Notes under the pieces: model-generated
What the model was told of the DNA's origin: nothing
The model's input: the letters and a program-made list of their open reading frames with translations, nothing else
Database searches by the model: none
Position numbers and translations under genes: made by a program
DNA from: Bacteroidia bacterium
Lineage (GTDB): Bacteria > Bacteroidota > Bacteroidia > SpSt-205
Direction: 5' to 3'
Assembly: GCA_026003215.1 (NCBI GenBank)
Contig: BPGV01000001.1
Span: 1,303,089 to 1,367,088, forward strand
Length of the DNA stretch: 64,000 nt
Shown here: piece by piece, positions 1 to 64,000 of the stretch
How positions within the stretch are numbered: position 1 is the stretch's first letter
Layout: the number at the start of each line of letters is the position of its first letter

Positions 1-1
1 C

Positions 2-550
2 TACTATGGCTACGAGTCGGCTATCCGATACCTCCTCCAGCAGCGTTCTTACATCCAAAACCGCTTCACTATCCAAGCACCTTACGGCGTAAATGCCGAC
101 CAAACCCAGAATACCGACATCTACTACAAGATGGCCTGGGTCCTCCACACCCTCCGCAGCCGAACCCAAAATGATAGCTTGTGGTTTGCTTGTCTGCGGG
201 CTATCCAGGACACGTTTTCGTTCAAGACGATAAGGGCCAAAGACCTTATTGATTTTATGAGCCGCCAGCTGCGGGAAGATCTTTGGCCTTTTTTCCGAGC
301 CTACTTGTATTATCTGCGCCCACCCATCCTATCCTACAAAGTGGTAGAAGAAAACGGCCGACAGTACCTACTGGCTCGGTGGAGTACAGAGGAAAAAGCT
401 TTTACAGGGCCGATGGAGTTTTTAGCTGGGGAACAGCGGTTGCGCTTTTTCTTGACGCGAAACCTTCAGAAATTTCTCCTGCCGGAAGGAGTCGCTTCGG
501 TGGTGCCCGATAAAAATCGCTTCCTGGTAATAGTGACCACTGAGCCATGA
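2..550 (+). CDS. M1 family aminopeptidase, C-terminal part (truncated by window edge)
   Basis: Frame is open from base 2; DIYYKMAWVLHTLR resembles the M1 catalytic-Tyr segment (YxKGAxxLHxLR). Confidence 0.7.
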   Translation, partial: YYGYESAIRYLLQQRSYIQNRFTIQAPYGVNADQTQNTDIYYKMAWVLHTLRSRTQNDSLWFACLRAIQDTFSFKTIRAKDLIDFMSRQLREDLWPFFRAYLYYLRPPILSYKVVEENGRQYLLARWSTEEKAFTGPMEFLAGEQRLRFFLTRNLQKFLLPEGVASVVPDKNRFLVIVTTEP

Positions 551-1077
551 AAGCTTTCTGGGAGGCGATGGCCGTAACCCCTTGGGAAGTACCCGACTTA
601 GACCGCTGGACAGAAAAGGCGCTGGAAAAAGGAGCGACAGCTTTGGTAGTACGGTTAGCTCGGCCGCCGTCGTATGCCCAGCTTTGGGCATGGGCCCGCC
701 GCTGGGAAGGTGTCCCTTGGCTGGTACATGCTCGGTGGGCCACCCAGCCCCTGGGGTGGGGTATGCATTTTCCCGCGCCTTCTACTTCACCCCCTCCTAA
801 GCCCGCTCCTACCTACTATTACGGGCAATCTTGCCACACCCCCGAAGAGGTAAAAGCCGCTGCCCCTTGGGCAACCTACGTGTGGATAGGCAGCTTTTTT
901 GAAACACCTTCCCATCCCGGCAAGCCCACCCTTCGTTTGGAACTCCTCACGGCGCTACGGGCTACGTATCCGGACCTTCCCCTCGTAGCGATTGGGGGCA
1001 TCAGCCGCCCCGAGCAAATAGCAGCGGTGCGCCAAGCGGGGGCCTCCGGCTTTGCCGCAATACGGTATTTTTTATAG
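547..1077 (+). CDS. Thiamine-phosphate synthase/TenI-like protein
   Basis: SCHT, F-E-T-P-S-H-P-G and LVAIGGI motifs; ATGA overlap with upstream gene. Confidence 0.75.
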   Translation: MKAFWEAMAVTPWEVPDLDRWTEKALEKGATALVVRLARPPSYAQLWAWARRWEGVPWLVHARWATQPLGWGMHFPAPSTSPPPKPAPTYYYGQSCHTPEEVKAAAPWATYVWIGSFFETPSHPGKPTLRLELLTALRATYPDLPLVAIGGISRPEQIAAVRQAGASGFAAIRYFL

Positions 1078-1096
1078 GGGGCGCCGGTGAAAGTGG

Positions 1097-1104
1097 TATC
1101 TTTG
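1097..1104 (+). promoter_or_regulatory. Bacteroidota sigma70 -7 element
   Basis: TATCTTTG, 4 nt before ATG 1109. Confidence 0.7.
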
Positions 1105-1108
1105 CTGC

Positions 1109-3469
1109 ATGAGCCGTGTGAAAGAGGCAAAGCTCCCCGGCCACCTCACCCGCGAAGCTATATTACAGGATTACCGCATAGCTCACCTAAGCCGACAGCT
1201 AAGCCTCATCGGCCGCAAAGAGGTCCTTACCGGCAAAGCTAAGTTTGGCATCTTTGGCGATGGCAAAGAGCTACCCCAGCTGGCTATGGCGCATGCTTTT
1301 CAGCCGGGGGACTTCCGCTCAGGCTACTACCGCGACCAGACCTTCATGCTGGCGGCAGGCCTACTTACCCCCGAGGAGTTTTTTGCCCAGCTGTATGCCC
1401 ATACCGACTTGACTGCAGAGCCGGCGTCTGGCGGCCGCCAGATGAATAACCACTTTGCGACGCCTTTCTTGAATACTCAAGGACAGTGGCTTCCCCAGGC
1501 TTCTCGGAAAAATGTCGTTTCAGATGTCTCCCCTACCGCCAGCCAAATGCCCCGTTTAGTGGGTTTAGCGTGGGCTTCGGTACTGTACCGCAAGCTGCCC
1601 GAGCTGGCGACTCTGGTAGCGTTTTCGCAGAATGGCAACGAGATTGCTTGGGGCACGATTGGAGATGCCAGCACCAGCGAAGGTCTCTTTTGGGAAGCCA
1701 TAAATGCCCTGGTCGTCTTACAGGCCCCCGCTATCGTTTCCGTATGGGACGATGGGTATGGGATTTCCGTTCCCGTGGAATACCAAACCGCCAAAGGCAG
1801 CATCTCCGAAGCTTTGGCCGGCATGCGCTCCGAAAAGGGCAAACCCGGACTCAGCCTCTATGTAGTAAAAGGCTGGGACTATCCCGCTTTGATAGAAACT
1901 TACCTTAAGGCAGCCGAGCGGGTTCGTCGACTGCATGAGCCGGCTCTTATCCATGTGGTAGAGCTCACACAGCCCCAAGGCCACTCTACCTCCGGCAGCC
2001 ATGAACGCTATAAGTCCCCCGAAAGGCTAACCTGGGAACGGGAATATGATGGACTGGTACACTTTCGCCGCTGGATCCTTGAGCAAGGACTCGCCACCGA
2101 GCAAGAACTGGACACGATTGAAGAAGAAGCCCGAGAAGCCGCCCGTACCGCCCAAAAGCACGCATGGGAAGCCTACCTCACCCCCATCCTCCAGTTCAAG
2201 GAAGAAGCACTCGCCCTCACCCCTCCTTCCCCGGAGAGAGAAGCTCTCGCCAAACTCAAGCCCGTCACCTACCGAGAGGTCTTAGAAAGTGTGCATGTGG
2301 TGCTTAGACGCTATCGCAGCTTTCCCGAGCGAGCCAAACTCCTTCACTGGTACAAGGAGTACTATGCCGACTTGGAGAGCCGCTACGACACTTGGCTTTA
2401 CCGAGGTACCGCCTTAGAAGTACCGCCTGAGCCCCCTCGCTACCCCGCCAATCCGGACCGGGTAGAGGGGTTTCGTATCCTAAATGCCGCCTTTCGGGCA
2501 GCCCTCCAACGCGACCCACGCGTGGTGATTTTCGGCGAAGATGTCGGCAAGCTGGGCGACGTCAATCAAGGATGTGCTGGTCTGCAAGCGGAATTTGGAG
2601 AGCTGCGGGTAGCCGACACAGGCATTCGCGAAGCTACTATCATCGGCCAGGGGATTGGCTTAGCCTTGCGAGGCCTACGCCCCATCGCCGAAATCCAATA
2701 CTTGGACTATCTCCTGTATGCTGTCCAAATTCTCTCCGATGATGTAGCTCCCCTCTCCTGGCGCACGGTAGGTCAGCAAAAGGTGCCGCTTATCGTCCGC
2801 ACGCGAGGGCACCGCTTGGAAGGTATATGGCATTCGGGTTCGCCTATGCAGCTCCTCTTAGGAGCCTTGCGCGGCATGTACATCCTCGTGCCTCGCAATA
2901 TGACCCAGGCCACAGGCATGTACAATACCCTCTTAGCCGCCGACGAACCCGCCCTCCTTATTGAGGTGCTGAATGGGTATCGCCTGCGCGAACCCCTCCC
3001 GGAAAATATCGCAGAACTTAAGGTGCCTTTAGGCGTGCCAGAGATACTCCGAGAGGGCACCGATATTACGGTAGTCACTTATGGCGCTACCTGCCGGATC
3101 GTTTTAGAAGCAGCCGAGGCCTTGGCAGAGTTAGGAGTCTCTTGTGAAGTGATAGATGCACAGACCCTCCTACCCTTTGATGTGCCGGGGGTGATTGGGG
3201 ACTCTTTACGAAAAACGGGCCGTATCGCCTTCATAGACGAAGACGTCTCCGGCGGTGCCACAGCCTACATGATGTGGCAGGTCTTGGAGCGACAAAAAGG
3301 CTACTACTGGTTAGACTCCCCGCCCTTGACTATTCCGGGGAAAGACCATCGGCCCGCCTACGGCTCCGATGGCGACTACTTCTCTAAGCCTAACCGAGAA
3401 GAGATTATAGAAGCGCTTTATGCACTGATGCACGAAAGCGACCCCGACCGCTATCCCCCCCTATTTTAG
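1109..3469 (+). CDS. Branched-chain 2-oxoacid dehydrogenase E1, fused alpha/beta subunits (TPP-dependent)
   Basis: [11 protein letters not shown] motif, [31 protein letters not shown]; 786 aa fusion typical of Bacteroidota. Confidence 0.9.
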
Positions 3470-4311
3470 GCAGGGCGTATTTTGAGGCTGATATCTAATG
3501 CCCGGGCCGAGTGGGTGAGACTACCGGCCGAGATATACTGAGCACCAGCTTCAGCGTAAGCCCGAGCATTTTCGGGAGTAATGCCCCCCGATACTTCCAC
3601 TGGCAAACGTCCGCCAATATATTCTACCGCTCGTGCTACCTGGTCCGGCCGAAAGTTGTCTAAGAGCAGGCGGTCTATCCGGTCCGCATAGCCTAAAGCC
3701 GCATGGATCTCCGGCAGGTTTCGCACTTCTACCACGATAGGAGCGGAGAGACCCTGGGCTTCTTTATACCGGAGGACCGCTTCAATCGCCGGGGCCACCC
3801 CGCCCGCCAAGTCTATGTGGTTGTCCTTAATGAGAAACTGGTCATACAAGCCCAAGCGATGATTGACCCCACCTCCTATTTGTACAGCCCACTTCTCCAA
3901 GGCTCGCCATAAGGGGGTAGTCTTACGTGTATCTAATATATGACAGGGAGTACCCGCCACCGCCTCCACATACCGACGAGTAAGGGTAGCAATCCCACTG
4001 AGCCGCTGTAACAGATTCAATACCAGGCGTTCCCCCACAAGGAGGGTGTAAGCTTTTCCGTACACCTCAAAGGCTATTTGACCCGAAGAAAAGCGCTCCC
4101 CGTCAGACATGTGTTTCTCAAAAGTTACACCACTGTCAATAAGACGATACACCTTTTCAGCCCATTGTACGCCTGCCAGCACGCCAGTGTCTTTTAGGAT
4201 ACACCTACCGTGGGCATACTTTTGGGTGGCGGATACCGCTAAGCTGGTGATATCGCCTGAACCCACATCTTCTTGGAGGGCCGCCTCTATGAGGGCTTCT
4301 ATGCTCAGCAT
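3466..4311 (-). CDS. nadC: Nicotinate-nucleotide diphosphorylase (carboxylating)
   Basis: [37 protein letters not shown]; start placed at ATG 4311. Confidence 0.95.
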
Positions 4312-4314
4312 GCC

Positions 4315-4322
4315 CAAAAATA
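4315..4322 (-). promoter_or_regulatory. -7 element of nadC
   Basis: TATTTTTG on minus strand, 3 nt before ATG 4311. Confidence 0.65.
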
Positions 4323-4356
4323 GAAAACGGCCTGTGGAGAAACCTCCACAAGGCCG
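4316..4356 (-). terminator. Intrinsic terminator after the DUF4783 gene
   Basis: Hairpin CGGCC(T)TGTGGAG-GTTT-CTCCACAGGCCG followed by TTTTCTATTTTT on minus strand. Confidence 0.7.
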
Positions 4357-4382
4357 CACACACACTATGCGAGCGCTGAGGC

Positions 4383-4775
4383 TCAGTTTTCTACCGGTTC
4401 AAAACGCAGCTGCTCTATCAAATATCGGCCATTCTCAAATCGGGTAAAAAAACTCACATCCCATCGCCCCCTTTCGCTCACATACGAGCCAATCGCATAT
4501 ACCATATCTTCTGAGCGCCCTTTATGGAGAAGGGTAAAGGTGCGAGGCGGGTTTTCTCGAAAAAATTCCTGTAATACAAATCGTGCCTGAGTGCTGGAAT
4601 AAATACGAGTCTTATCGCGCAGATAGATTTCTACTTGTGGAGCGAGAAAAGTCGCCAGCTGCGGTATATTGCCTGTCCGCAAAGCTTCCTCTATACGCAG
4701 GAGCGTTTGGTCGGCCCCCTGGGCAAAACCCCACGAAAGAGCTCCCCAAAGGGTGCCTACCCACAGCTGGCGCAT
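4383..4775 (-). CDS. DUF4783-like secreted protein
   Basis: Signal peptide ending FAQ; YSSTQARFVLQEFF..NPP..F..LHKG pattern; adjacency to nadC. Confidence 0.75.
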   Translation of the reverse strand: MRQLWVGTLWGALSWGFAQGADQTLLRIEEALRTGNIPQLATFLAPQVEIYLRDKTRIYSSTQARFVLQEFFRENPPRTFTLLHKGRSEDMVYAIGSYVSERGRWDVSFFTRFENGRYLIEQLRFEPVEN

Positions 4776-4786
4776 GCCTTACTCCC

Positions 4787-4802
4787 TGCATACTTCATGC
4801 CA
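4787..4802 (-). promoter_or_regulatory. Candidate sigma54 (-24/-12) promoter
   Basis: Minus strand TGGCATGAAGTATGCA has the GG-N10-GC spacing. Confidence 0.6.
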
Positions 4803-4814
4803 AAACAAAGGGCT

Positions 4815-4822
4815 TACTTTTG
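4815..4822 (+). promoter_or_regulatory. -7 element
   Basis: TACTTTTG, 4 nt before ATG 4827. Confidence 0.7.
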
Positions 4823-4826
4823 CTGC

Positions 4827-6398
4827 ATGGTTCAAGTAGAGGCGTTAGAAGCCTTACGAGCCACTGCTCGGAACGGTGGTGGTGAGAAAGCCCACGCTCG
4901 CCAAGCTGCACAAGGCAAGTGGTCCGCCCGCCAGCGTATAGACTACCTCCTGGATAACCCCGACGAAGCCATAGAAATAGGCCTCTTAGCCGGCCACGAA
5001 CTGTATGAGGAAGCGTGTCCTGCCGGAGGCGTGGTAGTAAAAGTCGGCAAAGTACAGGGGATTCCGTGTGTGATTGTCGCCAACGACGCTACCGTCAAAG
5101 CCGGCGCATGGTTCCCTATTACCGCTAAGAAAAACCTTCGGGCCCAAGAAATAGCCATGCAAAACCGGCTCCCTATCCTCTACCTTGTGGATAGCGCAGG
5201 CGTGTATCTCCCCATGCAAGATGAGGTTTTCCCGGATAAAGAGCACTTCGGGCGCATCTTCCGCAATAATGCTGTCATGAGCGCCATGGGCATACCGCAA
5301 TACGCCGCTATCATGGGGCCGTGTGTGGCAGGCGGAGCGTACCTCCCGATTATGAGCGATGAGGCTATCATTGTGGAGAAAACAGGTTCTGTGTTTCTGG
5401 CGGGCCCTTACTTAGTCAAAGCCGCTATTGGAGAAGAAACCGACACCGAGACGCTGGGAGGCGCACGCACTCACTCGCAAATCTCCGGCGTCACAGATTA
5501 TCAAGCGCGTAATGACCAAGAAGCCCTGGACATCCTCAAAAGATTGGTAGCGCAGACCCAACGCCGAAGCTCTTTCCGCTGGGAACGCCAGCCGGCCCGC
5601 CCGCCACGCATTCCGCCCGAGAAAATCCCCGAGCTTTTACCCCCCGACCCTACACGCCCTTACGACATGTACGCCATCATAGAGGCCCTCATAGATGAAG
5701 GCTCCTTCACCGAGTATAAGACCGGCTACGGCAAAACCATCATCACGGGCTACGCCCGGATTGAAGGTTGGCCCGTAGGTATCGTAGCCAACCAACGCAC
5801 CGTCGTCAAATCCGCCCGAGGCGAAATGCAGTTTGGCGGCGTCATCTACTCCGACTCTGCCGATAAAGCCACCCGCTTCATCCTCAACTGCAACCAAAAG
5901 CAAATCCCTATCGTTTTCCTCCAAGATGTCACGGGCTTCATGGTAGGCACCCGCGCCGAACACGGCGGCATCATAAAAGATGGCGCCAAAATGGTCAATG
6001 CCGTCGCCAATAGCGTCGTGCCTAAATACACCGTGGTAGTGGGTAACTCTTACGGCGCGGGCAACTACGCCATGTGTGGAAGGGCCTACGACCCACGCCT
6101 AATGGTTGCTTGGCCGACTGCCCGTATCGCTGTCATGGGCGGCACCCAAGCCGCTCAAACCCTCCTCCAAACCTACAAACGTGGCCAAAAGCTTGCCCCT
6201 GAAGAAGAACAAGCCCTCCTCAAAGAGATCCAAAGCCGTTATGAACGCCAAATGAACCCCCTCTATGCCGCCGCTCGCCTCTGGATAGACGAACTCATCC
6301 TCCCCCACGAAACCCGCAAATACCTCTCCCTCATGATAGAAGCCGCCGAATGGGGCTACGAACCCCAACCCTTCCCCGTGGGCGTCATCCAAACTTGA
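4827..6398 (+). CDS. Acyl-CoA carboxylase beta (carboxyltransferase) subunit, methylcrotonyl-CoA carboxylase-like
   Basis: ANDATVKAG, LVDSAG, GPCVAGGAY, LQDVTGFMVG, GNYAMCG motifs. Confidence 0.9.
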   Translation: MVQVEALEALRATARNGGGEKAHARQAAQGKWSARQRIDYLLDNPDEAIEIGLLAGHELYEEACPAGGVVVKVGKVQGIPCVIVANDATVKAGAWFPITAKKNLRAQEIAMQNRLPILYLVDSAGVYLPMQDEVFPDKEHFGRIFRNNAVMSAMGIPQYAAIMGPCVAGGAYLPIMSDEAIIVEKTGSVFLAGPYLVKAAIGEETDTETLGGARTHSQISGVTDYQARNDQEALDILKRLVAQTQRRSSFRWERQPARPPRIPPEKIPELLPPDPTRPYDMYAIIEALIDEGSFTEYKTGYGKTIITGYARIEGWPVGIVANQRTVVKSARGEMQFGGVIYSDSADKATRFILNCNQKQIPIVFLQDVTGFMVGTRAEHGGIIKDGAKMVNAVANSVVPKYTVVVGNSYGAGNYAMCGRAYDPRLMVAWPTARIAVMGGTQAAQTLLQTYKRGQKLAPEEEQALLKEIQSRYERQMNPLYAAARLWIDELILPHETRKYLSLMIEAAEWGYEPQPFPVGVIQT

Positions 6399-6440
6399 GG
6401 ATTAAACCCTTACCTTTGCCCAGGGTCTCATTCTTTACCC

Positions 6441-6989
6441 ATGGATGCCTCTTTGTGGGAACGGCTGCAAGCAGAGGAGACCCGCTTAGCCGCCTTTGAA
6501 GAGCTGGTACGCACCTTCTATCCCCAAGTCAAGCGGTGGGTTCGTCAGTGGGTCCAAGACCCAGCCCTGGCTGAGGATATTACCCAAGAGACCTTCCTAC
6601 GTGCCTGGGAAAAATGCCATACCTTCCGAGGGGAAGCCGCCTTCTCCACGTGGCTTTACACGATTGCCCGTCGAGAGACTTTGCGCTTCCTCAAAAAACA
6701 GAACCGCTTCGCCTTTATCCCTTGGCCCTGGACAAATGAAGAAGGCCCCGAAGAACCCGCTGCCGAGCCCATTCCGCACTACACCCGCTTTTACACAGAG
6801 CTCGAAAAAACCTTAGCGGAACTCCCCCCTATGCAACGCGCCGTCTTTGAAGCGGCCTGGGAAAACCATCTCCCCTATAAAGAAGTCGCCCAGAAACTGG
6901 GCATCCGAGAAAACACCGTCAAAGCTCACCTCTACCACATCCGTCAAAAGCTCTGGAAACGCCTCCGCAGCTGGCTCGCCGACGAATAG
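6441..6989 (+). CDS. ECF RNA polymerase sigma-70 factor
   Basis: AEDITQETFLRAW, FSTWLYTIA (region 2); YKEVAQKLGIRENTVKAHL (region 4). Confidence 0.9.
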   Translation: MDASLWERLQAEETRLAAFEELVRTFYPQVKRWVRQWVQDPALAEDITQETFLRAWEKCHTFRGEAAFSTWLYTIARRETLRFLKKQNRFAFIPWPWTNEEGPEEPAAEPIPHYTRFYTELEKTLAELPPMQRAVFEAAWENHLPYKEVAQKLGIRENTVKAHLYHIRQKLWKRLRSWLADE

Positions 6990-7025
6990 CTAAAAGCTCG
7001 GCCCTTTTCCCTAATATTGCCACCC

Positions 7026-8228
7026 ATGAAGCTCCACGAATATCAGGCTAAGGATTTACTGGAACAGTTAGGGTTGCCTGTGGCAGGCGGCAAGGTAGCT
7101 ACCACCCCCGAAGAAGCCGTAGCCGCTGCTAAGGCGATAGACCCAACAGGCAAAGGCCCCTGGGTACTCAAGGCTCAAGTGCATGCCGGCGGCCGAGGCA
7201 AAGCCGGCGGCGTCAAACTCGCTAAATCCTTAGATGAAGTGCGTACCCTCGCCTCCCAAATGATTGGCATGAAACTCGTCACCCCCCAAACTGGCCCCCA
7301 AGGCAAGGTCGTGCATAAAATCTTAGTCACAGGGGATGCTTTCTATCCGGGCCCTTCGCCGATACGGGAGTTTTATATAAGCCTTACTTTGGACCGGGCG
7401 GTGGGCCGGGATGTGCTGATTGCCAGCGCTGAAGGCGGCGTAGAAATAGAAGAAGTAGCCGCTACCCGCCCCGAAGCCATCCATAAGCTGCACATAAACC
7501 CCCTCACTGGCCTGATGCCTTACCAAGCCCGCCAGATTGCCTATGCCTTAGGCCTGACGGGCGAAGCCTTCAAAAATGCCGTGACCTTCCTCCTCCAACT
7601 CTATAAAGCTTACGATGCCTTAGACGCCAGCCTCCTGGAAATCAACCCCATGCTCAAAACTTCGGACGATAAGATTATCGCCTTGGACGCCAAGCTGGAA
7701 ATAGAAGACAACGCTCTCCCCATTCGGCATAAAGAGTTAGAAAGCTGGCGCGACATCCAAGAAGAAGACCCCTTGGAAACCGAAGCCCGCGAAGCCGGCC
7801 TCAGCTATGTAAAACTGGACGGCAATGTGGGCTGCATGGTAAATGGCGCCGGGCTCGCCATGGCGACCATGGATATCATTAAACTGGCAGGCGGCTGGCC
7901 CGCAAACTTCTTGGATGTAGGCGGCGGCGCCAACGTAGAACGCATCGCAAAAGCCTTCCAAATCCTCCTCAAAGACCCAGGCGTAAAAGTGATACTCATC
8001 AACATCTTTGGGGGGATTGTGCAATGTGACCGCGTGGCAAACGGCATCCTTCAAGCGTACAAGCTGATTGGGCATATACCTGTGCCTATGGTCGTACGTC
8101 TCCAGGGCACCAACGCGGACATTGCAGCGCAGATTCTGCGGGAGTCGGGCCTCCCAATCATCCCAGCCGTAGAGCTCTGGGAAGCCGCCCAAAAGGTACA
8201 AGAGGCCCTTCGGCAGGTTACTGCCTAA
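7026..8228 (+). CDS. sucC: Succinyl-CoA synthetase beta subunit
   Basis: MKLHEYQAK, KAQVHAGGRGKAGGVK, NGAGLAMATMD, NIFGGI. Confidence 0.97.
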   Translation: MKLHEYQAKDLLEQLGLPVAGGKVATTPEEAVAAAKAIDPTGKGPWVLKAQVHAGGRGKAGGVKLAKSLDEVRTLASQMIGMKLVTPQTGPQGKVVHKILVTGDAFYPGPSPIREFYISLTLDRAVGRDVLIASAEGGVEIEEVAATRPEAIHKLHINPLTGLMPYQARQIAYALGLTGEAFKNAVTFLLQLYKAYDALDASLLEINPMLKTSDDKIIALDAKLEIEDNALPIRHKELESWRDIQEEDPLETEAREAGLSYVKLDGNVGCMVNGAGLAMATMDIIKLAGGWPANFLDVGGGANVERIAKAFQILLKDPGVKVILINIFGGIVQCDRVANGILQAYKLIGHIPVPMVVRLQGTNADIAAQILRESGLPIIPAVELWEAAQKVQEALRQVTA

Positions 8229-9052
8229 TGAACCTTCTCCCCCCTGTCCTTACGATTGCGGGCTCCGACAGTAGTGGCGGCGCCGGCATACAGGCCGATC
8301 TCAAGGCCTTCACGGTGCTGGGTACGTATGGGATGAGTGTAATCACAGCGCTCACCGCCCAAAATACCACCGGCGTACCCGCCGTGCATATCCCGCCCGC
8401 GACATTTGTAGAAGCCCAGCTCCAAGCGGTATGGACCGACATCTCCCCCCATGCAGTAAAAACAGGCATGCTGGCAGAAGCCGCCATCATCTCCGTAGTA
8501 CATCGTTTCCGCCAGACCCAAGGACAAGCCATTCCCTGGGTAGTGGACCCCGTACTAATAGCCACCTCAGGCGCTCGCCTTTTATCGCCCGAAGCTGAAG
8601 ACGCCTTGCGTGCCTTTGTCGCAGAGGCTACCATCGTTACGCCCAACCTCCCCGAAGCCGCCACATTAGCTCAAGCCCCCCTTCCCGACTCCGAAAAAAG
8701 TGCGCATACCCTGGGCATCCGCTTGTCCCACCACTATCCTACCCCCATTTGGGTACTGAAAGGGGGTCATGCCGCCTGGGAAAAGCATACGGTAACCACC
8801 TGGGTTTTTCACCGAGGGCACCTTCTCCAGCGGTTTGTGCAGCCGCGTCTCACTCTGCCGCGTCCACCCCATGGGACCGGATGCACCTTAGCTGCGGCCA
8901 TAGCCGCCCGCCTTGCGCACGGTGACGAGCCCCTCCCAGCTATCCTCACTGCCTTGGACTTCGTACATAAGGCCTTAGCCGCCGCCGACCTCTCGTTGGG
9001 ACAAGGTGCCGTCGTGCTCAATCCCTATGCCGCAGCATGGCCTATCGCTTGA
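8228..9052 (+). CDS. thiD: Hydroxymethylpyrimidine/phosphomethylpyrimidine kinase
   Basis: IAGSDSSGGAGIQADLK, KTGML, TPNLPEA, HGTGCT. Confidence 0.93.
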   Translation: MNLLPPVLTIAGSDSSGGAGIQADLKAFTVLGTYGMSVITALTAQNTTGVPAVHIPPATFVEAQLQAVWTDISPHAVKTGMLAEAAIISVVHRFRQTQGQAIPWVVDPVLIATSGARLLSPEAEDALRAFVAEATIVTPNLPEAATLAQAPLPDSEKSAHTLGIRLSHHYPTPIWVLKGGHAAWEKHTVTTWVFHRGHLLQRFVQPRLTLPRPPHGTGCTLAAAIAARLAHGDEPLPAILTALDFVHKALAAADLSLGQGAVVLNPYAAAWPIA

Positions 9053-9612
9053 TACTTGCCTTCTCCCTTCTCTTTGCCCAAATCCAACTAAGTCAAAACC
9101 CCATCAATGGTGATTGCCGACTTTCTTCGGACTCCTTGCAGCCTATCACTCCGCCTTTCTTCCCCTACCTGTATCAATACCAGTGGGACCCTGTCCGCAA
9201 GTTAGAAACCTTGTGGCTCTCACCCCGGATACGCTTACGGATTGAGCAGCGGGCCTGCATTCGTCACCATATCACCTACGAGCTGCGAGTCCCCGCTGAC
9301 TATCCTTTGCCCCAAGGGTTTACGCGCGGTCTCATGGCTTTATTAGACACCGTACTTACGCTGCTCCACCGAGAAGATTTTACTTTCCTCGCTGTCAAAC
9401 AAACCCTCTGGCCTAAGCTCCTTCAGCAAGCCGCCCTCCGTTCTGTCGGAGAAGTGATTATGCTACCCTACCAGGAATGGAGCTTTCTACTCCGCATAGA
9501 TCAAGACAAACAAGGCCCCGTTATCGTCTTAGAGACAATACGCTACCTTAGCAGTCAGGCCATTCAGCGGCCGGGGATACCCGACTACATGGATGATGGA
9601 TGGGGGCCTTAA
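9037..9612 (+). CDS. Hypothetical secreted protein
   Basis: Signal peptide ending LFAQ; fills the gap between thiD and sucD; no recognised family. Confidence 0.65.
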
Positions 9613-10493
9613 GCGGCCTTGCCTAAGACCCGCGCTACGGTGCGACCAATCTCGGCGGGGCTTTCTACCACATGGACCCCACACTTGGCCAAGAAGTCCA
9701 TTTTCTCCTTAGCACCGCCCTTGCCTCCCGCGATAATGGCACCTGCATGGCCCATGCGACGCCCCGGCGGCGCTGTCTGCCCTGCAATAAAGGCTATTAC
9801 GGGCTTAGTCCCATGGTCACGGATCCATTCACCCGCTATCTCCTCATCTGTACCCCCAATCTCCCCTATCATCACGATCGCTTCCGTGCCAGGATCTTCC
9901 ATAAGCAGCTTGATAATATCTAAATGCTTAGACCCCACGATCGGGTCCCCTCCAATGCCCACACAAGTAGATTGGCCCAAGCCGACCTGCGAAATTTGAT
10001 GCACCGCCTCGTAGGTAAGGGTACCTGAACGGCTTACTACCCCTATCGTCCCCGGCCGATGAATAAAGCCGGGCATAATCCCGATTTTACACTGCCCCGG
10101 CGTTATAACTCCCGGGCAGTTGGGCCCAATCAGGCGCACATGGGGATAGTCACTTTGCAATACATACTTGACTCGCAGCATATCCCGCACCGGCACCCCA
10201 TCTGTGATTGCCACAATCAGCCTTATCCCAGCGGCAGCAGCCTCTAAGATAGCATCAGCCGCCCCAGGCGCCGGCACAAAAATAATAGAGGCCTCAGCAC
10301 CGGTCGTCTCTACGGCTTCTCGCATCGTATTAAAGACGGGCAGGCCCAAGTGCGTGGTACCGCCCTTGCCAGGCGTGACCCCGCCTACCACCTTAGTGCC
10401 ATACTCCAGCATTTGCTGCGCATGGAAAGTACCCTCTTTTCCAGTGAAACCTTGCACGAGTACTTTCGTATGGGCATCAACGAGGATAGCCAT
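9609..10493 (-). CDS. sucD: Succinyl-CoA synthetase alpha subunit
   Basis: [30 protein letters not shown]; start ATG 10493. Confidence 0.97.
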
Positions 10494-10498
10494 CGCCG

Positions 10499-10506
10499 CA
10501 AACCTA
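10499..10506 (-). promoter_or_regulatory. -7 element of sucD
   Basis: TAGGTTTG, 5 nt before ATG. Confidence 0.7.
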
Positions 10507-10509
10507 CAC

Positions 10510-10548
10510 AAAAAAAATGGAGGGGCAGTTCTTCCGAACTGCCCCTCC
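10510..10548 (-). terminator. Intrinsic terminator after the TPR lipoprotein gene
   Basis: 13-bp stem GGAGGGGCAGTTC/GAACTGCCCCTCC, 4-nt loop, T-run on minus strand. Confidence 0.85.
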
Positions 10549-10570
10549 GCTCGAAAGAAACCCCGAACGC

Positions 10571-12334
10571 TTACGGGTTGAGGGCGGCCTTAAACTCAGC
10601 CGACTCCCGCTGCTTGCGAAACTCAAGGTCGCCTTGGGCCTTCTTGGCCAGGTCTTTGTTGGCCTGGACAGCCCGACGCAGATTCGTCACGAGGAGGTTA
10701 TTGTCCGCCGAACGGGCCCCGACAATCGCCAGCACATAATAGGCCAAAGCATTATTGGGGTTCTGCTGTATGGCTTTTTCCAGCTCTACCTTGGCGCCGG
10801 CCAGGTCATTCATGAGGAGACGAGACAAGCCCGCGTTGTAATGAGCGCCGGGGAGGTCGCCGGCATTGCCAAAGGCCTCAGCAGCGGCGGCATACTGGGC
10901 AGTCTTCTCATAGATGACCCCTAAGTTGAAGGCTGCTTCCGGTGTAGGACGCGCCGCATACGAAGCTTGGAAAGCTTGGGCCGCTTGGGCATATTCCTTA
11001 CGAGCCGCATATACTAAGCCCATATTGTTGAGTACCGCAGGATTATTCGGCGAATATTGATTGGCCGTATTCAAGTAGTCCATCGCTTCATCCAGTCGGC
11101 CTCCTAACACCGCCAACGCCCCCAGGTCATTGAGTGCCCGATGGTCTTGGCCATATCGGCTGGTATAGGCCTTGAGAAGCCGTTCCCGACGCGCATTATC
11201 TTGCTGGCGGGTAGTAGCAAAGTACAGCTCTTCTTGCGCAAGGGCATTCAACAAGGCTTCTTGGGTGATAGAACCGGCCAGGAAAGCATTGGCAATACTG
11301 TCTATCTGTTCATCCGAGAGACGGCCCGAGAACCCCTCCAGCCGTACCTGCGTACGACGCAGCGGCGCCAACATAAACTCTACTTCTTTGGGGCCCCCGA
11401 CCAATGCCATCACTTTTTGTTCCTTGGCGTCGGGATTCATGTTAGAGGCAATCACCTGGATAACTTGTTGTTTGACATTCTCGGGGAGGGAAGTCTGGTT
11501 CAGGTTGGCCTTGAAGCCTTCCCAGTCTTGGGGCGTAGCAGATACTTTAAAGAAAGAGCTGTCTAAGTACTCCTTGTAGCCTTCTTTGCGCATCTGTTCA
11601 ATCAACCACTTTTGTACTTCCTTATAGCGATTGAGGGAGAGGAACTGATTGCGCTTGAATCGCCCCTCCGGCGAAGCATACCCCGCCAACGTCACCGATG
11701 TAGCCGGGTACTTCTTTTGGAGGAAAGCCGCAATATCTTTTACCGCTTGACGCTCGTATTCCCCCGGCTGGATGAGGTACACATTTTGTGGGAACTGGAA
11801 GAGCGCTTCCAGCGTAATAGGCCGCTTAGAAGTGTAGGTATGCTGTTCAAAAAGCGCATAGGGCCGAGAATCTACCAAGCGCGAAGTGGTGATGCAGCAG
11901 GGCGCTAAATCAAAGTCCGGCAAATCAAAACTCTTGCCTTTCCGTTCATAGCTATTCTCCGCCACAAACATACCTCCATCCATCCCCTCCTGAAAAGCGA
12001 AGATACCTTGCTTGCCAATAGTGACCCCCTCATTTTTCAGTTGTTTCTTAGGATACTGGTCGGAGGAGATGGTTACCGTGCTTACTTCATACCGATTGTT
12101 CCCACTTTTTACCACCAGCTTACCGTTGTAAGTAGACTTACGACGGAAGCCAGATTTCGGGGGAACCGTCACTTTTACACTGTACTTGACGGAATCGGCA
12201 TGGACTTCTAAGGGATTAGGATTTACCGTTACAACGGTACCCTTAAACTTTGCGCACTGGGTAAGGACACCTATGCTCAGGAAGGCTAAGGAAGCCGCTC
12301 TACCCAGCTGGCTCAGAAATGGTTTGGCTCGCAT
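10571..12334 (-). CDS. Lipoprotein with OmpA-like domain and C-terminal TPR repeats
   Basis: Lipobox-like LTQC; GYASPEG...N..LS..R OmpA-like motif; multiple TPR helices (ALNDLG, VLNNMG, AAFNLG). Confidence 0.75.
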
Positions 12335-12423
12335 AAGCGTGTGTTTTTAGGTTCCGCTGCAAAGGTAGGCTTTTTTCATAGAAAAAGCGTCATCCCCTTG
12401 TAAGGCGAGCAGGGGGTTTGCGG

Positions 12424-12431
12424 TACCTTTG
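12424..12431 (+). promoter_or_regulatory. -7 element of valS
   Basis: TACCTTTG, 4 nt before ATG 12436. Confidence 0.7.
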
Positions 12432-12435
12432 TTCC

Positions 12436-15051
12436 ATGGAGAGTCGGTACCAACCCCAAGAGATTGAGGCGCACTGGCGAGATACATGGGCAGCCCACCG
12501 GCTTTATCAAAGCACCCCTGATACGCGCCCCTCTTATACGATAGTCATGCCCCCCCCGAATGTCACCGGCGTCCTGCACATGGGCCACGTGCTCAATAAT
12601 ACCCTTCAAGATGTGCTGGCCCGCTACCACCGCCTCAAAGGGTACAATGTGTGCTGGGTGCCGGGTACCGACCACGCCTCCATCGCCACCGAAGCCAAAG
12701 TCGTCCAGCGCCTCAAAGCCCAAGGCATAGACAAAAGAAGCATAGGCCGAGAAGCCTTCCTCCAAGAAGCCTGGAAATGGACCGAAGAACACGGCGGGAT
12801 CATCGTAGAACAGCTCAAAACCTTAGGGGTAAGCGCCGACTGGAGCCGATATCGTTTCACCTTGGACCCGCCCCTCTATCAGGCTGTGCTCAAGGCCTTC
12901 GTCCGCCTCTACGAAGAGGGCCTCATCTACCGAGGCAAGCGCATGATTCACTGGGACCCTGTCGCCCTCACCGCCCTCTCCGATGAAGAGGTTATTTATA
13001 AGGAGCACGAATCCCAGCTGGTATATGTGCGGTACCCCGATGAAAATGGCGACTACTTGGTAATCGCCACGGTGCGTCCAGAGACGATTTTAGCGGATGT
13101 GGCGGTGGCCGTCCATCCCGAAGACGAACGCTATCGCGCTTGGATAGGGCGCCGCGTGCGCGTCCCGCTTACCGACCGGTGGGTCCCCGTGATTGCCGAT
13201 GAAGCCGTAGACCCCACCTTTGGCACAGGCTGCCTCAAAGTTACCCCTGCCCATGACCCCAAAGACTACGAAATCAGCCTGCGCCACAACCTGCCCATTA
13301 TAGATATATGCACGCCCACCGCCCACCTCAACGAAGCCGCCGGCCCCTTCACTGGGCTGAGCCGGGAAGAAGCCCGTACCCGTATCACCCAAGCCTTATC
13401 CGAAGCCGGCCTCTTAGAAAAAACAGAACCCTATCGCCACAGCGTAGGCCATTCCGAACGCACAGACGCCGTGGTGGAGCCTCGCCTCTCAGAGCAGTGG
13501 TTTGTGCGCATGAAGCCCTTAGCTGAGCTGGCCTTAGCCGCTGTGGAAAAGGGCGAAATACGGCTGGTACCAGAGCGATTCCTGGCTACGTACCGCCACT
13601 GGCTGGAAAATGTGAAAGATTGGTGCATCTCGCGCCAGCTGTGGTGGGGCCATCGCATTCCCGCATGGTATGCGCCTGATGGCGTCGTCTTCGTCGCCCT
13701 CACCGAAGAAGAAGCCCACCAAAAAGCCCAAGCCGCCGGCTACGACCCCACCACCCTCCGCCAAGACGACGATGTCTTAGATACCTGGTTCTCCTCTTGG
13801 CTGTGGCCCCTGAGCGTATTTGACTTCTTCGAAAATCCAACTAACCCAGACTTTCGCTACTACTACCCCACCCAAGTACTTGTCACTGCGCCCGAAATCC
13901 TCTTTTTCTGGGTGGCTCGCATGATTATGGCGGGGTATTACTTTGCTGGGGAAAAACCCTTTTCGGTGGTCTATCTCCATGGCATCGTACGCGATAAGCT
14001 CCGCCGCAAAATGAGTAAATCCTTAGGCAACTCGCCTGACCCCTTAGATCTTATCGCTACCTACGGCGCAGATGCGGTACGTTTAGGTGTGCTTATGAGT
14101 GCCCCCGCTGGGAATGACCTCCTCTTTGATGAAGCCCTCTGCGAAAATGGAAAAAACTTCTGCAATAAGCTCTGGAATAGCTTCCGACTCTTACACCTCT
14201 GGCGGGAAAAAGCGGAAGATACCGCCCCTACCCCCCTCCAAGAATCGGCTTACACTTGGTTTTCTCTGCGCCTGCGCTACCTCCAAGAAGAAATAGAAAC
14301 CCTCCTCCAAGAGTATCGGTTCTATGAAGCGGTGCATACCTTATACCGCACTACTTGGGAGGACTTTTGCAGTTGGTATTTAGAAGCGCTCAAACCTGCC
14401 CCTCCCCGCGCCCTGCTGCAAAAAGTAGAGACGCAAGCCCTTCACCTACTTACGCTCCTCCACCCCTTTGTGCCGTTTATCACAGAAGAGCTGTGGCACC
14501 AGCTTACAGGACGCCCTGAGCGAGAAAGCCTCAGCTGGGTCGCCCTTCCTCCAACCCAGCCGCTTTCTGCCGAAGAAAAAGCCCACTTAGAAGCAGTAGC
14601 ATACATCCAAGAAGTGATTACACGCCTGCGCGGCTTGCGTCAAACCTTCGGACTCAAAGATGCCCTTCGCTTACATATCCAGACTGCTCGTCCCGCTGAC
14701 ATTCAGCCGCTCCTCTCTTGGATAGCCCATTTCCTCCCCATAGCAGACCTACAACTGGCCGAAGAACCCTACGCAGGTCCAGCGCTGCGCATGGTCTTCC
14801 GCAGCGAAGTATTCTATATAGAAGCCCAAGGGGATGCCTCTACCTGGCGACAAATGCGCGAAAAACTCCAAAAAGACCTTCTCCATGCCGAAAACTTCCT
14901 CCGCCAAATAGAATCTAAGCTCAACAATCGCAACTTCACCCAAAATGCCGCTCCTGAGGTAGTAGAACGCGAAAGGAAAAAATGGGCAGACACCCACGCC
15001 CGTAAAAAGCTCTTAGAAGAGCAAATTCAAGCCTTAGAAAGCTTCGTATGA
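12436..15051 (+). CDS. valS: Valine--tRNA ligase
   Basis: PPPNVTGVLHMGH, DWCISRQLWWGH, KMSKS, C-terminal coiled coil. Confidence 0.97.
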   Translation: MESRYQPQEIEAHWRDTWAAHRLYQSTPDTRPSYTIVMPPPNVTGVLHMGHVLNNTLQDVLARYHRLKGYNVCWVPGTDHASIATEAKVVQRLKAQGIDKRSIGREAFLQEAWKWTEEHGGIIVEQLKTLGVSADWSRYRFTLDPPLYQAVLKAFVRLYEEGLIYRGKRMIHWDPVALTALSDEEVIYKEHESQLVYVRYPDENGDYLVIATVRPETILADVAVAVHPEDERYRAWIGRRVRVPLTDRWVPVIADEAVDPTFGTGCLKVTPAHDPKDYEISLRHNLPIIDICTPTAHLNEAAGPFTGLSREEARTRITQALSEAGLLEKTEPYRHSVGHSERTDAVVEPRLSEQWFVRMKPLAELALAAVEKGEIRLVPERFLATYRHWLENVKDWCISRQLWWGHRIPAWYAPDGVVFVALTEEEAHQKAQAAGYDPTTLRQDDDVLDTWFSSWLWPLSVFDFFENPTNPDFRYYYPTQVLVTAPEILFFWVARMIMAGYYFAGEKPFSVVYLHGIVRDKLRRKMSKSLGNSPDPLDLIATYGADAVRLGVLMSAPAGNDLLFDEALCENGKNFCNKLWNSFRLLHLWREKAEDTAPTPLQESAYTWFSLRLRYLQEEIETLLQEYRFYEAVHTLYRTTWEDFCSWYLEALKPAPPRALLQKVETQALHLLTLLHPFVPFITEELWHQLTGRPERESLSWVALPPTQPLSAEEKAHLEAVAYIQEVITRLRGLRQTFGLKDALRLHIQTARPADIQPLLSWIAHFLPIADLQLAEEPYAGPALRMVFRSEVFYIEAQGDASTWRQMREKLQKDLLHAENFLRQIESKLNNRNFTQNAAPEVVERERKKWADTHARKKLLEEQIQALESFV

Positions 15052-16244
15052 GCATACTTCATGCCACCACGGGGATAGACCTGGACAATACCGCTGTGGG
15101 TTATGCTTACCGAGACACAGCAGAGCTGCGCCAGGCAGCCTGGCTCTTTCGCCTCCTGCGATATGGTCCCTTGGTGCGCTTAGCTAATACTCTCGGCGCT
15201 ACGGCTCTACGCCTGGGACTCCCCATAGACCCCCTTCTGCGAAAAACCTTAGGTAAGCTCTTTTTAGGCGGCGAGAGCCTCCAAGAAACTATACCTCTCC
15301 TCAAAAAACTTTCCACCTATGGTGTCTCCACCATGTTAGATTATGCCGCTGAGGCTTCTGCGGACCCCACCGAGCAAGAAGCCACCTTGGCCGAGTACCT
15401 GCGCATGCTCACCTTCGCGCAGGAACATCCCCAGTGGGTGAGCTTCGTCGCTGTAAAGCTTACAGCCCTGGCTTCGCCCCTCCTGTGGGAGAAGCTTAGT
15501 GCCGGCGAACCTCTCTCTCCAGCTCTTCAAAAAGAAAAACAGGCTTTCACCCAGCGCTTCGAAACCCTCCTCCACAAAGCCATAGAAACCCAAATCCCCC
15601 TCATGGTAGATGCCGAAGAAAGCTGGGTACAACCCGCCATTGACGAAATCGTAGAAAAGTACATGCAGGAAATCAACAAAGAGCGGGCCCTTCTCTACAC
15701 TACTGTACAGATGTATCGGCGAGATAGGCTGGATTATCTAAAAAACCTGATGAGTTCGGCTAAGAGCTATATTGTGGGCATAAAGCTGGTGCGCGGGGCC
15801 TATGTGGAGAAGGAGCGGCGCCGGGCCCGAGAGCGGGGATATCCCGACCCGATACAGCCTTCTAAGGCGGCCACCGACATAGCTTACGACGCCGCCCTGA
15901 TGGAATGCTTAGAACACATAGACCACGTGGCCGTATGCATCGCTACCCATAACCGCAATAGTTGCATGAAAGCCGCCCAACACGCTATCCTCTACAAGTG
16001 GCCCTTAGACCATCCCCACCTCAGCTTTTCGCAGCTGTATGGAATGGCCGACCCGCTCTCCTTTGGCTTAGCTAAGGCCGGCTTTAGGGTAGCTAAATAT
16101 GTACCGTATGGGCCGCTATATAAAGCTTTTCCTTACCTCTCGCGCCGGGCAGAAGAAAACTCCAGTCTCTCCGACCAAAGCGGTCGAGAACTGCGCTGGA
16201 TAGAAGAAGAGCTCCTGCGACGACGCCGCCTACGCTCCCCTTGA
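15048..16244 (+). CDS. Proline dehydrogenase (monofunctional)
   Basis: VDAEES, KLVRGAY, ATHN, QLYGM, KYVPYG, YLSRRAEEN. Confidence 0.9.
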   Translation: MSILHATTGIDLDNTAVGYAYRDTAELRQAAWLFRLLRYGPLVRLANTLGATALRLGLPIDPLLRKTLGKLFLGGESLQETIPLLKKLSTYGVSTMLDYAAEASADPTEQEATLAEYLRMLTFAQEHPQWVSFVAVKLTALASPLLWEKLSAGEPLSPALQKEKQAFTQRFETLLHKAIETQIPLMVDAEESWVQPAIDEIVEKYMQEINKERALLYTTVQMYRRDRLDYLKNLMSSAKSYIVGIKLVRGAYVEKERRRARERGYPDPIQPSKAATDIAYDAALMECLEHIDHVAVCIATHNRNSCMKAAQHAILYKWPLDHPHLSFSQLYGMADPLSFGLAKAGFRVAKYVPYGPLYKAFPYLSRRAEENSSLSDQSGRELRWIEEELLRRRRLRSP

Positions 16245-16281
16245 GGACACTTTTTGCACGATTATTTTTGTTTTCTCCATC

Positions 16282-16479
16282 ATGAAACTCGCACAAAATG
16301 TCGGTGGGATAGATAAAATCCTGCGTATCGTCCTGGGTGCAGCCGCCATAGGCGGCGGCCTATACACCCAAATCTGGTGGCTCGTAGGCGTAGGGGCGTT
16401 GGTCGCCCTGACAGGGCTATTGGGTCGGTGCGGCTTGTATTACCTTTTCGGGATAAATACCTGCCCCGTGAAAAAGTAG
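16282..16479 (+). CDS. DUF2892/YgaP-like membrane protein
   Basis: NVGGIDKILRI, two TM segments, C..Y.LFGINTC. Confidence 0.85.
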   Translation: MKLAQNVGGIDKILRIVLGAAAIGGGLYTQIWWLVGVGALVALTGLLGRCGLYYLFGINTCPVKK

Positions 16480-16484
16480 GCGGC

Positions 16485-17696
16485 CTATATCCTTTCGATC
16501 ACGGTGGCTATCCCCATGCCCCCACCTACACAGAGGGTGGCCACACCGTAGCGGCGGTTTTGCCGCTCCAGCTCATCTAAGAGGGTACCGAGGAGGATGG
16601 CGCCTGTGGCGCCGAGGGGATGGCCCATAGCAATAGCGCCGCCATTGACGTTGACTTTCTCCTCGGGGATGCCCATCTCCTCCATAAACCGAAGGGGCAC
16701 CGCGGCGAAAGCTTCATTCACCTCGTACAAATCAATCTGCTCGGGAGAGAGGCCTGCGCGCTGGAGAGCCTTGCGGGTGGCCGGCGCCGGCCCCAAAAGC
16801 ATAATCGTGGGTTCGGTGCCTGTGACAGCCCAGCTCACTATGCGGGCCCGAGGGCGCAATCCGTACTTTTTAGCTACGGCTTCTGTGCCTAAAAGTACCA
16901 AAGCTGCCCCATCTACAATCGCAGAGGAGTTGCCCGCATGATGCACATGCTGGATCGCCTCCACTTCTGGGTATTTCTGGATAGCTACGGCATCATAGCC
17001 AAACTGCTGCCCTATCACCGCAAAGGAAGGCTCAAGCGTAGCCAACTTTTCCAAAGAAGTATCCGGGCGAATGTTTTCGTCTTTATCTAACACCACTTGC
17101 CCCAGCTCATCTCGGACGGGAATAAGGCTTTTTTGGAAGTAGCCCTTCTGCGTAGCGTGTGCCGCGCGCTGGTGCGAGCGCAGCGCAAATCTATCGAGTC
17201 GCTCGCGGTCGTATCCATACAGCGTAGCAATTAGGTCCGCCGAAATCCCCTGCGGGATAAAGTAGCCCGGGAAAGCCACGGCAGGGTCCATGTACCAGGC
17301 CCCTCCATCCGAACCCATTGGCACGCGACTCATGGACTCTACGCCCCCTGCTAAGAAAGCCTCCCCCACACCCGCTCTGAGATAAGTCGAAGCCTGATTG
17401 ATAGCCTCCAAGCCCGAAGCACAAAAGCGGTTGAGGGTTACGCCTGCGACGGTCTCGGGCAGGCCGGACACCTGAGCGGCTACCTTGGCGATATTGGACC
17501 CTTGCTCCATGATCTGGGTGACACACCCCAAAATGAGGTCTTCTATGCTTTCCGGCGGCAGCGCAGGGTTGCGTGCTAAAAGCGCTTGGATAAGCTGGCG
17601 AACCAGTTCTACGGGGCGGATGGGGTGAAGCTTGCCATCTTTTTTGCCGCGGCCGCGCGGGGTGCGCACCGCATCGTAAATATACACCTCAAACAT
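16485..17696 (-). CDS. Acetyl-CoA C-acyltransferase (thiolase)
   Basis: NRFCASG, NEAF, GHPLGATG, LCVGGGMG. Confidence 0.93.
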   Translation of the reverse strand: MFEVYIYDAVRTPRGRGKKDGKLHPIRPVELVRQLIQALLARNPALPPESIEDLILGCVTQIMEQGSNIAKVAAQVSGLPETVAGVTLNRFCASGLEAINQASTYLRAGVGEAFLAGGVESMSRVPMGSDGGAWYMDPAVAFPGYFIPQGISADLIATLYGYDRERLDRFALRSHQRAAHATQKGYFQKSLIPVRDELGQVVLDKDENIRPDTSLEKLATLEPSFAVIGQQFGYDAVAIQKYPEVEAIQHVHHAGNSSAIVDGAALVLLGTEAVAKKYGLRPRARIVSWAVTGTEPTIMLLGPAPATRKALQRAGLSPEQIDLYEVNEAFAAVPLRFMEEMGIPEEKVNVNGGAIAMGHPLGATGAILLGTLLDELERQNRRYGVATLCVGGGMGIATVIERI

Positions 17697-19059
17697 GTTC
17701 TGAACGCTGAATACCGAGTCGTTTCATGCGATTATGCAAAACGGGGCGCTGCAGACCTAAAGCCTCGGCTGTACGGGACACATTAAACCCATGCTTACGT
17801 AGGTGATAGAGGAGGTATTCCCGCTCTACCTGCTCCAGAAAGCTGTCTAAATCACAACTCTCTATGAGCCGAGACATTCTGTCTCCCTCCGAAGGCGTCC
17901 CTACCCCTATCACATACCGCTGTACGTCACTGGGAGTTATTTCCCGCTCGCAGAAGATAGCCAAACGTTCTATGGCGTTGCGCAGCTCGCGCACATTACC
18001 TGGCCACTCATAGGCAGAGAGCATTTGTAAAGCGCCTTTGGTAAGCTCTTTGGGGGGCATATTGTACTCCTGCACTATCTCTTTGAGGAAAGCCTCGGCT
18101 AAAATCGGGATATCCTCTCTACGGTCGCGCAGGGGAGGGATTTCTATAACTACCACACTAAGCCGATGGTATAGGTCTTCGCGGAAGCGTCCTGCCCCTA
18201 TCTCTTGCAGGAGGTTTTTGTTGGTAGCTGCGATAAGGCGTACGTTGACAGAGATGTCTTTTTCGCCTCCTACACGGCGGATTTTACCTTCTTCTATGAC
18301 GCGCAGGACCTTAGCTTGGGCTGCCAAGGCCATATCCCCAATCTCATCCAAAAAGAGCGTGCCGCCATGCGCTTCTTCAAAGCGTCCGATATGTTGCTTG
18401 ATGGCATGGGTAAAAGCGCCCTTTTCATGCCCAAAAAGCTCACTCTCAATGAGATCAGGGGGGATAGCGGCGCAGTTCACATCCACGAAGGGGGCTTTAC
18501 TACGGGCACTTTTTTGATGAATAGAACGGGCCACCAGCTCTTTACCGCTGCCGCTGGGCCCCACAATAAGCACGCGCGTGTCCAGAGGAGCGATTTTCTC
18601 TATAAACTCCCGAATGCGTTGGATAGCGGGCGAGACGCCTAAGATTTCCCGGACACGAAAGACTTTTTGGGAGAGGGTTTTATTTTCTGCGACGAGCTTA
18701 CGTTTTTCGGTGGCATTCCGAATAAGTATTTCCAAGCGGGGTAGGTCCAGGGGCTTTTCCATGAAGTCAAAGGCGCCGCGTTTTGTCGCAGCTACGGCCG
18801 TTTCAATGGTGGCATGGCCGGAGAGCATAATAAACTCTACTTCCGGCTTGTGCTGGCGGGCCCAGTCTAACAGTTCCAAGCCATCCCGCCCCGGCATGCG
18901 TACATCGCACAAGACAATATCAAAGTCGTTTCGCTCTAAGAAGCGTTGAGCTTCTATCCCATCCCGCGCTACTTCTACGGTATGGTCGTCATAACTGAGT
19001 ACTTCTGCTAAACTCTCGCGAATCTCTGGGTCATCATCCACTACCAAAATGCGGGCCAT
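17689..19059 (-). CDS. Sigma54-interacting response regulator (REC-AAA-HTH, NtrC/NtrX-like)
   Basis: Receiver DVRMP, GPSGSGKE, ESELFGHEKGAFTHA, WPGNVREL, Fis HTH. Confidence 0.9.
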   Translation of the reverse strand: MARILVVDDDPEIRESLAEVLSYDDHTVEVARDGIEAQRFLERNDFDIVLCDVRMPGRDGLELLDWARQHKPEVEFIMLSGHATIETAVAATKRGAFDFMEKPLDLPRLEILIRNATEKRKLVAENKTLSQKVFRVREILGVSPAIQRIREFIEKIAPLDTRVLIVGPSGSGKELVARSIHQKSARSKAPFVDVNCAAIPPDLIESELFGHEKGAFTHAIKQHIGRFEEAHGGTLFLDEIGDMALAAQAKVLRVIEEGKIRRVGGEKDISVNVRLIAATNKNLLQEIGAGRFREDLYHRLSVVVIEIPPLRDRREDIPILAEAFLKEIVQEYNMPPKELTKGALQMLSAYEWPGNVRELRNAIERLAIFCEREITPSDVQRYVIGVGTPSEGDRMSRLIESCDLDSFLEQVEREYLLYHLRKHGFNVSRTAEALGLQRPVLHNRMKRLGIQRSEHV

Positions 19060-19622
19060 TAGACAGAGAGGAGTTCGTGTTCTTTAGCGTCAGCCAATCG
19101 GTCTATTTCACCGATGTACTTATCGGTGAGCTTTTGGAGCTCGTCTTGGCCTTTGCGTACGAGGTCTTCGGGTGTGCCGTTTTTACTCAGCTTGCGCAGC
19201 TCCTCTAAGGCATCCCGGCGAATATTCCGAATAGCTACTCGGCCTTCCTCGGCCAAATCTTTTACTTGCTTAACAAACTTTTTGCGCTGTTCTTCGGTAA
19301 GGGAAGGGAAGCTTACGCGTACCGCTTTCCCTTCTGTGGCGACAGAGAGACCTAAGCCCGCCTCGGCGATAGCTTTTTCTATGGCTTTGGCGAGATGGGG
19401 CTCGAAGGGTTGTACCAAGAGCGTACGGCTATCTTGGATGCTAAATGTAGCCACATGCTTGAGCGGGGTGGGCGAGCCATAATAATCCACTTTGAGGTGT
19501 TCTATGAGCGCTGGAGTAGCTTTGCCCGCCCGTATCTTCGCAAATAACTCATTATAGTGAGCCACTGATTTTTTCATGTGCTCTTCTGCGCTCCCCAGGG
19601 CCGCTTGAATCTCGGGTGTCAT
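19059..19622 (-). CDS. frr: Ribosome recycling factor
   Basis: IRAGKA, VDYYGSPTPL, RVAIRNIRRD. Confidence 0.95.
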   Translation of the reverse strand: MTPEIQAALGSAEEHMKKSVAHYNELFAKIRAGKATPALIEHLKVDYYGSPTPLKHVATFSIQDSRTLLVQPFEPHLAKAIEKAIAEAGLGLSVATEGKAVRVSFPSLTEEQRKKFVKQVKDLAEEGRVAIRNIRRDALEELRKLSKNGTPEDLVRKGQDELQKLTDKYIGEIDRLADAKEHELLSV

Positions 19623-19626
19623 AGGG

Positions 19627-19634
19627 CAAAGTTA
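19627..19634 (-). promoter_or_regulatory. -7 element of frr, overlapping the queC stop codon
   Basis: TAACTTTG, 4 nt before ATG; its TAA is the queC stop. Confidence 0.65.
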
Positions 19635-20285
19635 GCCAAAAGCCTGTTCGTAGCCTGCCTTACGCAGAAGGCAAGCGGGACAGGTTCCACAGCCGTACCC
19701 CCAGGGATGCCGTTGAGTCCGGTCGCCCATGTAACATGTGTGCGTCTCCTCGGCGATAAACTCCCTGTAGCCCAAGCTGTCCGCATACTTCCAGATGCGG
19801 GCCTTGTCCCAAAAGAGCAAAGGCGCTTGTATAGAGATAGGCCTATCCAAGGCATGAGAAAGCGTTTGCTCGGCTGACTTTATAAAGGGTTCTCGGCAGT
19901 CGGGGTAGCCACTGTAATCTACTTGGCTCACACCGAGGATGAGGGTATGTTCGTTTCGGGGATAGCCCCATATCGCTGCTGCTGCGAGGAATATCAGGTT
20001 CCGCCCCGGTACAAAAGTAGAGGGAAGGCCTGTGGGAAGGGTTTGTATAGGTTTTTCTTCGGTGAGGGCGGAGGACACTTGTAGAGCCTCCCACAGGGAA
20101 CCCAGTTCTATTACCACATGGGGTACGCGCAGCTGAGCGGCGATACGCTTGGCACAATCAAGCTCCACAGCGTGGCGCTGGCCATATACAAATGAGATAG
20201 CCCGTACCGGCTCTTTACCCTCCTGGAGGGCCCATAAAAGCGCTGTAGCCGAGTCCTGGCCTCCGCTCAGGAGTACCAGGGCCAT
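19632..20285 (-). CDS. queC: 7-cyano-7-deazaguanine synthase
   Basis: SGGQDS, YGQRH, FVPGRN, GYPDCR, CY..GCGTCPAC. Confidence 0.95.
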   Translation of the reverse strand: MALVLLSGGQDSATALLWALQEGKEPVRAISFVYGQRHAVELDCAKRIAAQLRVPHVVIELGSLWEALQVSSALTEEKPIQTLPTGLPSTFVPGRNLIFLAAAAIWGYPRNEHTLILGVSQVDYSGYPDCREPFIKSAEQTLSHALDRPISIQAPLLFWDKARIWKYADSLGYREFIAEETHTCYMGDRTQRHPWGYGCGTCPACLLRKAGYEQAFG

Positions 20286-20287
20286 GT

Positions 20288-21649
20288 TTAGATGGGTCTA
20301 TGCAGGTCCCACGCTTCTAAGAGGTCGGCCACCCGCCGCACAAAAGCCCCACCCAATGCCCCATCTATCACCCGATGGTCATATGAGTGCGAGAGAAACA
20401 TCTTGTGCCGTATCGCGATCACATCTCCAGCCGGGGTCTCTACTATATCGGGCTTCTTACGGATAGCTCCAGTGGCTAAGATGGCCACCTGAGGCTGTAA
20501 AATCACCGGGGTTCCCATGACATTGCCGAAGGTGCCTACGTTAGAGAGGGTATAAGTGCCGCCACTAATCTCATCGGGCTTGAGCTGGTTTGCGCGGGCT
20601 CGGCGCGAGAGGTCATTTACGGCAGCGGCAATCCCCGCCAGATTGAGCCTGTCGGCATGACGCACCACCGGCACAATAAGGTTATTGTTCGGAAGCGCTA
20701 CCGCCACCCCGATGTGAATGTCCCGCTTGAGCAGGATTTTATCTCCCTCCACAGAGGCGTTGAGCTGGGGATATTCTCGTAGCACCTTAGCTAAAATCTC
20801 CACAAACACATGGGTGAATGTAAGCTTCTCACCATACTTACGCTCAAACTCTTCCTTGACTTTTTCTCGCCAAAGTACGAGATGGGTTACATCTGCTTCT
20901 ACGAAGCTGGTCACATGGGGCGAGACATGCTTAGAATAGACCATATTTTCTGCGATGAGCTTGCGCATGCGGTCCATCTCCACGATATCGGCATTTTCGT
21001 GGGAAAACTTTTTCTTAGGCACGAGGATAAAGTGCTCTTGGAGGTAAGCGATAATCTCTTGGAGGGAGGTAGGCAGAGCTTCGGAGGTAAGTTGAGTGGA
21101 GGGCTGAGAAGAAACAGGGGCCTCAAGGGCAGGGGCTTTTGTCCTTTGGGCTAAGTAGGCCAGGAGATCTTGTTTCGTGACGCGTCCGCCTGCGCCAGAG
21201 CCGGGGATTTGGGCCAGTTCGGCCAGGGTGACGCCTTCTTGCTGAGCAATGGTACGCACCAGAGGAGAGTAGAAGCGGTCCCCATCGCGGGCAGGGATGC
21301 GCTGCGGCGTGGGAGAGCTACCGTTGGTAGGCACAGATGCCGACGGGGTCGGTACCGGCTGGGAAGGCGCTGGAGAGGCTTCGGCGGCTGACACCGCAGC
21401 AGGCGCAGCGACCCCCTCCGGCATAATAATCGCTAACACCGTCCCCACGGGAACCGTTTCGCCTTCCTTTACGCGAATCTCGGTGAGGACGCCGGCGGTA
21501 GGTGCGGGTACTTCAGAATCTACCTTATCTGTGGCTATTTCCAGGACAGGCTCATCGGCTTCTACGTGGTCGCCCGGCTTTTTAAGCCAGCGAATAACAC
21601 GGGCTTCGGTGACGCTCTCGCCCATCTTAGGGAGCACCAGCTCCGTCAT
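20288..21649 (-). CDS. Dihydrolipoamide acyltransferase E2 (branched-chain 2-oxoacid dehydrogenase type)
   Basis: Lipoyl ATDKVD, E3-binding GSGAGGRVTK, catalytic YDHRVIDG. Confidence 0.92.
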   Translation of the reverse strand: MTELVLPKMGESVTEARVIRWLKKPGDHVEADEPVLEIATDKVDSEVPAPTAGVLTEIRVKEGETVPVGTVLAIIMPEGVAAPAAVSAAEASPAPSQPVPTPSASVPTNGSSPTPQRIPARDGDRFYSPLVRTIAQQEGVTLAELAQIPGSGAGGRVTKQDLLAYLAQRTKAPALEAPVSSQPSTQLTSEALPTSLQEIIAYLQEHFILVPKKKFSHENADIVEMDRMRKLIAENMVYSKHVSPHVTSFVEADVTHLVLWREKVKEEFERKYGEKLTFTHVFVEILAKVLREYPQLNASVEGDKILLKRDIHIGVAVALPNNNLIVPVVRHADRLNLAGIAAAVNDLSRRARANQLKPDEISGGTYTLSNVGTFGNVMGTPVILQPQVAILATGAIRKKPDIVETPAGDVIAIRHKMFLSHSYDHRVIDGALGGAFVRRVADLLEAWDLHRPI

Positions 21650-21653
21650 AGCC

Positions 21654-21661
21654 CAAAGGTA
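21654..21661 (-). promoter_or_regulatory. -7 element of the E2 operon
   Basis: TACCTTTG, 4 nt before ATG 21649. Confidence 0.7.
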
Positions 21662-21669
21662 GGCAATCC

Positions 21670-23556
21670 TCAGGGCTTCTGAGCGCCCAGCCGCGCAGGC
21701 AGGGGGAGAAACACTTCCCCCTCCTTTTTGTCCGTGGGCACCAGCCTTACGCTATAAGTCCAGCGTAAGCACCGAGAGAAAACTTCTTTCCCTTCACATA
21801 CATACACCTCCAAGTAAGCGGTCGTAGGCTCGCTTAGCGCTGGCAGACTATCACTGAGTAGGAACCTTTTCTCCCCTATATAGAGGCGGGGAGGCATTTC
21901 CGTGTTGAGAAGGTAGCCTTCTGGCAGCTTGAGTTGGAGACGGAAAGGGCCCATGGGCACCTCTGTTGCCGGAAGTTCCACGGCCGAGTCGAAGAGGCTA
22001 TGGGTGCGCACCCGCTGGATTTGCAGCGCCGAAGCCGGGGACAGCTCTACGGTCTGTACTTGGTCGGTACGCGGGTCATATCGCCGCAAAAGGTGATTAT
22101 TGGTATCTACGATATACAAGTAGCCCTCTACCCACAGAAGGTCATTAGGCTCGTTGAGTTGGGCTTCGCGGGCAGGTCCGTCTTTGTATCCCCGTTGCCC
22201 TGTGCCCACAAGGGTAGTTACAGTTCCCTTAGTTAGGTCCAGCACCCGTATGGCGTGGTTATAGGTATCGGCTACATAGAGCTTGCCTTCGTGGTAGGTC
22301 AGGCCAATAGGGTGCTGAAGGAGCGCCTCGCCAAAGGTCCCATCCCGATACCCAAAATCAAATAGCCCCTTGCCTACCAGCGTACGCACCTGGTCTTTCT
22401 CCACAAAGCGTAGGGAAGAGGTTTCGCTATCTGCAAAGTAGAGCCTACCGTCTGGGCCGAGGGCGAGGCCGGAGGGCTGAGCTAAGGCCGCTACGAGGCG
22501 CGACCCATCCATGAGGTTTTCATAGCCCGAACCCGCAAAGACCCGCAAGTGCAGCATTTCTATGTCCATTTCCCAGAGCTGGTGAAAGCCCGCCATGGCA
22601 ATGTAAAGGGTACGTCCGTTGAGCGCTACATCCCAGGGAGAGTTGAGGGGCGTATGGGGGCCATGTCCCTCCCGCAGGAGGCGGCGCGCCTGCTGCCCTG
22701 TGCCTGCGAGGGTCTCTACCCGCTTTTCCCTCAGCCATACCCGCCGAATAAGGTGATTTTCAGTATCTGCCACATATAGGGCATCTTGCTCCGGATGGTA
22801 AGCCAAACCCTGCGGACGGAAAAACTCTGCCTCGGTGAAGCTTCCATCCTTCCACCCTTCATTGCCGCTTCCTATCACTTCTACGACCTGTCCCTCTAAG
22901 GTGATACCAATAATCCGGTTATGGTTGGAGTCGGTAAAGTACAGGTAGGGTTGCTTTTGACTAGGGCGGCGCACCACGGTGATTTTACCCGGAAAAGCCA
23001 GAAGCCCTGTAGCGCGGCTGTGCTTTTCTAATCGCCAGGGGATAGGCGATAGGGAAATCTCGGTTTGATAGGCTTTTATCCACTCCCGCAGGCGAGGCGC
23101 CAAAGCGTCGTAAATCCCCTCCCCCGAAGAGCGCCAGAGTACATCCCCCCTCGGACCAATCAACACGAAGGTGGGCCAAGCATGCGCATCGTACAGCTGC
23201 CACACCCGATATCCTTCATCTACCAGCACAGGATGTTCAATGTCATAACGGAGGATAGCCGAACGTATATTTTCTATATCGCTTTCGTTGTCAAACTTAG
23301 CCGAGTGCACGCCAATCACCAAGAGCTCTGGGAACTCCTTTTCGAGTTTTTTGAGCTCAGGGAGTACATGCATACAGTTTATGCAGCAGTAAGTCCAAAA
23401 GTCTAAAAGCACAAACCGCCCTTTCAGGTCTGTATGAAGCGAAAGGGGTCGGCTTACATTCAGCCAGCGCAAACCCGCTGGAAAGTCCGGTGCTCTGCGT
23501 CCTACCATAGGTTGGCACTTTGCCAGTAAGAAACAAAACAACGGCAAGTATCGCAT
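21670..23556 (-). CDS. Thioredoxin-like + NHL-repeat protein (NHLRC2/SOQ1-like)
   Basis: DFWTYCCINC, GVHSAKF, repeated LYVADT.NH.IR NHL blades. Confidence 0.85.
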   Translation of the reverse strand: MRYLPLFCFLLAKCQPMVGRRAPDFPAGLRWLNVSRPLSLHTDLKGRFVLLDFWTYCCINCMHVLPELKKLEKEFPELLVIGVHSAKFDNESDIENIRSAILRYDIEHPVLVDEGYRVWQLYDAHAWPTFVLIGPRGDVLWRSSGEGIYDALAPRLREWIKAYQTEISLSPIPWRLEKHSRATGLLAFPGKITVVRRPSQKQPYLYFTDSNHNRIIGITLEGQVVEVIGSGNEGWKDGSFTEAEFFRPQGLAYHPEQDALYVADTENHLIRRVWLREKRVETLAGTGQQARRLLREGHGPHTPLNSPWDVALNGRTLYIAMAGFHQLWEMDIEMLHLRVFAGSGYENLMDGSRLVAALAQPSGLALGPDGRLYFADSETSSLRFVEKDQVRTLVGKGLFDFGYRDGTFGEALLQHPIGLTYHEGKLYVADTYNHAIRVLDLTKGTVTTLVGTGQRGYKDGPAREAQLNEPNDLLWVEGYLYIVDTNNHLLRRYDPRTDQVQTVELSPASALQIQRVRTHSLFDSAVELPATEVPMGPFRLQLKLPEGYLLNTEMPPRLYIGEKRFLLSDSLPALSEPTTAYLEVYVCEGKEVFSRCLRWTYSVRLVPTDKKEGEVFLPLPARLGAQKP

Positions 23557-23585
23557 ATATGAGCAAAACATTTTGTCTAAACGCT

Positions 23586-23593
23586 TACCTTTG
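23586..23593 (+). promoter_or_regulatory. -7 element
   Basis: TACCTTTG, 4 nt before ATG 23598. Confidence 0.7.
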
Positions 23594-23597
23594 GCTC

Positions 23598-25589
23598 ATG
23601 CGCTATCTACTTACTTGTCTGGCCATAGTAGTGGCCTGGAGCCAGCCCGCTAATGTGGGCGGAGATGGCTGCGGATATCGGTGGTACACGCACTTAGCCG
23701 GGGTAGTGGATTCCACCCCTACTTATAGCTGGATAGACCCCACTTCGCTGACAAATCCTCAACAAGTAAGCGGCTTAGGCGACGACAACTTTGTAGGGCC
23801 GATTTCGCTACCTTTTGCCTTTGCCTACTACTGGAATACCTACACCAAAATCTATGTGGGCTCCAATGGGTATATAACTTTTGGGCGAGGCTTCACTGTG
23901 GCTTCTGGAGCCGCCCCTTACTTTAACTCCTTCCCTAACAGCGCCTCCCCCAATGAGTGGATCGGCGTCTATGTAGCTGACCTTACTTTTACAGATGATG
24001 CCGGTAATCCCGTCCCTGGTGCTAAGCTTATCTACGGCACCGATGCTCAAGGACGGTTTGTTATCACCTGGGACAGTGTGCCCTATTGGACAGATGAAGT
24101 GCCCAGCCATTGGCGGGGACGCAATTCCTTCCAACTCATATTAGACCCATCCGACTCTTCTATCACCCTCCAATACAAATACATAGACACAGGCTATGAC
24201 GGCACTTACGCCAGTGGCAACTTTAATGTAGTAGGCATGGAGAACATTACCGGTCAATCGGGTCTCAACATTGCTGCCGCATGGCCTGTGCCCTTCCAAG
24301 ACTATGCTATCAAAATATGGCATCCCGGCACCTTCTCTTGTATAGCCACCGATGTACAGGCTGACTGGTCCCTCACCGAACGGGGGGAGGGTATCTTAGT
24401 CCTAAAAAATGGTGTACCTCCTGCCCTGCAAGCAGGCGTGCTCAACGCCGGCAATCAAGACATTACTACGCAGCAAGTACGCTCCATACTCCGCATCCAA
24501 GGGCCTGGTGGCAGTGCCACCACCATATACAGCGATACTGTCTTTATCCAACCGCCATTTAGCGCTGGTGCTGCTTTTATTGCCACCTATACTAAGCCCT
24601 TCAGTACAAACCAGAGTACCCCCACCAATCTTACCACAGGAAGCTACAGGGCCAATCACATAGTGACCCTTATGGGAGGCGGCGATGGATTTGCAGGCAA
24701 TAACCAATACCAAGCCGAACTGGTCGTATGTGACAGCGCTACCAGTGGAACCAACCGGGGACGCTACCTCCTCCGGTACGATGACGGGAGTTGGGACCCC
24801 AATACAGATGACCTTGGGGGTGCAAGCTTTGCCAACGGCATGACCTTTGTAGCGCCCCAAGATCTTGTAGTAGAAGCCCTCTCAGTGGATATGATTTATG
24901 AAGAGAGTGGCGCAAATAACTATCCCCTCTCGCTCTGGGTATATGCCTATGATCCGGCCAGTGGGAGCGTTGGGACCCTGCTGGACTCGGTGGGGATTGA
25001 TGTGCTGGACTTCGCTAATGGGGATTCGCTCAATGCCTTCGTTGGCCAAAACAATGCTATTTTCAAGCTTCGCCGCTATACGGTCCCCTTGACTCAGCCT
25101 ATCTCCCTCAGTGCTGGACAAGGACTCGCTGTGGGCTTTTTGACCCAAGCCCCCCCATCAGCTACGAGCATAGGAAACACTGTCGTAGGCGATGCATCGC
25201 TCCCTATCTCTCGGCGAGCCTTAGAAGGAATAGCCGGTATATGGGCCCCTTATCGGGATGCCGAAAGCGTGGATTATGCGGTAGGATTAGTCGCTCGGCT
25301 GCCCCAAACTACTACCACCCCCACAGCCACCACACAACCGACATGGGACTTTACGCTCTTTCCTAACCCCGCCTACGAGCCCCCTATCCTACGCTTCACC
25401 TTGCCCAAGGCAGGGCCTGTGGCCCTCCGTATTGTAGATATAACAGGCCGTACCGTGTGGAAATCTATCCTCACTGTGCCCACCGGCGGCTATAAAATGT
25501 CCCTGCCGATTACGCTGCCCAGTGGCACCTACTTTGTCGGCGCCACCTACGAAAGCTTCACCAAGGGCGTGCGCTTAGTCATCCCTTGA
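23598..25589 (+). CDS. T9SS type A sorting-domain protein with nidogen-like N-terminal domain
   Basis: Signal peptide ending AWSQ; DDNFVGPISLPF.F.YY...Y..SNG.ITFG; CTD LFPNPA...DITGR...LPSGTYFV. Confidence 0.8.
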   Translation: MRYLLTCLAIVVAWSQPANVGGDGCGYRWYTHLAGVVDSTPTYSWIDPTSLTNPQQVSGLGDDNFVGPISLPFAFAYYWNTYTKIYVGSNGYITFGRGFTVASGAAPYFNSFPNSASPNEWIGVYVADLTFTDDAGNPVPGAKLIYGTDAQGRFVITWDSVPYWTDEVPSHWRGRNSFQLILDPSDSSITLQYKYIDTGYDGTYASGNFNVVGMENITGQSGLNIAAAWPVPFQDYAIKIWHPGTFSCIATDVQADWSLTERGEGILVLKNGVPPALQAGVLNAGNQDITTQQVRSILRIQGPGGSATTIYSDTVFIQPPFSAGAAFIATYTKPFSTNQSTPTNLTTGSYRANHIVTLMGGGDGFAGNNQYQAELVVCDSATSGTNRGRYLLRYDDGSWDPNTDDLGGASFANGMTFVAPQDLVVEALSVDMIYEESGANNYPLSLWVYAYDPASGSVGTLLDSVGIDVLDFANGDSLNAFVGQNNAIFKLRRYTVPLTQPISLSAGQGLAVGFLTQAPPSATSIGNTVVGDASLPISRRALEGIAGIWAPYRDAESVDYAVGLVARLPQTTTTPTATTQPTWDFTLFPNPAYEPPILRFTLPKAGPVALRIVDITGRTVWKSILTVPTGGYKMSLPITLPSGTYFVGATYESFTKGVRLVIP

Positions 25590-25612
25590 CCCTAAACCCA
25601 GCTCTCCTACTC

Positions 25613-25649
25613 GGGGGTAAGCTTTGAAGCTTACCCCCTTTTCTTTTTT
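25613..25649 (+). terminator. Intrinsic terminator
   Basis: GGGGGTAAGCT-TTGA-AGCTTACCCCC then TTTTCTTTTTT. Confidence 0.85.
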
Positions 25650-25662
25650 ACCCTCTCATTAT

Positions 25663-25684
25663 TGCAACACAAGTTGCACCTTTG
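25663..25684 (+). promoter_or_regulatory. Inverted repeat operator candidate overlapping a variant -7 element
   Basis: TGCAAC-N4-GTTGCA (25663-25678) overlapping CACCTTTG (25677-25684). Confidence 0.45.
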
Positions 25685-25688
25685 CGGC

Positions 25689-26444
25689 ATGGAACTGTTC
25701 ACAGGTCTGTTGGTAGGCATAGTCGGTGGGCTGCTCAGTGGTCTTACCGGCGTAGGAGGGGCCATAGTGATGATTCCCCTCCTTACCTTAGGGCTGGGAT
25801 TAGATCACCATACAGCGCAGGGTACCACCCTAATGGCGTTTTCTTTTCCCGTTTTAGGGCTGGCTGCCTGGCGCTACTGGAAGGCCGGCCGGGTACTTCC
25901 TCGTCTTTCGCTTGCGTTGGCCATAGGCATGGCCATAGCCAGCTTCCTGAGTGGCCGCCTGGTCCAAAACCTCCCCACACCTATCCTCCAAAAAGTTTTT
26001 GCCGCCTTTTTGCTAATAGCCACCTTATACCTTTTATGGCGAAACTTCTTTGCCCAGACCCGTGAGGTTGCACGCCTCCCGCGTCAACCCCTCTTTTGGT
26101 GGGGGGTTTTAGGCGGGCTTATCACAGGCGCCCTGAGTGGTCTCACCGGCTTGGGGGGCGGCATTATCATGGTGCCGTATATGGTGTATATCCTGCGCTT
26201 GGACCAACATACGGCGCAGGGAACCAGCCTCATGACTCTTTCCTTCCCAGTGCTCATCTTTGCTGCGTGGCCTTACTTCACGGCGGGGCGTGTGGCCCTC
26301 CAAATAGGAGCCGGATTAGCCATAGGCATGATAGCCGCCAGCTTTCTGACAGCAACCTTTGCGCAAAAAATTCAGTCGCGCCGCCTCGCCCAGGGCTTCT
26401 CGCTCCTGCTTTTAGCTGTGAGCCTCCTGTACTTTTTCCGCTAA
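25689..26444 (+). CDS. TauE/SafE (TSUP) family membrane transporter
   Basis: GLTGVGGA..MIP and GLTGLGGG..MVP; HTAQGT(T/S)L occurs twice; about 8 TM segments. Confidence 0.88.
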   Translation: MELFTGLLVGIVGGLLSGLTGVGGAIVMIPLLTLGLGLDHHTAQGTTLMAFSFPVLGLAAWRYWKAGRVLPRLSLALAIGMAIASFLSGRLVQNLPTPILQKVFAAFLLIATLYLLWRNFFAQTREVARLPRQPLFWWGVLGGLITGALSGLTGLGGGIIMVPYMVYILRLDQHTAQGTSLMTLSFPVLIFAAWPYFTAGRVALQIGAGLAIGMIAASFLTATFAQKIQSRRLAQGFSLLLLAVSLLYFFR

Positions 26445-26485
26445 GCCTCTGGCGGGGGTTCAGCGCCTTTCGCCGAGAGCATCCG

Positions 26486-28846
26486 ATTTGGCGCGCGCTC
26501 TGGTGGGTTTTCAGCGCCTCCCCCTTTATAGCCCCTGGGCAAAATGCCGTCCTCCGATTGCGTATAGTTAGTGCTGAAAATGCCCCTCTCCCCCATGCCC
26601 AGGTGTTTTTACCCGCCCAGAATGCCTCCTATACCGCTGACTCCATAGGACGCCTCACCCTTACGCTGCCAGCTGGACGCTACCGCTTGCGCATCTCCCA
26701 TGTGAATGCTTATCCCGTAGAGACAGAAGTTACCCTCCAAGCGTACGCGACCACGCCCTTGACCATCTCACTGCCCCTGCGCGAACTCTCCACTGACTCG
26801 ATAGCTATTCGGGACCAGCGGCCGCCGCCTACTGCGCTGCCCAATGCCCCTTTCTTGCAGCCTATCCCAATTCGTACAGAGGCGCTACGCTTTATGCCGT
26901 CCGTCAAGCCCGACATTGAAAGTCGGCTGGCCCTCATGGGCGCCCTCACCTCCAGCGAACTCTCCTCCCAATACCGCGTACGCGGCGGAAACTTTGATGA
27001 AAACCTGGTCTATGCCGGCGAAATAGAGATATACCGCCCTTTCTCTGCCCGCAGCGGTCAGCAAGAAGGGCTCGGCTTCACCAATCCCCTCCTCTTAGAA
27101 GAAGTCCATTTCAGCACAGGGGGCTTTGAAGCGCGCTATGGCGATAAGCTCTCCTCCGTCCTCCAAGTGACTTACAAGCGCCGAGAAAAAACCGAAAGCA
27201 CCATGGAGGCGGGGCTTCTCACCCAAAGCTTTGCCATCAGTGGGAAGGCCGGCACCATATATTATACGCTGGGAGCTCGGCGTTTTGCCATAGGCTATCT
27301 TTTGCGGACGCTTCCTGTCCAAGGCCAATACCGTCCTATATTTTACGATGGGCAGGCGTACCTCTGCTGGATCCGGCGGGATAGCACGGGCAGGGAAGTA
27401 TGGCGGGCCGAACTCTTAGGCATAGGCCTTTTGAATCGCTATCGCCTCTTTCCCCAAACTGGAGAAGCGACCTTCGGCCTCATCAATGCGGCTTTACGCG
27501 TGCAGTTGTACTTCCAAGGGGCCGAGGAACTGCGCTACCGCACAGGGCAGACCGCTTTTTCGCTCACTTGGCGCCCTACCCCTTATCTGCGCCTTAGCCA
27601 CCAGATTAGCTATTTTGTCAGCTTAGAAGACGAAGTAGTAGAGGTAGAGGGCGCCTACCTCCTGGGCGAAGTTCAAACAGGCTTGGGGAGCCAGCTGTAT
27701 AACGAAATTGTGGTGCTACGCGGAGCCGGCAGCCAAATCCGCCACATCCGCAACTACCTGGATATCTACACCCTATACGCTGAACAGCGTGGGGAATGGT
27801 TCTGGGACAAGCTCCTACGTCATCGGCTCCTGTGGGGTCTGCGACTCCAAGTAGAACGTTTCACCGATAGAGTCTATGAGTGGAGCGCCTTAGACTCGGC
27901 CGACTATGTGCGCATGGATGAGCGCTACTTCTGGAATCAAGGCTTACAAAACTACCGCCTCATGGGTTTTGTGCAGCAGGGCCTGCGGTGGGGGCCCTGG
28001 CGCATAGAAGCCGGCTTGCGTACCCACTTCGCCTATAATAATCGTCAGTGGCTTTTTAGCCCACGGCTCCAGGTGCTCTACCAACCCTCCGAAAAGCTCC
28101 AATATCGGTTAGGGGTAGGGCATTATGCGCAGCCGCCCTTTTACCGAGAGCTACGGGATATTTCTTACAAGCTCATTCCTACGCTGCGTGCCCAGCAAAG
28201 CCTCCAGCTGGTGGTAGGCGCCGACTATCGCTTCCAGCTGTGGAGCCGGCCTTTTAGGTACTTCGTAGAGTTGTACTACAAGCACCTCTGGGACCTCATA
28301 CCATACGAGATTGAGAATGTGCGCATTCGGTATTACGGGACAAATGCCGCCCGCGGCTATGCCTACGGCTTAGACATGCGCTTGAATGGGGAGTTTCTCG
28401 CGGGGGTAGACTCGTGGTTTGCCGTGGGCTTACTCTCTACCAAAGAGTACCTGCCAGGGATAGGCTGGATGCGGCGCCCCAGTGACCAGCGGGTTAGTTT
28501 TGCCTTTTACCTTCAAGATGAGCTGCCCACAAACCCCTTGTACAAGGTTACGCTACAGTTTGTCTTTGCCTCAGGACCGCCATTTGGGGTGCCCCGGCGC
28601 ATAGCCGCTCGTACGGTTTTCCAGATGCCTTTTTACAATCGGGTGGACTTGGGGCTGAGCCGGTTTTTCCCGATAGACCGCAAATATCTCAAGTCGTTAT
28701 GGATCGGGATAGATGTTTTCAATCTTTTTCAGCGCTACAATGTCGTGAGCTACCAGTGGATAGCGGATGTATATGGGATTCGGTGGGCGGTACCCAACTA
28801 CCTTTCGGCTCGGCTGGTGAATCTGCGGGTGATTGGGGAGTTTTGA
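26486..28846 (+). CDS. TonB-dependent receptor-like outer membrane beta-barrel (start uncertain)
   Basis: Carboxypeptidase-regulatory-like N-domain, plug SELSSQYRVRGGNFDENLVY, GGFEARYGDKLSSVL, C-terminal Phe. Confidence 0.8.
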   Translation: MWRALWWVFSASPFIAPGQNAVLRLRIVSAENAPLPHAQVFLPAQNASYTADSIGRLTLTLPAGRYRLRISHVNAYPVETEVTLQAYATTPLTISLPLRELSTDSIAIRDQRPPPTALPNAPFLQPIPIRTEALRFMPSVKPDIESRLALMGALTSSELSSQYRVRGGNFDENLVYAGEIEIYRPFSARSGQQEGLGFTNPLLLEEVHFSTGGFEARYGDKLSSVLQVTYKRREKTESTMEAGLLTQSFAISGKAGTIYYTLGARRFAIGYLLRTLPVQGQYRPIFYDGQAYLCWIRRDSTGREVWRAELLGIGLLNRYRLFPQTGEATFGLINAALRVQLYFQGAEELRYRTGQTAFSLTWRPTPYLRLSHQISYFVSLEDEVVEVEGAYLLGEVQTGLGSQLYNEIVVLRGAGSQIRHIRNYLDIYTLYAEQRGEWFWDKLLRHRLLWGLRLQVERFTDRVYEWSALDSADYVRMDERYFWNQGLQNYRLMGFVQQGLRWGPWRIEAGLRTHFAYNNRQWLFSPRLQVLYQPSEKLQYRLGVGHYAQPPFYRELRDISYKLIPTLRAQQSLQLVVGADYRFQLWSRPFRYFVELYYKHLWDLIPYEIENVRIRYYGTNAARGYAYGLDMRLNGEFLAGVDSWFAVGLLSTKEYLPGIGWMRRPSDQRVSFAFYLQDELPTNPLYKVTLQFVFASGPPFGVPRRIAARTVFQMPFYNRVDLGLSRFFPIDRKYLKSLWIGIDVFNLFQRYNVVSYQWIADVYGIRWAVPNYLSARLVNLRVIGEF

Positions 28847-29316
28847 AGGGAAGCGCCGGCAATAGCGATGGCGATAGCATCGGTGATATGGAGATTGTCT
28901 GGCAGCTGATACGGTGGCAAGAGGTAATGCTGGAGCATAGCGGCCAGCTGTTCTTTGGAGGCATGGGCTCGACCTGTCACGGCTTTTTTTACCTGTACGG
29001 CGGCGAGGGCGACGGGGGCAGGTCGTCCCAGGCTAAGCAAAAGCCCCCAGAGGAGGCCCTTTGCGGTGCCCAGCATCAGCGCACTGCGCACACTTTTTCC
29101 TACGAAAGGCTCTTCCATCCAAACGACACTCTCCTGGGGGGTGGCCATGAGCTGGTCCGCAAGCCAACGATGAAGGTCTGTTAGCCGCTCTTCCAAAGGT
29201 CGGCTGCCCAGCGCTAAGCCCACGGCCTTTTCTAAGTAAAAGGTGGTGCTTCCTTCTACTTTGAGCAGCGCAAAGCCTACCTCCTGCGCCCCCAAGTCAA
29301 TCCCTATATGCCACAT
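28798..29316 (-). CDS. ruvC: Holliday junction endonuclease RuvC
   Basis: GIDLG, MEEPF, VKKAVTG..HASKEQ, TDAIAIA. Confidence 0.85.
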   Translation of the reverse strand: MWHIGIDLGAQEVGFALLKVEGSTTFYLEKAVGLALGSRPLEERLTDLHRWLADQLMATPQESVVWMEEPFVGKSVRSALMLGTAKGLLWGLLLSLGRPAPVALAAVQVKKAVTGRAHASKEQLAAMLQHYLLPPYQLPDNLHITDAIAIAIAGASLQNSPITRRFTSRAER

Positions 29317-29318
29317 GA

Positions 29319-32300
29319 TTACCACACGCGTATGCCCCACATAGTCACGTCATCCAGCTGTTCTCGGTCTTTGCCGAAATCCTTCCATTCTTTCCACCGC
29401 ATATTGAAAAGAGCCCGGCGACGAGACATAGAGGGTTCATGGATTGTCTCTAAGATGAACTCTTTGAGCTTTTTCGTACCAAAGCGCTTTTCTTCAGGAC
29501 CGCCCAGTTGGTCTACCACCCCGTCGGTAAAAAGAAAGAACGTATCGCCGGCCTCCAGAAAAACCTCATGTTCCGTGAAGAAGCGCTCTTCTTCCAGTTG
29601 CTCCCCGCCAATAGCTTTTTTGTCGGGCTTGATTTCCTTGAGCTCTACCCCTCGCGTGTAGTACAAAGGCAAGTTGGCCCCGGCATACAAGAGGCGATAA
29701 TTTTGGGGAAAGTAGCGCACTAAGGCAATATCCATGCCATCGCGCGAGAGGGTCTCTTCACCTTCTATGTCCTGACGAAGCACTTGGCGCACACCGATGT
29801 GTAGGTCATGGAGGATTTGCGCAGGGGAGTAGATTCGGTCTTTATTGATGATTTGGTCCAGGAGAATACTCCCGATGAGAGTCATAAAGGCGCCGGGCAC
29901 GCCATGCCCGGTACCATCGGCTACTACGATGAAATAACTATCTTCGGTAGGACTAAACCAATAAAAATCACCACCTACACCATTCCTGTGCTGAGGCCGC
30001 CAAATAATAAAGTAGTTATCTTTTCCAAAGTATTTATCCAGCAAAGCATCCGAAGGAAGGATGTTTTTCTGCATGCGTTTCGCGTAGCGGATGCTTTCCT
30101 GGATATTTTGCATGGCCTCTTCCAGCTCGCGTTTTTGGAGTTCGAGCTGTTCGTAGGCTTCTTGGAGGCGGCGGGCGTAAGCTTGTTGGGCTTCTTCGAT
30201 CACCGAAGCCGCCGAAGCCGCCAGGGCCCGGAGAAAGTTCACTTCATCCAGCTGCCACTGGCGCTGCGTGTATCTATGTTCTACGCTGATAAGACCGACG
30301 GTTTTAGCGCCCACGCGTATAACGCCATCAAGCACGCTGGCCACATTGTTTGGCTTAAAGAGCGGCAAAGCCAGCTCTCGCGTGCGCAGGTCAGATAACG
30401 CATCTACCACGGCTATCACCTGATCCCGCTCTAAACTTTGAAAGTACAACGGATACAAAGACCGATTAGTCACAGTACCTACAGTATGGGAATGGGGTTC
30501 TTTTTCAGCGACAGCTACACACCGGGCAAGGTCAGGCTCTTCGTATAACCATATACTTACACGATACGCTTTGAAAGTTTCCAAGGCTATCTCCGCGATT
30601 ACTTGAAAAGCCTTTTCAATATCCCCTTCACGCAGGGCCGGATGGGCCGCCAAGACAGAAAGCGCGTTCTGCTGCTCTTTGAGGCGGAACTCCTGCTCTT
30701 TTTGCTCGGTTATGTCAAATAGGATATTGATGGTTTTGAGGATAGAGGAGCGTTTATCGGGACGATTGTGATCTATCAGCGGAGTACTCGACATGATGGC
30801 CCAATACCGCTGTCCTAAGTTACCTTTAAGCTCTACTTCGGCTTTCCAAAACTGGCCCGCTTGCATGCTGCGCCAGTGCCCTTGAAGGACAGCCATAGGT
30901 TGCCTTTCAGAAAAAAGCACCCCATAATGGGGCCCTTGGAGTTCGGACAGCTCATAACCGAGGGCCTCCGCCAAACCTTGGGAAAGGTAGGTGAGGTGCC
31001 CTTCGCCATCTGTCTCAAAGAGCCAAGCGGCATTATTCAATGCCTCTAACTGCGCCGAAAGCTGCAGCTGGGAAACCCTGTAGTTTTCGTTACTACGACG
31101 GAGCTCCTCGGTATTTTCCCGCAGAAGCTGCTCCTGCTCCCGCGCTAAAAGCAGCGCATTTTGAATCTCGGATTCTTGCTGCTTTTGGAGTGTGATATCA
31201 AATCCTACCAAAATATATTTGTATATTTGACCATCTACTTGTCTTACCGGCGTAATAGTTTGCTGAAACCAGACCTCCTCGCCGTATTTATTTGTATAGG
31301 AGACAACTTCTTGCCAGGCTTCTCCTTTACGGAGGTGGGAAAAAAGCTTCTCTACGAGGGGCTGCTCTTCGGGGCGGCGCAGCTGGCTGTAAGGTGCTCC
31401 CAGTACCTCTTCGGCGGTGTAGCCAAAAAGTCGGAGGAAGGCTTCATTGACGTAAATCAGGCGGCCTTCGGGGTTCATTTCGGCCACCAGGGCGGCCGCG
31501 TTGAGGGCCGTAATCTGGCCGCGCAACTCCGCCTGGGTGCGGCGCATTTCTTCGGCTGATGCTTCCAGCTCTTCTATGTTTTGCCGAAGCTCCTCTTCCA
31601 ACGCTTGAGCTTGTTCTAAATAGGAAAGGAGTTCTTCTTCCACCAGCTTGCGGTGTCCTTGTTGGAGCAGAAGCGAAGCCACTCGGGCCAGGAGCGCAGG
31701 ATACTCTAAATCCTTTGGCGGTGCCTCCGTAAGTCTTTCTACAAAAAACACCCCGGCTATTTCTTCATCCAGATACACCGGGAAAAGCCATAACTGTTTG
31801 ACTCTCTTCTCCTCCAGGTAGGCCACTAAGCCCGGCGCAGTGGGTTGATAAGGACCCGGCGCAGGCGGTTCTACAAGATGGGCACGTACCCACTGGGTAG
31901 CCTCTGGGGGCAGATCTACGCTATTGGAATGGGTCAAAAGGGTAGGATCATAAGCCTCCAGACAGTGTAGTTTCTCTTCTTCCTGGCCAAAAACCCAGAA
32001 ACTATACCGCGCATCCGGGTCCAGGGTAGCTGCTACTTCACAGATCGCAGATAGTCCCTCTAATACTTCTCCTTTTTGGAGGGCCGGCATTTTGAGGAGC
32101 GTCTGGAGGCTCTGCCTTTGCCGCAAAAGCCGCTCTACCTCTTGGTTATATTCTGCCTGGAGGACGGCATACTGCTGACGCAGCCGCTCATACTCCGCTT
32201 CTACTTCCTGCAAGCGGAACTGGGCCTTATGCAGCGCCTCTTCCAGGGCTTTGAGTTTCCGAGTGGCTTGTGCTATCTCTACGACGGACAGGAGAGCCTT

Positions 32301-33515
32301 TTGTTCTTTGCCCCGCCGATACGGTAAAAAGAAGTACAAGTACTCCGCATCTCCTGCCTCTATTTGACCTTGGCGAGGCATCCCTTGCCGAAAGGCTTCC
32401 TCTAAATCAGCCGAAATATCGAAAAGCTTTTTCCATGAGCTGGCCTCAGACAGCCGAAGGAACAGGTCATTTTGAGAGACAAGTTGTCCCTCCGGAGACA
32501 CTTCCGCGAGAGGTACAAGGTTTTGAAAAGCCCCTATTTCCAGGCGGAGGGTTTCTATTTGCTCGGAGAGACGCTTTTCCGTAGCTTGGAGTTCGGTCAA
32601 AAGGGCCTGCTTTTCTTCCTCGGCCTGCTTAAGGGCTTGCTCGGCAGCTTCCTGGGCTTGGGCTATTTGCTGGAGGGGGGAGAGTGCGGGGCCCAAAAGA
32701 GGCTTAAGCTCATTCCACGTAATGGCATTCCGCTTTTCGGCCAAAGCCTCCACTACCGCTAAGAGAGAATGCCACCGCTGCAAAAGATGGTTATAACTCT
32801 GCACTAAGGGCGCCCACGCTGCCTCAGGAACTGGCAGTTTCTCTCCTCGGGCTGAGAGCGCTACGATCTCTCTGAAAAGTTTTTCTTCCTTTCGTCCTAT
32901 GAACAGTACGACCCCCACCCCGAGTATTAATAAAAGGCCTACCCCGACTAAGGCCCCTATCTGGACTTGCCGAAGCCCCCTTGCCTGCTCTTGAGTTTCT
33001 TGCTGGACCTTCTCCTCCAAGAGGTTTTGAAACCGTTTAATTTCGGTTTCTATGCCATTTAGCAAGGCAGGCTCCTCTGCATAATATTGCTCTAACACCA
33101 GTTGCCATTCTTCTTTTTGCTTAGCTGTCTCTAAGGCGCGACGCCAGCCCGTGTGCCGCTTTTCCAAAAGGAGGATACGCTCTGCAAGCTCCCGCAAAGC
33201 CGGCGCAAATGACGGGTCAAAGAGGTTTCTTTCTATAGCTTTTAAGGCTTCGCGTAAGCTACTCTGGCGAAGCAGGGTAGGGGGCAAGGAGCGCCCCGTC
33301 ACTTGCTCTAAAAAAATAGAACGCAGGCGCAGCTCTTGTATCCATACAGCCCGTTCTATATCCAAAAGCGCTTGCTGAAGCGCGACCCACCGCTGCTGCC
33401 TTTGTTCACGCGCTCGGTGCAGCTGCCATAGCCCTACCCCTCCTGCAATGCCCAAAACCCCCACGACTAAAAGAAAAAATACGCTCCACTGGCGCACACG
33501 CTGGCCCGGTAACAT
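29319..33515 (-). CDS. Membrane sensor with PAS and GAF domains and C-terminal SpoIIE/PP2C phosphatase
   Basis: Two TM segments, PAS (YVNEAF..LFGY; DITLQK), GAF regions, GGDFYW, ADGTGHGVPGAFM, FTDG, DDVT. Confidence 0.85.
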   Translation of the reverse strand: MLPGQRVRQWSVFFLLVVGVLGIAGGVGLWQLHRAREQRQQRWVALQQALLDIERAVWIQELRLRSIFLEQVTGRSLPPTLLRQSSLREALKAIERNLFDPSFAPALRELAERILLLEKRHTGWRRALETAKQKEEWQLVLEQYYAEEPALLNGIETEIKRFQNLLEEKVQQETQEQARGLRQVQIGALVGVGLLLILGVGVVLFIGRKEEKLFREIVALSARGEKLPVPEAAWAPLVQSYNHLLQRWHSLLAVVEALAEKRNAITWNELKPLLGPALSPLQQIAQAQEAAEQALKQAEEEKQALLTELQATEKRLSEQIETLRLEIGAFQNLVPLAEVSPEGQLVSQNDLFLRLSEASSWKKLFDISADLEEAFRQGMPRQGQIEAGDAEYLYFFLPYRRGKEQKALLSVVEIAQATRKLKALEEALHKAQFRLQEVEAEYERLRQQYAVLQAEYNQEVERLLRQRQSLQTLLKMPALQKGEVLEGLSAICEVAATLDPDARYSFWVFGQEEEKLHCLEAYDPTLLTHSNSVDLPPEATQWVRAHLVEPPAPGPYQPTAPGLVAYLEEKRVKQLWLFPVYLDEEIAGVFFVERLTEAPPKDLEYPALLARVASLLLQQGHRKLVEEELLSYLEQAQALEEELRQNIEELEASAEEMRRTQAELRGQITALNAAALVAEMNPEGRLIYVNEAFLRLFGYTAEEVLGAPYSQLRRPEEQPLVEKLFSHLRKGEAWQEVVSYTNKYGEEVWFQQTITPVRQVDGQIYKYILVGFDITLQKQQESEIQNALLLAREQEQLLRENTEELRRSNENYRVSQLQLSAQLEALNNAAWLFETDGEGHLTYLSQGLAEALGYELSELQGPHYGVLFSERQPMAVLQGHWRSMQAGQFWKAEVELKGNLGQRYWAIMSSTPLIDHNRPDKRSSILKTINILFDITEQKEQEFRLKEQQNALSVLAAHPALREGDIEKAFQVIAEIALETFKAYRVSIWLYEEPDLARCVAVAEKEPHSHTVGTVTNRSLYPLYFQSLERDQVIAVVDALSDLRTRELALPLFKPNNVASVLDGVIRVGAKTVGLISVEHRYTQRQWQLDEVNFLRALAASAASVIEEAQQAYARRLQEAYEQLELQKRELEEAMQNIQESIRYAKRMQKNILPSDALLDKYFGKDNYFIIWRPQHRNGVGGDFYWFSPTEDSYFIVVADGTGHGVPGAFMTLIGSILLDQIINKDRIYSPAQILHDLHIGVRQVLRQDIEGEETLSRDGMDIALVRYFPQNYRLLYAGANLPLYYTRGVELKEIKPDKKAIGGEQLEEERFFTEHEVFLEAGDTFFLFTDGVVDQLGGPEEKRFGTKKLKEFILETIHEPSMSRRRALFNMRWKEWKDFGKDREQLDDVTMWGIRVW

Positions 33516-33552
33516 CTCCACTAAGGTACAAAAAGCACACGGGATACACTTA

Positions 33553-36500
33553 TCAGAGCCCCTGCTTAAACCCTACCAGAAACCGCGCCGCAGAAACCCG
33601 CCCCTCTTCTATGGGCCAATACACCTCCACGCCGATAGGTAATCGCATCACTTGAAACCGTAGTCCCGTCCCGATGCTCATAAGAAAAGGACTCTTGAGC
33701 GTCTGCACACTGATGATAAGGGGCGGACGATAAATGTATTCAGCATCTATGGGATTTTTTTGGGAAAAGGGATTTCCTGTAGTCCACGTTGTAGCCACAT
33801 AATAGCCTATCTGCCATTCAAAAGTGTAAGTATTTTTGACAGGAAGGGAGGGTTCTCGTCGCCAAGCCAAAATTGGGAAGCGCGCCACCACAGAAGCCGA
33901 TAAAAGGTTACGTCCCCGGCGAGCTTGATACGGAAAGCCCGGCAAGTAGTGGTATTCGCTCATGTAGTAAGCCCCTATGGGCCCCAGGGTCGGTACCTGA
34001 CTACGGTTTTGGAAGTCGTAGTTAATCCAATCTGGAACGCCCCCGAGGAAGAAATAGCGCCCTGGCGTGCCGCCCAAGGCCGCCGACCCCGCAGCTTCAA
34101 CCACAAAGGCGCGGGCCACGGGTTGAAAGCGCCTAATATGCAGCGCTATCAAGGGGAAAGTCCATCCGCCTTCCCCTTGGTAGGCTTCTCCGCGCAGGGT
34201 ACCTTGCCATCCCTGCCAAGGAAAAGTCTCGCGGTAAGCGATTCGCTCATATTGTAGCTGCGCGCGCCCGCCCCACCACCGGGCATGCCCCGAGAGGTCT
34301 TGGGCATCGGTAGTTTGGAGGTCGTAGCGAGTAGCATCTATCCCCAACAAAGCCCCCTCTACAGCTATGCCTGGCCGTATAACATACCGCAGCCCCAACT
34401 CGCCTTGCCAAGTAGTATTACGTAGGGTACGCCCATATCGGGTAGCAGGGAAGTAATGGCTTTGCTTCCGTAGCTGGGTAAATGGCTGAAATGCACTGCG
34501 ATACCGAGTGTAGCTTAGCGCAAATTCTGAACTTCGCAAGTCAATATACGGCGTCCATGCAAAAGACCACGCATGGTCGCCGTGGGGATCGCGCGCCGAG
34601 GCCGAAACCTGCCATCCTAAGCGCATGAGCGGATGCAATACAGGTCCCATACGCACATCCCATAAAAGCCAGTGATACGGAACAGCGCCCTGGGGCTTGC
34701 TCTCCGGGAGAAAGTAAGATTTTTGCGTAGGCTCCACCGCCTTTTGGCGGCGGCGGCGCACGGGCCGACTGACATCCTCGTCAAAGAGATAGAAGGCAGA
34801 GGGTTTCTGAGAGAGCGTATCTCCCCGTAGTGTATCCGTACGAGGAAGGGGCTTTTCACTGTGTCCTTTTGCGGCCGCAAGGTACATAGCGCGCCGTTGC
34901 AGCCGAAACTGAATAATCTCTGCTGCCAGCAGCGAAGGAAAGGCAGCCCCCTTTTGCCATAGCTGGGATAAAGGCACCGCTCCTATCCGAAGCCTGCCCC
35001 CTCGGTACCGAAGGAAGTAAGCCTTTTCCGTAGCCTGGCCTATCCACCGGGCAAGGCCGACTGTACGCCATGCAGAAGCCGCCGAACTATCCCGCCACAG
35101 AAGCCAAGCACACCCTTGCCCCGTCACATCTGTTAGGGTAGCCATAAGCGTATCCCCGACCACCCATCCGCCTTTTACTTCGTAATACGGAGGAAACGGC
35201 AACGGCTCCCAGGAACCTGCATGATAGCGCACCGGCCGCGCAGGCTCCCACAGCACAGATAGGCTGGCTGGTCCGACCGTATCGGGTTGCCACGCAGCCC
35301 AGTAGTCTCCTTGCGCTTCTGCGGGGGCATAGAAGTCTCCTTGAAGCTGCCCCAGTTTCCTAAGGGCGCCGGACGGCAAAGTGAGGGTATATACGGCTAC
35401 CTCTCCCCTATCATCCATGCCCGCAATCAGAAGCGTACCTCCCTGAGTCCAGCGCAAGCTCTCTACCGCGCGTAAAGAGATGGGCAAGCGCTGATACTGC
35501 TTGTCTCCAACGGCCCAGTGCCATAGCACAGGCCCTTCCATCTCATAGCTCAGCCACGCCAGCCGCCCTTCTGAAGAGAACGCCATGGGTAGGTTCAGCT
35601 CGTAATATCCCCCCGGCCACGGCCAGCTGCCCCCTAAGGAATACTCTTCTTCTTCAAGTCGGAGATAATACCGTACCTGCCCTTGTTGCAAGACAGCATA
35701 CGCCACCTTCTGCCCATCAGGAGACACCGCAGCTGATAGCACAGCTTTGCGGAATATCTCTTCACTCTCAGGTGACAAAGTAGGTTTTTCCTGCAGAATA
35801 TCCAGAAAGCTGCGCCACTTTTCGGCAAGTTCTTCTTCAGAAATGTTGAGGGTAAAAGCGAGGGCCTCGGGAATATTTCGGGTAAGGCGGGCCATGTACA
35901 AGAGGTCTATGAGTTTACGTTGCCCGTAGGTGCGGTAGATATAAAACCACAGCGACTTATAGAGGCTTTTATAAAAAGGGGAGGGCCGAGCGGTGCGGTC
36001 AGCCAAGAGGATCAAGGCGTTCTCAGGCATGAGTTGCAGGCGGGCATAATCTTCGCCTGTCCACCCTTCTCCCCAAAAAAACGCAAAGCCCCACAAAAAC
36101 CAGTCGGGCATATATAAGAGCGCCCGATTTTGGAGGCGAACCCCCTCAGAGAAATACAGGTGCTCTAAGATAGCGCCGATAACCTGACTGCGCACGATAG
36201 CGGCGGTAGTGGCTCGGGTTCCCCCCGGAAATACTTCTATAAGCGGTGGAGGAGCTACGAGGGCTCCTCGGGGGTTCCAAGGAGGCTGCTGCCCCCACGC
36301 GACCGGCGAAGGGTGAAGCCGTACAATGAGCGGCCGTTCCAAGGAAAACTCTAAAAGCCCCGTTAGCTCCCGGTATGCATCTGCCGCCCATGTCCCCACT
36401 TGCCGAGCTAATCCCTCTTGGCCTCGCACATACCATACGCCCACCGGCCCTACCTCCAAGGCCTCCCACCCCTTCGGCGCTCGCTTATACGCCACAAAGG

Positions 36501-36555
36501 GATTCTCCTGGGCCCACACCCAAGCAAAGCCTATTATGCCCCAGAGACGCCACAC
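33553..36555 (-). CDS. Large exported protein: degenerate peptidase-like region, TolB/WD40-like propeller and outer membrane barrel-like C-terminus
   Basis: Signal peptide ending WAQ; MPDWF..G; AVSPDGQKVAY; C-terminal amphipathic strands (GTGLRFQV...). Confidence 0.6.
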   Translation of the reverse strand: MWRLWGIIGFAWVWAQENPFVAYKRAPKGWEALEVGPVGVWYVRGQEGLARQVGTWAADAYRELTGLLEFSLERPLIVRLHPSPVAWGQQPPWNPRGALVAPPPLIEVFPGGTRATTAAIVRSQVIGAILEHLYFSEGVRLQNRALLYMPDWFLWGFAFFWGEGWTGEDYARLQLMPENALILLADRTARPSPFYKSLYKSLWFYIYRTYGQRKLIDLLYMARLTRNIPEALAFTLNISEEELAEKWRSFLDILQEKPTLSPESEEIFRKAVLSAAVSPDGQKVAYAVLQQGQVRYYLRLEEEEYSLGGSWPWPGGYYELNLPMAFSSEGRLAWLSYEMEGPVLWHWAVGDKQYQRLPISLRAVESLRWTQGGTLLIAGMDDRGEVAVYTLTLPSGALRKLGQLQGDFYAPAEAQGDYWAAWQPDTVGPASLSVLWEPARPVRYHAGSWEPLPFPPYYEVKGGWVVGDTLMATLTDVTGQGCAWLLWRDSSAASAWRTVGLARWIGQATEKAYFLRYRGGRLRIGAVPLSQLWQKGAAFPSLLAAEIIQFRLQRRAMYLAAAKGHSEKPLPRTDTLRGDTLSQKPSAFYLFDEDVSRPVRRRRQKAVEPTQKSYFLPESKPQGAVPYHWLLWDVRMGPVLHPLMRLGWQVSASARDPHGDHAWSFAWTPYIDLRSSEFALSYTRYRSAFQPFTQLRKQSHYFPATRYGRTLRNTTWQGELGLRYVIRPGIAVEGALLGIDATRYDLQTTDAQDLSGHARWWGGRAQLQYERIAYRETFPWQGWQGTLRGEAYQGEGGWTFPLIALHIRRFQPVARAFVVEAAGSAALGGTPGRYFFLGGVPDWINYDFQNRSQVPTLGPIGAYYMSEYHYLPGFPYQARRGRNLLSASVVARFPILAWRREPSLPVKNTYTFEWQIGYYVATTWTTGNPFSQKNPIDAEYIYRPPLIISVQTLKSPFLMSIGTGLRFQVMRLPIGVEVYWPIEEGRVSAARFLVGFKQGL

Positions 36556-36568
36556 CTCCCAAATAAAC

Positions 36569-36576
36569 TAAATTTG
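36569..36576 (+). promoter_or_regulatory. -7 element
   Basis: TAAATTTG, 4 nt before ATG 36581. Confidence 0.7.
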
Positions 36577-36580
36577 CGCC

Positions 36581-37300
36581 ATGCGTTACCTATATGGGAT
36601 AGCTCTCATAGCTACTTCTCTCTTGGCCCAGAAAAAGAAAGACCCAGCACCCGCTCCAGCTTCTGCCCCTTCCCCAGCCCAAAAAGTCTATGCCCAAGCC
36701 GTGGCTTATGGAGACCTCCTTACGCAGATATACGCGCTACACTGGCGCTTAGCCACAGAAGGGCCTTCTTTCGGCCTAAGGGATACCCTCGCTCAAACCT
36801 ACTTCCAGGCTGGCCTTTATCGCCAAGCCATAGCCGTAGCCGACGAACTCCTCAAAGAACAGCCCCGCAACGCCGACCTGGCCGAACTCAAAGCCCTTGC
36901 CTACTTCTACCTCCAAGATACCAAAAATGCCCTGGAAGCCTACGAAAAGCTCTACGAGATTACCCAATCGCCGCTACACCTGTACCAAGTAATCACCCTG
37001 CAGTTCAACCTCCAACGATACGGTGAGTGCCAAGCCAATATAGACAAACTCTTAGCCAATCCGGAGGCCGACCGCCTCACCGTGCGTATTTCCACACCTG
37101 ACGGTCAGACCCAGGAAGTACCCCTCCGAGCCGCAGCCTGGAATGTACGCGGCGTACTCTATCGCCTCCAAAAAGAACCCGAAAAAGCCCGCACCAGCTT
37201 TGAAGAAGCCCTCAAAATCGCGCCTACCTTCCTCCTCGCCAAGGGAAACCTGGAGGACCTCAATAAAGAAGTCCAGCCTTCTACCCCCTCTAAAAAGTAA
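36581..37300 (+). CDS. Secreted tetratricopeptide repeat protein
   Basis: Signal peptide ending LLAQ; TPR helices (AAWNVRGVLY...FEEALKIAP.F..A..NL). Confidence 0.8.
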   Translation: MRYLYGIALIATSLLAQKKKDPAPAPASAPSPAQKVYAQAVAYGDLLTQIYALHWRLATEGPSFGLRDTLAQTYFQAGLYRQAIAVADELLKEQPRNADLAELKALAYFYLQDTKNALEAYEKLYEITQSPLHLYQVITLQFNLQRYGECQANIDKLLANPEADRLTVRISTPDGQTQEVPLRAAAWNVRGVLYRLQKEPEKARTSFEEALKIAPTFLLAKGNLEDLNKEVQPSTPSKK

Positions 37301-37361
37301 GATATCCCCCCTATCTACTAATCCCCATCCCGATAGCCAGCCAGAAGGGCAGCCTCCCATT

Positions 37362-37390
37362 ATTTATATTCAGTATAGATTGTACCTTTG
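37362..37390 (+). promoter_or_regulatory. AT-rich palindromic operator candidate plus -7 element
   Basis: ATTTATATTCAGTATAGAT (9-1-9, 7/9 paired) followed by TACCTTTG, 5 nt before ATG 37396. Confidence 0.55.
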
Positions 37391-37395
37391 GAGGG

Positions 37396-38238
37396 ATGAG
37401 TGAAGCTTTCGTCACCTTCCGAGAGACCTTAGAGGCCGCGCTCGTAGTGGGAATTTTAGCTCGGTTTGCGCCTCGCAGCCAGCGTTTTTATCTCTGGAGT
37501 GGGATACTTGCGGCTATCCTTGTAAGTATAAGTGGGGCCCTGCTTCTCCATCGGATTGCCGTAGCTAATGCCTACTGGGAAGTAGCCCTCTCTCTCTTAG
37601 CCGCAGGCATGCTCCTGTATATGGTGGTGTGGATGCGCAAACGTAGCGCTACCCTCTCCCAAGAACTCCAAGCCATGGCTCAAGAAAAAGTGGGATGGAT
37701 GCTTTTTAGCCTTAGCTTCTTGGCTGTGGTCCGCGAAGGGTTAGAAACAGCGCTCTTTTTGCGGGCCTTATGGCATATTCAGGCCGGACTCTCATGGGCC
37801 GGAGGCCTTCTGGGTATCTTCACGGCAGCCCTGATAGGCTTGCTACTTTTTGTCTTTAGCCAGCGGGTTCCTTTACGGCCTTTCTTTAACATCACTTCGG
37901 TAATCCTCCTCTTGATTGCGGCAGGCATGGCCGCTTATGCCGTGCATGAGCTATTGGAACTGTGGGAAGGCCGCTTTGCCTGGGCGGAGGCGCTCGCTGA
38001 AGCCAAAGCCTGGTCGCTCTTCCCTCCTCGCACAGAAGCGCCCACCTCTTTCGCCTGGGCTTATACTCACGATGAGGGGCAGTTTTATCCCCCCCTGCAC
38101 CATAAGGGCTGGATAGGGGCCTTCCTCCAAGCGCTCACCGGCTGGCGAGCCAGCATGACCTGGACAGAAGTAGCCGTGTGGCTGGGCACCTTCGCCGTAG
38201 GCTTCTGGCTGTGGCGCCGCGCCCGCCCGCTCCAATAA
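37396..38238 (+). CDS. FTR1/EfeU family iron permease
   Basis: Two RExLE motifs (RETLE, REGLE); multiple TM segments. Confidence 0.9.
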   Translation: MSEAFVTFRETLEAALVVGILARFAPRSQRFYLWSGILAAILVSISGALLLHRIAVANAYWEVALSLLAAGMLLYMVVWMRKRSATLSQELQAMAQEKVGWMLFSLSFLAVVREGLETALFLRALWHIQAGLSWAGGLLGIFTAALIGLLLFVFSQRVPLRPFFNITSVILLLIAAGMAAYAVHELLELWEGRFAWAEALAEAKAWSLFPPRTEAPTSFAWAYTHDEGQFYPPLHHKGWIGAFLQALTGWRASMTWTEVAVWLGTFAVGFWLWRRARPLQ

Positions 38239-38254
38239 AAAATAGCGCTTTTTG

Positions 38255-38262
38255 TATCTTTG
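38255..38262 (+). promoter_or_regulatory. -7 element
   Basis: TATCTTTG, 4 nt before ATG 38267. Confidence 0.7.
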
Positions 38263-38266
38263 GTGG

Positions 38267-39718
38267 ATGCCCTGGCTAAGGTATATCCCAGGTCTCTCCC
38301 TCCTCTGGGCACAGGTAGCCTTCTACATAGAACCTGTACGCTACTACACTTTGGAAGGCGAACCCTACATAGAACTCTTCTTAGGCGTAGATGCTACCAG
38401 TGTACAGCTTATCTCCACCAACGGTGGGTATGGGGGTACCGTAGATTTCGCTCTCATTCTCAAAAATGATAAAGACGAAGTTATCTACGCCGATAAGTTT
38501 CGCTTTATCCTGCCTACCCTACCGGATACTCAGCTCACCACACGCCAAAAACTTTATACGGATATTCGTCGCTTACGCTTACCGTTGGGGCTCTATACCT
38601 TAGAAGTAGAAGCCACCGACCCGAACCAAAAGCCACGTCCCCAACAAGTCAAGGCTATTACGCAGTTTGAGGTGCTGCCACCCGTACGGGGTTTTGCATA
38701 TAGCGACCTCTTGTATGCCCGTCGGATTAGCCCCAGCACCGAAGAAAAAGCCTATGTCCGCCACGGCCTGACCATAGAGCCGTGGATCTCTAACGGCCTA
38801 ATTGTAGATCCGGACACGCTTTTTGTCTATGGCGAGCTGTATCATGTAGATAGCTTGACCAATGACCCGTATTTTCTGCGGCTGCGGGTCTTGAATGCCC
38901 AGACCGCTCAAGAAGTGCCTGAGCTGCACTTCACCCGACGGCCCCGCCGCCCCGCTCCCTTTGAAGCTTTTTATTTTACCCTACCCCTCACTAAGCTCCC
39001 CTCCGGCATCTACCTCACCCAACTGGAACTCTGCCGAAATGACGGTGAAGTGCTCATAAGCTGGTATCGCCGATTCGTCCTCTTTAGTACCAAAGAACCC
39101 CTCGTAGAAGGCACCGAAACCGAATACGACGCTAAATACGGCTTCCCCGAAAACCAGCTCAATGAGCTGCTCAGCGCCATGACCTACTTAGCTACCCCCA
39201 CCGAAAAAAGCTTTATCCAAGCGCTCTCTACCTTTTCTGAAAAGAAACGCTTTTTCGTAGCCTTCTGGAAAAAAAGAGAGCAGCAACTCGGCGCTGTACC
39301 CTTTAAAGAGTTTCTCCAACGCTTCGAATACGCCAAACAGCACTTCAAATCCTCCATGCGTCCCGGCTGGCGCACAGACCGGGGGCGGGTCTTTATTCAG
39401 TACGGCCCTCCAAACGACATGCAGTTCTTTTACAACGAACCCGACAAATACCCTTACCAAATCTGGACCTACAACCAAATTGGTTCCCAAGGCCAAGTTA
39501 TTTTTGTATTCTACGACCCCGACCTCATTACGAATGAATATCCTCTGCTCCACTCTAATAAGCTGGGCGAGATCCAAAATCGGAATTGGCGGGCGTTTCT
39601 TTTACGCGCACGCGCGGCCTCCACGGGTGAGACAGAAAAATATCAGCGCTTCGGCAGTGGGAGTGCTTTTCTCTTTCGGGATGACCAGACGATTGGCTTT
39701 ACGCGGGATGACCGCTAA
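38267..39718 (+). CDS. GWxTD domain-containing protein
   Basis: PGWRTDRGRVFIQYGPP, PYQIWTY; signal peptide ending WAQ. Confidence 0.88.
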   Translation: MPWLRYIPGLSLLWAQVAFYIEPVRYYTLEGEPYIELFLGVDATSVQLISTNGGYGGTVDFALILKNDKDEVIYADKFRFILPTLPDTQLTTRQKLYTDIRRLRLPLGLYTLEVEATDPNQKPRPQQVKAITQFEVLPPVRGFAYSDLLYARRISPSTEEKAYVRHGLTIEPWISNGLIVDPDTLFVYGELYHVDSLTNDPYFLRLRVLNAQTAQEVPELHFTRRPRRPAPFEAFYFTLPLTKLPSGIYLTQLELCRNDGEVLISWYRRFVLFSTKEPLVEGTETEYDAKYGFPENQLNELLSAMTYLATPTEKSFIQALSTFSEKKRFFVAFWKKREQQLGAVPFKEFLQRFEYAKQHFKSSMRPGWRTDRGRVFIQYGPPNDMQFFYNEPDKYPYQIWTYNQIGSQGQVIFVFYDPDLITNEYPLLHSNKLGEIQNRNWRAFLLRARAASTGETEKYQRFGSGSAFLFRDDQTIGFTRDDR

Positions 39719-39735
39719 ACCGTTACCTTAGGCCT

Positions 39736-40068
39736 ATGGAGACCCCCGAGTTTGGGCTGGTGTATGTGGTATGTGCCTCACCCGAGGAAGCGCGCCACCT
39801 GGCCCGCCTCGCGTTAGAAAGGCGCCTGGCGGCCTGCGCTAATATCTTTTCTCCGCTCCACTCGCTCTACTGGTGGGAAGACCAAATAGAAGAAGCCCAA
39901 GAAACCCTCCTCCTGCTCAAAGCCCCCTACACCTACTACGAGGAGATTGAAAAACTCATCAAGCAACACCACAGCTACAAAGTGCCCGCTATCCTGCGAT
40001 TGCCTATCACGCAGGGATTACCCGAGTATTTCCGCTGGCTGGCCCAAGAAACGGGATTTGATTACTAA
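39736..40068 (+). CDS. cutA: Divalent-cation tolerance protein CutA
   Basis: LAACANI, SLYWWE, HHSYKVP. Confidence 0.92.
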   Translation: METPEFGLVYVVCASPEEARHLARLALERRLAACANIFSPLHSLYWWEDQIEEAQETLLLLKAPYTYYEEIEKLIKQHHSYKVPAILRLPITQGLPEYFRWLAQETGFDY

Positions 40069-40876
40069 GGGGATAAGCCTTTTCCTCCTTATCCTACCCG
40101 CCGACACCGGGCGAAAAAGTATGCGTTTTTGGGGCGGTGTAACCCTCAGCTATGCCGTTTTATACGCTGCCCCGATGGCGAGCTGGTATGAGTGGCCCAC
40201 AGCGCAGGGATGGCGATTCTTCAACGACGGGACCGAATGGAAACAAATGGACAAGCTCGGACACGCCTGGACCACCTACCACCTCAGCGCTATCTATCGG
40301 GATTGGGCGCTTGCGTGTGGCTATTCCCACCGCAGCGCACGATTCATAGGGAGTCTCGTGGCTTGGAGCTTCCAAGCCTCCATAGAGATAGCCGACGGTT
40401 TTTTTCCGAAATGGGGGGCTTCGCCCTGGGATATGGTAGCCAACACCGCCGGCACTGGACTTTTCTGGCTTGCAGAAGGGCTTAGGTCCACCCCATGGCG
40501 GGTAGATTTACGGTTTTCGTTTCATCCTACGGCTTATGCTCGACAACAGCCTGACCTTTTAGGGCGAGGAGCAGCCCAAATGCTAAAAGATTACAACGGA
40601 CAAACCTACTGGCTTTGTTTTTTTCATGAGCGCTTTCCGGTGGGGATAGCGATTGGCCATGGGGCTACCGGTCTTTTGGGCGGATATGGCCAGCTTCCTC
40701 AAGCGCTTATCGCTCAACGGGAAAAACGCCAGTGGCTCCTCAGTTTGGACCCGCACTGGGAGAAGCTCCTTCGGCGCCCCCGTTGGGCTTTGCGTATTTT
40801 TGTCGGTATAAAGACGCCTTTTCCTGCGCTTGTGTATGCTGCCCCGAAGGTTCGTCTGGCTTGGGTGTATTTTTAG
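40058..40876 (+). CDS. DUF2279/YfiM-like protein (alternative start 40121)
   Basis: FFND..EWKQMDKLGH, IEIADGF...WGAS.WD..ANTAG, KDYNGQTYW. Confidence 0.78.
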   Translation: MITKGISLFLLILPADTGRKSMRFWGGVTLSYAVLYAAPMASWYEWPTAQGWRFFNDGTEWKQMDKLGHAWTTYHLSAIYRDWALACGYSHRSARFIGSLVAWSFQASIEIADGFFPKWGASPWDMVANTAGTGLFWLAEGLRSTPWRVDLRFSFHPTAYARQQPDLLGRGAAQMLKDYNGQTYWLCFFHERFPVGIAIGHGATGLLGGYGQLPQALIAQREKRQWLLSLDPHWEKLLRRPRWALRIFVGIKTPFPALVYAAPKVRLAWVYF

Positions 40877-42071
40877 TCTATTGGCTTTGGCACCGCCCCC
40901 ACAATCCTATCGTCCGCAAGTAAATAGCCTCTCTGCCCCTGACACCGTCTGGCTGGCCCGCTTCTTCACCCAGAAGGCTCCCCACCTGCTCCCCTACCTC
41001 CAAGAGGCCAAAAGGTATCACCTCCAAATCCTCTACACGCAAGTCAATCGCGACGCCAAAAACCGGCCGATACTCAAACACTATGCTTTTCGTTTAGATA
41101 CCACCGAATACTTTTATCCTGCCAGCCTCATGAAGCTCCCCCTTTGTGCGCTGGCCTTAGAAAGGATAGCTTTGCTGAAAGGGCAAGGTATCTCCCCTCA
41201 CACCCCCTTTCATTTAGAACCCTCGCCCAAAGGGTGTCTATCGCAAGTACCGGAAACTCCTTACAGCGTAATAGACTGCATCCGCCGTCAGCTGGTATAC
41301 AGCGACAACCCAACCTTTGATTACCTCTATGCCCTCGTGGGTCCAGCGCATGCCACACAGTTACTGAGGCAGCGGGGCTATGCTTCAGTGTACTTTGGGC
41401 ATCGGCTGGCCCGCAGTTGCACCCCAGAGGAAAACCGCTGCGCCGAAGCGGTGACCTTCCTCCCAGAAGGGAAGCCGGCCTACCGGCTGCCTCCCCATTG
41501 TGCGGAGCAGTTCCCTCCGCATCCGTACGACCATCATCCCTACCTTACTACCGCCCAAGCCAATGCCCTCAGCCTAAAAGATGCACATGCCTTTCTGATA
41601 AGTCTTATCTTTCCCCAGGCAGTGGCTCCGCGCCAACGCTTCCAGCTTTCCGCCAACGACTATAGGCTCCTGCGCAAATATCTATCCATGTATCCTTCGG
41701 AAGCTGGGGATCCCGACTATCAGCGGCCAGACTTTCACGATGGGGTACGCAAGTATTTCCTGGTGGGGGGGGATACGGCGCTCCCACCCAGTCGCATCCG
41801 CATCTTCAACAAAGTAGGCATGGCCTATGGGTACCTCAGCGATGTAGCCTACATTGTAGATTTTGACTTAGGCGTGGAGTTTTTCATCTCAGCGGTGATA
41901 TATATAGGCGAAAATACCCCCGGCTATCCTCCAGCCCAAGGCTATCCCTGGGCCAAAGGGCTATACTTTTTCAAAGAGCTGGGCTGGGCCTTGTACCGCT
42001 ACGAGACCACCCGCAAACGTCCTCACTTTCCCGACCTGTCGGCCTTCCAGTATGACTACCGACGCCCTTGA
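40836..42071 (+). CDS. Serine hydrolase, class A beta-lactamase-like fold
   Basis: YPASLMK (SxxK), YSDN, FNKVG motifs; signal peptide. Confidence 0.75.
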   Translation: MLPRRFVWLGCIFSLLALAPPPQSYRPQVNSLSAPDTVWLARFFTQKAPHLLPYLQEAKRYHLQILYTQVNRDAKNRPILKHYAFRLDTTEYFYPASLMKLPLCALALERIALLKGQGISPHTPFHLEPSPKGCLSQVPETPYSVIDCIRRQLVYSDNPTFDYLYALVGPAHATQLLRQRGYASVYFGHRLARSCTPEENRCAEAVTFLPEGKPAYRLPPHCAEQFPPHPYDHHPYLTTAQANALSLKDAHAFLISLIFPQAVAPRQRFQLSANDYRLLRKYLSMYPSEAGDPDYQRPDFHDGVRKYFLVGGDTALPPSRIRIFNKVGMAYGYLSDVAYIVDFDLGVEFFISAVIYIGENTPGYPPAQGYPWAKGLYFFKELGWALYRYETTRKRPHFPDLSAFQYDYRRP

Positions 42072-43749
42072 GCAGCGTATACGGGTCCTACCCGAGTCCA
42101 TCATCAACCAAATAGCCGCCGGCGAGGTCGTCCTACGCCCTGCTTCCGTCCTCAAAGAACTCGGCGAAAATGCCATAGACGCCGAAGCCTCCACGATTTC
42201 CTTATGGACAGAGCAGGGCGGCAAAATCCTTATACAAGTCTCCGATGATGGGATAGGCATGTCGCCTATTGATGCGGAACTATGCTTTGAACGGCACGCC
42301 ACCTCCAAGATCCAATCCGCCCAAGACCTTTACCGCATCCTCACCAAAGGATTCCGGGGGGAGGCGCTGGCCAGCATCGCCGCCGTCGCCGAAGTAGAAC
42401 TTTTTACCCGCCGCCCCCAAGACGCCTTAGGTACGCATGTGCTCATGGCCTTTGGCCAAAAGCGCCTTACCGAACCCGTACGCTGCACCCCAGGTACCAC
42501 GGTGATTGTACGAAGGCTCTTCCATCGCTTGCCGGTGCGTCGCAAATCCCTCCGTTCTGACCTTACGGAACATCGCCATAACCTCCAAGAGTTTCTCCGC
42601 CTGGCGTATCCGCATCCCGAGCGCCACTTCCGTTTTTACCACAACCAAACCCTCCTCTATGACCTCTCCCCCGCGCCTCTCTTAGAGCGCATCCTCACCC
42701 TCCACCCCGACCTGCCCCCTAAGGCCCTCCTCCCCTTGGAAGAAGAAAGCCCCCTTTTCCGGGTCTATGGAGCGCTCGTGCCGCCTGAGTATACCCCCTC
42801 CACTAATCGTGAGGGCTTCCTTTTCGTGAATCGTCGCTACATACGCCACCCGGGCCTTCAGCAGGCTATCTATCAACTCTATAAGCCCTTCTTACCTGCC
42901 GAGACACGTCCTCTGTACTGGCTCTTTTTAGACATTCCTCCTGACCAAGCCGACATCAATGTAACCCCCTCTAAAACAGAAGTGCGCCTCCTCCACGAGT
43001 TAGAAATCCGCGCTATGCTAAGCAGCATCGTCCGGCGAACCTTAGCTCGGAGTACGTGGACCTTGCCGACAGAGTGGCTCCAACCCTCCCCAGCGACGCT
43101 GCCTTCTGCGCCTTCGGCTCCGCCGCCGGCCGCAGCGCCACCCCCTCCACGACCGCTCCCGCTAAACCCAACGCCGCCCCTTGCCTCCGAAAAACCGGCC
43201 ACCCGCTTGTCTTTTTTGGTGATGCACGACCGGTACCTCCTTCTACACCTGCCGCCTGAAGCGTGGCTGATAGACCTGGTGGGCGCCCACGAACGCATCC
43301 TCTATGAAAAACATCGACAGGGCACGCCGGCCTCGCCCCAGGGACTCCTTTTTCCTGTCAGTGCCCCAGCCACACCCCTACAACTGGCCCGCTTAGCGGA
43401 GCTCCTCCCCGAACTAAACGCCCAAGGAATACACATAGAGCTGCGCGAAGGCCGAGAAGCGGTATTACATGCTATCCCCGCTGGGCTGCCTCCTTCTGCA
43501 GGGACACCTCTTTTAGATTTTCTCTTGGAGATAGCGCAGACAGAAGCCCTTCCCCCTGATTGGCGGGAAGGTTTGGCTCGCCATATCGCCCGGCATGGCG
43601 TACCCCGGCCGCCCTACACCCTCACCCCCGAAGCCGTAGAAACGCTCTGGAACGCCCTCTGCGCTTGCGAAGAACCTAACTACACCCCCGCCGGCCACCG
43701 CATCCGCTTCTACCTCTCCCCCGAAGCCCTGGAAAAACTTTTTACCTAA
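42052..43749 (+). CDS. mutL: DNA mismatch repair protein MutL
   Basis: NQIAAGEVV.RPASVLKEL.ENAIDA, HATSKI, GFRGEALASI. Confidence 0.93.
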   Translation: MTTDALEQRIRVLPESIINQIAAGEVVLRPASVLKELGENAIDAEASTISLWTEQGGKILIQVSDDGIGMSPIDAELCFERHATSKIQSAQDLYRILTKGFRGEALASIAAVAEVELFTRRPQDALGTHVLMAFGQKRLTEPVRCTPGTTVIVRRLFHRLPVRRKSLRSDLTEHRHNLQEFLRLAYPHPERHFRFYHNQTLLYDLSPAPLLERILTLHPDLPPKALLPLEEESPLFRVYGALVPPEYTPSTNREGFLFVNRRYIRHPGLQQAIYQLYKPFLPAETRPLYWLFLDIPPDQADINVTPSKTEVRLLHELEIRAMLSSIVRRTLARSTWTLPTEWLQPSPATLPSAPSAPPPAAAPPPPRPLPLNPTPPLASEKPATRLSFLVMHDRYLLLHLPPEAWLIDLVGAHERILYEKHRQGTPASPQGLLFPVSAPATPLQLARLAELLPELNAQGIHIELREGREAVLHAIPAGLPPSAGTPLLDFLLEIAQTEALPPDWREGLARHIARHGVPRPPYTLTPEAVETLWNALCACEEPNYTPAGHRIRFYLSPEALEKLFT

Positions 43750-43845
43750 GCTCCCCACTCTGATAGTTCTGCAACTCCGCCCAATCTCCAGCAACTCCCT
43801 CTTAACTCACCCAAAAAGAGAAAAAACTTTTGTCAGAGCTACTAT

Positions 43846-45069
43846 TTACCCCAACGGCGGCTGGGCGGGGATACCCCATAGGCGTTCCAGCCAGGAGAGC
43901 GCTTCTTCTACCGCTTTCTGAGGACTAAGGTTTTCAATGCAGGGGACAGCTTTCCGGGTAGAGAAGGCATACCCACAGTGCCACCCACACCCAAAGCAAG
44001 GCAAGCTGTGAGTCAAAACTTTGAGCGCAAACGGCGCCTCTGCGGGATAAGGCACAAACTGCCCCCAGTGCCCTCCTCCCGCTATCATCAGCGTAGGTAT
44101 CCCTAAGGTTGCGGCTATGTGCACCAACCCTGTCTCCGGCCCCACCACCACAAAAGCATTCCCTACCTTCCGCGCCGCCTCTAAAAGCGAGAGCTGCCCA
44201 CACAGATTTACAGAGGAACCCATAGCTAAATGCGCGCTAAGCTCCTCTGCCATAGCCCGGTCCCGCGCCGTGCCCAAAAAATACACAGGCAAACCCGATC
44301 TTCGTTGAACCGCCTGTATAATAGATTGGAGAATAGAGCGGGGGGGAACCCTATACACCTGGCCCGAGGAAAGCACGATAGCCAGGTAAGGGCTCCCATT
44401 AGCAAAGGCTTGCCATTTATTCCGGAGCGTAGCATATATAGAAAAATCCAGGCGGGGCCACCCGCCGGTACGCAGCCAATGCTGATACCGAATCCATTCA
44501 TGTATAAGCGGGGGCAGCTGCGACGGCCGGACTTCATGATAGACTTGTCGGTCTATCCATCGGCCGAGCCACCGGGGCTCAGCCGCCAAAGGGGTGCGTT
44601 CCCAGGCGATTTTTTGTTCGGCAGGCAGGGCCCAAGCCAGCAGATCATCTAATAAGCTACGACGCGCATACGTAGTCTGCCAAAGATAGCGAGCGGGACT
44701 AAGGCGTGTACGTAATGCGTGTAGCACTTCTCGGCGATAGGCAGGCTTGCGCCGAAAGTGCTCAGGACGGATAGTCAGGGTTTCGGCAAAAAGCCCGGTT
44801 TCTGGCACCAGCTCTTCCCAAAGCGGATTAGCTAACAAAATGAAAGGCTCGTGGGGAAAAGCCTTCCGCAGGGCTGCCACAAATGGAAGCCACAACCAAA
44901 AATCCCCAATCCCATCCAGCCGTATAAAAAGGTGGTAGGGTTTCTCTACAACAGAAATGGGAGAGGAGCGCTGGTAGGCGACCCCCTCTCCCATCGTAAT
45001 AAGCCCTCGCAGGGTGCCTTTACTTTTCCAGAGGAGGCGCTGCCCCCCCTGGCGCAGCGCAAAAAGCAT
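43846..45069 (-). CDS. Glycosyltransferase family 9 (ADP-heptose transferase-like)
   Basis: RLDGIGD, NLCGQLSL, GPETGLVHIAA, C-terminal CFGC...C. Confidence 0.82.
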   Translation of the reverse strand: MLFALRQGGQRLLWKSKGTLRGLITMGEGVAYQRSSPISVVEKPYHLFIRLDGIGDFWLWLPFVAALRKAFPHEPFILLANPLWEELVPETGLFAETLTIRPEHFRRKPAYRREVLHALRTRLSPARYLWQTTYARRSLLDDLLAWALPAEQKIAWERTPLAAEPRWLGRWIDRQVYHEVRPSQLPPLIHEWIRYQHWLRTGGWPRLDFSIYATLRNKWQAFANGSPYLAIVLSSGQVYRVPPRSILQSIIQAVQRRSGLPVYFLGTARDRAMAEELSAHLAMGSSVNLCGQLSLLEAARKVGNAFVVVGPETGLVHIAATLGIPTLMIAGGGHWGQFVPYPAEAPFALKVLTHSLPCFGCGWHCGYAFSTRKAVPCIENLSPQKAVEEALSWLERLWGIPAQPPLG

Positions 45070-46199
45070 TAAAGATTACCTCTTCGTGCCTGCTCTCGCT
45101 CTATCGCCTCAAATAACGCCTTGAAGTTTCCTTTGCCGAAAGATTTAGCCCCCTTGCGCTGAATAATCTCATAAAAGACCGTGGGCCGATCCTGCACAGG
45201 CCTGGTAAATATTTGCAAGAGGTATCCCTCCTCATCTCTATCTATCAAAATGCCGAGCTCGGCAAGTACTTCCAGCGGCTCATCTATGGAGCCCACCCGT
45301 TCTAAGACCGTCTCATAGTAGGCCTTAGGGGTCTCCAAAAATTCCACGCCCCGCCGCCGCAGCTCACGTACGGTATGTATGATATCATCTGTGGCCAGGG
45401 CGATATGTTGCACACCTTGGCCGTGGTAAAATTCCAAGTACTCTTCTATTTGGGACTTACGGCGGCCCTGAGCCGGTTCATTTATGGGAAACTTGATATA
45501 GCCATTGCCGTTAGCCATGACTTTACTCATGAGGGCGGAATATTCCGTGGAAATATCCTTATCATCAAAGGAAATGAGCTGTTGGAAGCCCATTACATCT
45601 CGGTAAAAGGCCACAAATTGGTTCATCTCGCCTAAATACACATTGCCCACGCAGTGATCCACGTATTTGAAGCCCACCGGCTCACTTTTTCCGAAGCCTT
45701 CCCACGGCATAAATCCAGGTAAGAAAGGACCCTTGTAGTTCGTGCGCTCTACGAAAACATGCACGGTGTCCCCATACGTGTGGATGCCGGAGAGGACCAC
45801 CTCGCCGTGTTCGTCTTGGAGGCGGGTAGGGGGCATATACGATTTACCCCCGCGACGGGTGGTTTCTTCGTAGGCTTTGGTGGCGTTCTCTACCCACAAG
45901 GCCAGCACCCGCACGCCATCGCCATGGCGGTAGATATGGTCGGCGATAAAGTTACCCGGATGATACGGGGTGGTGAGGACGAGGGTGACCTTCCCTTGTC
46001 GTAGCACATAACTTGCTGCCTCCCGATAGCCGGTCTCTAACCCTCTATAGGCCACCGGCTGAAAGCCAAACGCATGCTGGTAAAAGTACGCCGATTGCTT
46101 GGCGTTTCCTACATAAAACTCAATATGGTCCGTACCTAAAATCGGTAAAAAGTCTGCCGTTTGCGTAGGCGTAGAAAGGATTTCGGCTGTCGTACTCAT
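45069..46199 (-). CDS. hppD: 4-hydroxyphenylpyruvate dioxygenase
   Basis: DHCVGN, QIEEYL, GVQHIA, LLQIFT, FGKGNFKALFEAIE. Confidence 0.97.
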   Translation of the reverse strand: MSTTAEILSTPTQTADFLPILGTDHIEFYVGNAKQSAYFYQHAFGFQPVAYRGLETGYREAASYVLRQGKVTLVLTTPYHPGNFIADHIYRHGDGVRVLALWVENATKAYEETTRRGGKSYMPPTRLQDEHGEVVLSGIHTYGDTVHVFVERTNYKGPFLPGFMPWEGFGKSEPVGFKYVDHCVGNVYLGEMNQFVAFYRDVMGFQQLISFDDKDISTEYSALMSKVMANGNGYIKFPINEPAQGRRKSQIEEYLEFYHGQGVQHIALATDDIIHTVRELRRRGVEFLETPKAYYETVLERVGSIDEPLEVLAELGILIDRDEEGYLLQIFTRPVQDRPTVFYEIIQRKGAKSFGKGNFKALFEAIEREQARRGNL

Positions 46200-46201
46200 A
46201 G

Positions 46202-47386
46202 TTATACGGTTTTTTGGTTTTGTGTTTCAGGGAGCCAACTCAGGTAATAATCCGGGGTCTCTATGTGCAAGGCTTCTGGGGTAAGCAGGAGAGGGCGGAA
46301 GGTATCCACCATCACGGCCAGTTCTTTGGTTTCTTTGGCGCCGATACTTTTTTCTACGGCGCCGGGGTGAGGTCCATGCGGTATCCCCATCGGGTGTAGC
46401 GTAATCATGCCTCGCTCCACATGCTTGCGGCTCATAAACTCCCCTTCCACATAATAGAGCACTTCGTCGGAGTCCACATTACTGTGGTTATAGGGGGCAG
46501 GTATGGCTAAAGGGTGATAATCATACAGCCGAGGTACAAAAGAGCACACGACAAACTGTCGGGCTTCATAGGTTTGATGCACTGGCGGCGGCTGATGCAC
46601 CCGGCCCGTGATAGGCTCAAAGTCATGAATAGAAAACGCATACGGATAGAGACACCCATCCCACCCTACAAAATCAAATGGGTGCGTCGCATAGACGTAA
46701 GTAAAAAGCTCCCCGCGCTTTTTGATTTTCACCACAAACTCGCCAACCTCATCATGGGTCTCTAACGCTACGGGCGGGCGAATATCTCGCTCATAAAAAG
46801 GGGCATGCTCCATGAGTTGGCCGTACTCATTCATATAGCGCTTCGGGAAGCGAATAGCCCCACAGTACGACTCAATAATAAAGAGGCGATTCTGCGGGGT
46901 ATCAAAATGAAACTGGTAGATGGTTCCCCGAGGGATGTGTAAATAATCTCCGGGCTGGAAACGTACTTTTCCATAGCCGGTACGCAGCTCGCCTGTGCCT
47001 TCATGTACGAAAATCAGCTCATCTGCCGACGCATTTTTATAAAAGTAATCGGAAAAGCCCTTTGTAGGCGCAGCTAAGGAAATATGCACATCGTCGTTGA
47101 AAAGTACCACCACACGGCTCTCTAAGTAATCGTCCTTAGGCCCTATTTGGAAACCTCGGAAAGCCCGGTGTTTCATATTGTTAGGCACGGCTGCCTTGGG
47201 TCGCAGGTCTATGGTGCGTTCCTCCACAGCTCGCACCATCGTGGGAGGATACACATGATACACCAGGCTATACAAGTCGGAGAAGCCTTCTGTACTGATG
47301 AGCTCTTCGGCGTATAACTTGCCGTTGTTTCGGAACTGGGTATGCCGCTTATGGGGCACCTGCCCCAGACGCACATAGTAAGGCAT
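46202..47386 (-). CDS. hmgA: Homogentisate 1,2-dioxygenase
   Basis: HPFDFVGWDG, HQPPPVH, PYNHSNVDSDE, HGPHPG; directly upstream of hppD. Confidence 0.93.
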   Translation of the reverse strand: MPYYVRLGQVPHKRHTQFRNNGKLYAEELISTEGFSDLYSLVYHVYPPTMVRAVEERTIDLRPKAAVPNNMKHRAFRGFQIGPKDDYLESRVVVLFNDDVHISLAAPTKGFSDYFYKNASADELIFVHEGTGELRTGYGKVRFQPGDYLHIPRGTIYQFHFDTPQNRLFIIESYCGAIRFPKRYMNEYGQLMEHAPFYERDIRPPVALETHDEVGEFVVKIKKRGELFTYVYATHPFDFVGWDGCLYPYAFSIHDFEPITGRVHQPPPVHQTYEARQFVVCSFVPRLYDYHPLAIPAPYNHSNVDSDEVLYYVEGEFMSRKHVERGMITLHPMGIPHGPHPGAVEKSIGAKETKELAVMVDTFRPLLLTPEALHIETPDYYLSWLPETQNQKTV

Positions 47387-47390
47387 ACCA

Positions 47391-47444
47391 CAAAAATAAG
47401 AAAAACTTTCCTTTTAGCGCGACCCCTTTGCCAGAGTACCTTTG
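47391..47444. promoter_or_regulatory. Divergent pair of -7 elements
   Basis: Minus TATTTTTG (47398-47391) 4 nt before hmgA ATG; plus TACCTTTG (47437-47444) 3 nt before ATG 47448. Confidence 0.65.
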
Positions 47445-47447
47445 TCT

Positions 47448-48464
47448 ATGTCCATGGCTCCCCTCTCGCTCCCTATGCGTGTATTTTACTTCCTCAGTCG
47501 GATCGGCCTTATCCAAGATACCGGCCAAAAAAGCCTTGCGCAAAGAATACTCGTAGCCTGGTCCCTCCTCACTAAGAAGCGCCTATACACAAAAGCCATC
47601 GTACCCAGCGTCTTTCTCACTGCTTTACGAGTACTATTAGGTAAAACACGCCACAAGTTTCTTCTACCGCAACCAATAGATTTAGATATTTTACCCAGCA
47701 ATCTTGCCAGTTTAGGAGAAGTCTATGCATATTTTCGCCTTGTCAGCGTAAGCCCTGAACATAATAAGCTTGTTTGGGAAGTGGGGCCTAATTGGCATCT
47801 CATTACCCATACCGATTATGGCCAGGATATCGCCGTTATGCGGGAAGTTTTCCTACAAAAAGTGTATGGAGCGCACTATAACGGCCTTCAAGTAATAGAC
47901 ATAGGCGCCTATCACGGGGAAACTATGCTTTTTTTCTTGTGGCAGGGATGTCAATCCATAGTCGTAGTAGAACCGTACCCACCGGCCGTGAAGCGGATTG
48001 AAGAGCTTGTTAGGATAAATAATCTTGACAAAAAAGTGCGCTTATTTCCCGTGGCTGTTGGTAAAGAAAACGGCGAAAGCTGGCTTCTTGTCTCGCCTAA
48101 TGACCTCCTATCTAACGCTCTACAAAATGAACATCCTAACCAGGCACCCACCACCTTTTCCGAAAAAATAGTTGTTCCCGTCTGGACCTTTTCCCGACTA
48201 ATCGAAGAAATAGGCTGGGATGCCGTAGATGTGGCAAAGGTAGACTGCGAAGGGGGCGAATACGCTATCCTCCTCCATACCCCCCCAGAAATCCTTAAGC
48301 GAGTCAAGGTTTGGGTTGTGGAGTTTCATAAGGGGGCTGGGCTACTGGTAGAAAAATTTAGGGAAATGGGCTATGAAGTAGCGTGGGAAGAGCGCCCCGA
48401 CAAGGTGGGCATGCTCCGCGCCTGGCAGCCCGGGGCTAAGCTGCCTTGGGACCATGCTCGGTAA
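47448..48464 (+). CDS. FkbM family methyltransferase
   Basis: VIDIGAYHG, VEP, KVDCEGGEY, VEFH. Confidence 0.85.
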   Translation: MSMAPLSLPMRVFYFLSRIGLIQDTGQKSLAQRILVAWSLLTKKRLYTKAIVPSVFLTALRVLLGKTRHKFLLPQPIDLDILPSNLASLGEVYAYFRLVSVSPEHNKLVWEVGPNWHLITHTDYGQDIAVMREVFLQKVYGAHYNGLQVIDIGAYHGETMLFFLWQGCQSIVVVEPYPPAVKRIEELVRINNLDKKVRLFPVAVGKENGESWLLVSPNDLLSNALQNEHPNQAPTTFSEKIVVPVWTFSRLIEEIGWDAVDVAKVDCEGGEYAILLHTPPEILKRVKVWVVEFHKGAGLLVEKFREMGYEVAWEERPDKVGMLRAWQPGAKLPWDHAR

Positions 48465-49101
48465 GCAAGAAAAAAAGCGCCGTTACCTCAGTAGCCCTTA
48501 CGCCCTCTATGGCGAGCGGGTGCCCTCCGCAGGCCAGTGGCGCAGCCAGTTGGGCTTTCAACCGGGAGTGCCTCTCCTTCTGGAGATAGGCTGCGGGAAA
48601 GGCGATTTTGCCGTGTATGTAGCCGAACGCTACCCCCACTTCCTGGTAGTGGGCTTAGACCGGCGCGCAGATCGGCTGGCCGCCGGCTGCCACTGGGCCA
48701 GCGAAAAAAACCTCAAAAATGTATTTTTCTGGCATGGCGACGCCCTTACGTTGGAAGCGCATTTCTCCCCAGGCGAAGTCTACGAGCTCTGGCTCAACTA
48801 TCCCGACCCCTACCCGAAACGCCGCCACGAAAAGCACCGCCTCACCCATCCGCGCTTCCTCCGGCTGTACTATCACGTGCTTGCCCCCACCGGTAGGCTC
48901 CACCTGCGCACCGATGACGAAGCCCTCTACCAATATAGCTTAGAACAGCTCCAAACGGCCGGCTGGAAGGTGGTTTTAGCTACCCCAGACCTCCTCCCCC
49001 AAGAGGGGCCCGAAGAAGCCCACTTTGAAACCGAGTTTCGCCGCAGAAAAGGAGGCACCATTCACTATATCCAAGCCCATCATCCCTTGACCACAGAGTA
49101 G
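48454..49101 (+). CDS. trmB: tRNA (guanine-N7)-methyltransferase
   Basis: LEIGCGKG, NYPDPYPKRRHEKHRL, RTDD, TEF. Confidence 0.9.
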   Translation: MLGKQEKKRRYLSSPYALYGERVPSAGQWRSQLGFQPGVPLLLEIGCGKGDFAVYVAERYPHFLVVGLDRRADRLAAGCHWASEKNLKNVFFWHGDALTLEAHFSPGEVYELWLNYPDPYPKRRHEKHRLTHPRFLRLYYHVLAPTGRLHLRTDDEALYQYSLEQLQTAGWKVVLATPDLLPQEGPEEAHFETEFRRRKGGTIHYIQAHHPLTTE

Positions 49102-49102
49102 C

Positions 49103-50356
49103 TTAGCCTTCCGGCGCTTCTACCCAAGCCAAGTGTTTTTTGCCCCGCTGTACTAACCAAAAGCGCCCCCGCACCGGGGAAAAGGTTGAGAGAGGGACCT
49201 CGCCGCCTGGCACCCGCTGACGATTGATAGCGAGCCCCCCTTGTTGGATAAGCTGCCGCCCCTCCGACTTCGAGCGAAAAAAACCACTCTGCACCAAGCC
49301 CTCCAATAGGGGGACTTCGCGGGAAGGCACCTTATATAGGGGCATCTCTCGCAGGATTTGCTGAAAAAGGGCTTCGGGGAGCGCCTCCAGCTGGGCAAAG
49401 TCCCCTGTGCCAAAAACGACTTCTGACACCACTTGCACGCTGCGAGCGGTCTCCTCCCCGTGAATGCGGGCAGTCATCTCGTAGGCCAGCACCCGCTGCG
49501 CTAACCGTTTTTCCGGAGCCTCCTCATGCTTTTGGAGCAGCTCTTCTATTTCTACCTCCGATTTCCAACTAAAAACATAGAGCAGTTTAGGTATATCTGC
49601 ATCCGATTGGTTGAGCCAAAACTGATAAAATCTATAGGGAGAAGTGCGTTCTGACGAAAGCCAGATATTTTCTCCGCCTTCTGTTTTGCCAAACTTGGTT
49701 CCATCGGCTTTTGTAAGGAGGGGGCAAGTCATACCATAAACTTCCTCCCCGGTGAGCTTGCGGATAAGCGCTATTCCCGTAGTGATGTTGCCCCACTGGT
49801 CTGCGCCTCCTATTTGGAGCCGGCACCCATATCGGCGAAAAAGCGCATAAAAGTCATACGCTTGCAGGAGCGGATAGCTAAACTCCGTAAAAGAAATTCC
49901 GCTTTCTAACCGACTTTGGATAGTTTCTTTGGCCAGCAGGTAGCTTACGGTCACATGCTTCCCCACATCCCGCAAAAAATCCAAAAGAGCAAAGGAGCCC
50001 AGCCAAGAGAAGTTATCCACAAGCGTAAAGGGGAAAGGGAGAAGTTTTTGGAGTTGGGCAGCTAAGGCTTGGGCGTTGGCTTCCACGACTTCGGCGGGGA
50101 GGAGGGGGCGTTCGGATTTTTTACCCGAGGGGTCACCGATGCGAGCGGTGGCGCCTCCCACCAACACTATGGGCTGGATGCCCAGCTGCGCCAGGTGATA
50201 AAGCAGCTGGAGGGGCACCAGGTGGCCGATATGCAGCGAGTCGGCTGTGGGGTCTATGCCTACATAAGCCGCACCTATGGCTTGAGGAGTCTCGGGTAAA
50301 GGAGTGGCGTCTTGGATAAGGTGACGCTTACGCAAAGGCTGGAGCCAGTCCGCCAC
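49103..50356 (-). CDS. tyrS: Tyrosine--tRNA ligase
   Basis: GIDPTADSLHIGH, QIGGADQWGN, KFGKT, C-terminal S4 domain; GTG start at 50356. Confidence 0.95.
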   Translation of the reverse strand: MADWLQPLRKRHLIQDATPLPETPQAIGAAYVGIDPTADSLHIGHLVPLQLLYHLAQLGIQPIVLVGGATARIGDPSGKKSERPLLPAEVVEANAQALAAQLQKLLPFPFTLVDNFSWLGSFALLDFLRDVGKHVTVSYLLAKETIQSRLESGISFTEFSYPLLQAYDFYALFRRYGCRLQIGGADQWGNITTGIALIRKLTGEEVYGMTCPLLTKADGTKFGKTEGGENIWLSSERTSPYRFYQFWLNQSDADIPKLLYVFSWKSEVEIEELLQKHEEAPEKRLAQRVLAYEMTARIHGEETARSVQVVSEVVFGTGDFAQLEALPEALFQQILREMPLYKVPSREVPLLEGLVQSGFFRSKSEGRQLIQQGGLAINRQRVPGGEVPLSTFSPVRGRFWLVQRGKKHLAWVEAPEG

Positions 50357-50360
50357 GAGG

Positions 50361-50368
50361 CAAAGGTA
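50361..50368 (-). promoter_or_regulatory. -7 element of tyrS
   Basis: TACCTTTG, 4 nt before GTG 50356. Confidence 0.7.
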
Positions 50369-50402
50369 CTCGTTGCATAGACTAAAAATCGTACTTTGGC
50401 GA

Positions 50403-50924
50403 ATGCACGCTCTCCCCAACCTCTCCGCAGAAGAGATGCTTGCGGCGCTTGAAGAGAGCCGTTCTGTGCTGCTCGCCGCTATAGCGGATGAGCCGTGGTT
50501 TTGGGTGCGCCCTGCCCCAGAGAAGTGGGCACCGGCTGAGATTGTGGAGCACATCGCTCGGGTAGAGGAATCGGCGGCTCGGGTCTTGCGGCGGCTGCGT
50601 CGGGAAGCGGCCGGCGAAACGCTCCCCCCACCCCAAGTGGCCCCTGGCACCTTCAAAGACGGAAAGCCGCAGGCTCCGCCCATCGTCCAGCCCAAAGGCG
50701 GCCTCTCCTTTGACGAGCTATTGCAGCTTCTCCACCAGAGCCGCCAACACCTTTTAGAGGAAGTGCGAGCTTTTGATTTTTCCTATGGGGGACGTTTCCC
50801 TCACCCTTTTTACGGCCCCATCACGGGGAAAGAATGGCTGGCCTCCCTCGTCCCGCACGAACCCCATCACCTCCAGCAGCTACTGGCTTGTAAGCCCAGC
50901 GCTGCTCCTGGTACCTTTGCGTAA
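50403..50924 (+). CDS. DinB family protein
   Basis: W.PAEIVEHI, HPFYG, H..HH..Q metal-binding pattern. Confidence 0.85.
   Translation: MHALPNLSAEEMLAALEESRSVLLAAIADEPWFWVRPAPEKWAPAEIVEHIARVEESAARVLRRLRREAAGETLPPPQVAPGTFKDGKPQAPPIVQPKGGLSFDELLQLLHQSRQHLLEEVRAFDFSYGGRFPHPFYGPITGKEWLASLVPHEPHHLQQLLACKPSAAPGTFA
50912..50919 (+). promoter_or_regulatory. -7 element inside the 3' end of the DinB gene
   Basis: TACCTTTG, 4 nt before ATG 50924. Confidence 0.6.
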
Positions 50925-51760
50925 TGCAGCCGTATGAGACCTTCCCGCCAGGCAGCGCCGAAACCTGGCTTGCGCTGATAGAAAAAGAGCTGGGGGGGCC
51001 GCCGCCGGCCGGCCTACCCCAGCCCTTCTATACGCGGTCAGATGTGCCTGCGTGGGGAAACCTCGCTCCCCTGCCTATCCCCAGCGGATGGACCCTCGTA
51101 GCAGAACGCTTCCTCCCCAACGAAGTAGGGGTATGGTTGTACGATGCCCGCTTCATAGAAGAAGGGCAGGCTGCCCCCGAGTGGATAATCGCTGAGGTGC
51201 CCCCCACCCTGCCGAGCTGGGGGCGGGGCTATCAGCTTTTACTCCCGGGCGCTTCACCCATAGATGGGCTTATTCCCGTGTGGGAAGTACCCTTCCGGCT
51301 TTCCCCCGACTTAGAAGTAGAAGGGAAGCCGCTTTCTTTGCCCCAAGACGAAGCGCTCCATATAGCGGTGCGCTTGGACCAGCGCGTCTTGCATAGTGTC
51401 CTTTTACTGCGGGCCCTCCGGCTGGCGCTTCTACCCCGTTCAGTTACGATATGGGCTTGGCCGAAACCCACTTTGTACGAACCTTCCGGCCTCCTCGCTA
51501 CGGAAGGTCCCGAAGAGAACCTCATACGCGCCACCTTGTATGCGTTAGGCAGCCTCTTGGGAGGCACGCAGCGCCTCTACATCCCGCCTATTTTCTCTCC
51601 AGAAGATAGCCATGCTGCCCGATGGAGCCGTGCCATAAGCCTTATCCTCCAGCACGAAGTAGCCTACTTGTACGAGACCAGCGACCCTTTAGCCGGCAGC
51701 TTCTACATAGAAGCCGAAAGTCGTCGTATAGCCGAGCATATCCGTACTTTGCTTCTGTGA
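50924..51760 (+). CDS. Methylmalonyl-CoA mutase small-subunit-like protein, strongly shortened
   Basis: FPP...W...IEKEL.G, NLIRAT..ALGSLLGG, DPLAGSFYIE. Confidence 0.65.
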   Translation: MQPYETFPPGSAETWLALIEKELGGPPPAGLPQPFYTRSDVPAWGNLAPLPIPSGWTLVAERFLPNEVGVWLYDARFIEEGQAAPEWIIAEVPPTLPSWGRGYQLLLPGASPIDGLIPVWEVPFRLSPDLEVEGKPLSLPQDEALHIAVRLDQRVLHSVLLLRALRLALLPRSVTIWAWPKPTLYEPSGLLATEGPEENLIRATLYALGSLLGGTQRLYIPPIFSPEDSHAARWSRAISLILQHEVAYLYETSDPLAGSFYIEAESRRIAEHIRTLLL

Positions 51761-52308
51761 TAGATACGCTGCGCGAGTGGGATACCGCTTTGCTTTTGTG
51801 GGCCAATCACCTGGGCAAGGAGCCTTGGGACACATGGGTATGGTATGCTACAAAGACATGGGTATGGATACCGCTTTTTGTGGTAGGCGCGATAGCATAT
51901 CTCATTCGGTGGGGAAAGCAGGCTTGGCGGCCCGCACTGGTCACGGCGTTAGCGCCGGCGTGTGCTGACCTGCTTACCAGCGGGGTAATCAAGCCCTTAG
52001 TGGGGCGGTTACGCCCTACGCATGATCCCGCTTTGAGTCCTCATATTCGCGTGGTGCACGGGTATCGGGGGGGTACCTATGGCTTCCCCTCAGGGCATGC
52101 AGCCAATAGTTCAGCAGCTGCTTGGGCCTTTGCCCGCTATATGAAGCATCCCCTGGCATGGAGTATAGCGCTGAGCTGGGCCCTGTTCCACAGCCTCACG
52201 CGGGTATATTTAGGGGTGCATTATCCCTCCGACCTGATAGGCGGGTGGATTATAGGATTTGGGATGGCCACTGTACTTTTACGCATCTTCGCTCCGAAAA
52301 ATGCTTGA
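51757..52308 (+). CDS. PAP2 family phosphatase
   Basis: K......RP, FPSGHA, RVYLGVHYPSD. Confidence 0.9.
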   Translation: MIDTLREWDTALLLWANHLGKEPWDTWVWYATKTWVWIPLFVVGAIAYLIRWGKQAWRPALVTALAPACADLLTSGVIKPLVGRLRPTHDPALSPHIRVVHGYRGGTYGFPSGHAANSSAAAWAFARYMKHPLAWSIALSWALFHSLTRVYLGVHYPSDLIGGWIIGFGMATVLLRIFAPKNA

Positions 52309-53218
52309 GCATCCTGTCTTCTGGACTTTTTGCGGCGTAGTGGGCGCATACCTTCTTTTAGACTTGGGGGTGTTTCATAAGCAAGCACATTCCCTTACTC
52401 TTCGTCAAGCCGCAGGGCAATCCCTCCTTATCGTACTTATAGCCCTGGGGTTTGGTGTGCTGGTATATACCCAAAAAGGCATCAATGCCACCTTGGAATA
52501 CTACTCCGCTTATATCATGGAATACGCCCTTTCCATGGATAATATCTTCGTCATCCTCCTGATTATGCGCTACTTCTCTATAGAACCGCAATACTACCAC
52601 AAAGTACTCTTTTGGGGTGTCATAGGCGCGATGGTTATGCGCGGTATTTTTATTTTTGCGGGGGTTTTATTAGTTCGTCAGTTTCATTGGGTTCTATATA
52701 TTTTTGGGGGCTTCTTGGTATGGGCGGGGATACGGAATCTTTTCAAGAAAGAGGAAGGTCCCCCTGACCTTTCTAAAAACCCGATTTTGCGCCTGCTCAC
52801 GCGCTATTTACGGATTACTACGGCACCGCACCAAGGCCGATTTGTTATCCGGCGAGGAGACAAGCGTTTTTTCACGCTCTTAGCCCTGGCTCTACTTATG
52901 GTGGAACTCACCGATTTGGTCTTTGCGGTAGACTCTATCCCCGCGGCTTTTGCTATCACCCAAGACGACGAGGTACTATTTAGCTCCAACATTTTGGCGG
53001 TAATGGGCCTGCGCTCTATGTTCTTTCTATTGGCTGCGGTGATTCAACGCTTCTGGGCCTTGGAATATGGGATCTCGCTCGTACTAATAGGTATAGGGCT
53101 GAAAATGTTTCAAGACTTGGTCGGCCTGCATATAGGCCCAGAAGTATCCTTGATATTCATCTTGAGCACCCTTAGCTTCAGCGTACTACTTTCACTAATC
53201 ATTCGTAGGGAACGATGA
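52301..53218 (+). CDS. TerC/Alx family metal homeostasis membrane protein
   Basis: LSMDNIFV, VLFWGVIGA, DLVFAVDSIPA, SNILAVMGLRS. Confidence 0.9.
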   Translation: MLEHPVFWTFCGVVGAYLLLDLGVFHKQAHSLTLRQAAGQSLLIVLIALGFGVLVYTQKGINATLEYYSAYIMEYALSMDNIFVILLIMRYFSIEPQYYHKVLFWGVIGAMVMRGIFIFAGVLLVRQFHWVLYIFGGFLVWAGIRNLFKKEEGPPDLSKNPILRLLTRYLRITTAPHQGRFVIRRGDKRFFTLLALALLMVELTDLVFAVDSIPAAFAITQDDEVLFSSNILAVMGLRSMFFLLAAVIQRFWALEYGISLVLIGIGLKMFQDLVGLHIGPEVSLIFILSTLSFSVLLSLIIRRER

Positions 53219-54039
53219 GCACTTTACCCCACAAGCGTTTAGGGAGTCGGGGCCCCTGGCTGGTACTTATCCATGGGTACATGGTAGATGGCGGCATGTT
53301 TCTCCCCGTAGAAGACAGCTTGGCCCAGCACTATCGGCTGCTTATTCCCGATCTGCGCGGGTATGGAAGCGCCTGGAACTGGCCTGGACCCTATACCTTA
53401 CGCCAGCGCGCCGAAGATGTCCTTCCCCTTATCCAGCAGTACGCTTCGGAGGAGAAAGTGTGGGTGTTAGGCTATTCCATGGGGGGGGTAATAGCTCAGC
53501 TTTTAGCTACGCTCGCTCCTGGGCAGATTGAAGGGCTTATTCTGGGCTGTACATTTGCTTACAAGCCGCTAACGACGATAGAGCAGTGGCAAGGACGCCT
53601 TTTGCCGCGTATTTTGCGCTTGCTTCCCCCCGCTTCGCTGGCAAACCTTCTTTACCCCCAAGTCTTTGGCCATGACACCTTTCCTGCAGAGGTGATAGAA
53701 TGGTACAAAAAAGTCCTCCAACGTACCCGCCTGGAGGTCTTACTGGCAGATGCCGCAGAGATTTTCAAAGTAGATATGCGTCCTCTTCTCCCCAAGATAC
53801 CCCATCCGGCCTTAGTGCTTGGCGGAGGGGCTGATTTGATTGTACCCCCGCATCACAGTCGTCTATTAGCAGAGAAACTACCTCATAGCCAGCTCATTTT
53901 GTATCCTGGGGCAGGACATGCCCTTATATTTACGCATCGGCGGCCTTTTGTACGGGATATCCATCGGTTTATTCTGGCGGTATCTCGTACATCTGGAGTA
54001 CCCAATCGGCACTCCGCCCTGTCTCAATCTCCTCAATAA
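53215..54039 (+). CDS. Alpha/beta fold hydrolase
   Basis: LIHG, DLRGYG, GYSMGG nucleophile elbow, D and GH catalytic residues. Confidence 0.88.
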   Translation: MSTLPHKRLGSRGPWLVLIHGYMVDGGMFLPVEDSLAQHYRLLIPDLRGYGSAWNWPGPYTLRQRAEDVLPLIQQYASEEKVWVLGYSMGGVIAQLLATLAPGQIEGLILGCTFAYKPLTTIEQWQGRLLPRILRLLPPASLANLLYPQVFGHDTFPAEVIEWYKKVLQRTRLEVLLADAAEIFKVDMRPLLPKIPHPALVLGGGADLIVPPHHSRLLAEKLPHSQLILYPGAGHALIFTHRRPFVRDIHRFILAVSRTSGVPNRHSALSQSPQ

Positions 54040-54601
54040 TCGCTTCTACCAGGGGCTCGCGGGCGGGGTCATAGGTGAGTTTTAGGTCGGAGCCGTACAG
54101 TTTAGCGACGCCCTGCCAAAAGGTAGCTTGTAGCCCCCCCAGGTAATCCCGAATAAGGGCATACGCATCTACCCCTGTCTCCCGATGGATGAGCTTTATA
54201 AGGAGGATGCCTTGCGTGACAGTCATTTCCCGCACGATAGGCTCATATTTCTCAAAAAGCTCTTTTTTGAGGCGGCGGCTGTAAGCTTTATAGTCGCGGT
54301 TTTTCTTACCCAGGCGGGCGCGTTCATTATCTACTTCCCGAACGATACGGGCAGCTTCCTTAGCTAAGGGATAGACCAAATGTACATTATACCGCAGACG
54401 CTGGAAGGCGGCCCACTGCTTCCGAGTCTCAGCTATCTTTTCTGGGGAAGGTGCTTGGGCGATAATCTCTACTGGGGGTAATACATAAATGGGAATGCTA
54501 TCCGGCCCTACGAGTAGCTTTCGCGGTTCCTGCGCATACAGCCAGGCCCCAAGGAGTATGAAACATTTTCCTACCTTTGTGAAAATATGGCACTCGCCCA
54601 C
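53969..54601 (-). CDS. DUF4294-like secreted protein (start uncertain)
   Basis: VYPLAK, QG.LLIKLIHRETG, FWQ..A..YG.DLK..YDP; signal-like FILLGAWLYAQ. Confidence 0.7.
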   Translation of the reverse strand: MGECHIFTKVGKCFILLGAWLYAQEPRKLLVGPDSIPIYVLPPVEIIAQAPSPEKIAETRKQWAAFQRLRYNVHLVYPLAKEAARIVREVDNERARLGKKNRDYKAYSRRLKKELFEKYEPIVREMTVTQGILLIKLIHRETGVDAYALIRDYLGGLQATFWQGVAKLYGSDLKLTYDPAREPLVEAIIEEIETGRSADWVLQMYEIPPE

Positions 54602-55984
54602 TCGCGCGTATTTGGTAAAACCGTAGAGGCCCCTCTGCTTCCTTCTCCGACCTATAAGGCGTATATAGAGACCTATGGCTGCCAGATGAACTTTGCCGAC
54701 AGCGAACTGGTGGCGGGCATCCTCCATAGTGAAGGCTATGGTTTTACCAGCGAGCCAGAAGAGGCAGACCTGGTATTTATCAATACGTGTGCCATTCGGG
54801 AGCACGCAGAGGAAAAAATATGGCAGCGGCTAAAATACTTCCAATCGCTCAAACGTCGGCGACCCCACCTGATTATAGGGGTGCTCGGCTGCATGGCCGA
54901 ACGCCTCCGTAAAAAACTCATAGAAGAGGCCCCCGTCGTAGATATGGTCGTAGGACCTGACTCCTATCGCCACCTTCCCCAGCTCATTCGCCAGGTGGAG
55001 GGCGGCACTAAAGCTATTCATACCCTGCTCTCTCGTGAAGAAACCTACGCCGACATCGCGCCCCTGCGCCTCTCTCCGCATCGCGTCAGCGCTTATATCT
55101 CCATTATGCGCGGCTGTAATAACATGTGTTCTTTTTGCATCGTGCCTTTTACCCGTGGACGAGAACGCAGCCGCAGCTGGCAAACCATTGTAGAAGAAGC
55201 CCGACACCTGGCCGACGCCGGCTACAAAGAAATCACCCTCTTAGGCCAAAACGTAGACTCCTATAACGACAACGGGGTACGCTTTGCCCAGCTCTTAGCC
55301 ACCGTAGCCGAAGCCGTTCCCGAAGCCTGGATTCGGTTTGCCACTTCGCATCCCAAAGACATGCTGGACGAGGTACTGGAAGTAATGGCTTCTTATCCCA
55401 ATCTCACGCCCTACATCCACCTGCCGGTTCAATCAGGAAGCAATACGGTCCTCCAGCGCATGAACCGCGGCTACACCGCAGAATGGTACCTCCAACGCAT
55501 AGAAACTATCCGCAGATACCTTCCTGAAGCCGTAATCTCTACCGATATCATCGTCGGTTTTTGCGGCGAGACCGAGGCAGAGTTTCAAGACACTTTGGCG
55601 CTTATGCGAGCGGCTCGGTTTGACTCCGTGTATCAGTTTATGTACTCGGAGCGGCCGGGCACCTTAGCGGCCCGACGGTATGCAGACGATATCCCTCCCA
55701 CTGTCAAACAAGCTCGTTTAGAGGCGGTAATCGCGCTGGCGCAAACGCTGGCGCTGGAAAGTAACACTCGGCAGGTAGGTACTATGCAAACCGTGCTCTT
55801 AGAGAAGCCCGCTCGGCGTAATCCCCAAGATATGGCCGGTCGTACCTTTTCTGGCCGAGCCGTGATTGTACGAGAAGCCGCCAGCCAATACGCCCCCGGC
55901 GATAAAATCCCTGTAAAAATCACCGAAGCCACCTCAGCTACCCTTATCGGCTATGCTGCGCACGAGCACCCCCTCTGCGCGTGA
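54587..55984 (+). CDS. miaB: tRNA-2-methylthio-N6-dimethylallyladenosine synthase
   Basis: TYGCQMN, NTCAIRE, CNNMCSFC radical SAM motif, TRAM domain. Confidence 0.95.
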   Translation: MALAHSRVFGKTVEAPLLPSPTYKAYIETYGCQMNFADSELVAGILHSEGYGFTSEPEEADLVFINTCAIREHAEEKIWQRLKYFQSLKRRRPHLIIGVLGCMAERLRKKLIEEAPVVDMVVGPDSYRHLPQLIRQVEGGTKAIHTLLSREETYADIAPLRLSPHRVSAYISIMRGCNNMCSFCIVPFTRGRERSRSWQTIVEEARHLADAGYKEITLLGQNVDSYNDNGVRFAQLLATVAEAVPEAWIRFATSHPKDMLDEVLEVMASYPNLTPYIHLPVQSGSNTVLQRMNRGYTAEWYLQRIETIRRYLPEAVISTDIIVGFCGETEAEFQDTLALMRAARFDSVYQFMYSERPGTLAARRYADDIPPTVKQARLEAVIALAQTLALESNTRQVGTMQTVLLEKPARRNPQDMAGRTFSGRAVIVREAASQYAPGDKIPVKITEATSATLIGYAAHEHPLCA

Positions 55985-57137
55985 GGTCGCCCGCCGCTTC
56001 CGCCTGATTGGCGAGGACCCTCACCTCTTAGCGGCCGTGGAACTCGCTATACGCGTGGCCCCCACCGATGTGCCTGTCCTCATCTTAGGCGAAAACGGCA
56101 CCGGCAAAGAAGCCTTCGCCCATATCCTCCATAACCTTAGCCGTCGCAAAGACAAACCTTTCTTGGCCATAAACTGCGGCGCTATCCCCGAGGGGACGAT
56201 GGACTCGGAGCTCTTCGGCCACGAGAAGGGCGCCTTTACCTCCGCTTACGAAAGCCGCAAAGGGTACTTTGAAGTGGCTAATGGCGGCACGCTTTTCTTA
56301 GATGAGATTGGCGAAATGCCGCTCGGCACCCAAGCCCGCCTACTGCGCGTGCTGGAGACAGGGGAGTTTCTCCGGGTAGGAAGCAGCAAAGTACAACACA
56401 CCGACGTCCGGCTGGTCGCCGCCACAAATCGTGACCTTATCCAACTCATCCAACAAGGAAAGTTTCGCGAAGACCTATACCATCGCCTAAATGCTATTAC
56501 TATTCATGTGCCCCCTTTGCGTGAGCGGGGAAGGGATATAGAGCTACTCTTTGATTTTTTTGCCGATGAGTTTGCCCATACTTATGGAGTGCCGCCTGTG
56601 CAGCTTACGCCTGCCGGCGCAGAGGCCTTGCTGGAATATCCCTGGCCAGGGAACGTACGCGAACTGAAGCACTTTGTGGAAAAGCTTACCATTCTCCATG
56701 CAGGCGAAGAGATAGACGACCTCTTGGTGCAACGCTATCTCCCCCCCCGTGAAACCCGACTGCCCGTACCTTACCTCCCTACGGCTACCCATACTCCCCC
56801 TCCGCCCCCTTCAACTAACGGAGAAGGCTGGACCTATCCCCAACTCCTACAAGCACTACAGCAGCTTCAGGCAGGGCAACAAGCCCTCCAAGAGATGCTT
56901 CGTCAAATATGGAACCACCTCGCCCAACAAGATAAACCGCGCCTACCCGCTTCTACCCTATCTACGCCTACTTCCCCCGAGGAAGAGGATTTTTCATTGG
57001 AAAACCAAGAACGCCGCCTCATAGAAAAGGCCCTCCGCCACTTTGCTGGCAACCGGAAAAAAGCCGCCCAAGCCCTCGGCATCTCCGAAAGAACCCTCTA
57101 CCGCAAAATAGAAGAATATGGCCTCCATCACCTCTAA
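55953..57137 (+). CDS. Sigma54-interacting AAA+ regulator without receiver domain
   Basis: GENGTGKE, ELFGHEKGAFTSA, WPGNVREL, C-terminal LGISERTLYRK. Confidence 0.9.
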   Translation: MLRTSTPSAREVARRFRLIGEDPHLLAAVELAIRVAPTDVPVLILGENGTGKEAFAHILHNLSRRKDKPFLAINCGAIPEGTMDSELFGHEKGAFTSAYESRKGYFEVANGGTLFLDEIGEMPLGTQARLLRVLETGEFLRVGSSKVQHTDVRLVAATNRDLIQLIQQGKFREDLYHRLNAITIHVPPLRERGRDIELLFDFFADEFAHTYGVPPVQLTPAGAEALLEYPWPGNVRELKHFVEKLTILHAGEEIDDLLVQRYLPPRETRLPVPYLPTATHTPPPPPSTNGEGWTYPQLLQALQQLQAGQQALQEMLRQIWNHLAQQDKPRLPASTLSTPTSPEEEDFSLENQERRLIEKALRHFAGNRKKAAQALGISERTLYRKIEEYGLHHL

Positions 57138-57156
57138 ATCACCTTATCCCCAGTCT

Positions 57157-57645
57157 ATGCGGCTTTTAGGAGGGGGCTTACTGCTACTCCTGCATGCCTG
57201 CGCCTACTCTTTCCGAAGCGGGGCTTTGCCCACAGATGTACAAACCCTCACCGTGGCCCCCTTGACAAACGAAGCGCCCCTTATCATCCCCACCCTTACC
57301 CAGACCATGGCTGAAGCCCTCCGCCAAAAGTTTATCGCTCAATCCTCGCTCTCGCTGGTCACAGAAAAAGGCGACTTGGTTTTATATGGGCGTATTACGG
57401 ACTTTAAGCTGGCCCCAGTGGCTATCCAAGGTTCTCAACAAGCAGCTCAAAATCGCCTAAGCATTACCCTAGTGGTAAAATGCACCAGCCCCAAGCACCC
57501 CGAGCTCAACTGGGAACAAAGCTTTATGAACTTTGCCGACTTTCCCGCCAGCCAACCCCTTTCCGCCATCCAAGAAACCTTGATTGCAGATATTTGTGAC
57601 CGGATAGCCCAAGACGTCGTGAATAAAACTTTATCCACTTGGTAA
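57157..57645 (+). CDS. lptE: LptE-family LPS assembly lipoprotein (alternative start 57118)
   Basis: Lipobox LHAC, YSF.G, GDL.L.G.IT, NRL.IT..V; position in the miaB block. Confidence 0.75.
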   Translation: MRLLGGGLLLLLHACAYSFRSGALPTDVQTLTVAPLTNEAPLIIPTLTQTMAEALRQKFIAQSSLSLVTEKGDLVLYGRITDFKLAPVAIQGSQQAAQNRLSITLVVKCTSPKHPELNWEQSFMNFADFPASQPLSAIQETLIADICDRIAQDVVNKTLSTW

Positions 57646-57646
57646 T

Positions 57647-59533
57647 ATGAACTGGCCTGAGGTATTCCTGCACATGAAAGCGGGCACAGCGCTGGACGAA
57701 GCGCACCGCCAACAAGTAGAAGCCGCCCTACACAAGTATCCCTTCTTTGCATTGGGACGAATGATGGCAGCTAAGTTAGCCACGAAGTTAGGGGACCCCC
57801 GGGCACCTCAACTCCGATTTCTGGCCTCTCTGTATGCCCCCGCGCGGCAACACTACGCTTTCTTTTTAGAGGAACGGTTGCGACCTCGTGTGCCGCCACC
57901 TCCTCGCATAGGTCAAGCCTCTGGGCGAGAGGGCACTACCCCTCCCACTTCCTCCAGTAAGCCCCAAGAAGAGAGCGCCTCCAATGACGACTCTGGCCCG
58001 GAACCCATGCCTATATCTAATGCTTTTTGGCCTCCCCTCCACGGGTGGATAGCTGCACGCATAGCCCTATACCACAAGCTCTCTACACGTCTGTGGCACC
58101 AGTTATGCCTCCCCCCCTTAGAGGTCTCTACTTCTCTAAGTCAAGCTGAGGTAGGAGACCTGTCCCCACACGCCGAAGAAAAAGCTTCTGCCTCCCCTGA
58201 ACCTATCCCTATTTCTGAACCCCATCCCGCAGAAGCCCCCCCTCTTACCCCTTCCGCCCAGCTTCCACAGGAAGCGCACCTCACGCCTGAAAACAACCCT
58301 ACATCTATCTCTGCGCCACAAAGCCCTCTCCCCGAGCTTACCCTTCCTTCGTCTTTCTCATTCTCTACTACGGGGGATTTTCAAGAAGAGCTCATCGCTA
58401 CCTTAGAAAAATCTCATACTACACAAGGCAATACAGGCGTTCTCCCTTCTCTACCGCTATCTTCTTCTTTGTTCATACAATTTGAGCTTTCTTCAGCCCT
58501 ACCTCAAAAAACTCCTTCAAGCTCAGCAGAGGAAGGTGCGAAAGAAAAAGAGTTACCCCTCTCCTCAGTCCTCGGAGAAAAGGCGCGCGCTCCTCGGGAG
58601 GAAGCGCCAGCCCAGCCGGAAGCGCCTTCTGCCGAGGCTCTTGGGGAAGCTGACCAGATCGGCTTTTCTCACCTACATCGCCCTTTTATCCCGCTGGAAG
58701 GAGAAGGAAAACCCATCCACTTACCCTCCGAAAGCGAAGCCCCTCTCCCTCCGGATGAGCCTTCCTCTGCCAGTCCGCTATCTCTTGCAGAGGGTATGTC
58801 TCATTTTCATCGGCCATTTATCCCGTTAGAAGAAACCGAAAGTTCCATACACCTATCTGCGGAAGCTCCATCCCTCACCGCCCCCCCTCCTCAGACAGGC
58901 CCTAAGGTGCTCAGTGACTCACCCTTACGCCCCTTTGTGCCCTTAGAGATTGATATAGCCGCTTCTATTCATTTACCTGTGCCAGAGCCCGAGGAAGAAC
59001 CCGCTCACATATCCCCTCCTCCCCTACTTCCTTCTGCCGGCGAGTCTGTCTCTGAAGTTCCCCCAGAAGGCCCCCCTTCTCCTTCGCTTTTATCTTCGCC
59101 CACGTGGCAGTCTTTTCTGAAGGAATTGGAGGGGCAAACGCTTACACCGCTCACCTCCGGTGCTTCTCCTGTCCATGAGCTGGAGCAGCTGCGAAAAGAG
59201 TTTATTCGGCGGCTACTGGCCCAGCGTCCCCAAGCAGCCCTCACCCCGGATAAACCCACCCAGCCCAATGTGATAGACTTATTGATAGAGAAGCTCCATT
59301 CTTTCCCCAAAGCCTCGGCCGAAAGCGGTCCCCCGGAGCTAAGTGCGCCTGTGTGGGAGCCTCCGCCAACACAGCCACTTATTTACACCGAAACGATGGC
59401 CCGGGTATATTGGCGCCAAGGCGATATAGCTCGGGCTATCCAAGTATATGAAGCCCTGTGTAGCAAACACCCCGAAAAAGCCGCCTATTACCAAGAGCAG
59501 ATAGCCCGTATCCGCGCTGGCGAAGCCCCCTGA
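57647..59533 (+). CDS. Conserved TPR-tail protein with a long Pro/Ser/Glu-rich insertion
   Basis: N-terminal KYPFF; C-terminal TETMARVY..QG....AI.VY..L..KHPEK..YY. Confidence 0.7.
   Translation: MNWPEVFLHMKAGTALDEAHRQQVEAALHKYPFFALGRMMAAKLATKLGDPRAPQLRFLASLYAPARQHYAFFLEERLRPRVPPPPRIGQASGREGTTPPTSSSKPQEESASNDDSGPEPMPISNAFWPPLHGWIAARIALYHKLSTRLWHQLCLPPLEVSTSLSQAEVGDLSPHAEEKASASPEPIPISEPHPAEAPPLTPSAQLPQEAHLTPENNPTSISAPQSPLPELTLPSSFSFSTTGDFQEELIATLEKSHTTQGNTGVLPSLPLSSSLFIQFELSSALPQKTPSSSAEEGAKEKELPLSSVLGEKARAPREEAPAQPEAPSAEALGEADQIGFSHLHRPFIPLEGEGKPIHLPSESEAPLPPDEPSSASPLSLAEGMSHFHRPFIPLEETESSIHLSAEAPSLTAPPPQTGPKVLSDSPLRPFVPLEIDIAASIHLPVPEPEEEPAHISPPPLLPSAGESVSEVPPEGPPSPSLLSSPTWQSFLKELEGQTLTPLTSGASPVHELEQLRKEFIRRLLAQRPQAALTPDKPTQPNVIDLLIEKLHSFPKASAESGPPELSAPVWEPPPTQPLIYTETMARVYWRQGDIARAIQVYEALCSKHPEKAAYYQEQIARIRAGEAP
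58664..58980 (+). repeat. Three degenerate in-frame repeats (RPF(I/V)PLE-x5/6-IHL)
   Basis: Units at about 58664-58730, 58796-58860 and 58910-58980; first two similar at DNA level. Confidence 0.7.
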
Positions 59534-59534
59534 C

Positions 59535-60209
59535 ATGTGGGATTGGGTTTTCCCGCCCCTATGTGCCTCTTGCGCAGCACCGCTTCTCCCTGAAGAAAAA
59601 GAAGTATGCTTACGGTGCCTCCTGCGCCTACCGCAAACCCTCTTTTGGCGTAACCCCACCCACAATGAAGCTTACTATCGCTTAGCGCCGCATGCCCCTA
59701 CCCTGCATGGGGCCATAAGCGGATTTTGGTATGTAGAGGGAAGTCCGCTAAGACGATGGGTTCAACTGGCTAAATACCACAACCAACCCGAAGCCTTGTA
59801 TGGAGCAGCTTATTTTTTAGGGAGTCTCCTTCGGCAGGAAGGGATTGTTCCATTTCCCTCGTGGAAGGCGCTACTGGCTGTGCCGATTTCGGAAGCGCGG
59901 TTACGACGGCGGGGGTACAATCAAGCGGAATGGGCGGCCCGAGGCTTAGCCCAAGCGCTGGAAGTGCCCCTCCTTACAGGCCGGTGGCGTCGCCAGCATG
60001 CTACCACTTCTCAGGTAGCCAAAGGGCGGATCCAACGCTGGACCTCTATGGAAGGGGAGTTTATATGCGTAGGGCCTATTCCTTCTCCGGTAGCGGTGGT
60101 AGATGATGTCCTTACCACGGGCGCCACGCTCTCCGCCGCCCTACAAAGCTTACCCCCTGAAACCCACGTATGGGTAGTGACGGTAGGGATTACTCAGCGT
60201 CGCCGCTAA
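59535..60209 (+). CDS. ComF family phosphoribosyltransferase-like protein
   Basis: CxxC...CxxC, RRRGYNQA, VVDDVLTTGATL. Confidence 0.88.
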   Translation: MWDWVFPPLCASCAAPLLPEEKEVCLRCLLRLPQTLFWRNPTHNEAYYRLAPHAPTLHGAISGFWYVEGSPLRRWVQLAKYHNQPEALYGAAYFLGSLLRQEGIVPFPSWKALLAVPISEARLRRRGYNQAEWAARGLAQALEVPLLTGRWRRQHATTSQVAKGRIQRWTSMEGEFICVGPIPSPVAVVDDVLTTGATLSAALQSLPPETHVWVVTVGITQRRR

Positions 60210-60214
60210 CTTTG
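60207..60214 (+). promoter_or_regulatory. -7 element of pdhB, overlapping the comF stop codon
   Basis: TAACTTTG, 4 nt before ATG 60219. Confidence 0.65.
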
Positions 60215-60218
60215 CCCC

Positions 60219-61202
60219 ATGGCTACTATGCAGTTTCGGGAGGCCCTCCGCCAAGCCCTCCGGGAAGAGATGCACCGAGACCCTCGCGTGTTCCTCATGG
60301 GGGAAGAAGTCGGCGAATACAACGGCGCCTACAAAGTGAGTGAAGGCCTCTTAGCCGAGTTTGGCCCTAAGCGGGTGATAGATACGCCTATTTCGGAGTT
60401 AGGGTTTGCGGGGATAGGGGTAGGGGCCGCCATGGTTGGGCTCAGACCCGTGATTGAGTTTATGACCTTCAACTTTGCGCTCTTAGCCATAGACCAAGTA
60501 GTCAATCATGCCGCCAAGATGCTGCACATGAGCGGGGGCCAGTTTTCGGTGCCTATTGTGTTTCGGGGCCCCAGCGGTTCGGCCGGGCAGCTGGCGCAGC
60601 AACATTCCCAATCTTTTGAAAACTGGTACGCCAACGTCCCGGGCCTCAAAGTAGTCTCCCCCAGCACCCCCCGAGACGCCAAAGGCCTCCTCAAAAGCGC
60701 TATTCGGGACGATGACCCCGTGCTCGTCATGGAGTCAGAACTGATGTATGGCATGAAAGGGGAAGTGCCTGAATCAGAAGATTTTCTCATTCCTATTGGG
60801 CAAGCGGATATAAAGCGGGAAGGGTCGGATGTGACGATTGTATGTTTCGGCAAAATGGTGCATGTGGCGTTGGAAGCGGCAGCCCTGTTGGAAAAAGAAG
60901 GGCTTTCCGCCGAAGTGATAGACCTACGGAGCTTGCGCCCCATAGACTATGCTACTATAATCGCTTCGGTACGCCGTACCAACCGCATGGTGGTAGTAGA
61001 AGAGTCCTGGCCACTTGGGGGCATGGCTGCCGAAGTAGCGTTTATGGTCCAAAGACATGCTTTTGATTACTTAGATGCGCCGATAGTACGGATTACGGGG
61101 GCAGATACGCCGATGGCTTATGCACCCACGCTGGTAGAAGCGTATTTACCCAATCCCCGCCAGGTGATTGAAGCGGCTAAGTATGTAGCCTACCAGCTAT
61201 AA
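60219..61202 (+). CDS. pdhB: Pyruvate dehydrogenase E1 beta subunit
   Basis: GEEVGEYNGAYKV, DTPISE.GF, EFMTFNF, QHSQ, DLRSLRP. Confidence 0.93.
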   Translation: MATMQFREALRQALREEMHRDPRVFLMGEEVGEYNGAYKVSEGLLAEFGPKRVIDTPISELGFAGIGVGAAMVGLRPVIEFMTFNFALLAIDQVVNHAAKMLHMSGGQFSVPIVFRGPSGSAGQLAQQHSQSFENWYANVPGLKVVSPSTPRDAKGLLKSAIRDDDPVLVMESELMYGMKGEVPESEDFLIPIGQADIKREGSDVTIVCFGKMVHVALEAAALLEKEGLSAEVIDLRSLRPIDYATIIASVRRTNRMVVVEESWPLGGMAAEVAFMVQRHAFDYLDAPIVRITGADTPMAYAPTLVEAYLPNPRQVIEAAKYVAYQL

Positions 61203-61938
61203 TCTCCCGTCGGGTATATAGGAGAAGGGCTGCAGCGATGGTGACATTGAGGGAGTCGGCCTGCGCCGTAGGAGCTGGTGGAATACACACGCGTGGCCAA
61301 GTGGCAGGAGCGAGGCGGGGGCCATGAGCCTCGCTTCCTATGTATAGGCTATCATAAGCCTGCCAAGCTATCTCCTCAGGAGGCATCCCGGAGAGATCCG
61401 CCACTACACAGCGGTGTTCGTACGCTCTAAGGAGTGCTGCCCAATTCTCCACCCTAAAAGCTTGGACTCGGAAAATGCTTCCCATGCTGGCACGCACTAC
61501 CTTAGGGTGATAGGGATCAACACTTCTTTCGCTAAGCCAGAGGGTATGCCATCCCAGCCATTCCATCGTGCGTAAAAGGGTACCTACATTGCCTGGGTCT
61601 TGGAGGCCTTCGCCGAGCACCGCTGGCGGCATGGCCTCCGGAAGGGGAGGCGCGCACTGGTGCAATACCGCTACTACCCCCTCTGGGTTTTCTTGCTTAC
61701 TAATCCGAGCGATCTGCCAAGCAGGGAGAATAAACACTTTGTTCGCCAAAGGGGGGGGAAGAGCACACGCTTGCGATTCTTGCGCAAGCAAGACCGCATG
61801 AAAGGCTGCCGGCGGAAGGCTTCGTAGTGCCTCCTCCAGCAGCTTCCGCCCTATAGCCAGGTACAGGCGTGTAGCCCGCCGATGCGCCGCCTCGTGTAAA
61901 GCTTCGTAAAATTTAGGCGGATGAGGCAGAAGAGGCAT
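61177..61938 (-). CDS. TrmH/SpoU family RNA methyltransferase
   Basis: QDPGNVGTLLR, RASMGS, IGSEAHG, DSLNV. Confidence 0.88.
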   Translation of the reverse strand: MPLLPHPPKFYEALHEAAHRRATRLYLAIGRKLLEEALRSLPPAAFHAVLLAQESQACALPPPLANKVFILPAWQIARISKQENPEGVVAVLHQCAPPLPEAMPPAVLGEGLQDPGNVGTLLRTMEWLGWHTLWLSERSVDPYHPKVVRASMGSIFRVQAFRVENWAALLRAYEHRCVVADLSGMPPEEIAWQAYDSLYIGSEAHGPRLAPATWPRVCIPPAPTAQADSLNVTIAAALLLYTRREIIAGRLHT

Positions 61939-63796
61939 TAGCCGAATGCAGGCGCGTCTGAAGGCGTTTTATCATCGCCTGCGTGCGCTCCATTTGGGTC
62001 TGGGCCTCAGCAATCTTCTGCTCAAGCTCCTTGCGAAGCGAGTCGCTGGCTTTCCCCTTGGCCAAAAGAGCCAAGGTATTTTGGTACCCCTGGATATCTT
62101 GTTTGTAGCGCGCCACCTGACTCTTAAGTGACTCTATGCTACGCTTGATTTGCTGAGGCGACTGATACGCAACCTGCGCTGAAAACCACGCTTCTTGAAA
62201 CACTTCTTCGGAGATGCCACTATTGGCCAAGAATCGCTGGATAGCTTGGCGCTGGCGATTTTGCAAGCGTTCGCGATGACTAGGGGAAACCTCACCCACT
62301 TGTTCATAGGCTACCAAGCGCTGAACAAACTCCTCTAACTTCTCGGGCGTAGCATGGGCGCTCAGCTCATCCATCTCATTCAAGAGGTGTATCCGTTTCT
62401 CTAAGTTTTCGGTCAGCTTTTGGGCGTAAGCTTTCTGGGCTTCTCGGACGGCCTCTCCCAGCTCTTTTATATGCTGCGTTATCTCTGTAAGGGCTTCTTC
62501 TTTTTGGAAACGATACGCCCGGCGCTTCCACAGGGCTACCTTGGCGCGGTACTGGCGCACAGCTTCCGCCAGTTCTTTCTGGAGAAGCTTCTGGACCTCC
62601 TGCACCAAACGCTTGCCGGCCTCAGCCAAGCGCTGTATTTGCTGACGCCGATATTCCTGATTGAAGGCTTCGGATTTCTCATTAAACGCGTCCAGAAGCT
62701 CACTAAACTGCTGATTGAGGGGGGCATAAAAGCGGCGCACCTCCTTAGAGTCATCTTGGGCAAGCGAGCGTTGGGTGAGAGAGCGCCATTCCCGAATGTA
62801 TTCTCGCACCCGCTGGTTGGCCTGCTTCCATTCCTCCAAGGAAGCGTAGTTTTTTTCTACCAAGGGCCGCAATAGCTCTACAAGCTGCTTTTTACGAGCA
62901 TACGTTTCGCGCAAGACCGGATCCTTCTGGACACGCTGATACGCTTGGGAACGAAAGAGTGCGTACTGCTCTCGGAAACGGCGGACAAGCTGCTTGTATT
63001 GCTGAAAGAGCTCTCTTTCCACTCTATCGCCTAAGTGGGGGAGCGATTGCCATTCGCTCTGGAGCAAAGCCAATCTATCCCTTTGTTGCTGCCAAAACTC
63101 AAAGCTGGTCTGTGCCCCTTCCGGCGGGAAAAGACGCTCTATTTCGGAGCGCAGCTGCTTTCGCCGCTCTAAAATAGAGTTGCGCTCTGCTTCAAAAATA
63201 TCTTTGTACCTTTTATACAAGTCATCAAACTGTCGCAGAAAGTCAGCAAAAGCTGGAACAAGTTCCTTCCTATCCTGAGGCAGAAGGTTCTTACGGAGTT
63301 GGCTCCACTCTCGGGTAATCCGGCGCACACGAGGGAAAGCGTCTAACTGCTCGCTAAGTACTATTTCTTTGAGCTCAGTTAGCAAAGCACGGGCTTTTTC
63401 TGCATTTTCTTTACACTGGCGTTCGTAAGCCTGGCGGTTTTCTTCAAACCGGATGACCGCATCTTCAAACCGCTTCTGGAAAGTCTCCAGGCGCGTAATC
63501 TCCGTCTTGCGACTTTCCGGGGGAAGCTTCTCGGCATGCTGTTTCCATTCTGGCAGCGCCTGATTGACATACCGCTTAAAAGCTTGCACGAGGGAGTTGT
63601 ACGCACGCTGGTAGGGCAGCTGAGCCAAATACTCGGCAAGCAATGCAATTTCTGAAAGATGCGGTTTTTTTTCCGCCAATACGCGCTTCAGCCCTTCAGA
63701 GGTTTCGGCTAAGAGCTCCTCTAAGGTTTTTCGCAGGTGCTCTATCGGCACAAGCGCCTCCGGGCTGGGATTCTCGGAGGGGTGAAACTCCACCAT
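61913..63796 (-). CDS. DUF349-like helical repeat protein
   Basis: Repeated EN..K..L...LQ.EW..(I/L)G-like units; all-helical, charged. Confidence 0.65.
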   Translation of the reverse strand: MVEFHPSENPSPEALVPIEHLRKTLEELLAETSEGLKRVLAEKKPHLSEIALLAEYLAQLPYQRAYNSLVQAFKRYVNQALPEWKQHAEKLPPESRKTEITRLETFQKRFEDAVIRFEENRQAYERQCKENAEKARALLTELKEIVLSEQLDAFPRVRRITREWSQLRKNLLPQDRKELVPAFADFLRQFDDLYKRYKDIFEAERNSILERRKQLRSEIERLFPPEGAQTSFEFWQQQRDRLALLQSEWQSLPHLGDRVERELFQQYKQLVRRFREQYALFRSQAYQRVQKDPVLRETYARKKQLVELLRPLVEKNYASLEEWKQANQRVREYIREWRSLTQRSLAQDDSKEVRRFYAPLNQQFSELLDAFNEKSEAFNQEYRRQQIQRLAEAGKRLVQEVQKLLQKELAEAVRQYRAKVALWKRRAYRFQKEEALTEITQHIKELGEAVREAQKAYAQKLTENLEKRIHLLNEMDELSAHATPEKLEEFVQRLVAYEQVGEVSPSHRERLQNRQRQAIQRFLANSGISEEVFQEAWFSAQVAYQSPQQIKRSIESLKSQVARYKQDIQGYQNTLALLAKGKASDSLRKELEQKIAEAQTQMERTQAMIKRLQTRLHSANASSASSA

Positions 63797-63805
63797 ATAG
63801 CCCGG

Positions 63806-63835
63806 CAAAGGTACAATAGAAATCGCATACTTTTG
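63806..63835. promoter_or_regulatory. Divergent pair of -7 elements
   Basis: Minus TACCTTTG (63813-63806) 9 nt before ATG 63796; plus TACTTTTG (63828-63835) 5 nt before ATG 63841. Confidence 0.65.
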
Positions 63836-63840
63836 TCTAT

Positions 63841-64000
63841 ATGGCTAAGCTCTTAGCCGCGATAGACTATAGTGAAGCTGCCGCCTCGGCTGTCCGAGCG
63901 CTTTTGCCGCTACGCCGCAGCCTCCAAGACACCCTTATACTCTACCATGCTTACCAAATCCCGCGAGGGTTGCCCTTTCTTTCAGCCCATGTGATAGAAC
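63841..64000 (+). CDS. Universal stress protein (truncated by window edge)
   Basis: MAKLLAAIDYSEAA...LILYHAY USP N-terminal pattern. Confidence 0.75.
   Translation, partial: MAKLLAAIDYSEAAASAVRALLPLRRSLQDTLILYHAYQIPRGLPFLSAHVIE

Follow-up and report, generated by a model that had tools for sequence, protein, structure and literature searches.

The window analysed here, the whole 64,000-nt stretch of contig BPGV01000001.1 from an uncultured bacterium of hot springs, carries a series of genes whose start codons lie directly behind the word TAnnTTTG (Table 1). The names valS, tyrS, frr, sucD and pdhB, assigned earlier in a sequence-only reading of the window, agree with the profile matches. An Rfam search of the window gave no family at the gathering score. 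That reading described a perfect TAnnTTTG 3–5 nt, usually 4 nt, upstream of 17 starts, and when each start was re-read the box was found at all 17: at 4 nt in 12 cases, at 3 nt at starts 4311 and 47448, and at 5 nt at 10493, 37396 and 63841. Each of the 17 lies in the reading frame of a coding ORF. The six or so near-matches reported 3–6 nt upstream of further starts proved to be one-mismatch boxes in six cases out of six; the perfect box of miaB was absent from the earlier list, and the GTG start of tyrS had been left unstated. The 587-aa gene at 12334, with its more distant box, has a leader, as is usual in Bacteroidota.

Table 1. Box-adjacent start codons in the window, and one counter-example (last line). 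Boxes are perfect TAnnTTTG unless marked 1 mm (one mismatch); the span runs from box to start codon.
Feature	Span	Strand	Box	Gap (nt)	Start	Remarks
Fused E1 alpha-beta 2-oxoacid dehydrogenase (1109-3469)	1097..1111	+	TATCTTTG	4	ATG	Profile match from residue 6
nadC (3466-4311)	4309..4322	-	TATTTTTG	3	ATG	TIGR00078, residues 8-278 = profile 2-269
mmdA-like acyl-CoA carboxyltransferase (4827-6398)	4815..4829	+	TACTTTTG	4	ATG	TIGR01117, residues 4-500 = profile 3-488; first ATG of ORF is 4797
Start 7026	7012..7028	+	TAATATTG (1 mm)	6	ATG	
sucD (9609-10493)	10491..10506	-	TAGGTTTG	5	ATG	NF004230, residues 1-291 = profile 1-289; GC hairpin and T-run immediately ahead of box
valS (12436-15051)	12424..12438	+	TACCTTTG	4	ATG	TIGR00422, residue 1 = profile 1
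frr (19059-19622)	19620..19634	-	TAACTTTG	4	ATG	TIGR00496; TAA of box doubles as stop codon of upstream ORF (19632-20285)
E2 acyltransferase (20288-21649)	21647..21661	-	TACCTTTG	4	ATG	NF004309, residue 1 = profile 2
663-aa protein (23598-25589)	23586..23600	+	TACCTTTG	4	ATG	No family match; first ATG of ORF is 23559
Start 25689	25677..25691	+	CACCTTTG (1 mm)	4	ATG	
Start 33515	33513..33528	-	TACCTTAG (1 mm)	5	ATG	
1000-aa ORF, start 36555	36553..36567	-	TTTATTTG (1 mm)	4	GTG	Divergent partner (TPR gene) 25 nt away
TPR protein (36581-37300)	36569..36583	+	TAAATTTG	4	ATG	Back to back with 36555 ORF
efeU (37396-38238)	37383..37398	+	TACCTTTG	5	ATG	NF041756, residues 6-268 = profile 3-251
GWxTD-domain protein (38267-39718)	38255..38269	+	TATCTTTG	4	ATG	
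Start 39736	39724..39738	+	TACCTTAG (1 mm)	4	ATG	
ORF 46202-47386	47384..47398	-	TATTTTTG	4	ATG	Weak homogentisate dioxygenase match; divergent from 47448 gene, ATG-to-ATG 61 nt
FkbM-family methyltransferase (47448-48464)	47437..47450	+	TACCTTTG	3	ATG	Divergent from 47386 gene
tyrS (49103-50356)	50354..50368	-	TACCTTTG	4	GTG	TIGR00234, residues 29-412 = profile 37-403
Start 50403	50392..50405	+	TACTTTGG (1 mm)	3	ATG	
278-aa ORF, start 50924	50912..50926	+	TACCTTTG	4	ATG	
miaB (54587-55984)	54572..54589	+	TACCTTTG	7	ATG	
pdhB (60219-61202)	60207..60221	+	TAACTTTG	4	ATG	NF006667, residue 1 = profile 1; TAA of box doubles as stop of upstream ORF (59535-60209)
Start 63841	63828..63843	+	TACTTTTG	5	ATG	ORF continues past window end
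587-aa gene, start 12334	12332..12367	-	TACCTTTG	25	ATG	Counter-example; A-rich spacer

The window holds 54 copies of TAnnTTTG against 28.9 ± 6.1 in 100 shuffles, none of which reached 54, and 18 of the 54 abut the start of a long ORF, where fewer than one would be expected, each 6-nt bin of the genome background containing roughly 1% of the boxes. In the whole genome 1,698 boxes were counted, of which 455 lie at a distance (d) of 3–8 nt upstream of an ATG that begins a reading frame of 100 aa or more; the count was centred on the motif and made no use of gene calls. From d = 3 to d = 8 the numbers of boxes are 30, 195, 87, 54, 50 and 39, and beyond d = 8 they amount to 10 or fewer per nucleotide, the ATG background being 19.2 boxes per 6-nt bin elsewhere. 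A long-ORF ATG is found within 150 nt of 847 boxes, and for 455 of these 847 it is at 3–8 nt. The pattern TANNTTTGNNNNATG has 223 matches genome-wide versus 16 for its reversed form. The box-abutting starts are thereby confirmed as genuine and well above chance. GTG starts give the same peak as ATG (122 boxes at d = 3–8, 66 of them at d = 4, with a background of 33.5), and no peak was seen genome-wide for TTG starts (30 boxes at d = 3–8, 3 at d = 4) or for the CTG control (33 and 2, respectively). Such an ATG/GTG-restricted peak is what a purine at +1 combined with leaderless initiation would predict, and it resembles the situation in mycobacteria, in which leaderless genes start with ATG and GTG, not with TTG.

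It was conceded in the sequence-only reading that some of the starts had been chosen with the aid of the motif, and this would be the ground for regarding the pattern as an artefact of motif-guided start choice, of base composition or of repeated elements. Some starts were indeed picked in that way, but the peak is the same in the motif-centred count, which is independent of gene calls; the reversed pattern is rare, no shuffle attained the window count, spacers and flanks differ both among genes and among orthologs, and the N-termini are fixed independently by homology. Full-length NCBIfam profiles begin at residues 1–8 of the products of sucD, valS, pdhB, nadC, efeU and the mmdA-like, E2 and fused E1 genes, and the starts of frr, tyrS and miaB are compatible with the profile alignments. 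The box-adjacent start is the first ATG of its ORF in 388 of 593 cases. In 196 genes with the ORF open upstream, codon log-odds averages −0.139 over the 25 codons upstream of the box-adjacent start and +0.139 downstream of it, the reference value inside genes being 0.18. The assigned start codons are thus supported alike by the N-terminal profile alignments, by coding potential and by conservation among orthologs, and the reversed-pattern, shuffle, gene-call-free and homology controls rule the artefact reading out, leaving it practically no probability.

As to the nature of the box, its earlier identification with the −7 element of Bacteroidota sigma70 promoters fits the description of Flavobacterium johnsoniae promoters (PMC6847099), which gives the consensus TAHHTTTG, a −7 box spanning T−12 to G−5, mapped transcription starts (TSS) 4 or 5 nt further and AT-rich positions at −18/−28. 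If this spacing is applied to the 4-nt gap, +1 would fall on the A of the ATG. In agreement with this, a logo of 200 sites of the d = 4 class has a pyrimidine (C or T) immediately ahead of the initial purine of the ATG in 163; A/T is enriched around −18 to −20, little signal is visible at −28 (66 A among 200), and the two variable positions within the box seldom hold G. The fixed-register logo of this class gave no clear signal for a −33 element, and none is clear in the promoter description of F. johnsoniae either (PMC6847099). T is enriched at +10/+13 in every gene class; it was accordingly rejected as part of the signal and seems to be a general N-terminal codon feature. RpoD, with 292 aa, is the sole Sigma70 region 3 match in the genome and is 66–71% identical to RpoD of many Bacteroidota, the relatives found coming from many orders and none exceeding 71%. 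It is a short primary sigma of the Bacteroidota type, presumably devoid of region 1.1, judging from its length. We infer that the box acts as a promoter in this organism, with the box-to-TSS spacing of F. johnsoniae. Should that spacing hold, the d = 5–8 class (230 of the 455 boxes) would have 1–4 leader bases and so would be better called "near-leaderless".

The word could alternatively be read at the RNA level, UAnnUUUG being a lineage-specific, non-Shine-Dalgarno (SD) site for ribosome binding or translation enhancement within a longer leader, and not a promoter. Bacteroidota do use non-SD signals near the start codon, as classified in GeneMarkS-2 group B (PMC6028130), and the invisibility of the −33 element in the logo would suit this role. 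Against it, the word is the very one established by experiment as the −7 box of the phylum (PMC6847099; PMC9723704; PMC7366714), lies 15–45 nt from starts in other Bacteroidia sampled, is not complementary to the 16S 3' tail and is three times commoner at promoter-requiring genes than at closely following ones; a translation signal, moreover, would on its own account neither for the exclusion of TTG starts nor for the pyrimidine preference at −1. We consider this possibility very unlikely and retain the promoter assignment. The earlier statement that the phylum largely dispenses with SD pairing is borne out in this genome, as SD enrichment was absent in every gene class examined: SD-like words at −20 to −4 occur in 3% of box-adjacent genes, in 11–12% of the others and in 12–21% of a control stretch.

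The distribution of the box among genes was assessed on gene models from a crude codon-bias ORF picker, and the percentages are approximate for that reason. A perfect box at d = 3–8 precedes 281 of the 628 genes with a divergent upstream neighbour (45%) and 137 of the 916 genes that follow a same-strand neighbour by fewer than 30 nt (15%). With one mismatch or none the former number rises to 418 of 628, against 120–155 in two controls, i.e., to about 57% after correction for chance. The claim that most transcription-unit leaders here would be leaderless is roughly correct, although the share is not overwhelming, be it counted with the perfect box or with one mismatch allowed. Genes lacking the box have a gap to their neighbour that peaks at the ATGA overlap (201 genes at a gap of −4), while those with the box are spaced from their neighbour by 9 nt upwards, with 6 counted at −4, so that overlapping genes are nearly free of the word.

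The tightness of this arrangement invites another explanation, namely that the box is a promoter, but that the genes are read mostly from promoters farther upstream or by read-through, the functional mRNAs being leadered and the position of the box a by-product of tight packing. The coding fraction is about 93%; in 22 cases the TAA or TAG of the box also terminates the upstream gene; the 137 box-adjacent starts that follow a same-strand gene by fewer than 30 nt would have the upstream half of their promoters within coding sequence, and some of these promoters may be inactive; and the cDNA contigs X16 and X17 cross the sucD start from the upstream gene, which, as two-gene contigs, does not prove one transcript. 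Yet a perfect box at d = 3–8 stands before 281 of the 628 divergent-neighbour genes, where upstream read-through is impossible, and of the 347 such genes without a perfect box at d = 3–8, 302 are without any within 150 nt. Furthermore, the 72 divergent pairs in which both genes are box-adjacent have a median ATG-to-ATG gap of 49.5 nt, with room for two back-to-back boxes and nothing else, a hairpin with a T-run directly precedes the sucD box in most genomes of the family, and packing alone leaves the one-base-sharp peak at 4 nt and the ATG/GTG restriction unexplained. Taken together, these data make the packing explanation improbable, although somewhat less so than an RNA-level signal, and favour transcription from the abutting box itself. 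Among RNA-derived data, the metatranscriptome X1, consulted as assembled Logan contigs, holds 0.33 of the words, and there are several small cDNA-like runs as well. Among the 8 of 20 X1 pieces that were listed, none is informative at a box-adjacent start. One X1 contig terminates in Illumina adapter at 12337, just 3 nt short of the ATG at 12334; this end, which matches no box, is taken as a fragment or processing end, neutral with respect to leaderless initiation.

The box-adjacent genes include those of translation itself, such as rpsU, rpsA, infC, prfB, frr, valS and tyrS. The box of rpsU lies 6 nt before the ATG and leaves no space for an SD, and prfB retains the AGGAGG-stimulated +1 frameshift site (compare PMC10798248). 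Inspection of the 16S anti-SD, bS21, S1 and IF3, proposed in the sequence-only reading, revealed all of them to be of the standard kind with no obvious adaptation of the ribosome: the 16S rRNA retains CCUCC, and the three proteins are present. Loss of ribosome parts as the cause was rejected on these grounds.

The trait is common to all 17 family genomes, with 137–223 matches of TANNTTTGNNNNATG versus 2–23 for the reversed control, and it is matched by none of the 400 other Bacteroidota genomes surveyed. The peak recurred in a 200-kb sample of a second genus of the family, where 43 of 151 boxes lie at d = 3–8. In the genome-wide histogram the mode is 4 nt, while in the two other Bacteroidia sampled outside the family the boxes stand mainly 15–45 nt from starts. 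This, with the small share of short leaders in mapped species given below, speaks against an equally dominant 3–5 nt peak in well-studied Bacteroidota, the outcome named in the sequence-only reading as refuting its claim. The sucD gene has a perfect box before its ATG in 16 of the 17 family genomes, at 4 nt (13) or 5 nt (3), while the spacer and all upstream sequence vary, except that a terminator-like hairpin with a T-run abuts the box in most of them. For tyrS, a perfect or one-mismatch box lies 4–7 nt before a GTG (12) or an ATG (3) in 15 of the 15 family genomes with a match. The sister family is mixed, having a peak at 5–7 nt together with leadered genes, and mixed architecture was also found in one other lineage (G283), mesophilic by composition score. 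Among further candidates, G128 had the most matches after the family (128 versus 33), yet the 4-nt peak was absent in 163 kb (3 of 170 boxes), and G233 and G030, with high ratios, were set aside because 140 kb yielded no more than 28 and 26 boxes, respectively. Proteome composition gives a growth temperature of about 63 °C for the present genome by the IVYWREL formula, a rough estimator applied to a small genome sample, and its 16S GC content is 60.6%. Heat alone is not sufficient as the cause, since the estimate is about 60 °C for G017 of the sister family, which is mixed, and the likewise mixed G283 scores as mesophilic.

Considering these facts, the housekeeping-sigma promoter has probably been moved up to the start codon, giving mRNAs without a usable leader that are translated from their 5' end, the leaderless status being deduced from promoter geometry. 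In this scheme the −7 box TAnnTTTG would end 4 nt (range 3–8) before ATG or GTG, transcription would begin either at the first base (A or G) of the start codon or 1–4 nt ahead of it, and the 5'-terminal AUG or GUG would be recognized directly with the help of initiator tRNA, in the manner known from Actinobacteria, Deinococcus-Thermus and archaea, so that the A-rich leaders used by other Bacteroidia would be dispensed with. Across the family the mRNAs of most independently transcribed genes are probably leaderless. It also seems likely, with somewhat less assurance, that an order-level thermophilic uncultured branch has switched its default initiation from A-rich leaders to leaderless mRNAs, its own translation genes included and its ribosome parts kept, that this origin was independent and relatively recent, and that the sister family and at least one mesophilic lineage look intermediate.

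Bacteroidia are the textbook example of bacteria that ignore SD and still use leaders, and all three species with mapped TSS have few leaderless mRNAs; a family with about half or more of its units apparently leaderless would imply that the initiation mode of the phylum is not fixed. It would be a third bacterial lineage with leaderless dominance, here accompanied by related mixed-state lineages for comparison, and, if the interpretation is true, the evolutionary route and any adaptation of ribosome or initiation factors could be reconstructed from living intermediates. On the practical side, gene finders and annotators that expect leaders will misplace starts in family genomes, promoter prediction there becomes nearly trivial, and TAnnTTTG-N4-ATG is a compact candidate expression cassette for Bacteroidota genetics.

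In the literature we found no report of leaderless dominance in Bacteroidota, the mode being known in Actinobacteria and Deinococcus-Thermus. The earlier remark that it is not dominant in known Bacteroidota accords with the three mapped species: leaders shorter than 10 nt make up 3.7% in Bacteroides thetaiotaomicron (PMC7366714), leaderless transcripts 5.5% in Flavobacterium psychrophilum (PMC9723704), and 87% of leaders exceed 10 nt in F. johnsoniae in the figures of PMC6847099. An earlier scoring of the phylum recorded leaderless genes in 1 of 37 genomes, at 2.4% (PMC3160421), and 90% of Bacteroidota genomes fall into group B in the GeneMarkS-2 classification (PMC6028130). Like these three species, the present organism has a short RpoD, keeps CCUCC though its mRNAs lack SD and keeps the prfB frameshift site, and with the sigma-A (sigma-ABfr) of F. 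johnsoniae it shares the −7 box, the avoidance of G at the free positions and A/T near −18 (PMC6847099, promoter description). It differs from them in the modal box-to-start gap of 4 nt, their mean or median leader being 24–33 nt with 3.7–13% short (PMC7366714; PMC9723704; PMC6847099, leader figures). Unlike many Flavobacteriales, whose rpsU carries an extended SD for autoregulation according to the account in PMC9976891, it has a box-adjacent rpsU with no extended SD. In design there is a resemblance to Mycobacterium tuberculosis (Actinobacteria) and Deinococcus deserti of group C, in which a −10-type box stands at a fixed short distance from first-in-operon starts and SD is absent there. In the group summary of PMC6028130, 25–50% of group C operons are predicted leaderless, compared with 45–57% of promoter-requiring genes here, as estimated from geometry, and among 262 D. 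deserti genes for which both starts have been mapped, 167 are leaderless. Unlike in group C, the box is TAnnTTTG read by a short sigma-A and not the Pribnow TANNNT, and the remaining genes also lack SD, whereas the leadered genes of group C use it; bS21 is present here, whereas searching the control genomes of Thermus, Deinococcus and Corynebacterium in the same way gave no match for it. By analogy only, archaea (Haloferax, Sulfolobus; group D) likewise have a majority of leaderless transcription units with the promoter at a fixed distance, theirs, however, being TATA/BRE about 26 nt upstream and served by archaeal initiation machinery, as outlined in PMC6028130.

The genome of the Bacteroidia bacterium (G000) is a single contig of 2,268,343 bp with 54.7% G+C, in which the window occupies bases 1,303,089-1,367,088. 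The distribution of distances between the TAnnTTTG box, i.e., the -7 promoter element of the Bacteroidota sigma-A, and start codons, proposed as a check in the sequence-only reading, was determined over this genome without gene calls: for 1,698 boxes on both strands, the nearest downstream ATG opening at least 100 codons was taken. A sharp peak appeared at a gap (nucleotides from the box end to the start codon) of 4 nt with 195 boxes, flanked by 30 boxes at 3 nt, 87 at 5 nt, 54 at 6 nt, 50 at 7 nt and 39 at 8 nt, each later gap holding 10 boxes at most. The range of 3-8 nt thus contained 455 boxes vs 19.2 per bin of the same width between 20 and 55 nt. GTG displayed a peak similar to that of ATG (122 boxes at 3-8 nt vs a background of 33.5, with 66 boxes at 4 nt); no peak was observed for TTG among the 1,698 boxes (30 at 3-8 nt, 3 at 4 nt), nor for the CTG control in the same genome (33 and 2, respectively). 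Boxes with one mismatch added a smaller excess, TAnnTTCG being the strongest (57 vs 6.7), and the fixed 4-nt pattern TANNTTTGNNNNATG had 223 matches in the genome vs 16 for the reversed pattern.

Within the window, all 17 starts for which a perfect TAnnTTTG had been claimed were recovered on re-reading (12 at 4 nt, 2 at 3 nt and 3 at 5 nt), each with a coding ORF in frame, and the six claimed near-matches were found to be one-mismatch boxes 3-6 nt from the start (6/6). The gene names pdhB, sucD, valS, frr and tyrS, the last one with GTG as the start codon, agreed with NCBIfam. Another perfect box, absent from the earlier list, precedes miaB (start 54587) with a gap of 7 nt. The window holds 54 boxes vs 28.9 +/- 6.1 after shuffling, a number reached in 0 of 100 shuffles. 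At one site two divergent start codons lie 25 nt apart, and their boxes overlap back to back (TAAATTTG on the plus strand, TTTATTTG on the minus strand). Besides the separate pdhB, the window contains a single 786-aa ORF fusing an E1 alpha-like (residues 6-355) and an E1 beta-like (458-774) part of 2-oxoacid dehydrogenase.

The genes carrying the box were analyzed on gene models predicted by codon bias (1,948 models with a minimum length of 100 codons); since these models are rough, the percentages of box-adjacent genes, i.e., those starting 3-8 nt after a box, are approximate. A perfect box was located at this distance before an in-frame start in 566 of the 1,948 models, with the frequency depending on the upstream neighbor as listed in the table. 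When one mismatch was allowed, 418 of the 628 genes with a divergent neighbor possessed the box vs 120-155 in two position controls, which corresponds to ca. 57% after correction. Genes without the box peaked at the ATGA overlap (201 at a gap of -4), and the intergenic gap of those with the box was almost always at least 9 nt, barely leaving room for it. In 22 cases genome-wide the TAA or TAG of the box also served the preceding gene as its stop, and in 72 divergent pairs with both partners box-adjacent the median start-to-start distance was 49.5 nt.

As to the correctness of the start codons, full-length profile alignments are given in the table for proteins of the window. TyrS read from its GTG is 8 residues short of the profile, and the next ATG upstream would add 109 residues. 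For 196 box-adjacent genes, the reading frame continues without a stop for 25 codons or more ahead of the start; the mean codon log-odds of these genes changed from -0.139 before the proposed start to +0.139 after it (0.18 inside genes). The first ATG of the ORF was the box-adjacent one in 388 of 593 cases.

Features, gene classes and genome samples examined for boxes and starts (gaps in nt from box end to start codon)
Item	Position or sample	Observation
Divergent start codons	window 36553-36583	back-to-back boxes
Fused E1 ORF	window 1109-3469	
Separate pdhB	window 60219-61202	
frr	window 19627-19634	box TAA doubling as upstream stop
pdhB	window 60207-60214	box TAA doubling as upstream stop
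Hairpin and T-run before sucD	window 10494-10545, minus strand; L120-L134	
prfB	~152,480-152,650, minus strand, G000:C1, L198	
rpsU (bS21)	~1,779,200, G000:C1, L154	
sucD	residues 1-291	profile 1-289, full-length alignment
valS	residue 1	profile 1, full-length alignment
pdhB	residue 1	profile 1, full-length alignment
E2 (acyltransferase)	residue 1	profile 2, full-length alignment
mmdA-like (acyl-CoA carboxyltransferase)	residue 4	profile 3, full-length alignment
nadC	residue 8	profile 2, full-length alignment
efeU	residue 6	profile 3, full-length alignment
Divergent upstream neighbor (own promoter required)	G000 gene models	perfect box at 3-8 nt 281/628 (45%)
Same-strand neighbor, gap 30-99 nt	G000 gene models	perfect box at 3-8 nt 90/181 (50%)
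Same-strand neighbor, gap >=100 nt	G000 gene models	perfect box at 3-8 nt 58/223 (26%)
Same-strand neighbor, gap <30 nt	G000 gene models	perfect box at 3-8 nt 137/916 (15%)
G000, own genome	first 200 kb	180 boxes, 44 at 3-8 nt
G014, second genus of family	200 kb	151 boxes, 43 at 3-8 nt
G017, sister family	184 kb (L093-L099, L178-L197)	188 boxes, 21 at 3-8 nt, 18 at 15-29 nt
G128, same class	163 kb	170 boxes, 6 at 3-8 nt
G271, same class	200 kb	182 boxes, 3 at 3-8 nt, 30 at 15-44 nt
G283, same class	120 kb	54 boxes, 11 at 3-8 nt, 9 at 15-24 nt
G030, same class	140 kb	26 boxes, 4 at 3-8 nt
G233, other class	140 kb	28 boxes, 7 at 3-8 nt

Of the 18 species in the genome collection that belong to the order of G000, 17 fall in its family, divided between two genera, and the remaining one represents a sister family. 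SucD proteins are 85-100% identical across the 17 family genomes, and a perfect box precedes the ATG of sucD in 16 of them (at 4 nt in 13, at 5 nt in 3), the seventeenth having a two-mismatch box at 4 nt; the spacer of 4-5 bases and all the sequence upstream vary. In most of these genomes a terminator-like GC hairpin with a T-run, belonging to the preceding gene, abuts the sucD box, and this T-run may double as an A/T-rich upstream promoter element. Genome-wide, upstream stretches folding at -15 kcal/mol or below numbered 22 of 123 vs 6 of 123 shuffled. The sucD gene of the sister family has its closest box-like word ca. 24 nt upstream. Matches to tyrS were obtained in 15 family genomes out of 17, and each of the 15 has a box (9 perfect and 6 with one mismatch, the latter mostly TAACTTCG) at a gap of 4-7 nt from the start codon, which is GTG in 12 and ATG in 3.

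RpoD of G000 (292 aa) is the sole product with sigma-70 region 3 in a profile search of the genome and shares 66-71% identity with RpoD from many Bacteroidota orders, none being closer among named genomes. TAnnTTTG is the -7 element used by the housekeeping sigma factor of Bacteroidota; in F. johnsoniae it spans T-12 to G-5, and transcription starts 4 or 5 nt further on (PMC6847099). The two free positions of the F. johnsoniae element almost never carry G, and AT-rich tracts at -18 and -28 stand out more clearly there than a -33 element. The 200 genes of G000 with a 4-nt gap resemble these promoters, as their free positions are C or T and A/T enrichment extends from -18 to -20, while a -33 signal was not seen among them. 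A pyrimidine occupies -1 in 163 of the 200, followed by the A of ATG, and pyrimidine-purine is the usual context of transcription start. With the F. johnsoniae box-to-start spacing, a 4-nt gap would make the start codon's first base the transcription start (+1), and gaps of 5-8 nt are predicted to leave 1-4 leader bases. The leaderless mRNAs proposed in the sequence-only reading are supported in this form, as a prediction from box geometry.

Shine-Dalgarno (SD)-like words occurred at -20 to -4 in 3% of box-adjacent genes and in 11-12% of all other classes, and no class of G000 gene models was enriched in them at these positions in comparison with the control stretch (12-21%). Inspection of the translation machinery revealed that the 16S rRNA ends in ...GGATTACCTCCTTTCT, hence the anti-SD is intact, and that bS21, S1 and IF3 are all encoded. 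A reason for retaining the anti-SD in a genome without SD-led initiation is provided by prfB, where the programmed +1 frameshift site CTT TGA C is preceded, at a distance of 3 bases, by AGGAGG; the ATG of prfB is in turn abutted by a box, TACCTTTG, with a gap of 4 nt. The gap is 7 nt for rpsA (ATG) and infC (GTG), and no perfect box was found near rpoD. No match to the Pfam model of bS21 was obtained in the Thermus, Deinococcus, Corynebacterium and Thermotoga control genomes, the first three genera being classical leaderless-rich bacteria. As bS21 is present in G000, its loss appears unnecessary for a leaderless-type genome layout. Its gene rpsU has a box 6 nt before ATG and no SD, unlike the rpsU of many Flavobacteriales, for which an extended SD serving autoregulation is reported (PMC9976891, PMC13000453): the abutting box leaves no room for one.

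The 4-nt pattern was found in 17 of 17 family genomes (137-223 matches vs 2-23 for the control). Across 400 further genomes, sampled evenly over the Bacteroidota and including 100 from the same class, matches were mostly 1-2 times the control, with the maximum in G128 (128 vs 33). Short gaps in the sister-family genome G017 peaked at 5-7 nt instead of 4 nt and occurred side by side with leadered genes (15-29 nt), which may represent an intermediate state. Taken together, the survey and the distance samples indicate that the trait is maximal and sharpest in the family, whereas it is partial in the sister family and in one further lineage or more, and minor in the remaining ones.

A thermophilic nature of G000 would fit the growth temperature of ca. 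63°C estimated from proteome composition (a rough estimator), the 60.6% G+C of its 16S rRNA, and the microbial mat label of the RNA run holding the organism. The same rough estimator, applied to a small sample, gave ca. 60°C for both the family and the sister family and a mesophilic value for G283. Heat is thus insufficient as the sole explanation, since the sister family, estimated at ca. 60°C, shows the trait only partially, and G283, with mixed gaps, scores as mesophilic. Contigs of the small, unlabelled runs X16, X17 and X2 matching the window (10138-12291, 18251-19733, 20882-21285) end in template-switch/SMART-type primer tails, which suggests that the libraries were cDNA or primer-amplified.

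Transcript maps of model Bacteroidota give 5' UTRs shorter than 10 nt for 3.7% in B. thetaiotaomicron (median 32 nt; PMC7366714), 5.5% leaderless in F. psychrophilum (median leader 24 nt; PMC9723704) and leaders longer than 10 nt for 87% in F. johnsoniae (PMC6847099). A survey of 2011 assigned leaderless genes to 1 of 37 Bacteroidetes/Chlorobi genomes (2.4%), with its own caution that Pribnow-like promoters alone were recognized (PMC3160421), and GeneMarkS-2 placed 408 of 450 Bacteroidetes/Chlorobi genomes in the non-SD leadered group B and 42 outside it (PMC6028130). Bacteroidetes were proposed in 2017 to be possibly leaderless-rich on the basis of upstream AT bias (PMC5397173), with which the later maps of model species did not agree. 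A full-text literature search on leaderless expression and Bacteroidota/Bacteroidetes, including thermophilic and hot spring ones, did not retrieve any description of a lineage of this phylum in which leaderless expression dominates. The dominance of leaderless expression predicted here from promoter geometry had not been described for the phylum in the literature searched, and its mechanism would be of a known kind, namely leaderless gene expression, here realized with the Bacteroidota promoter.
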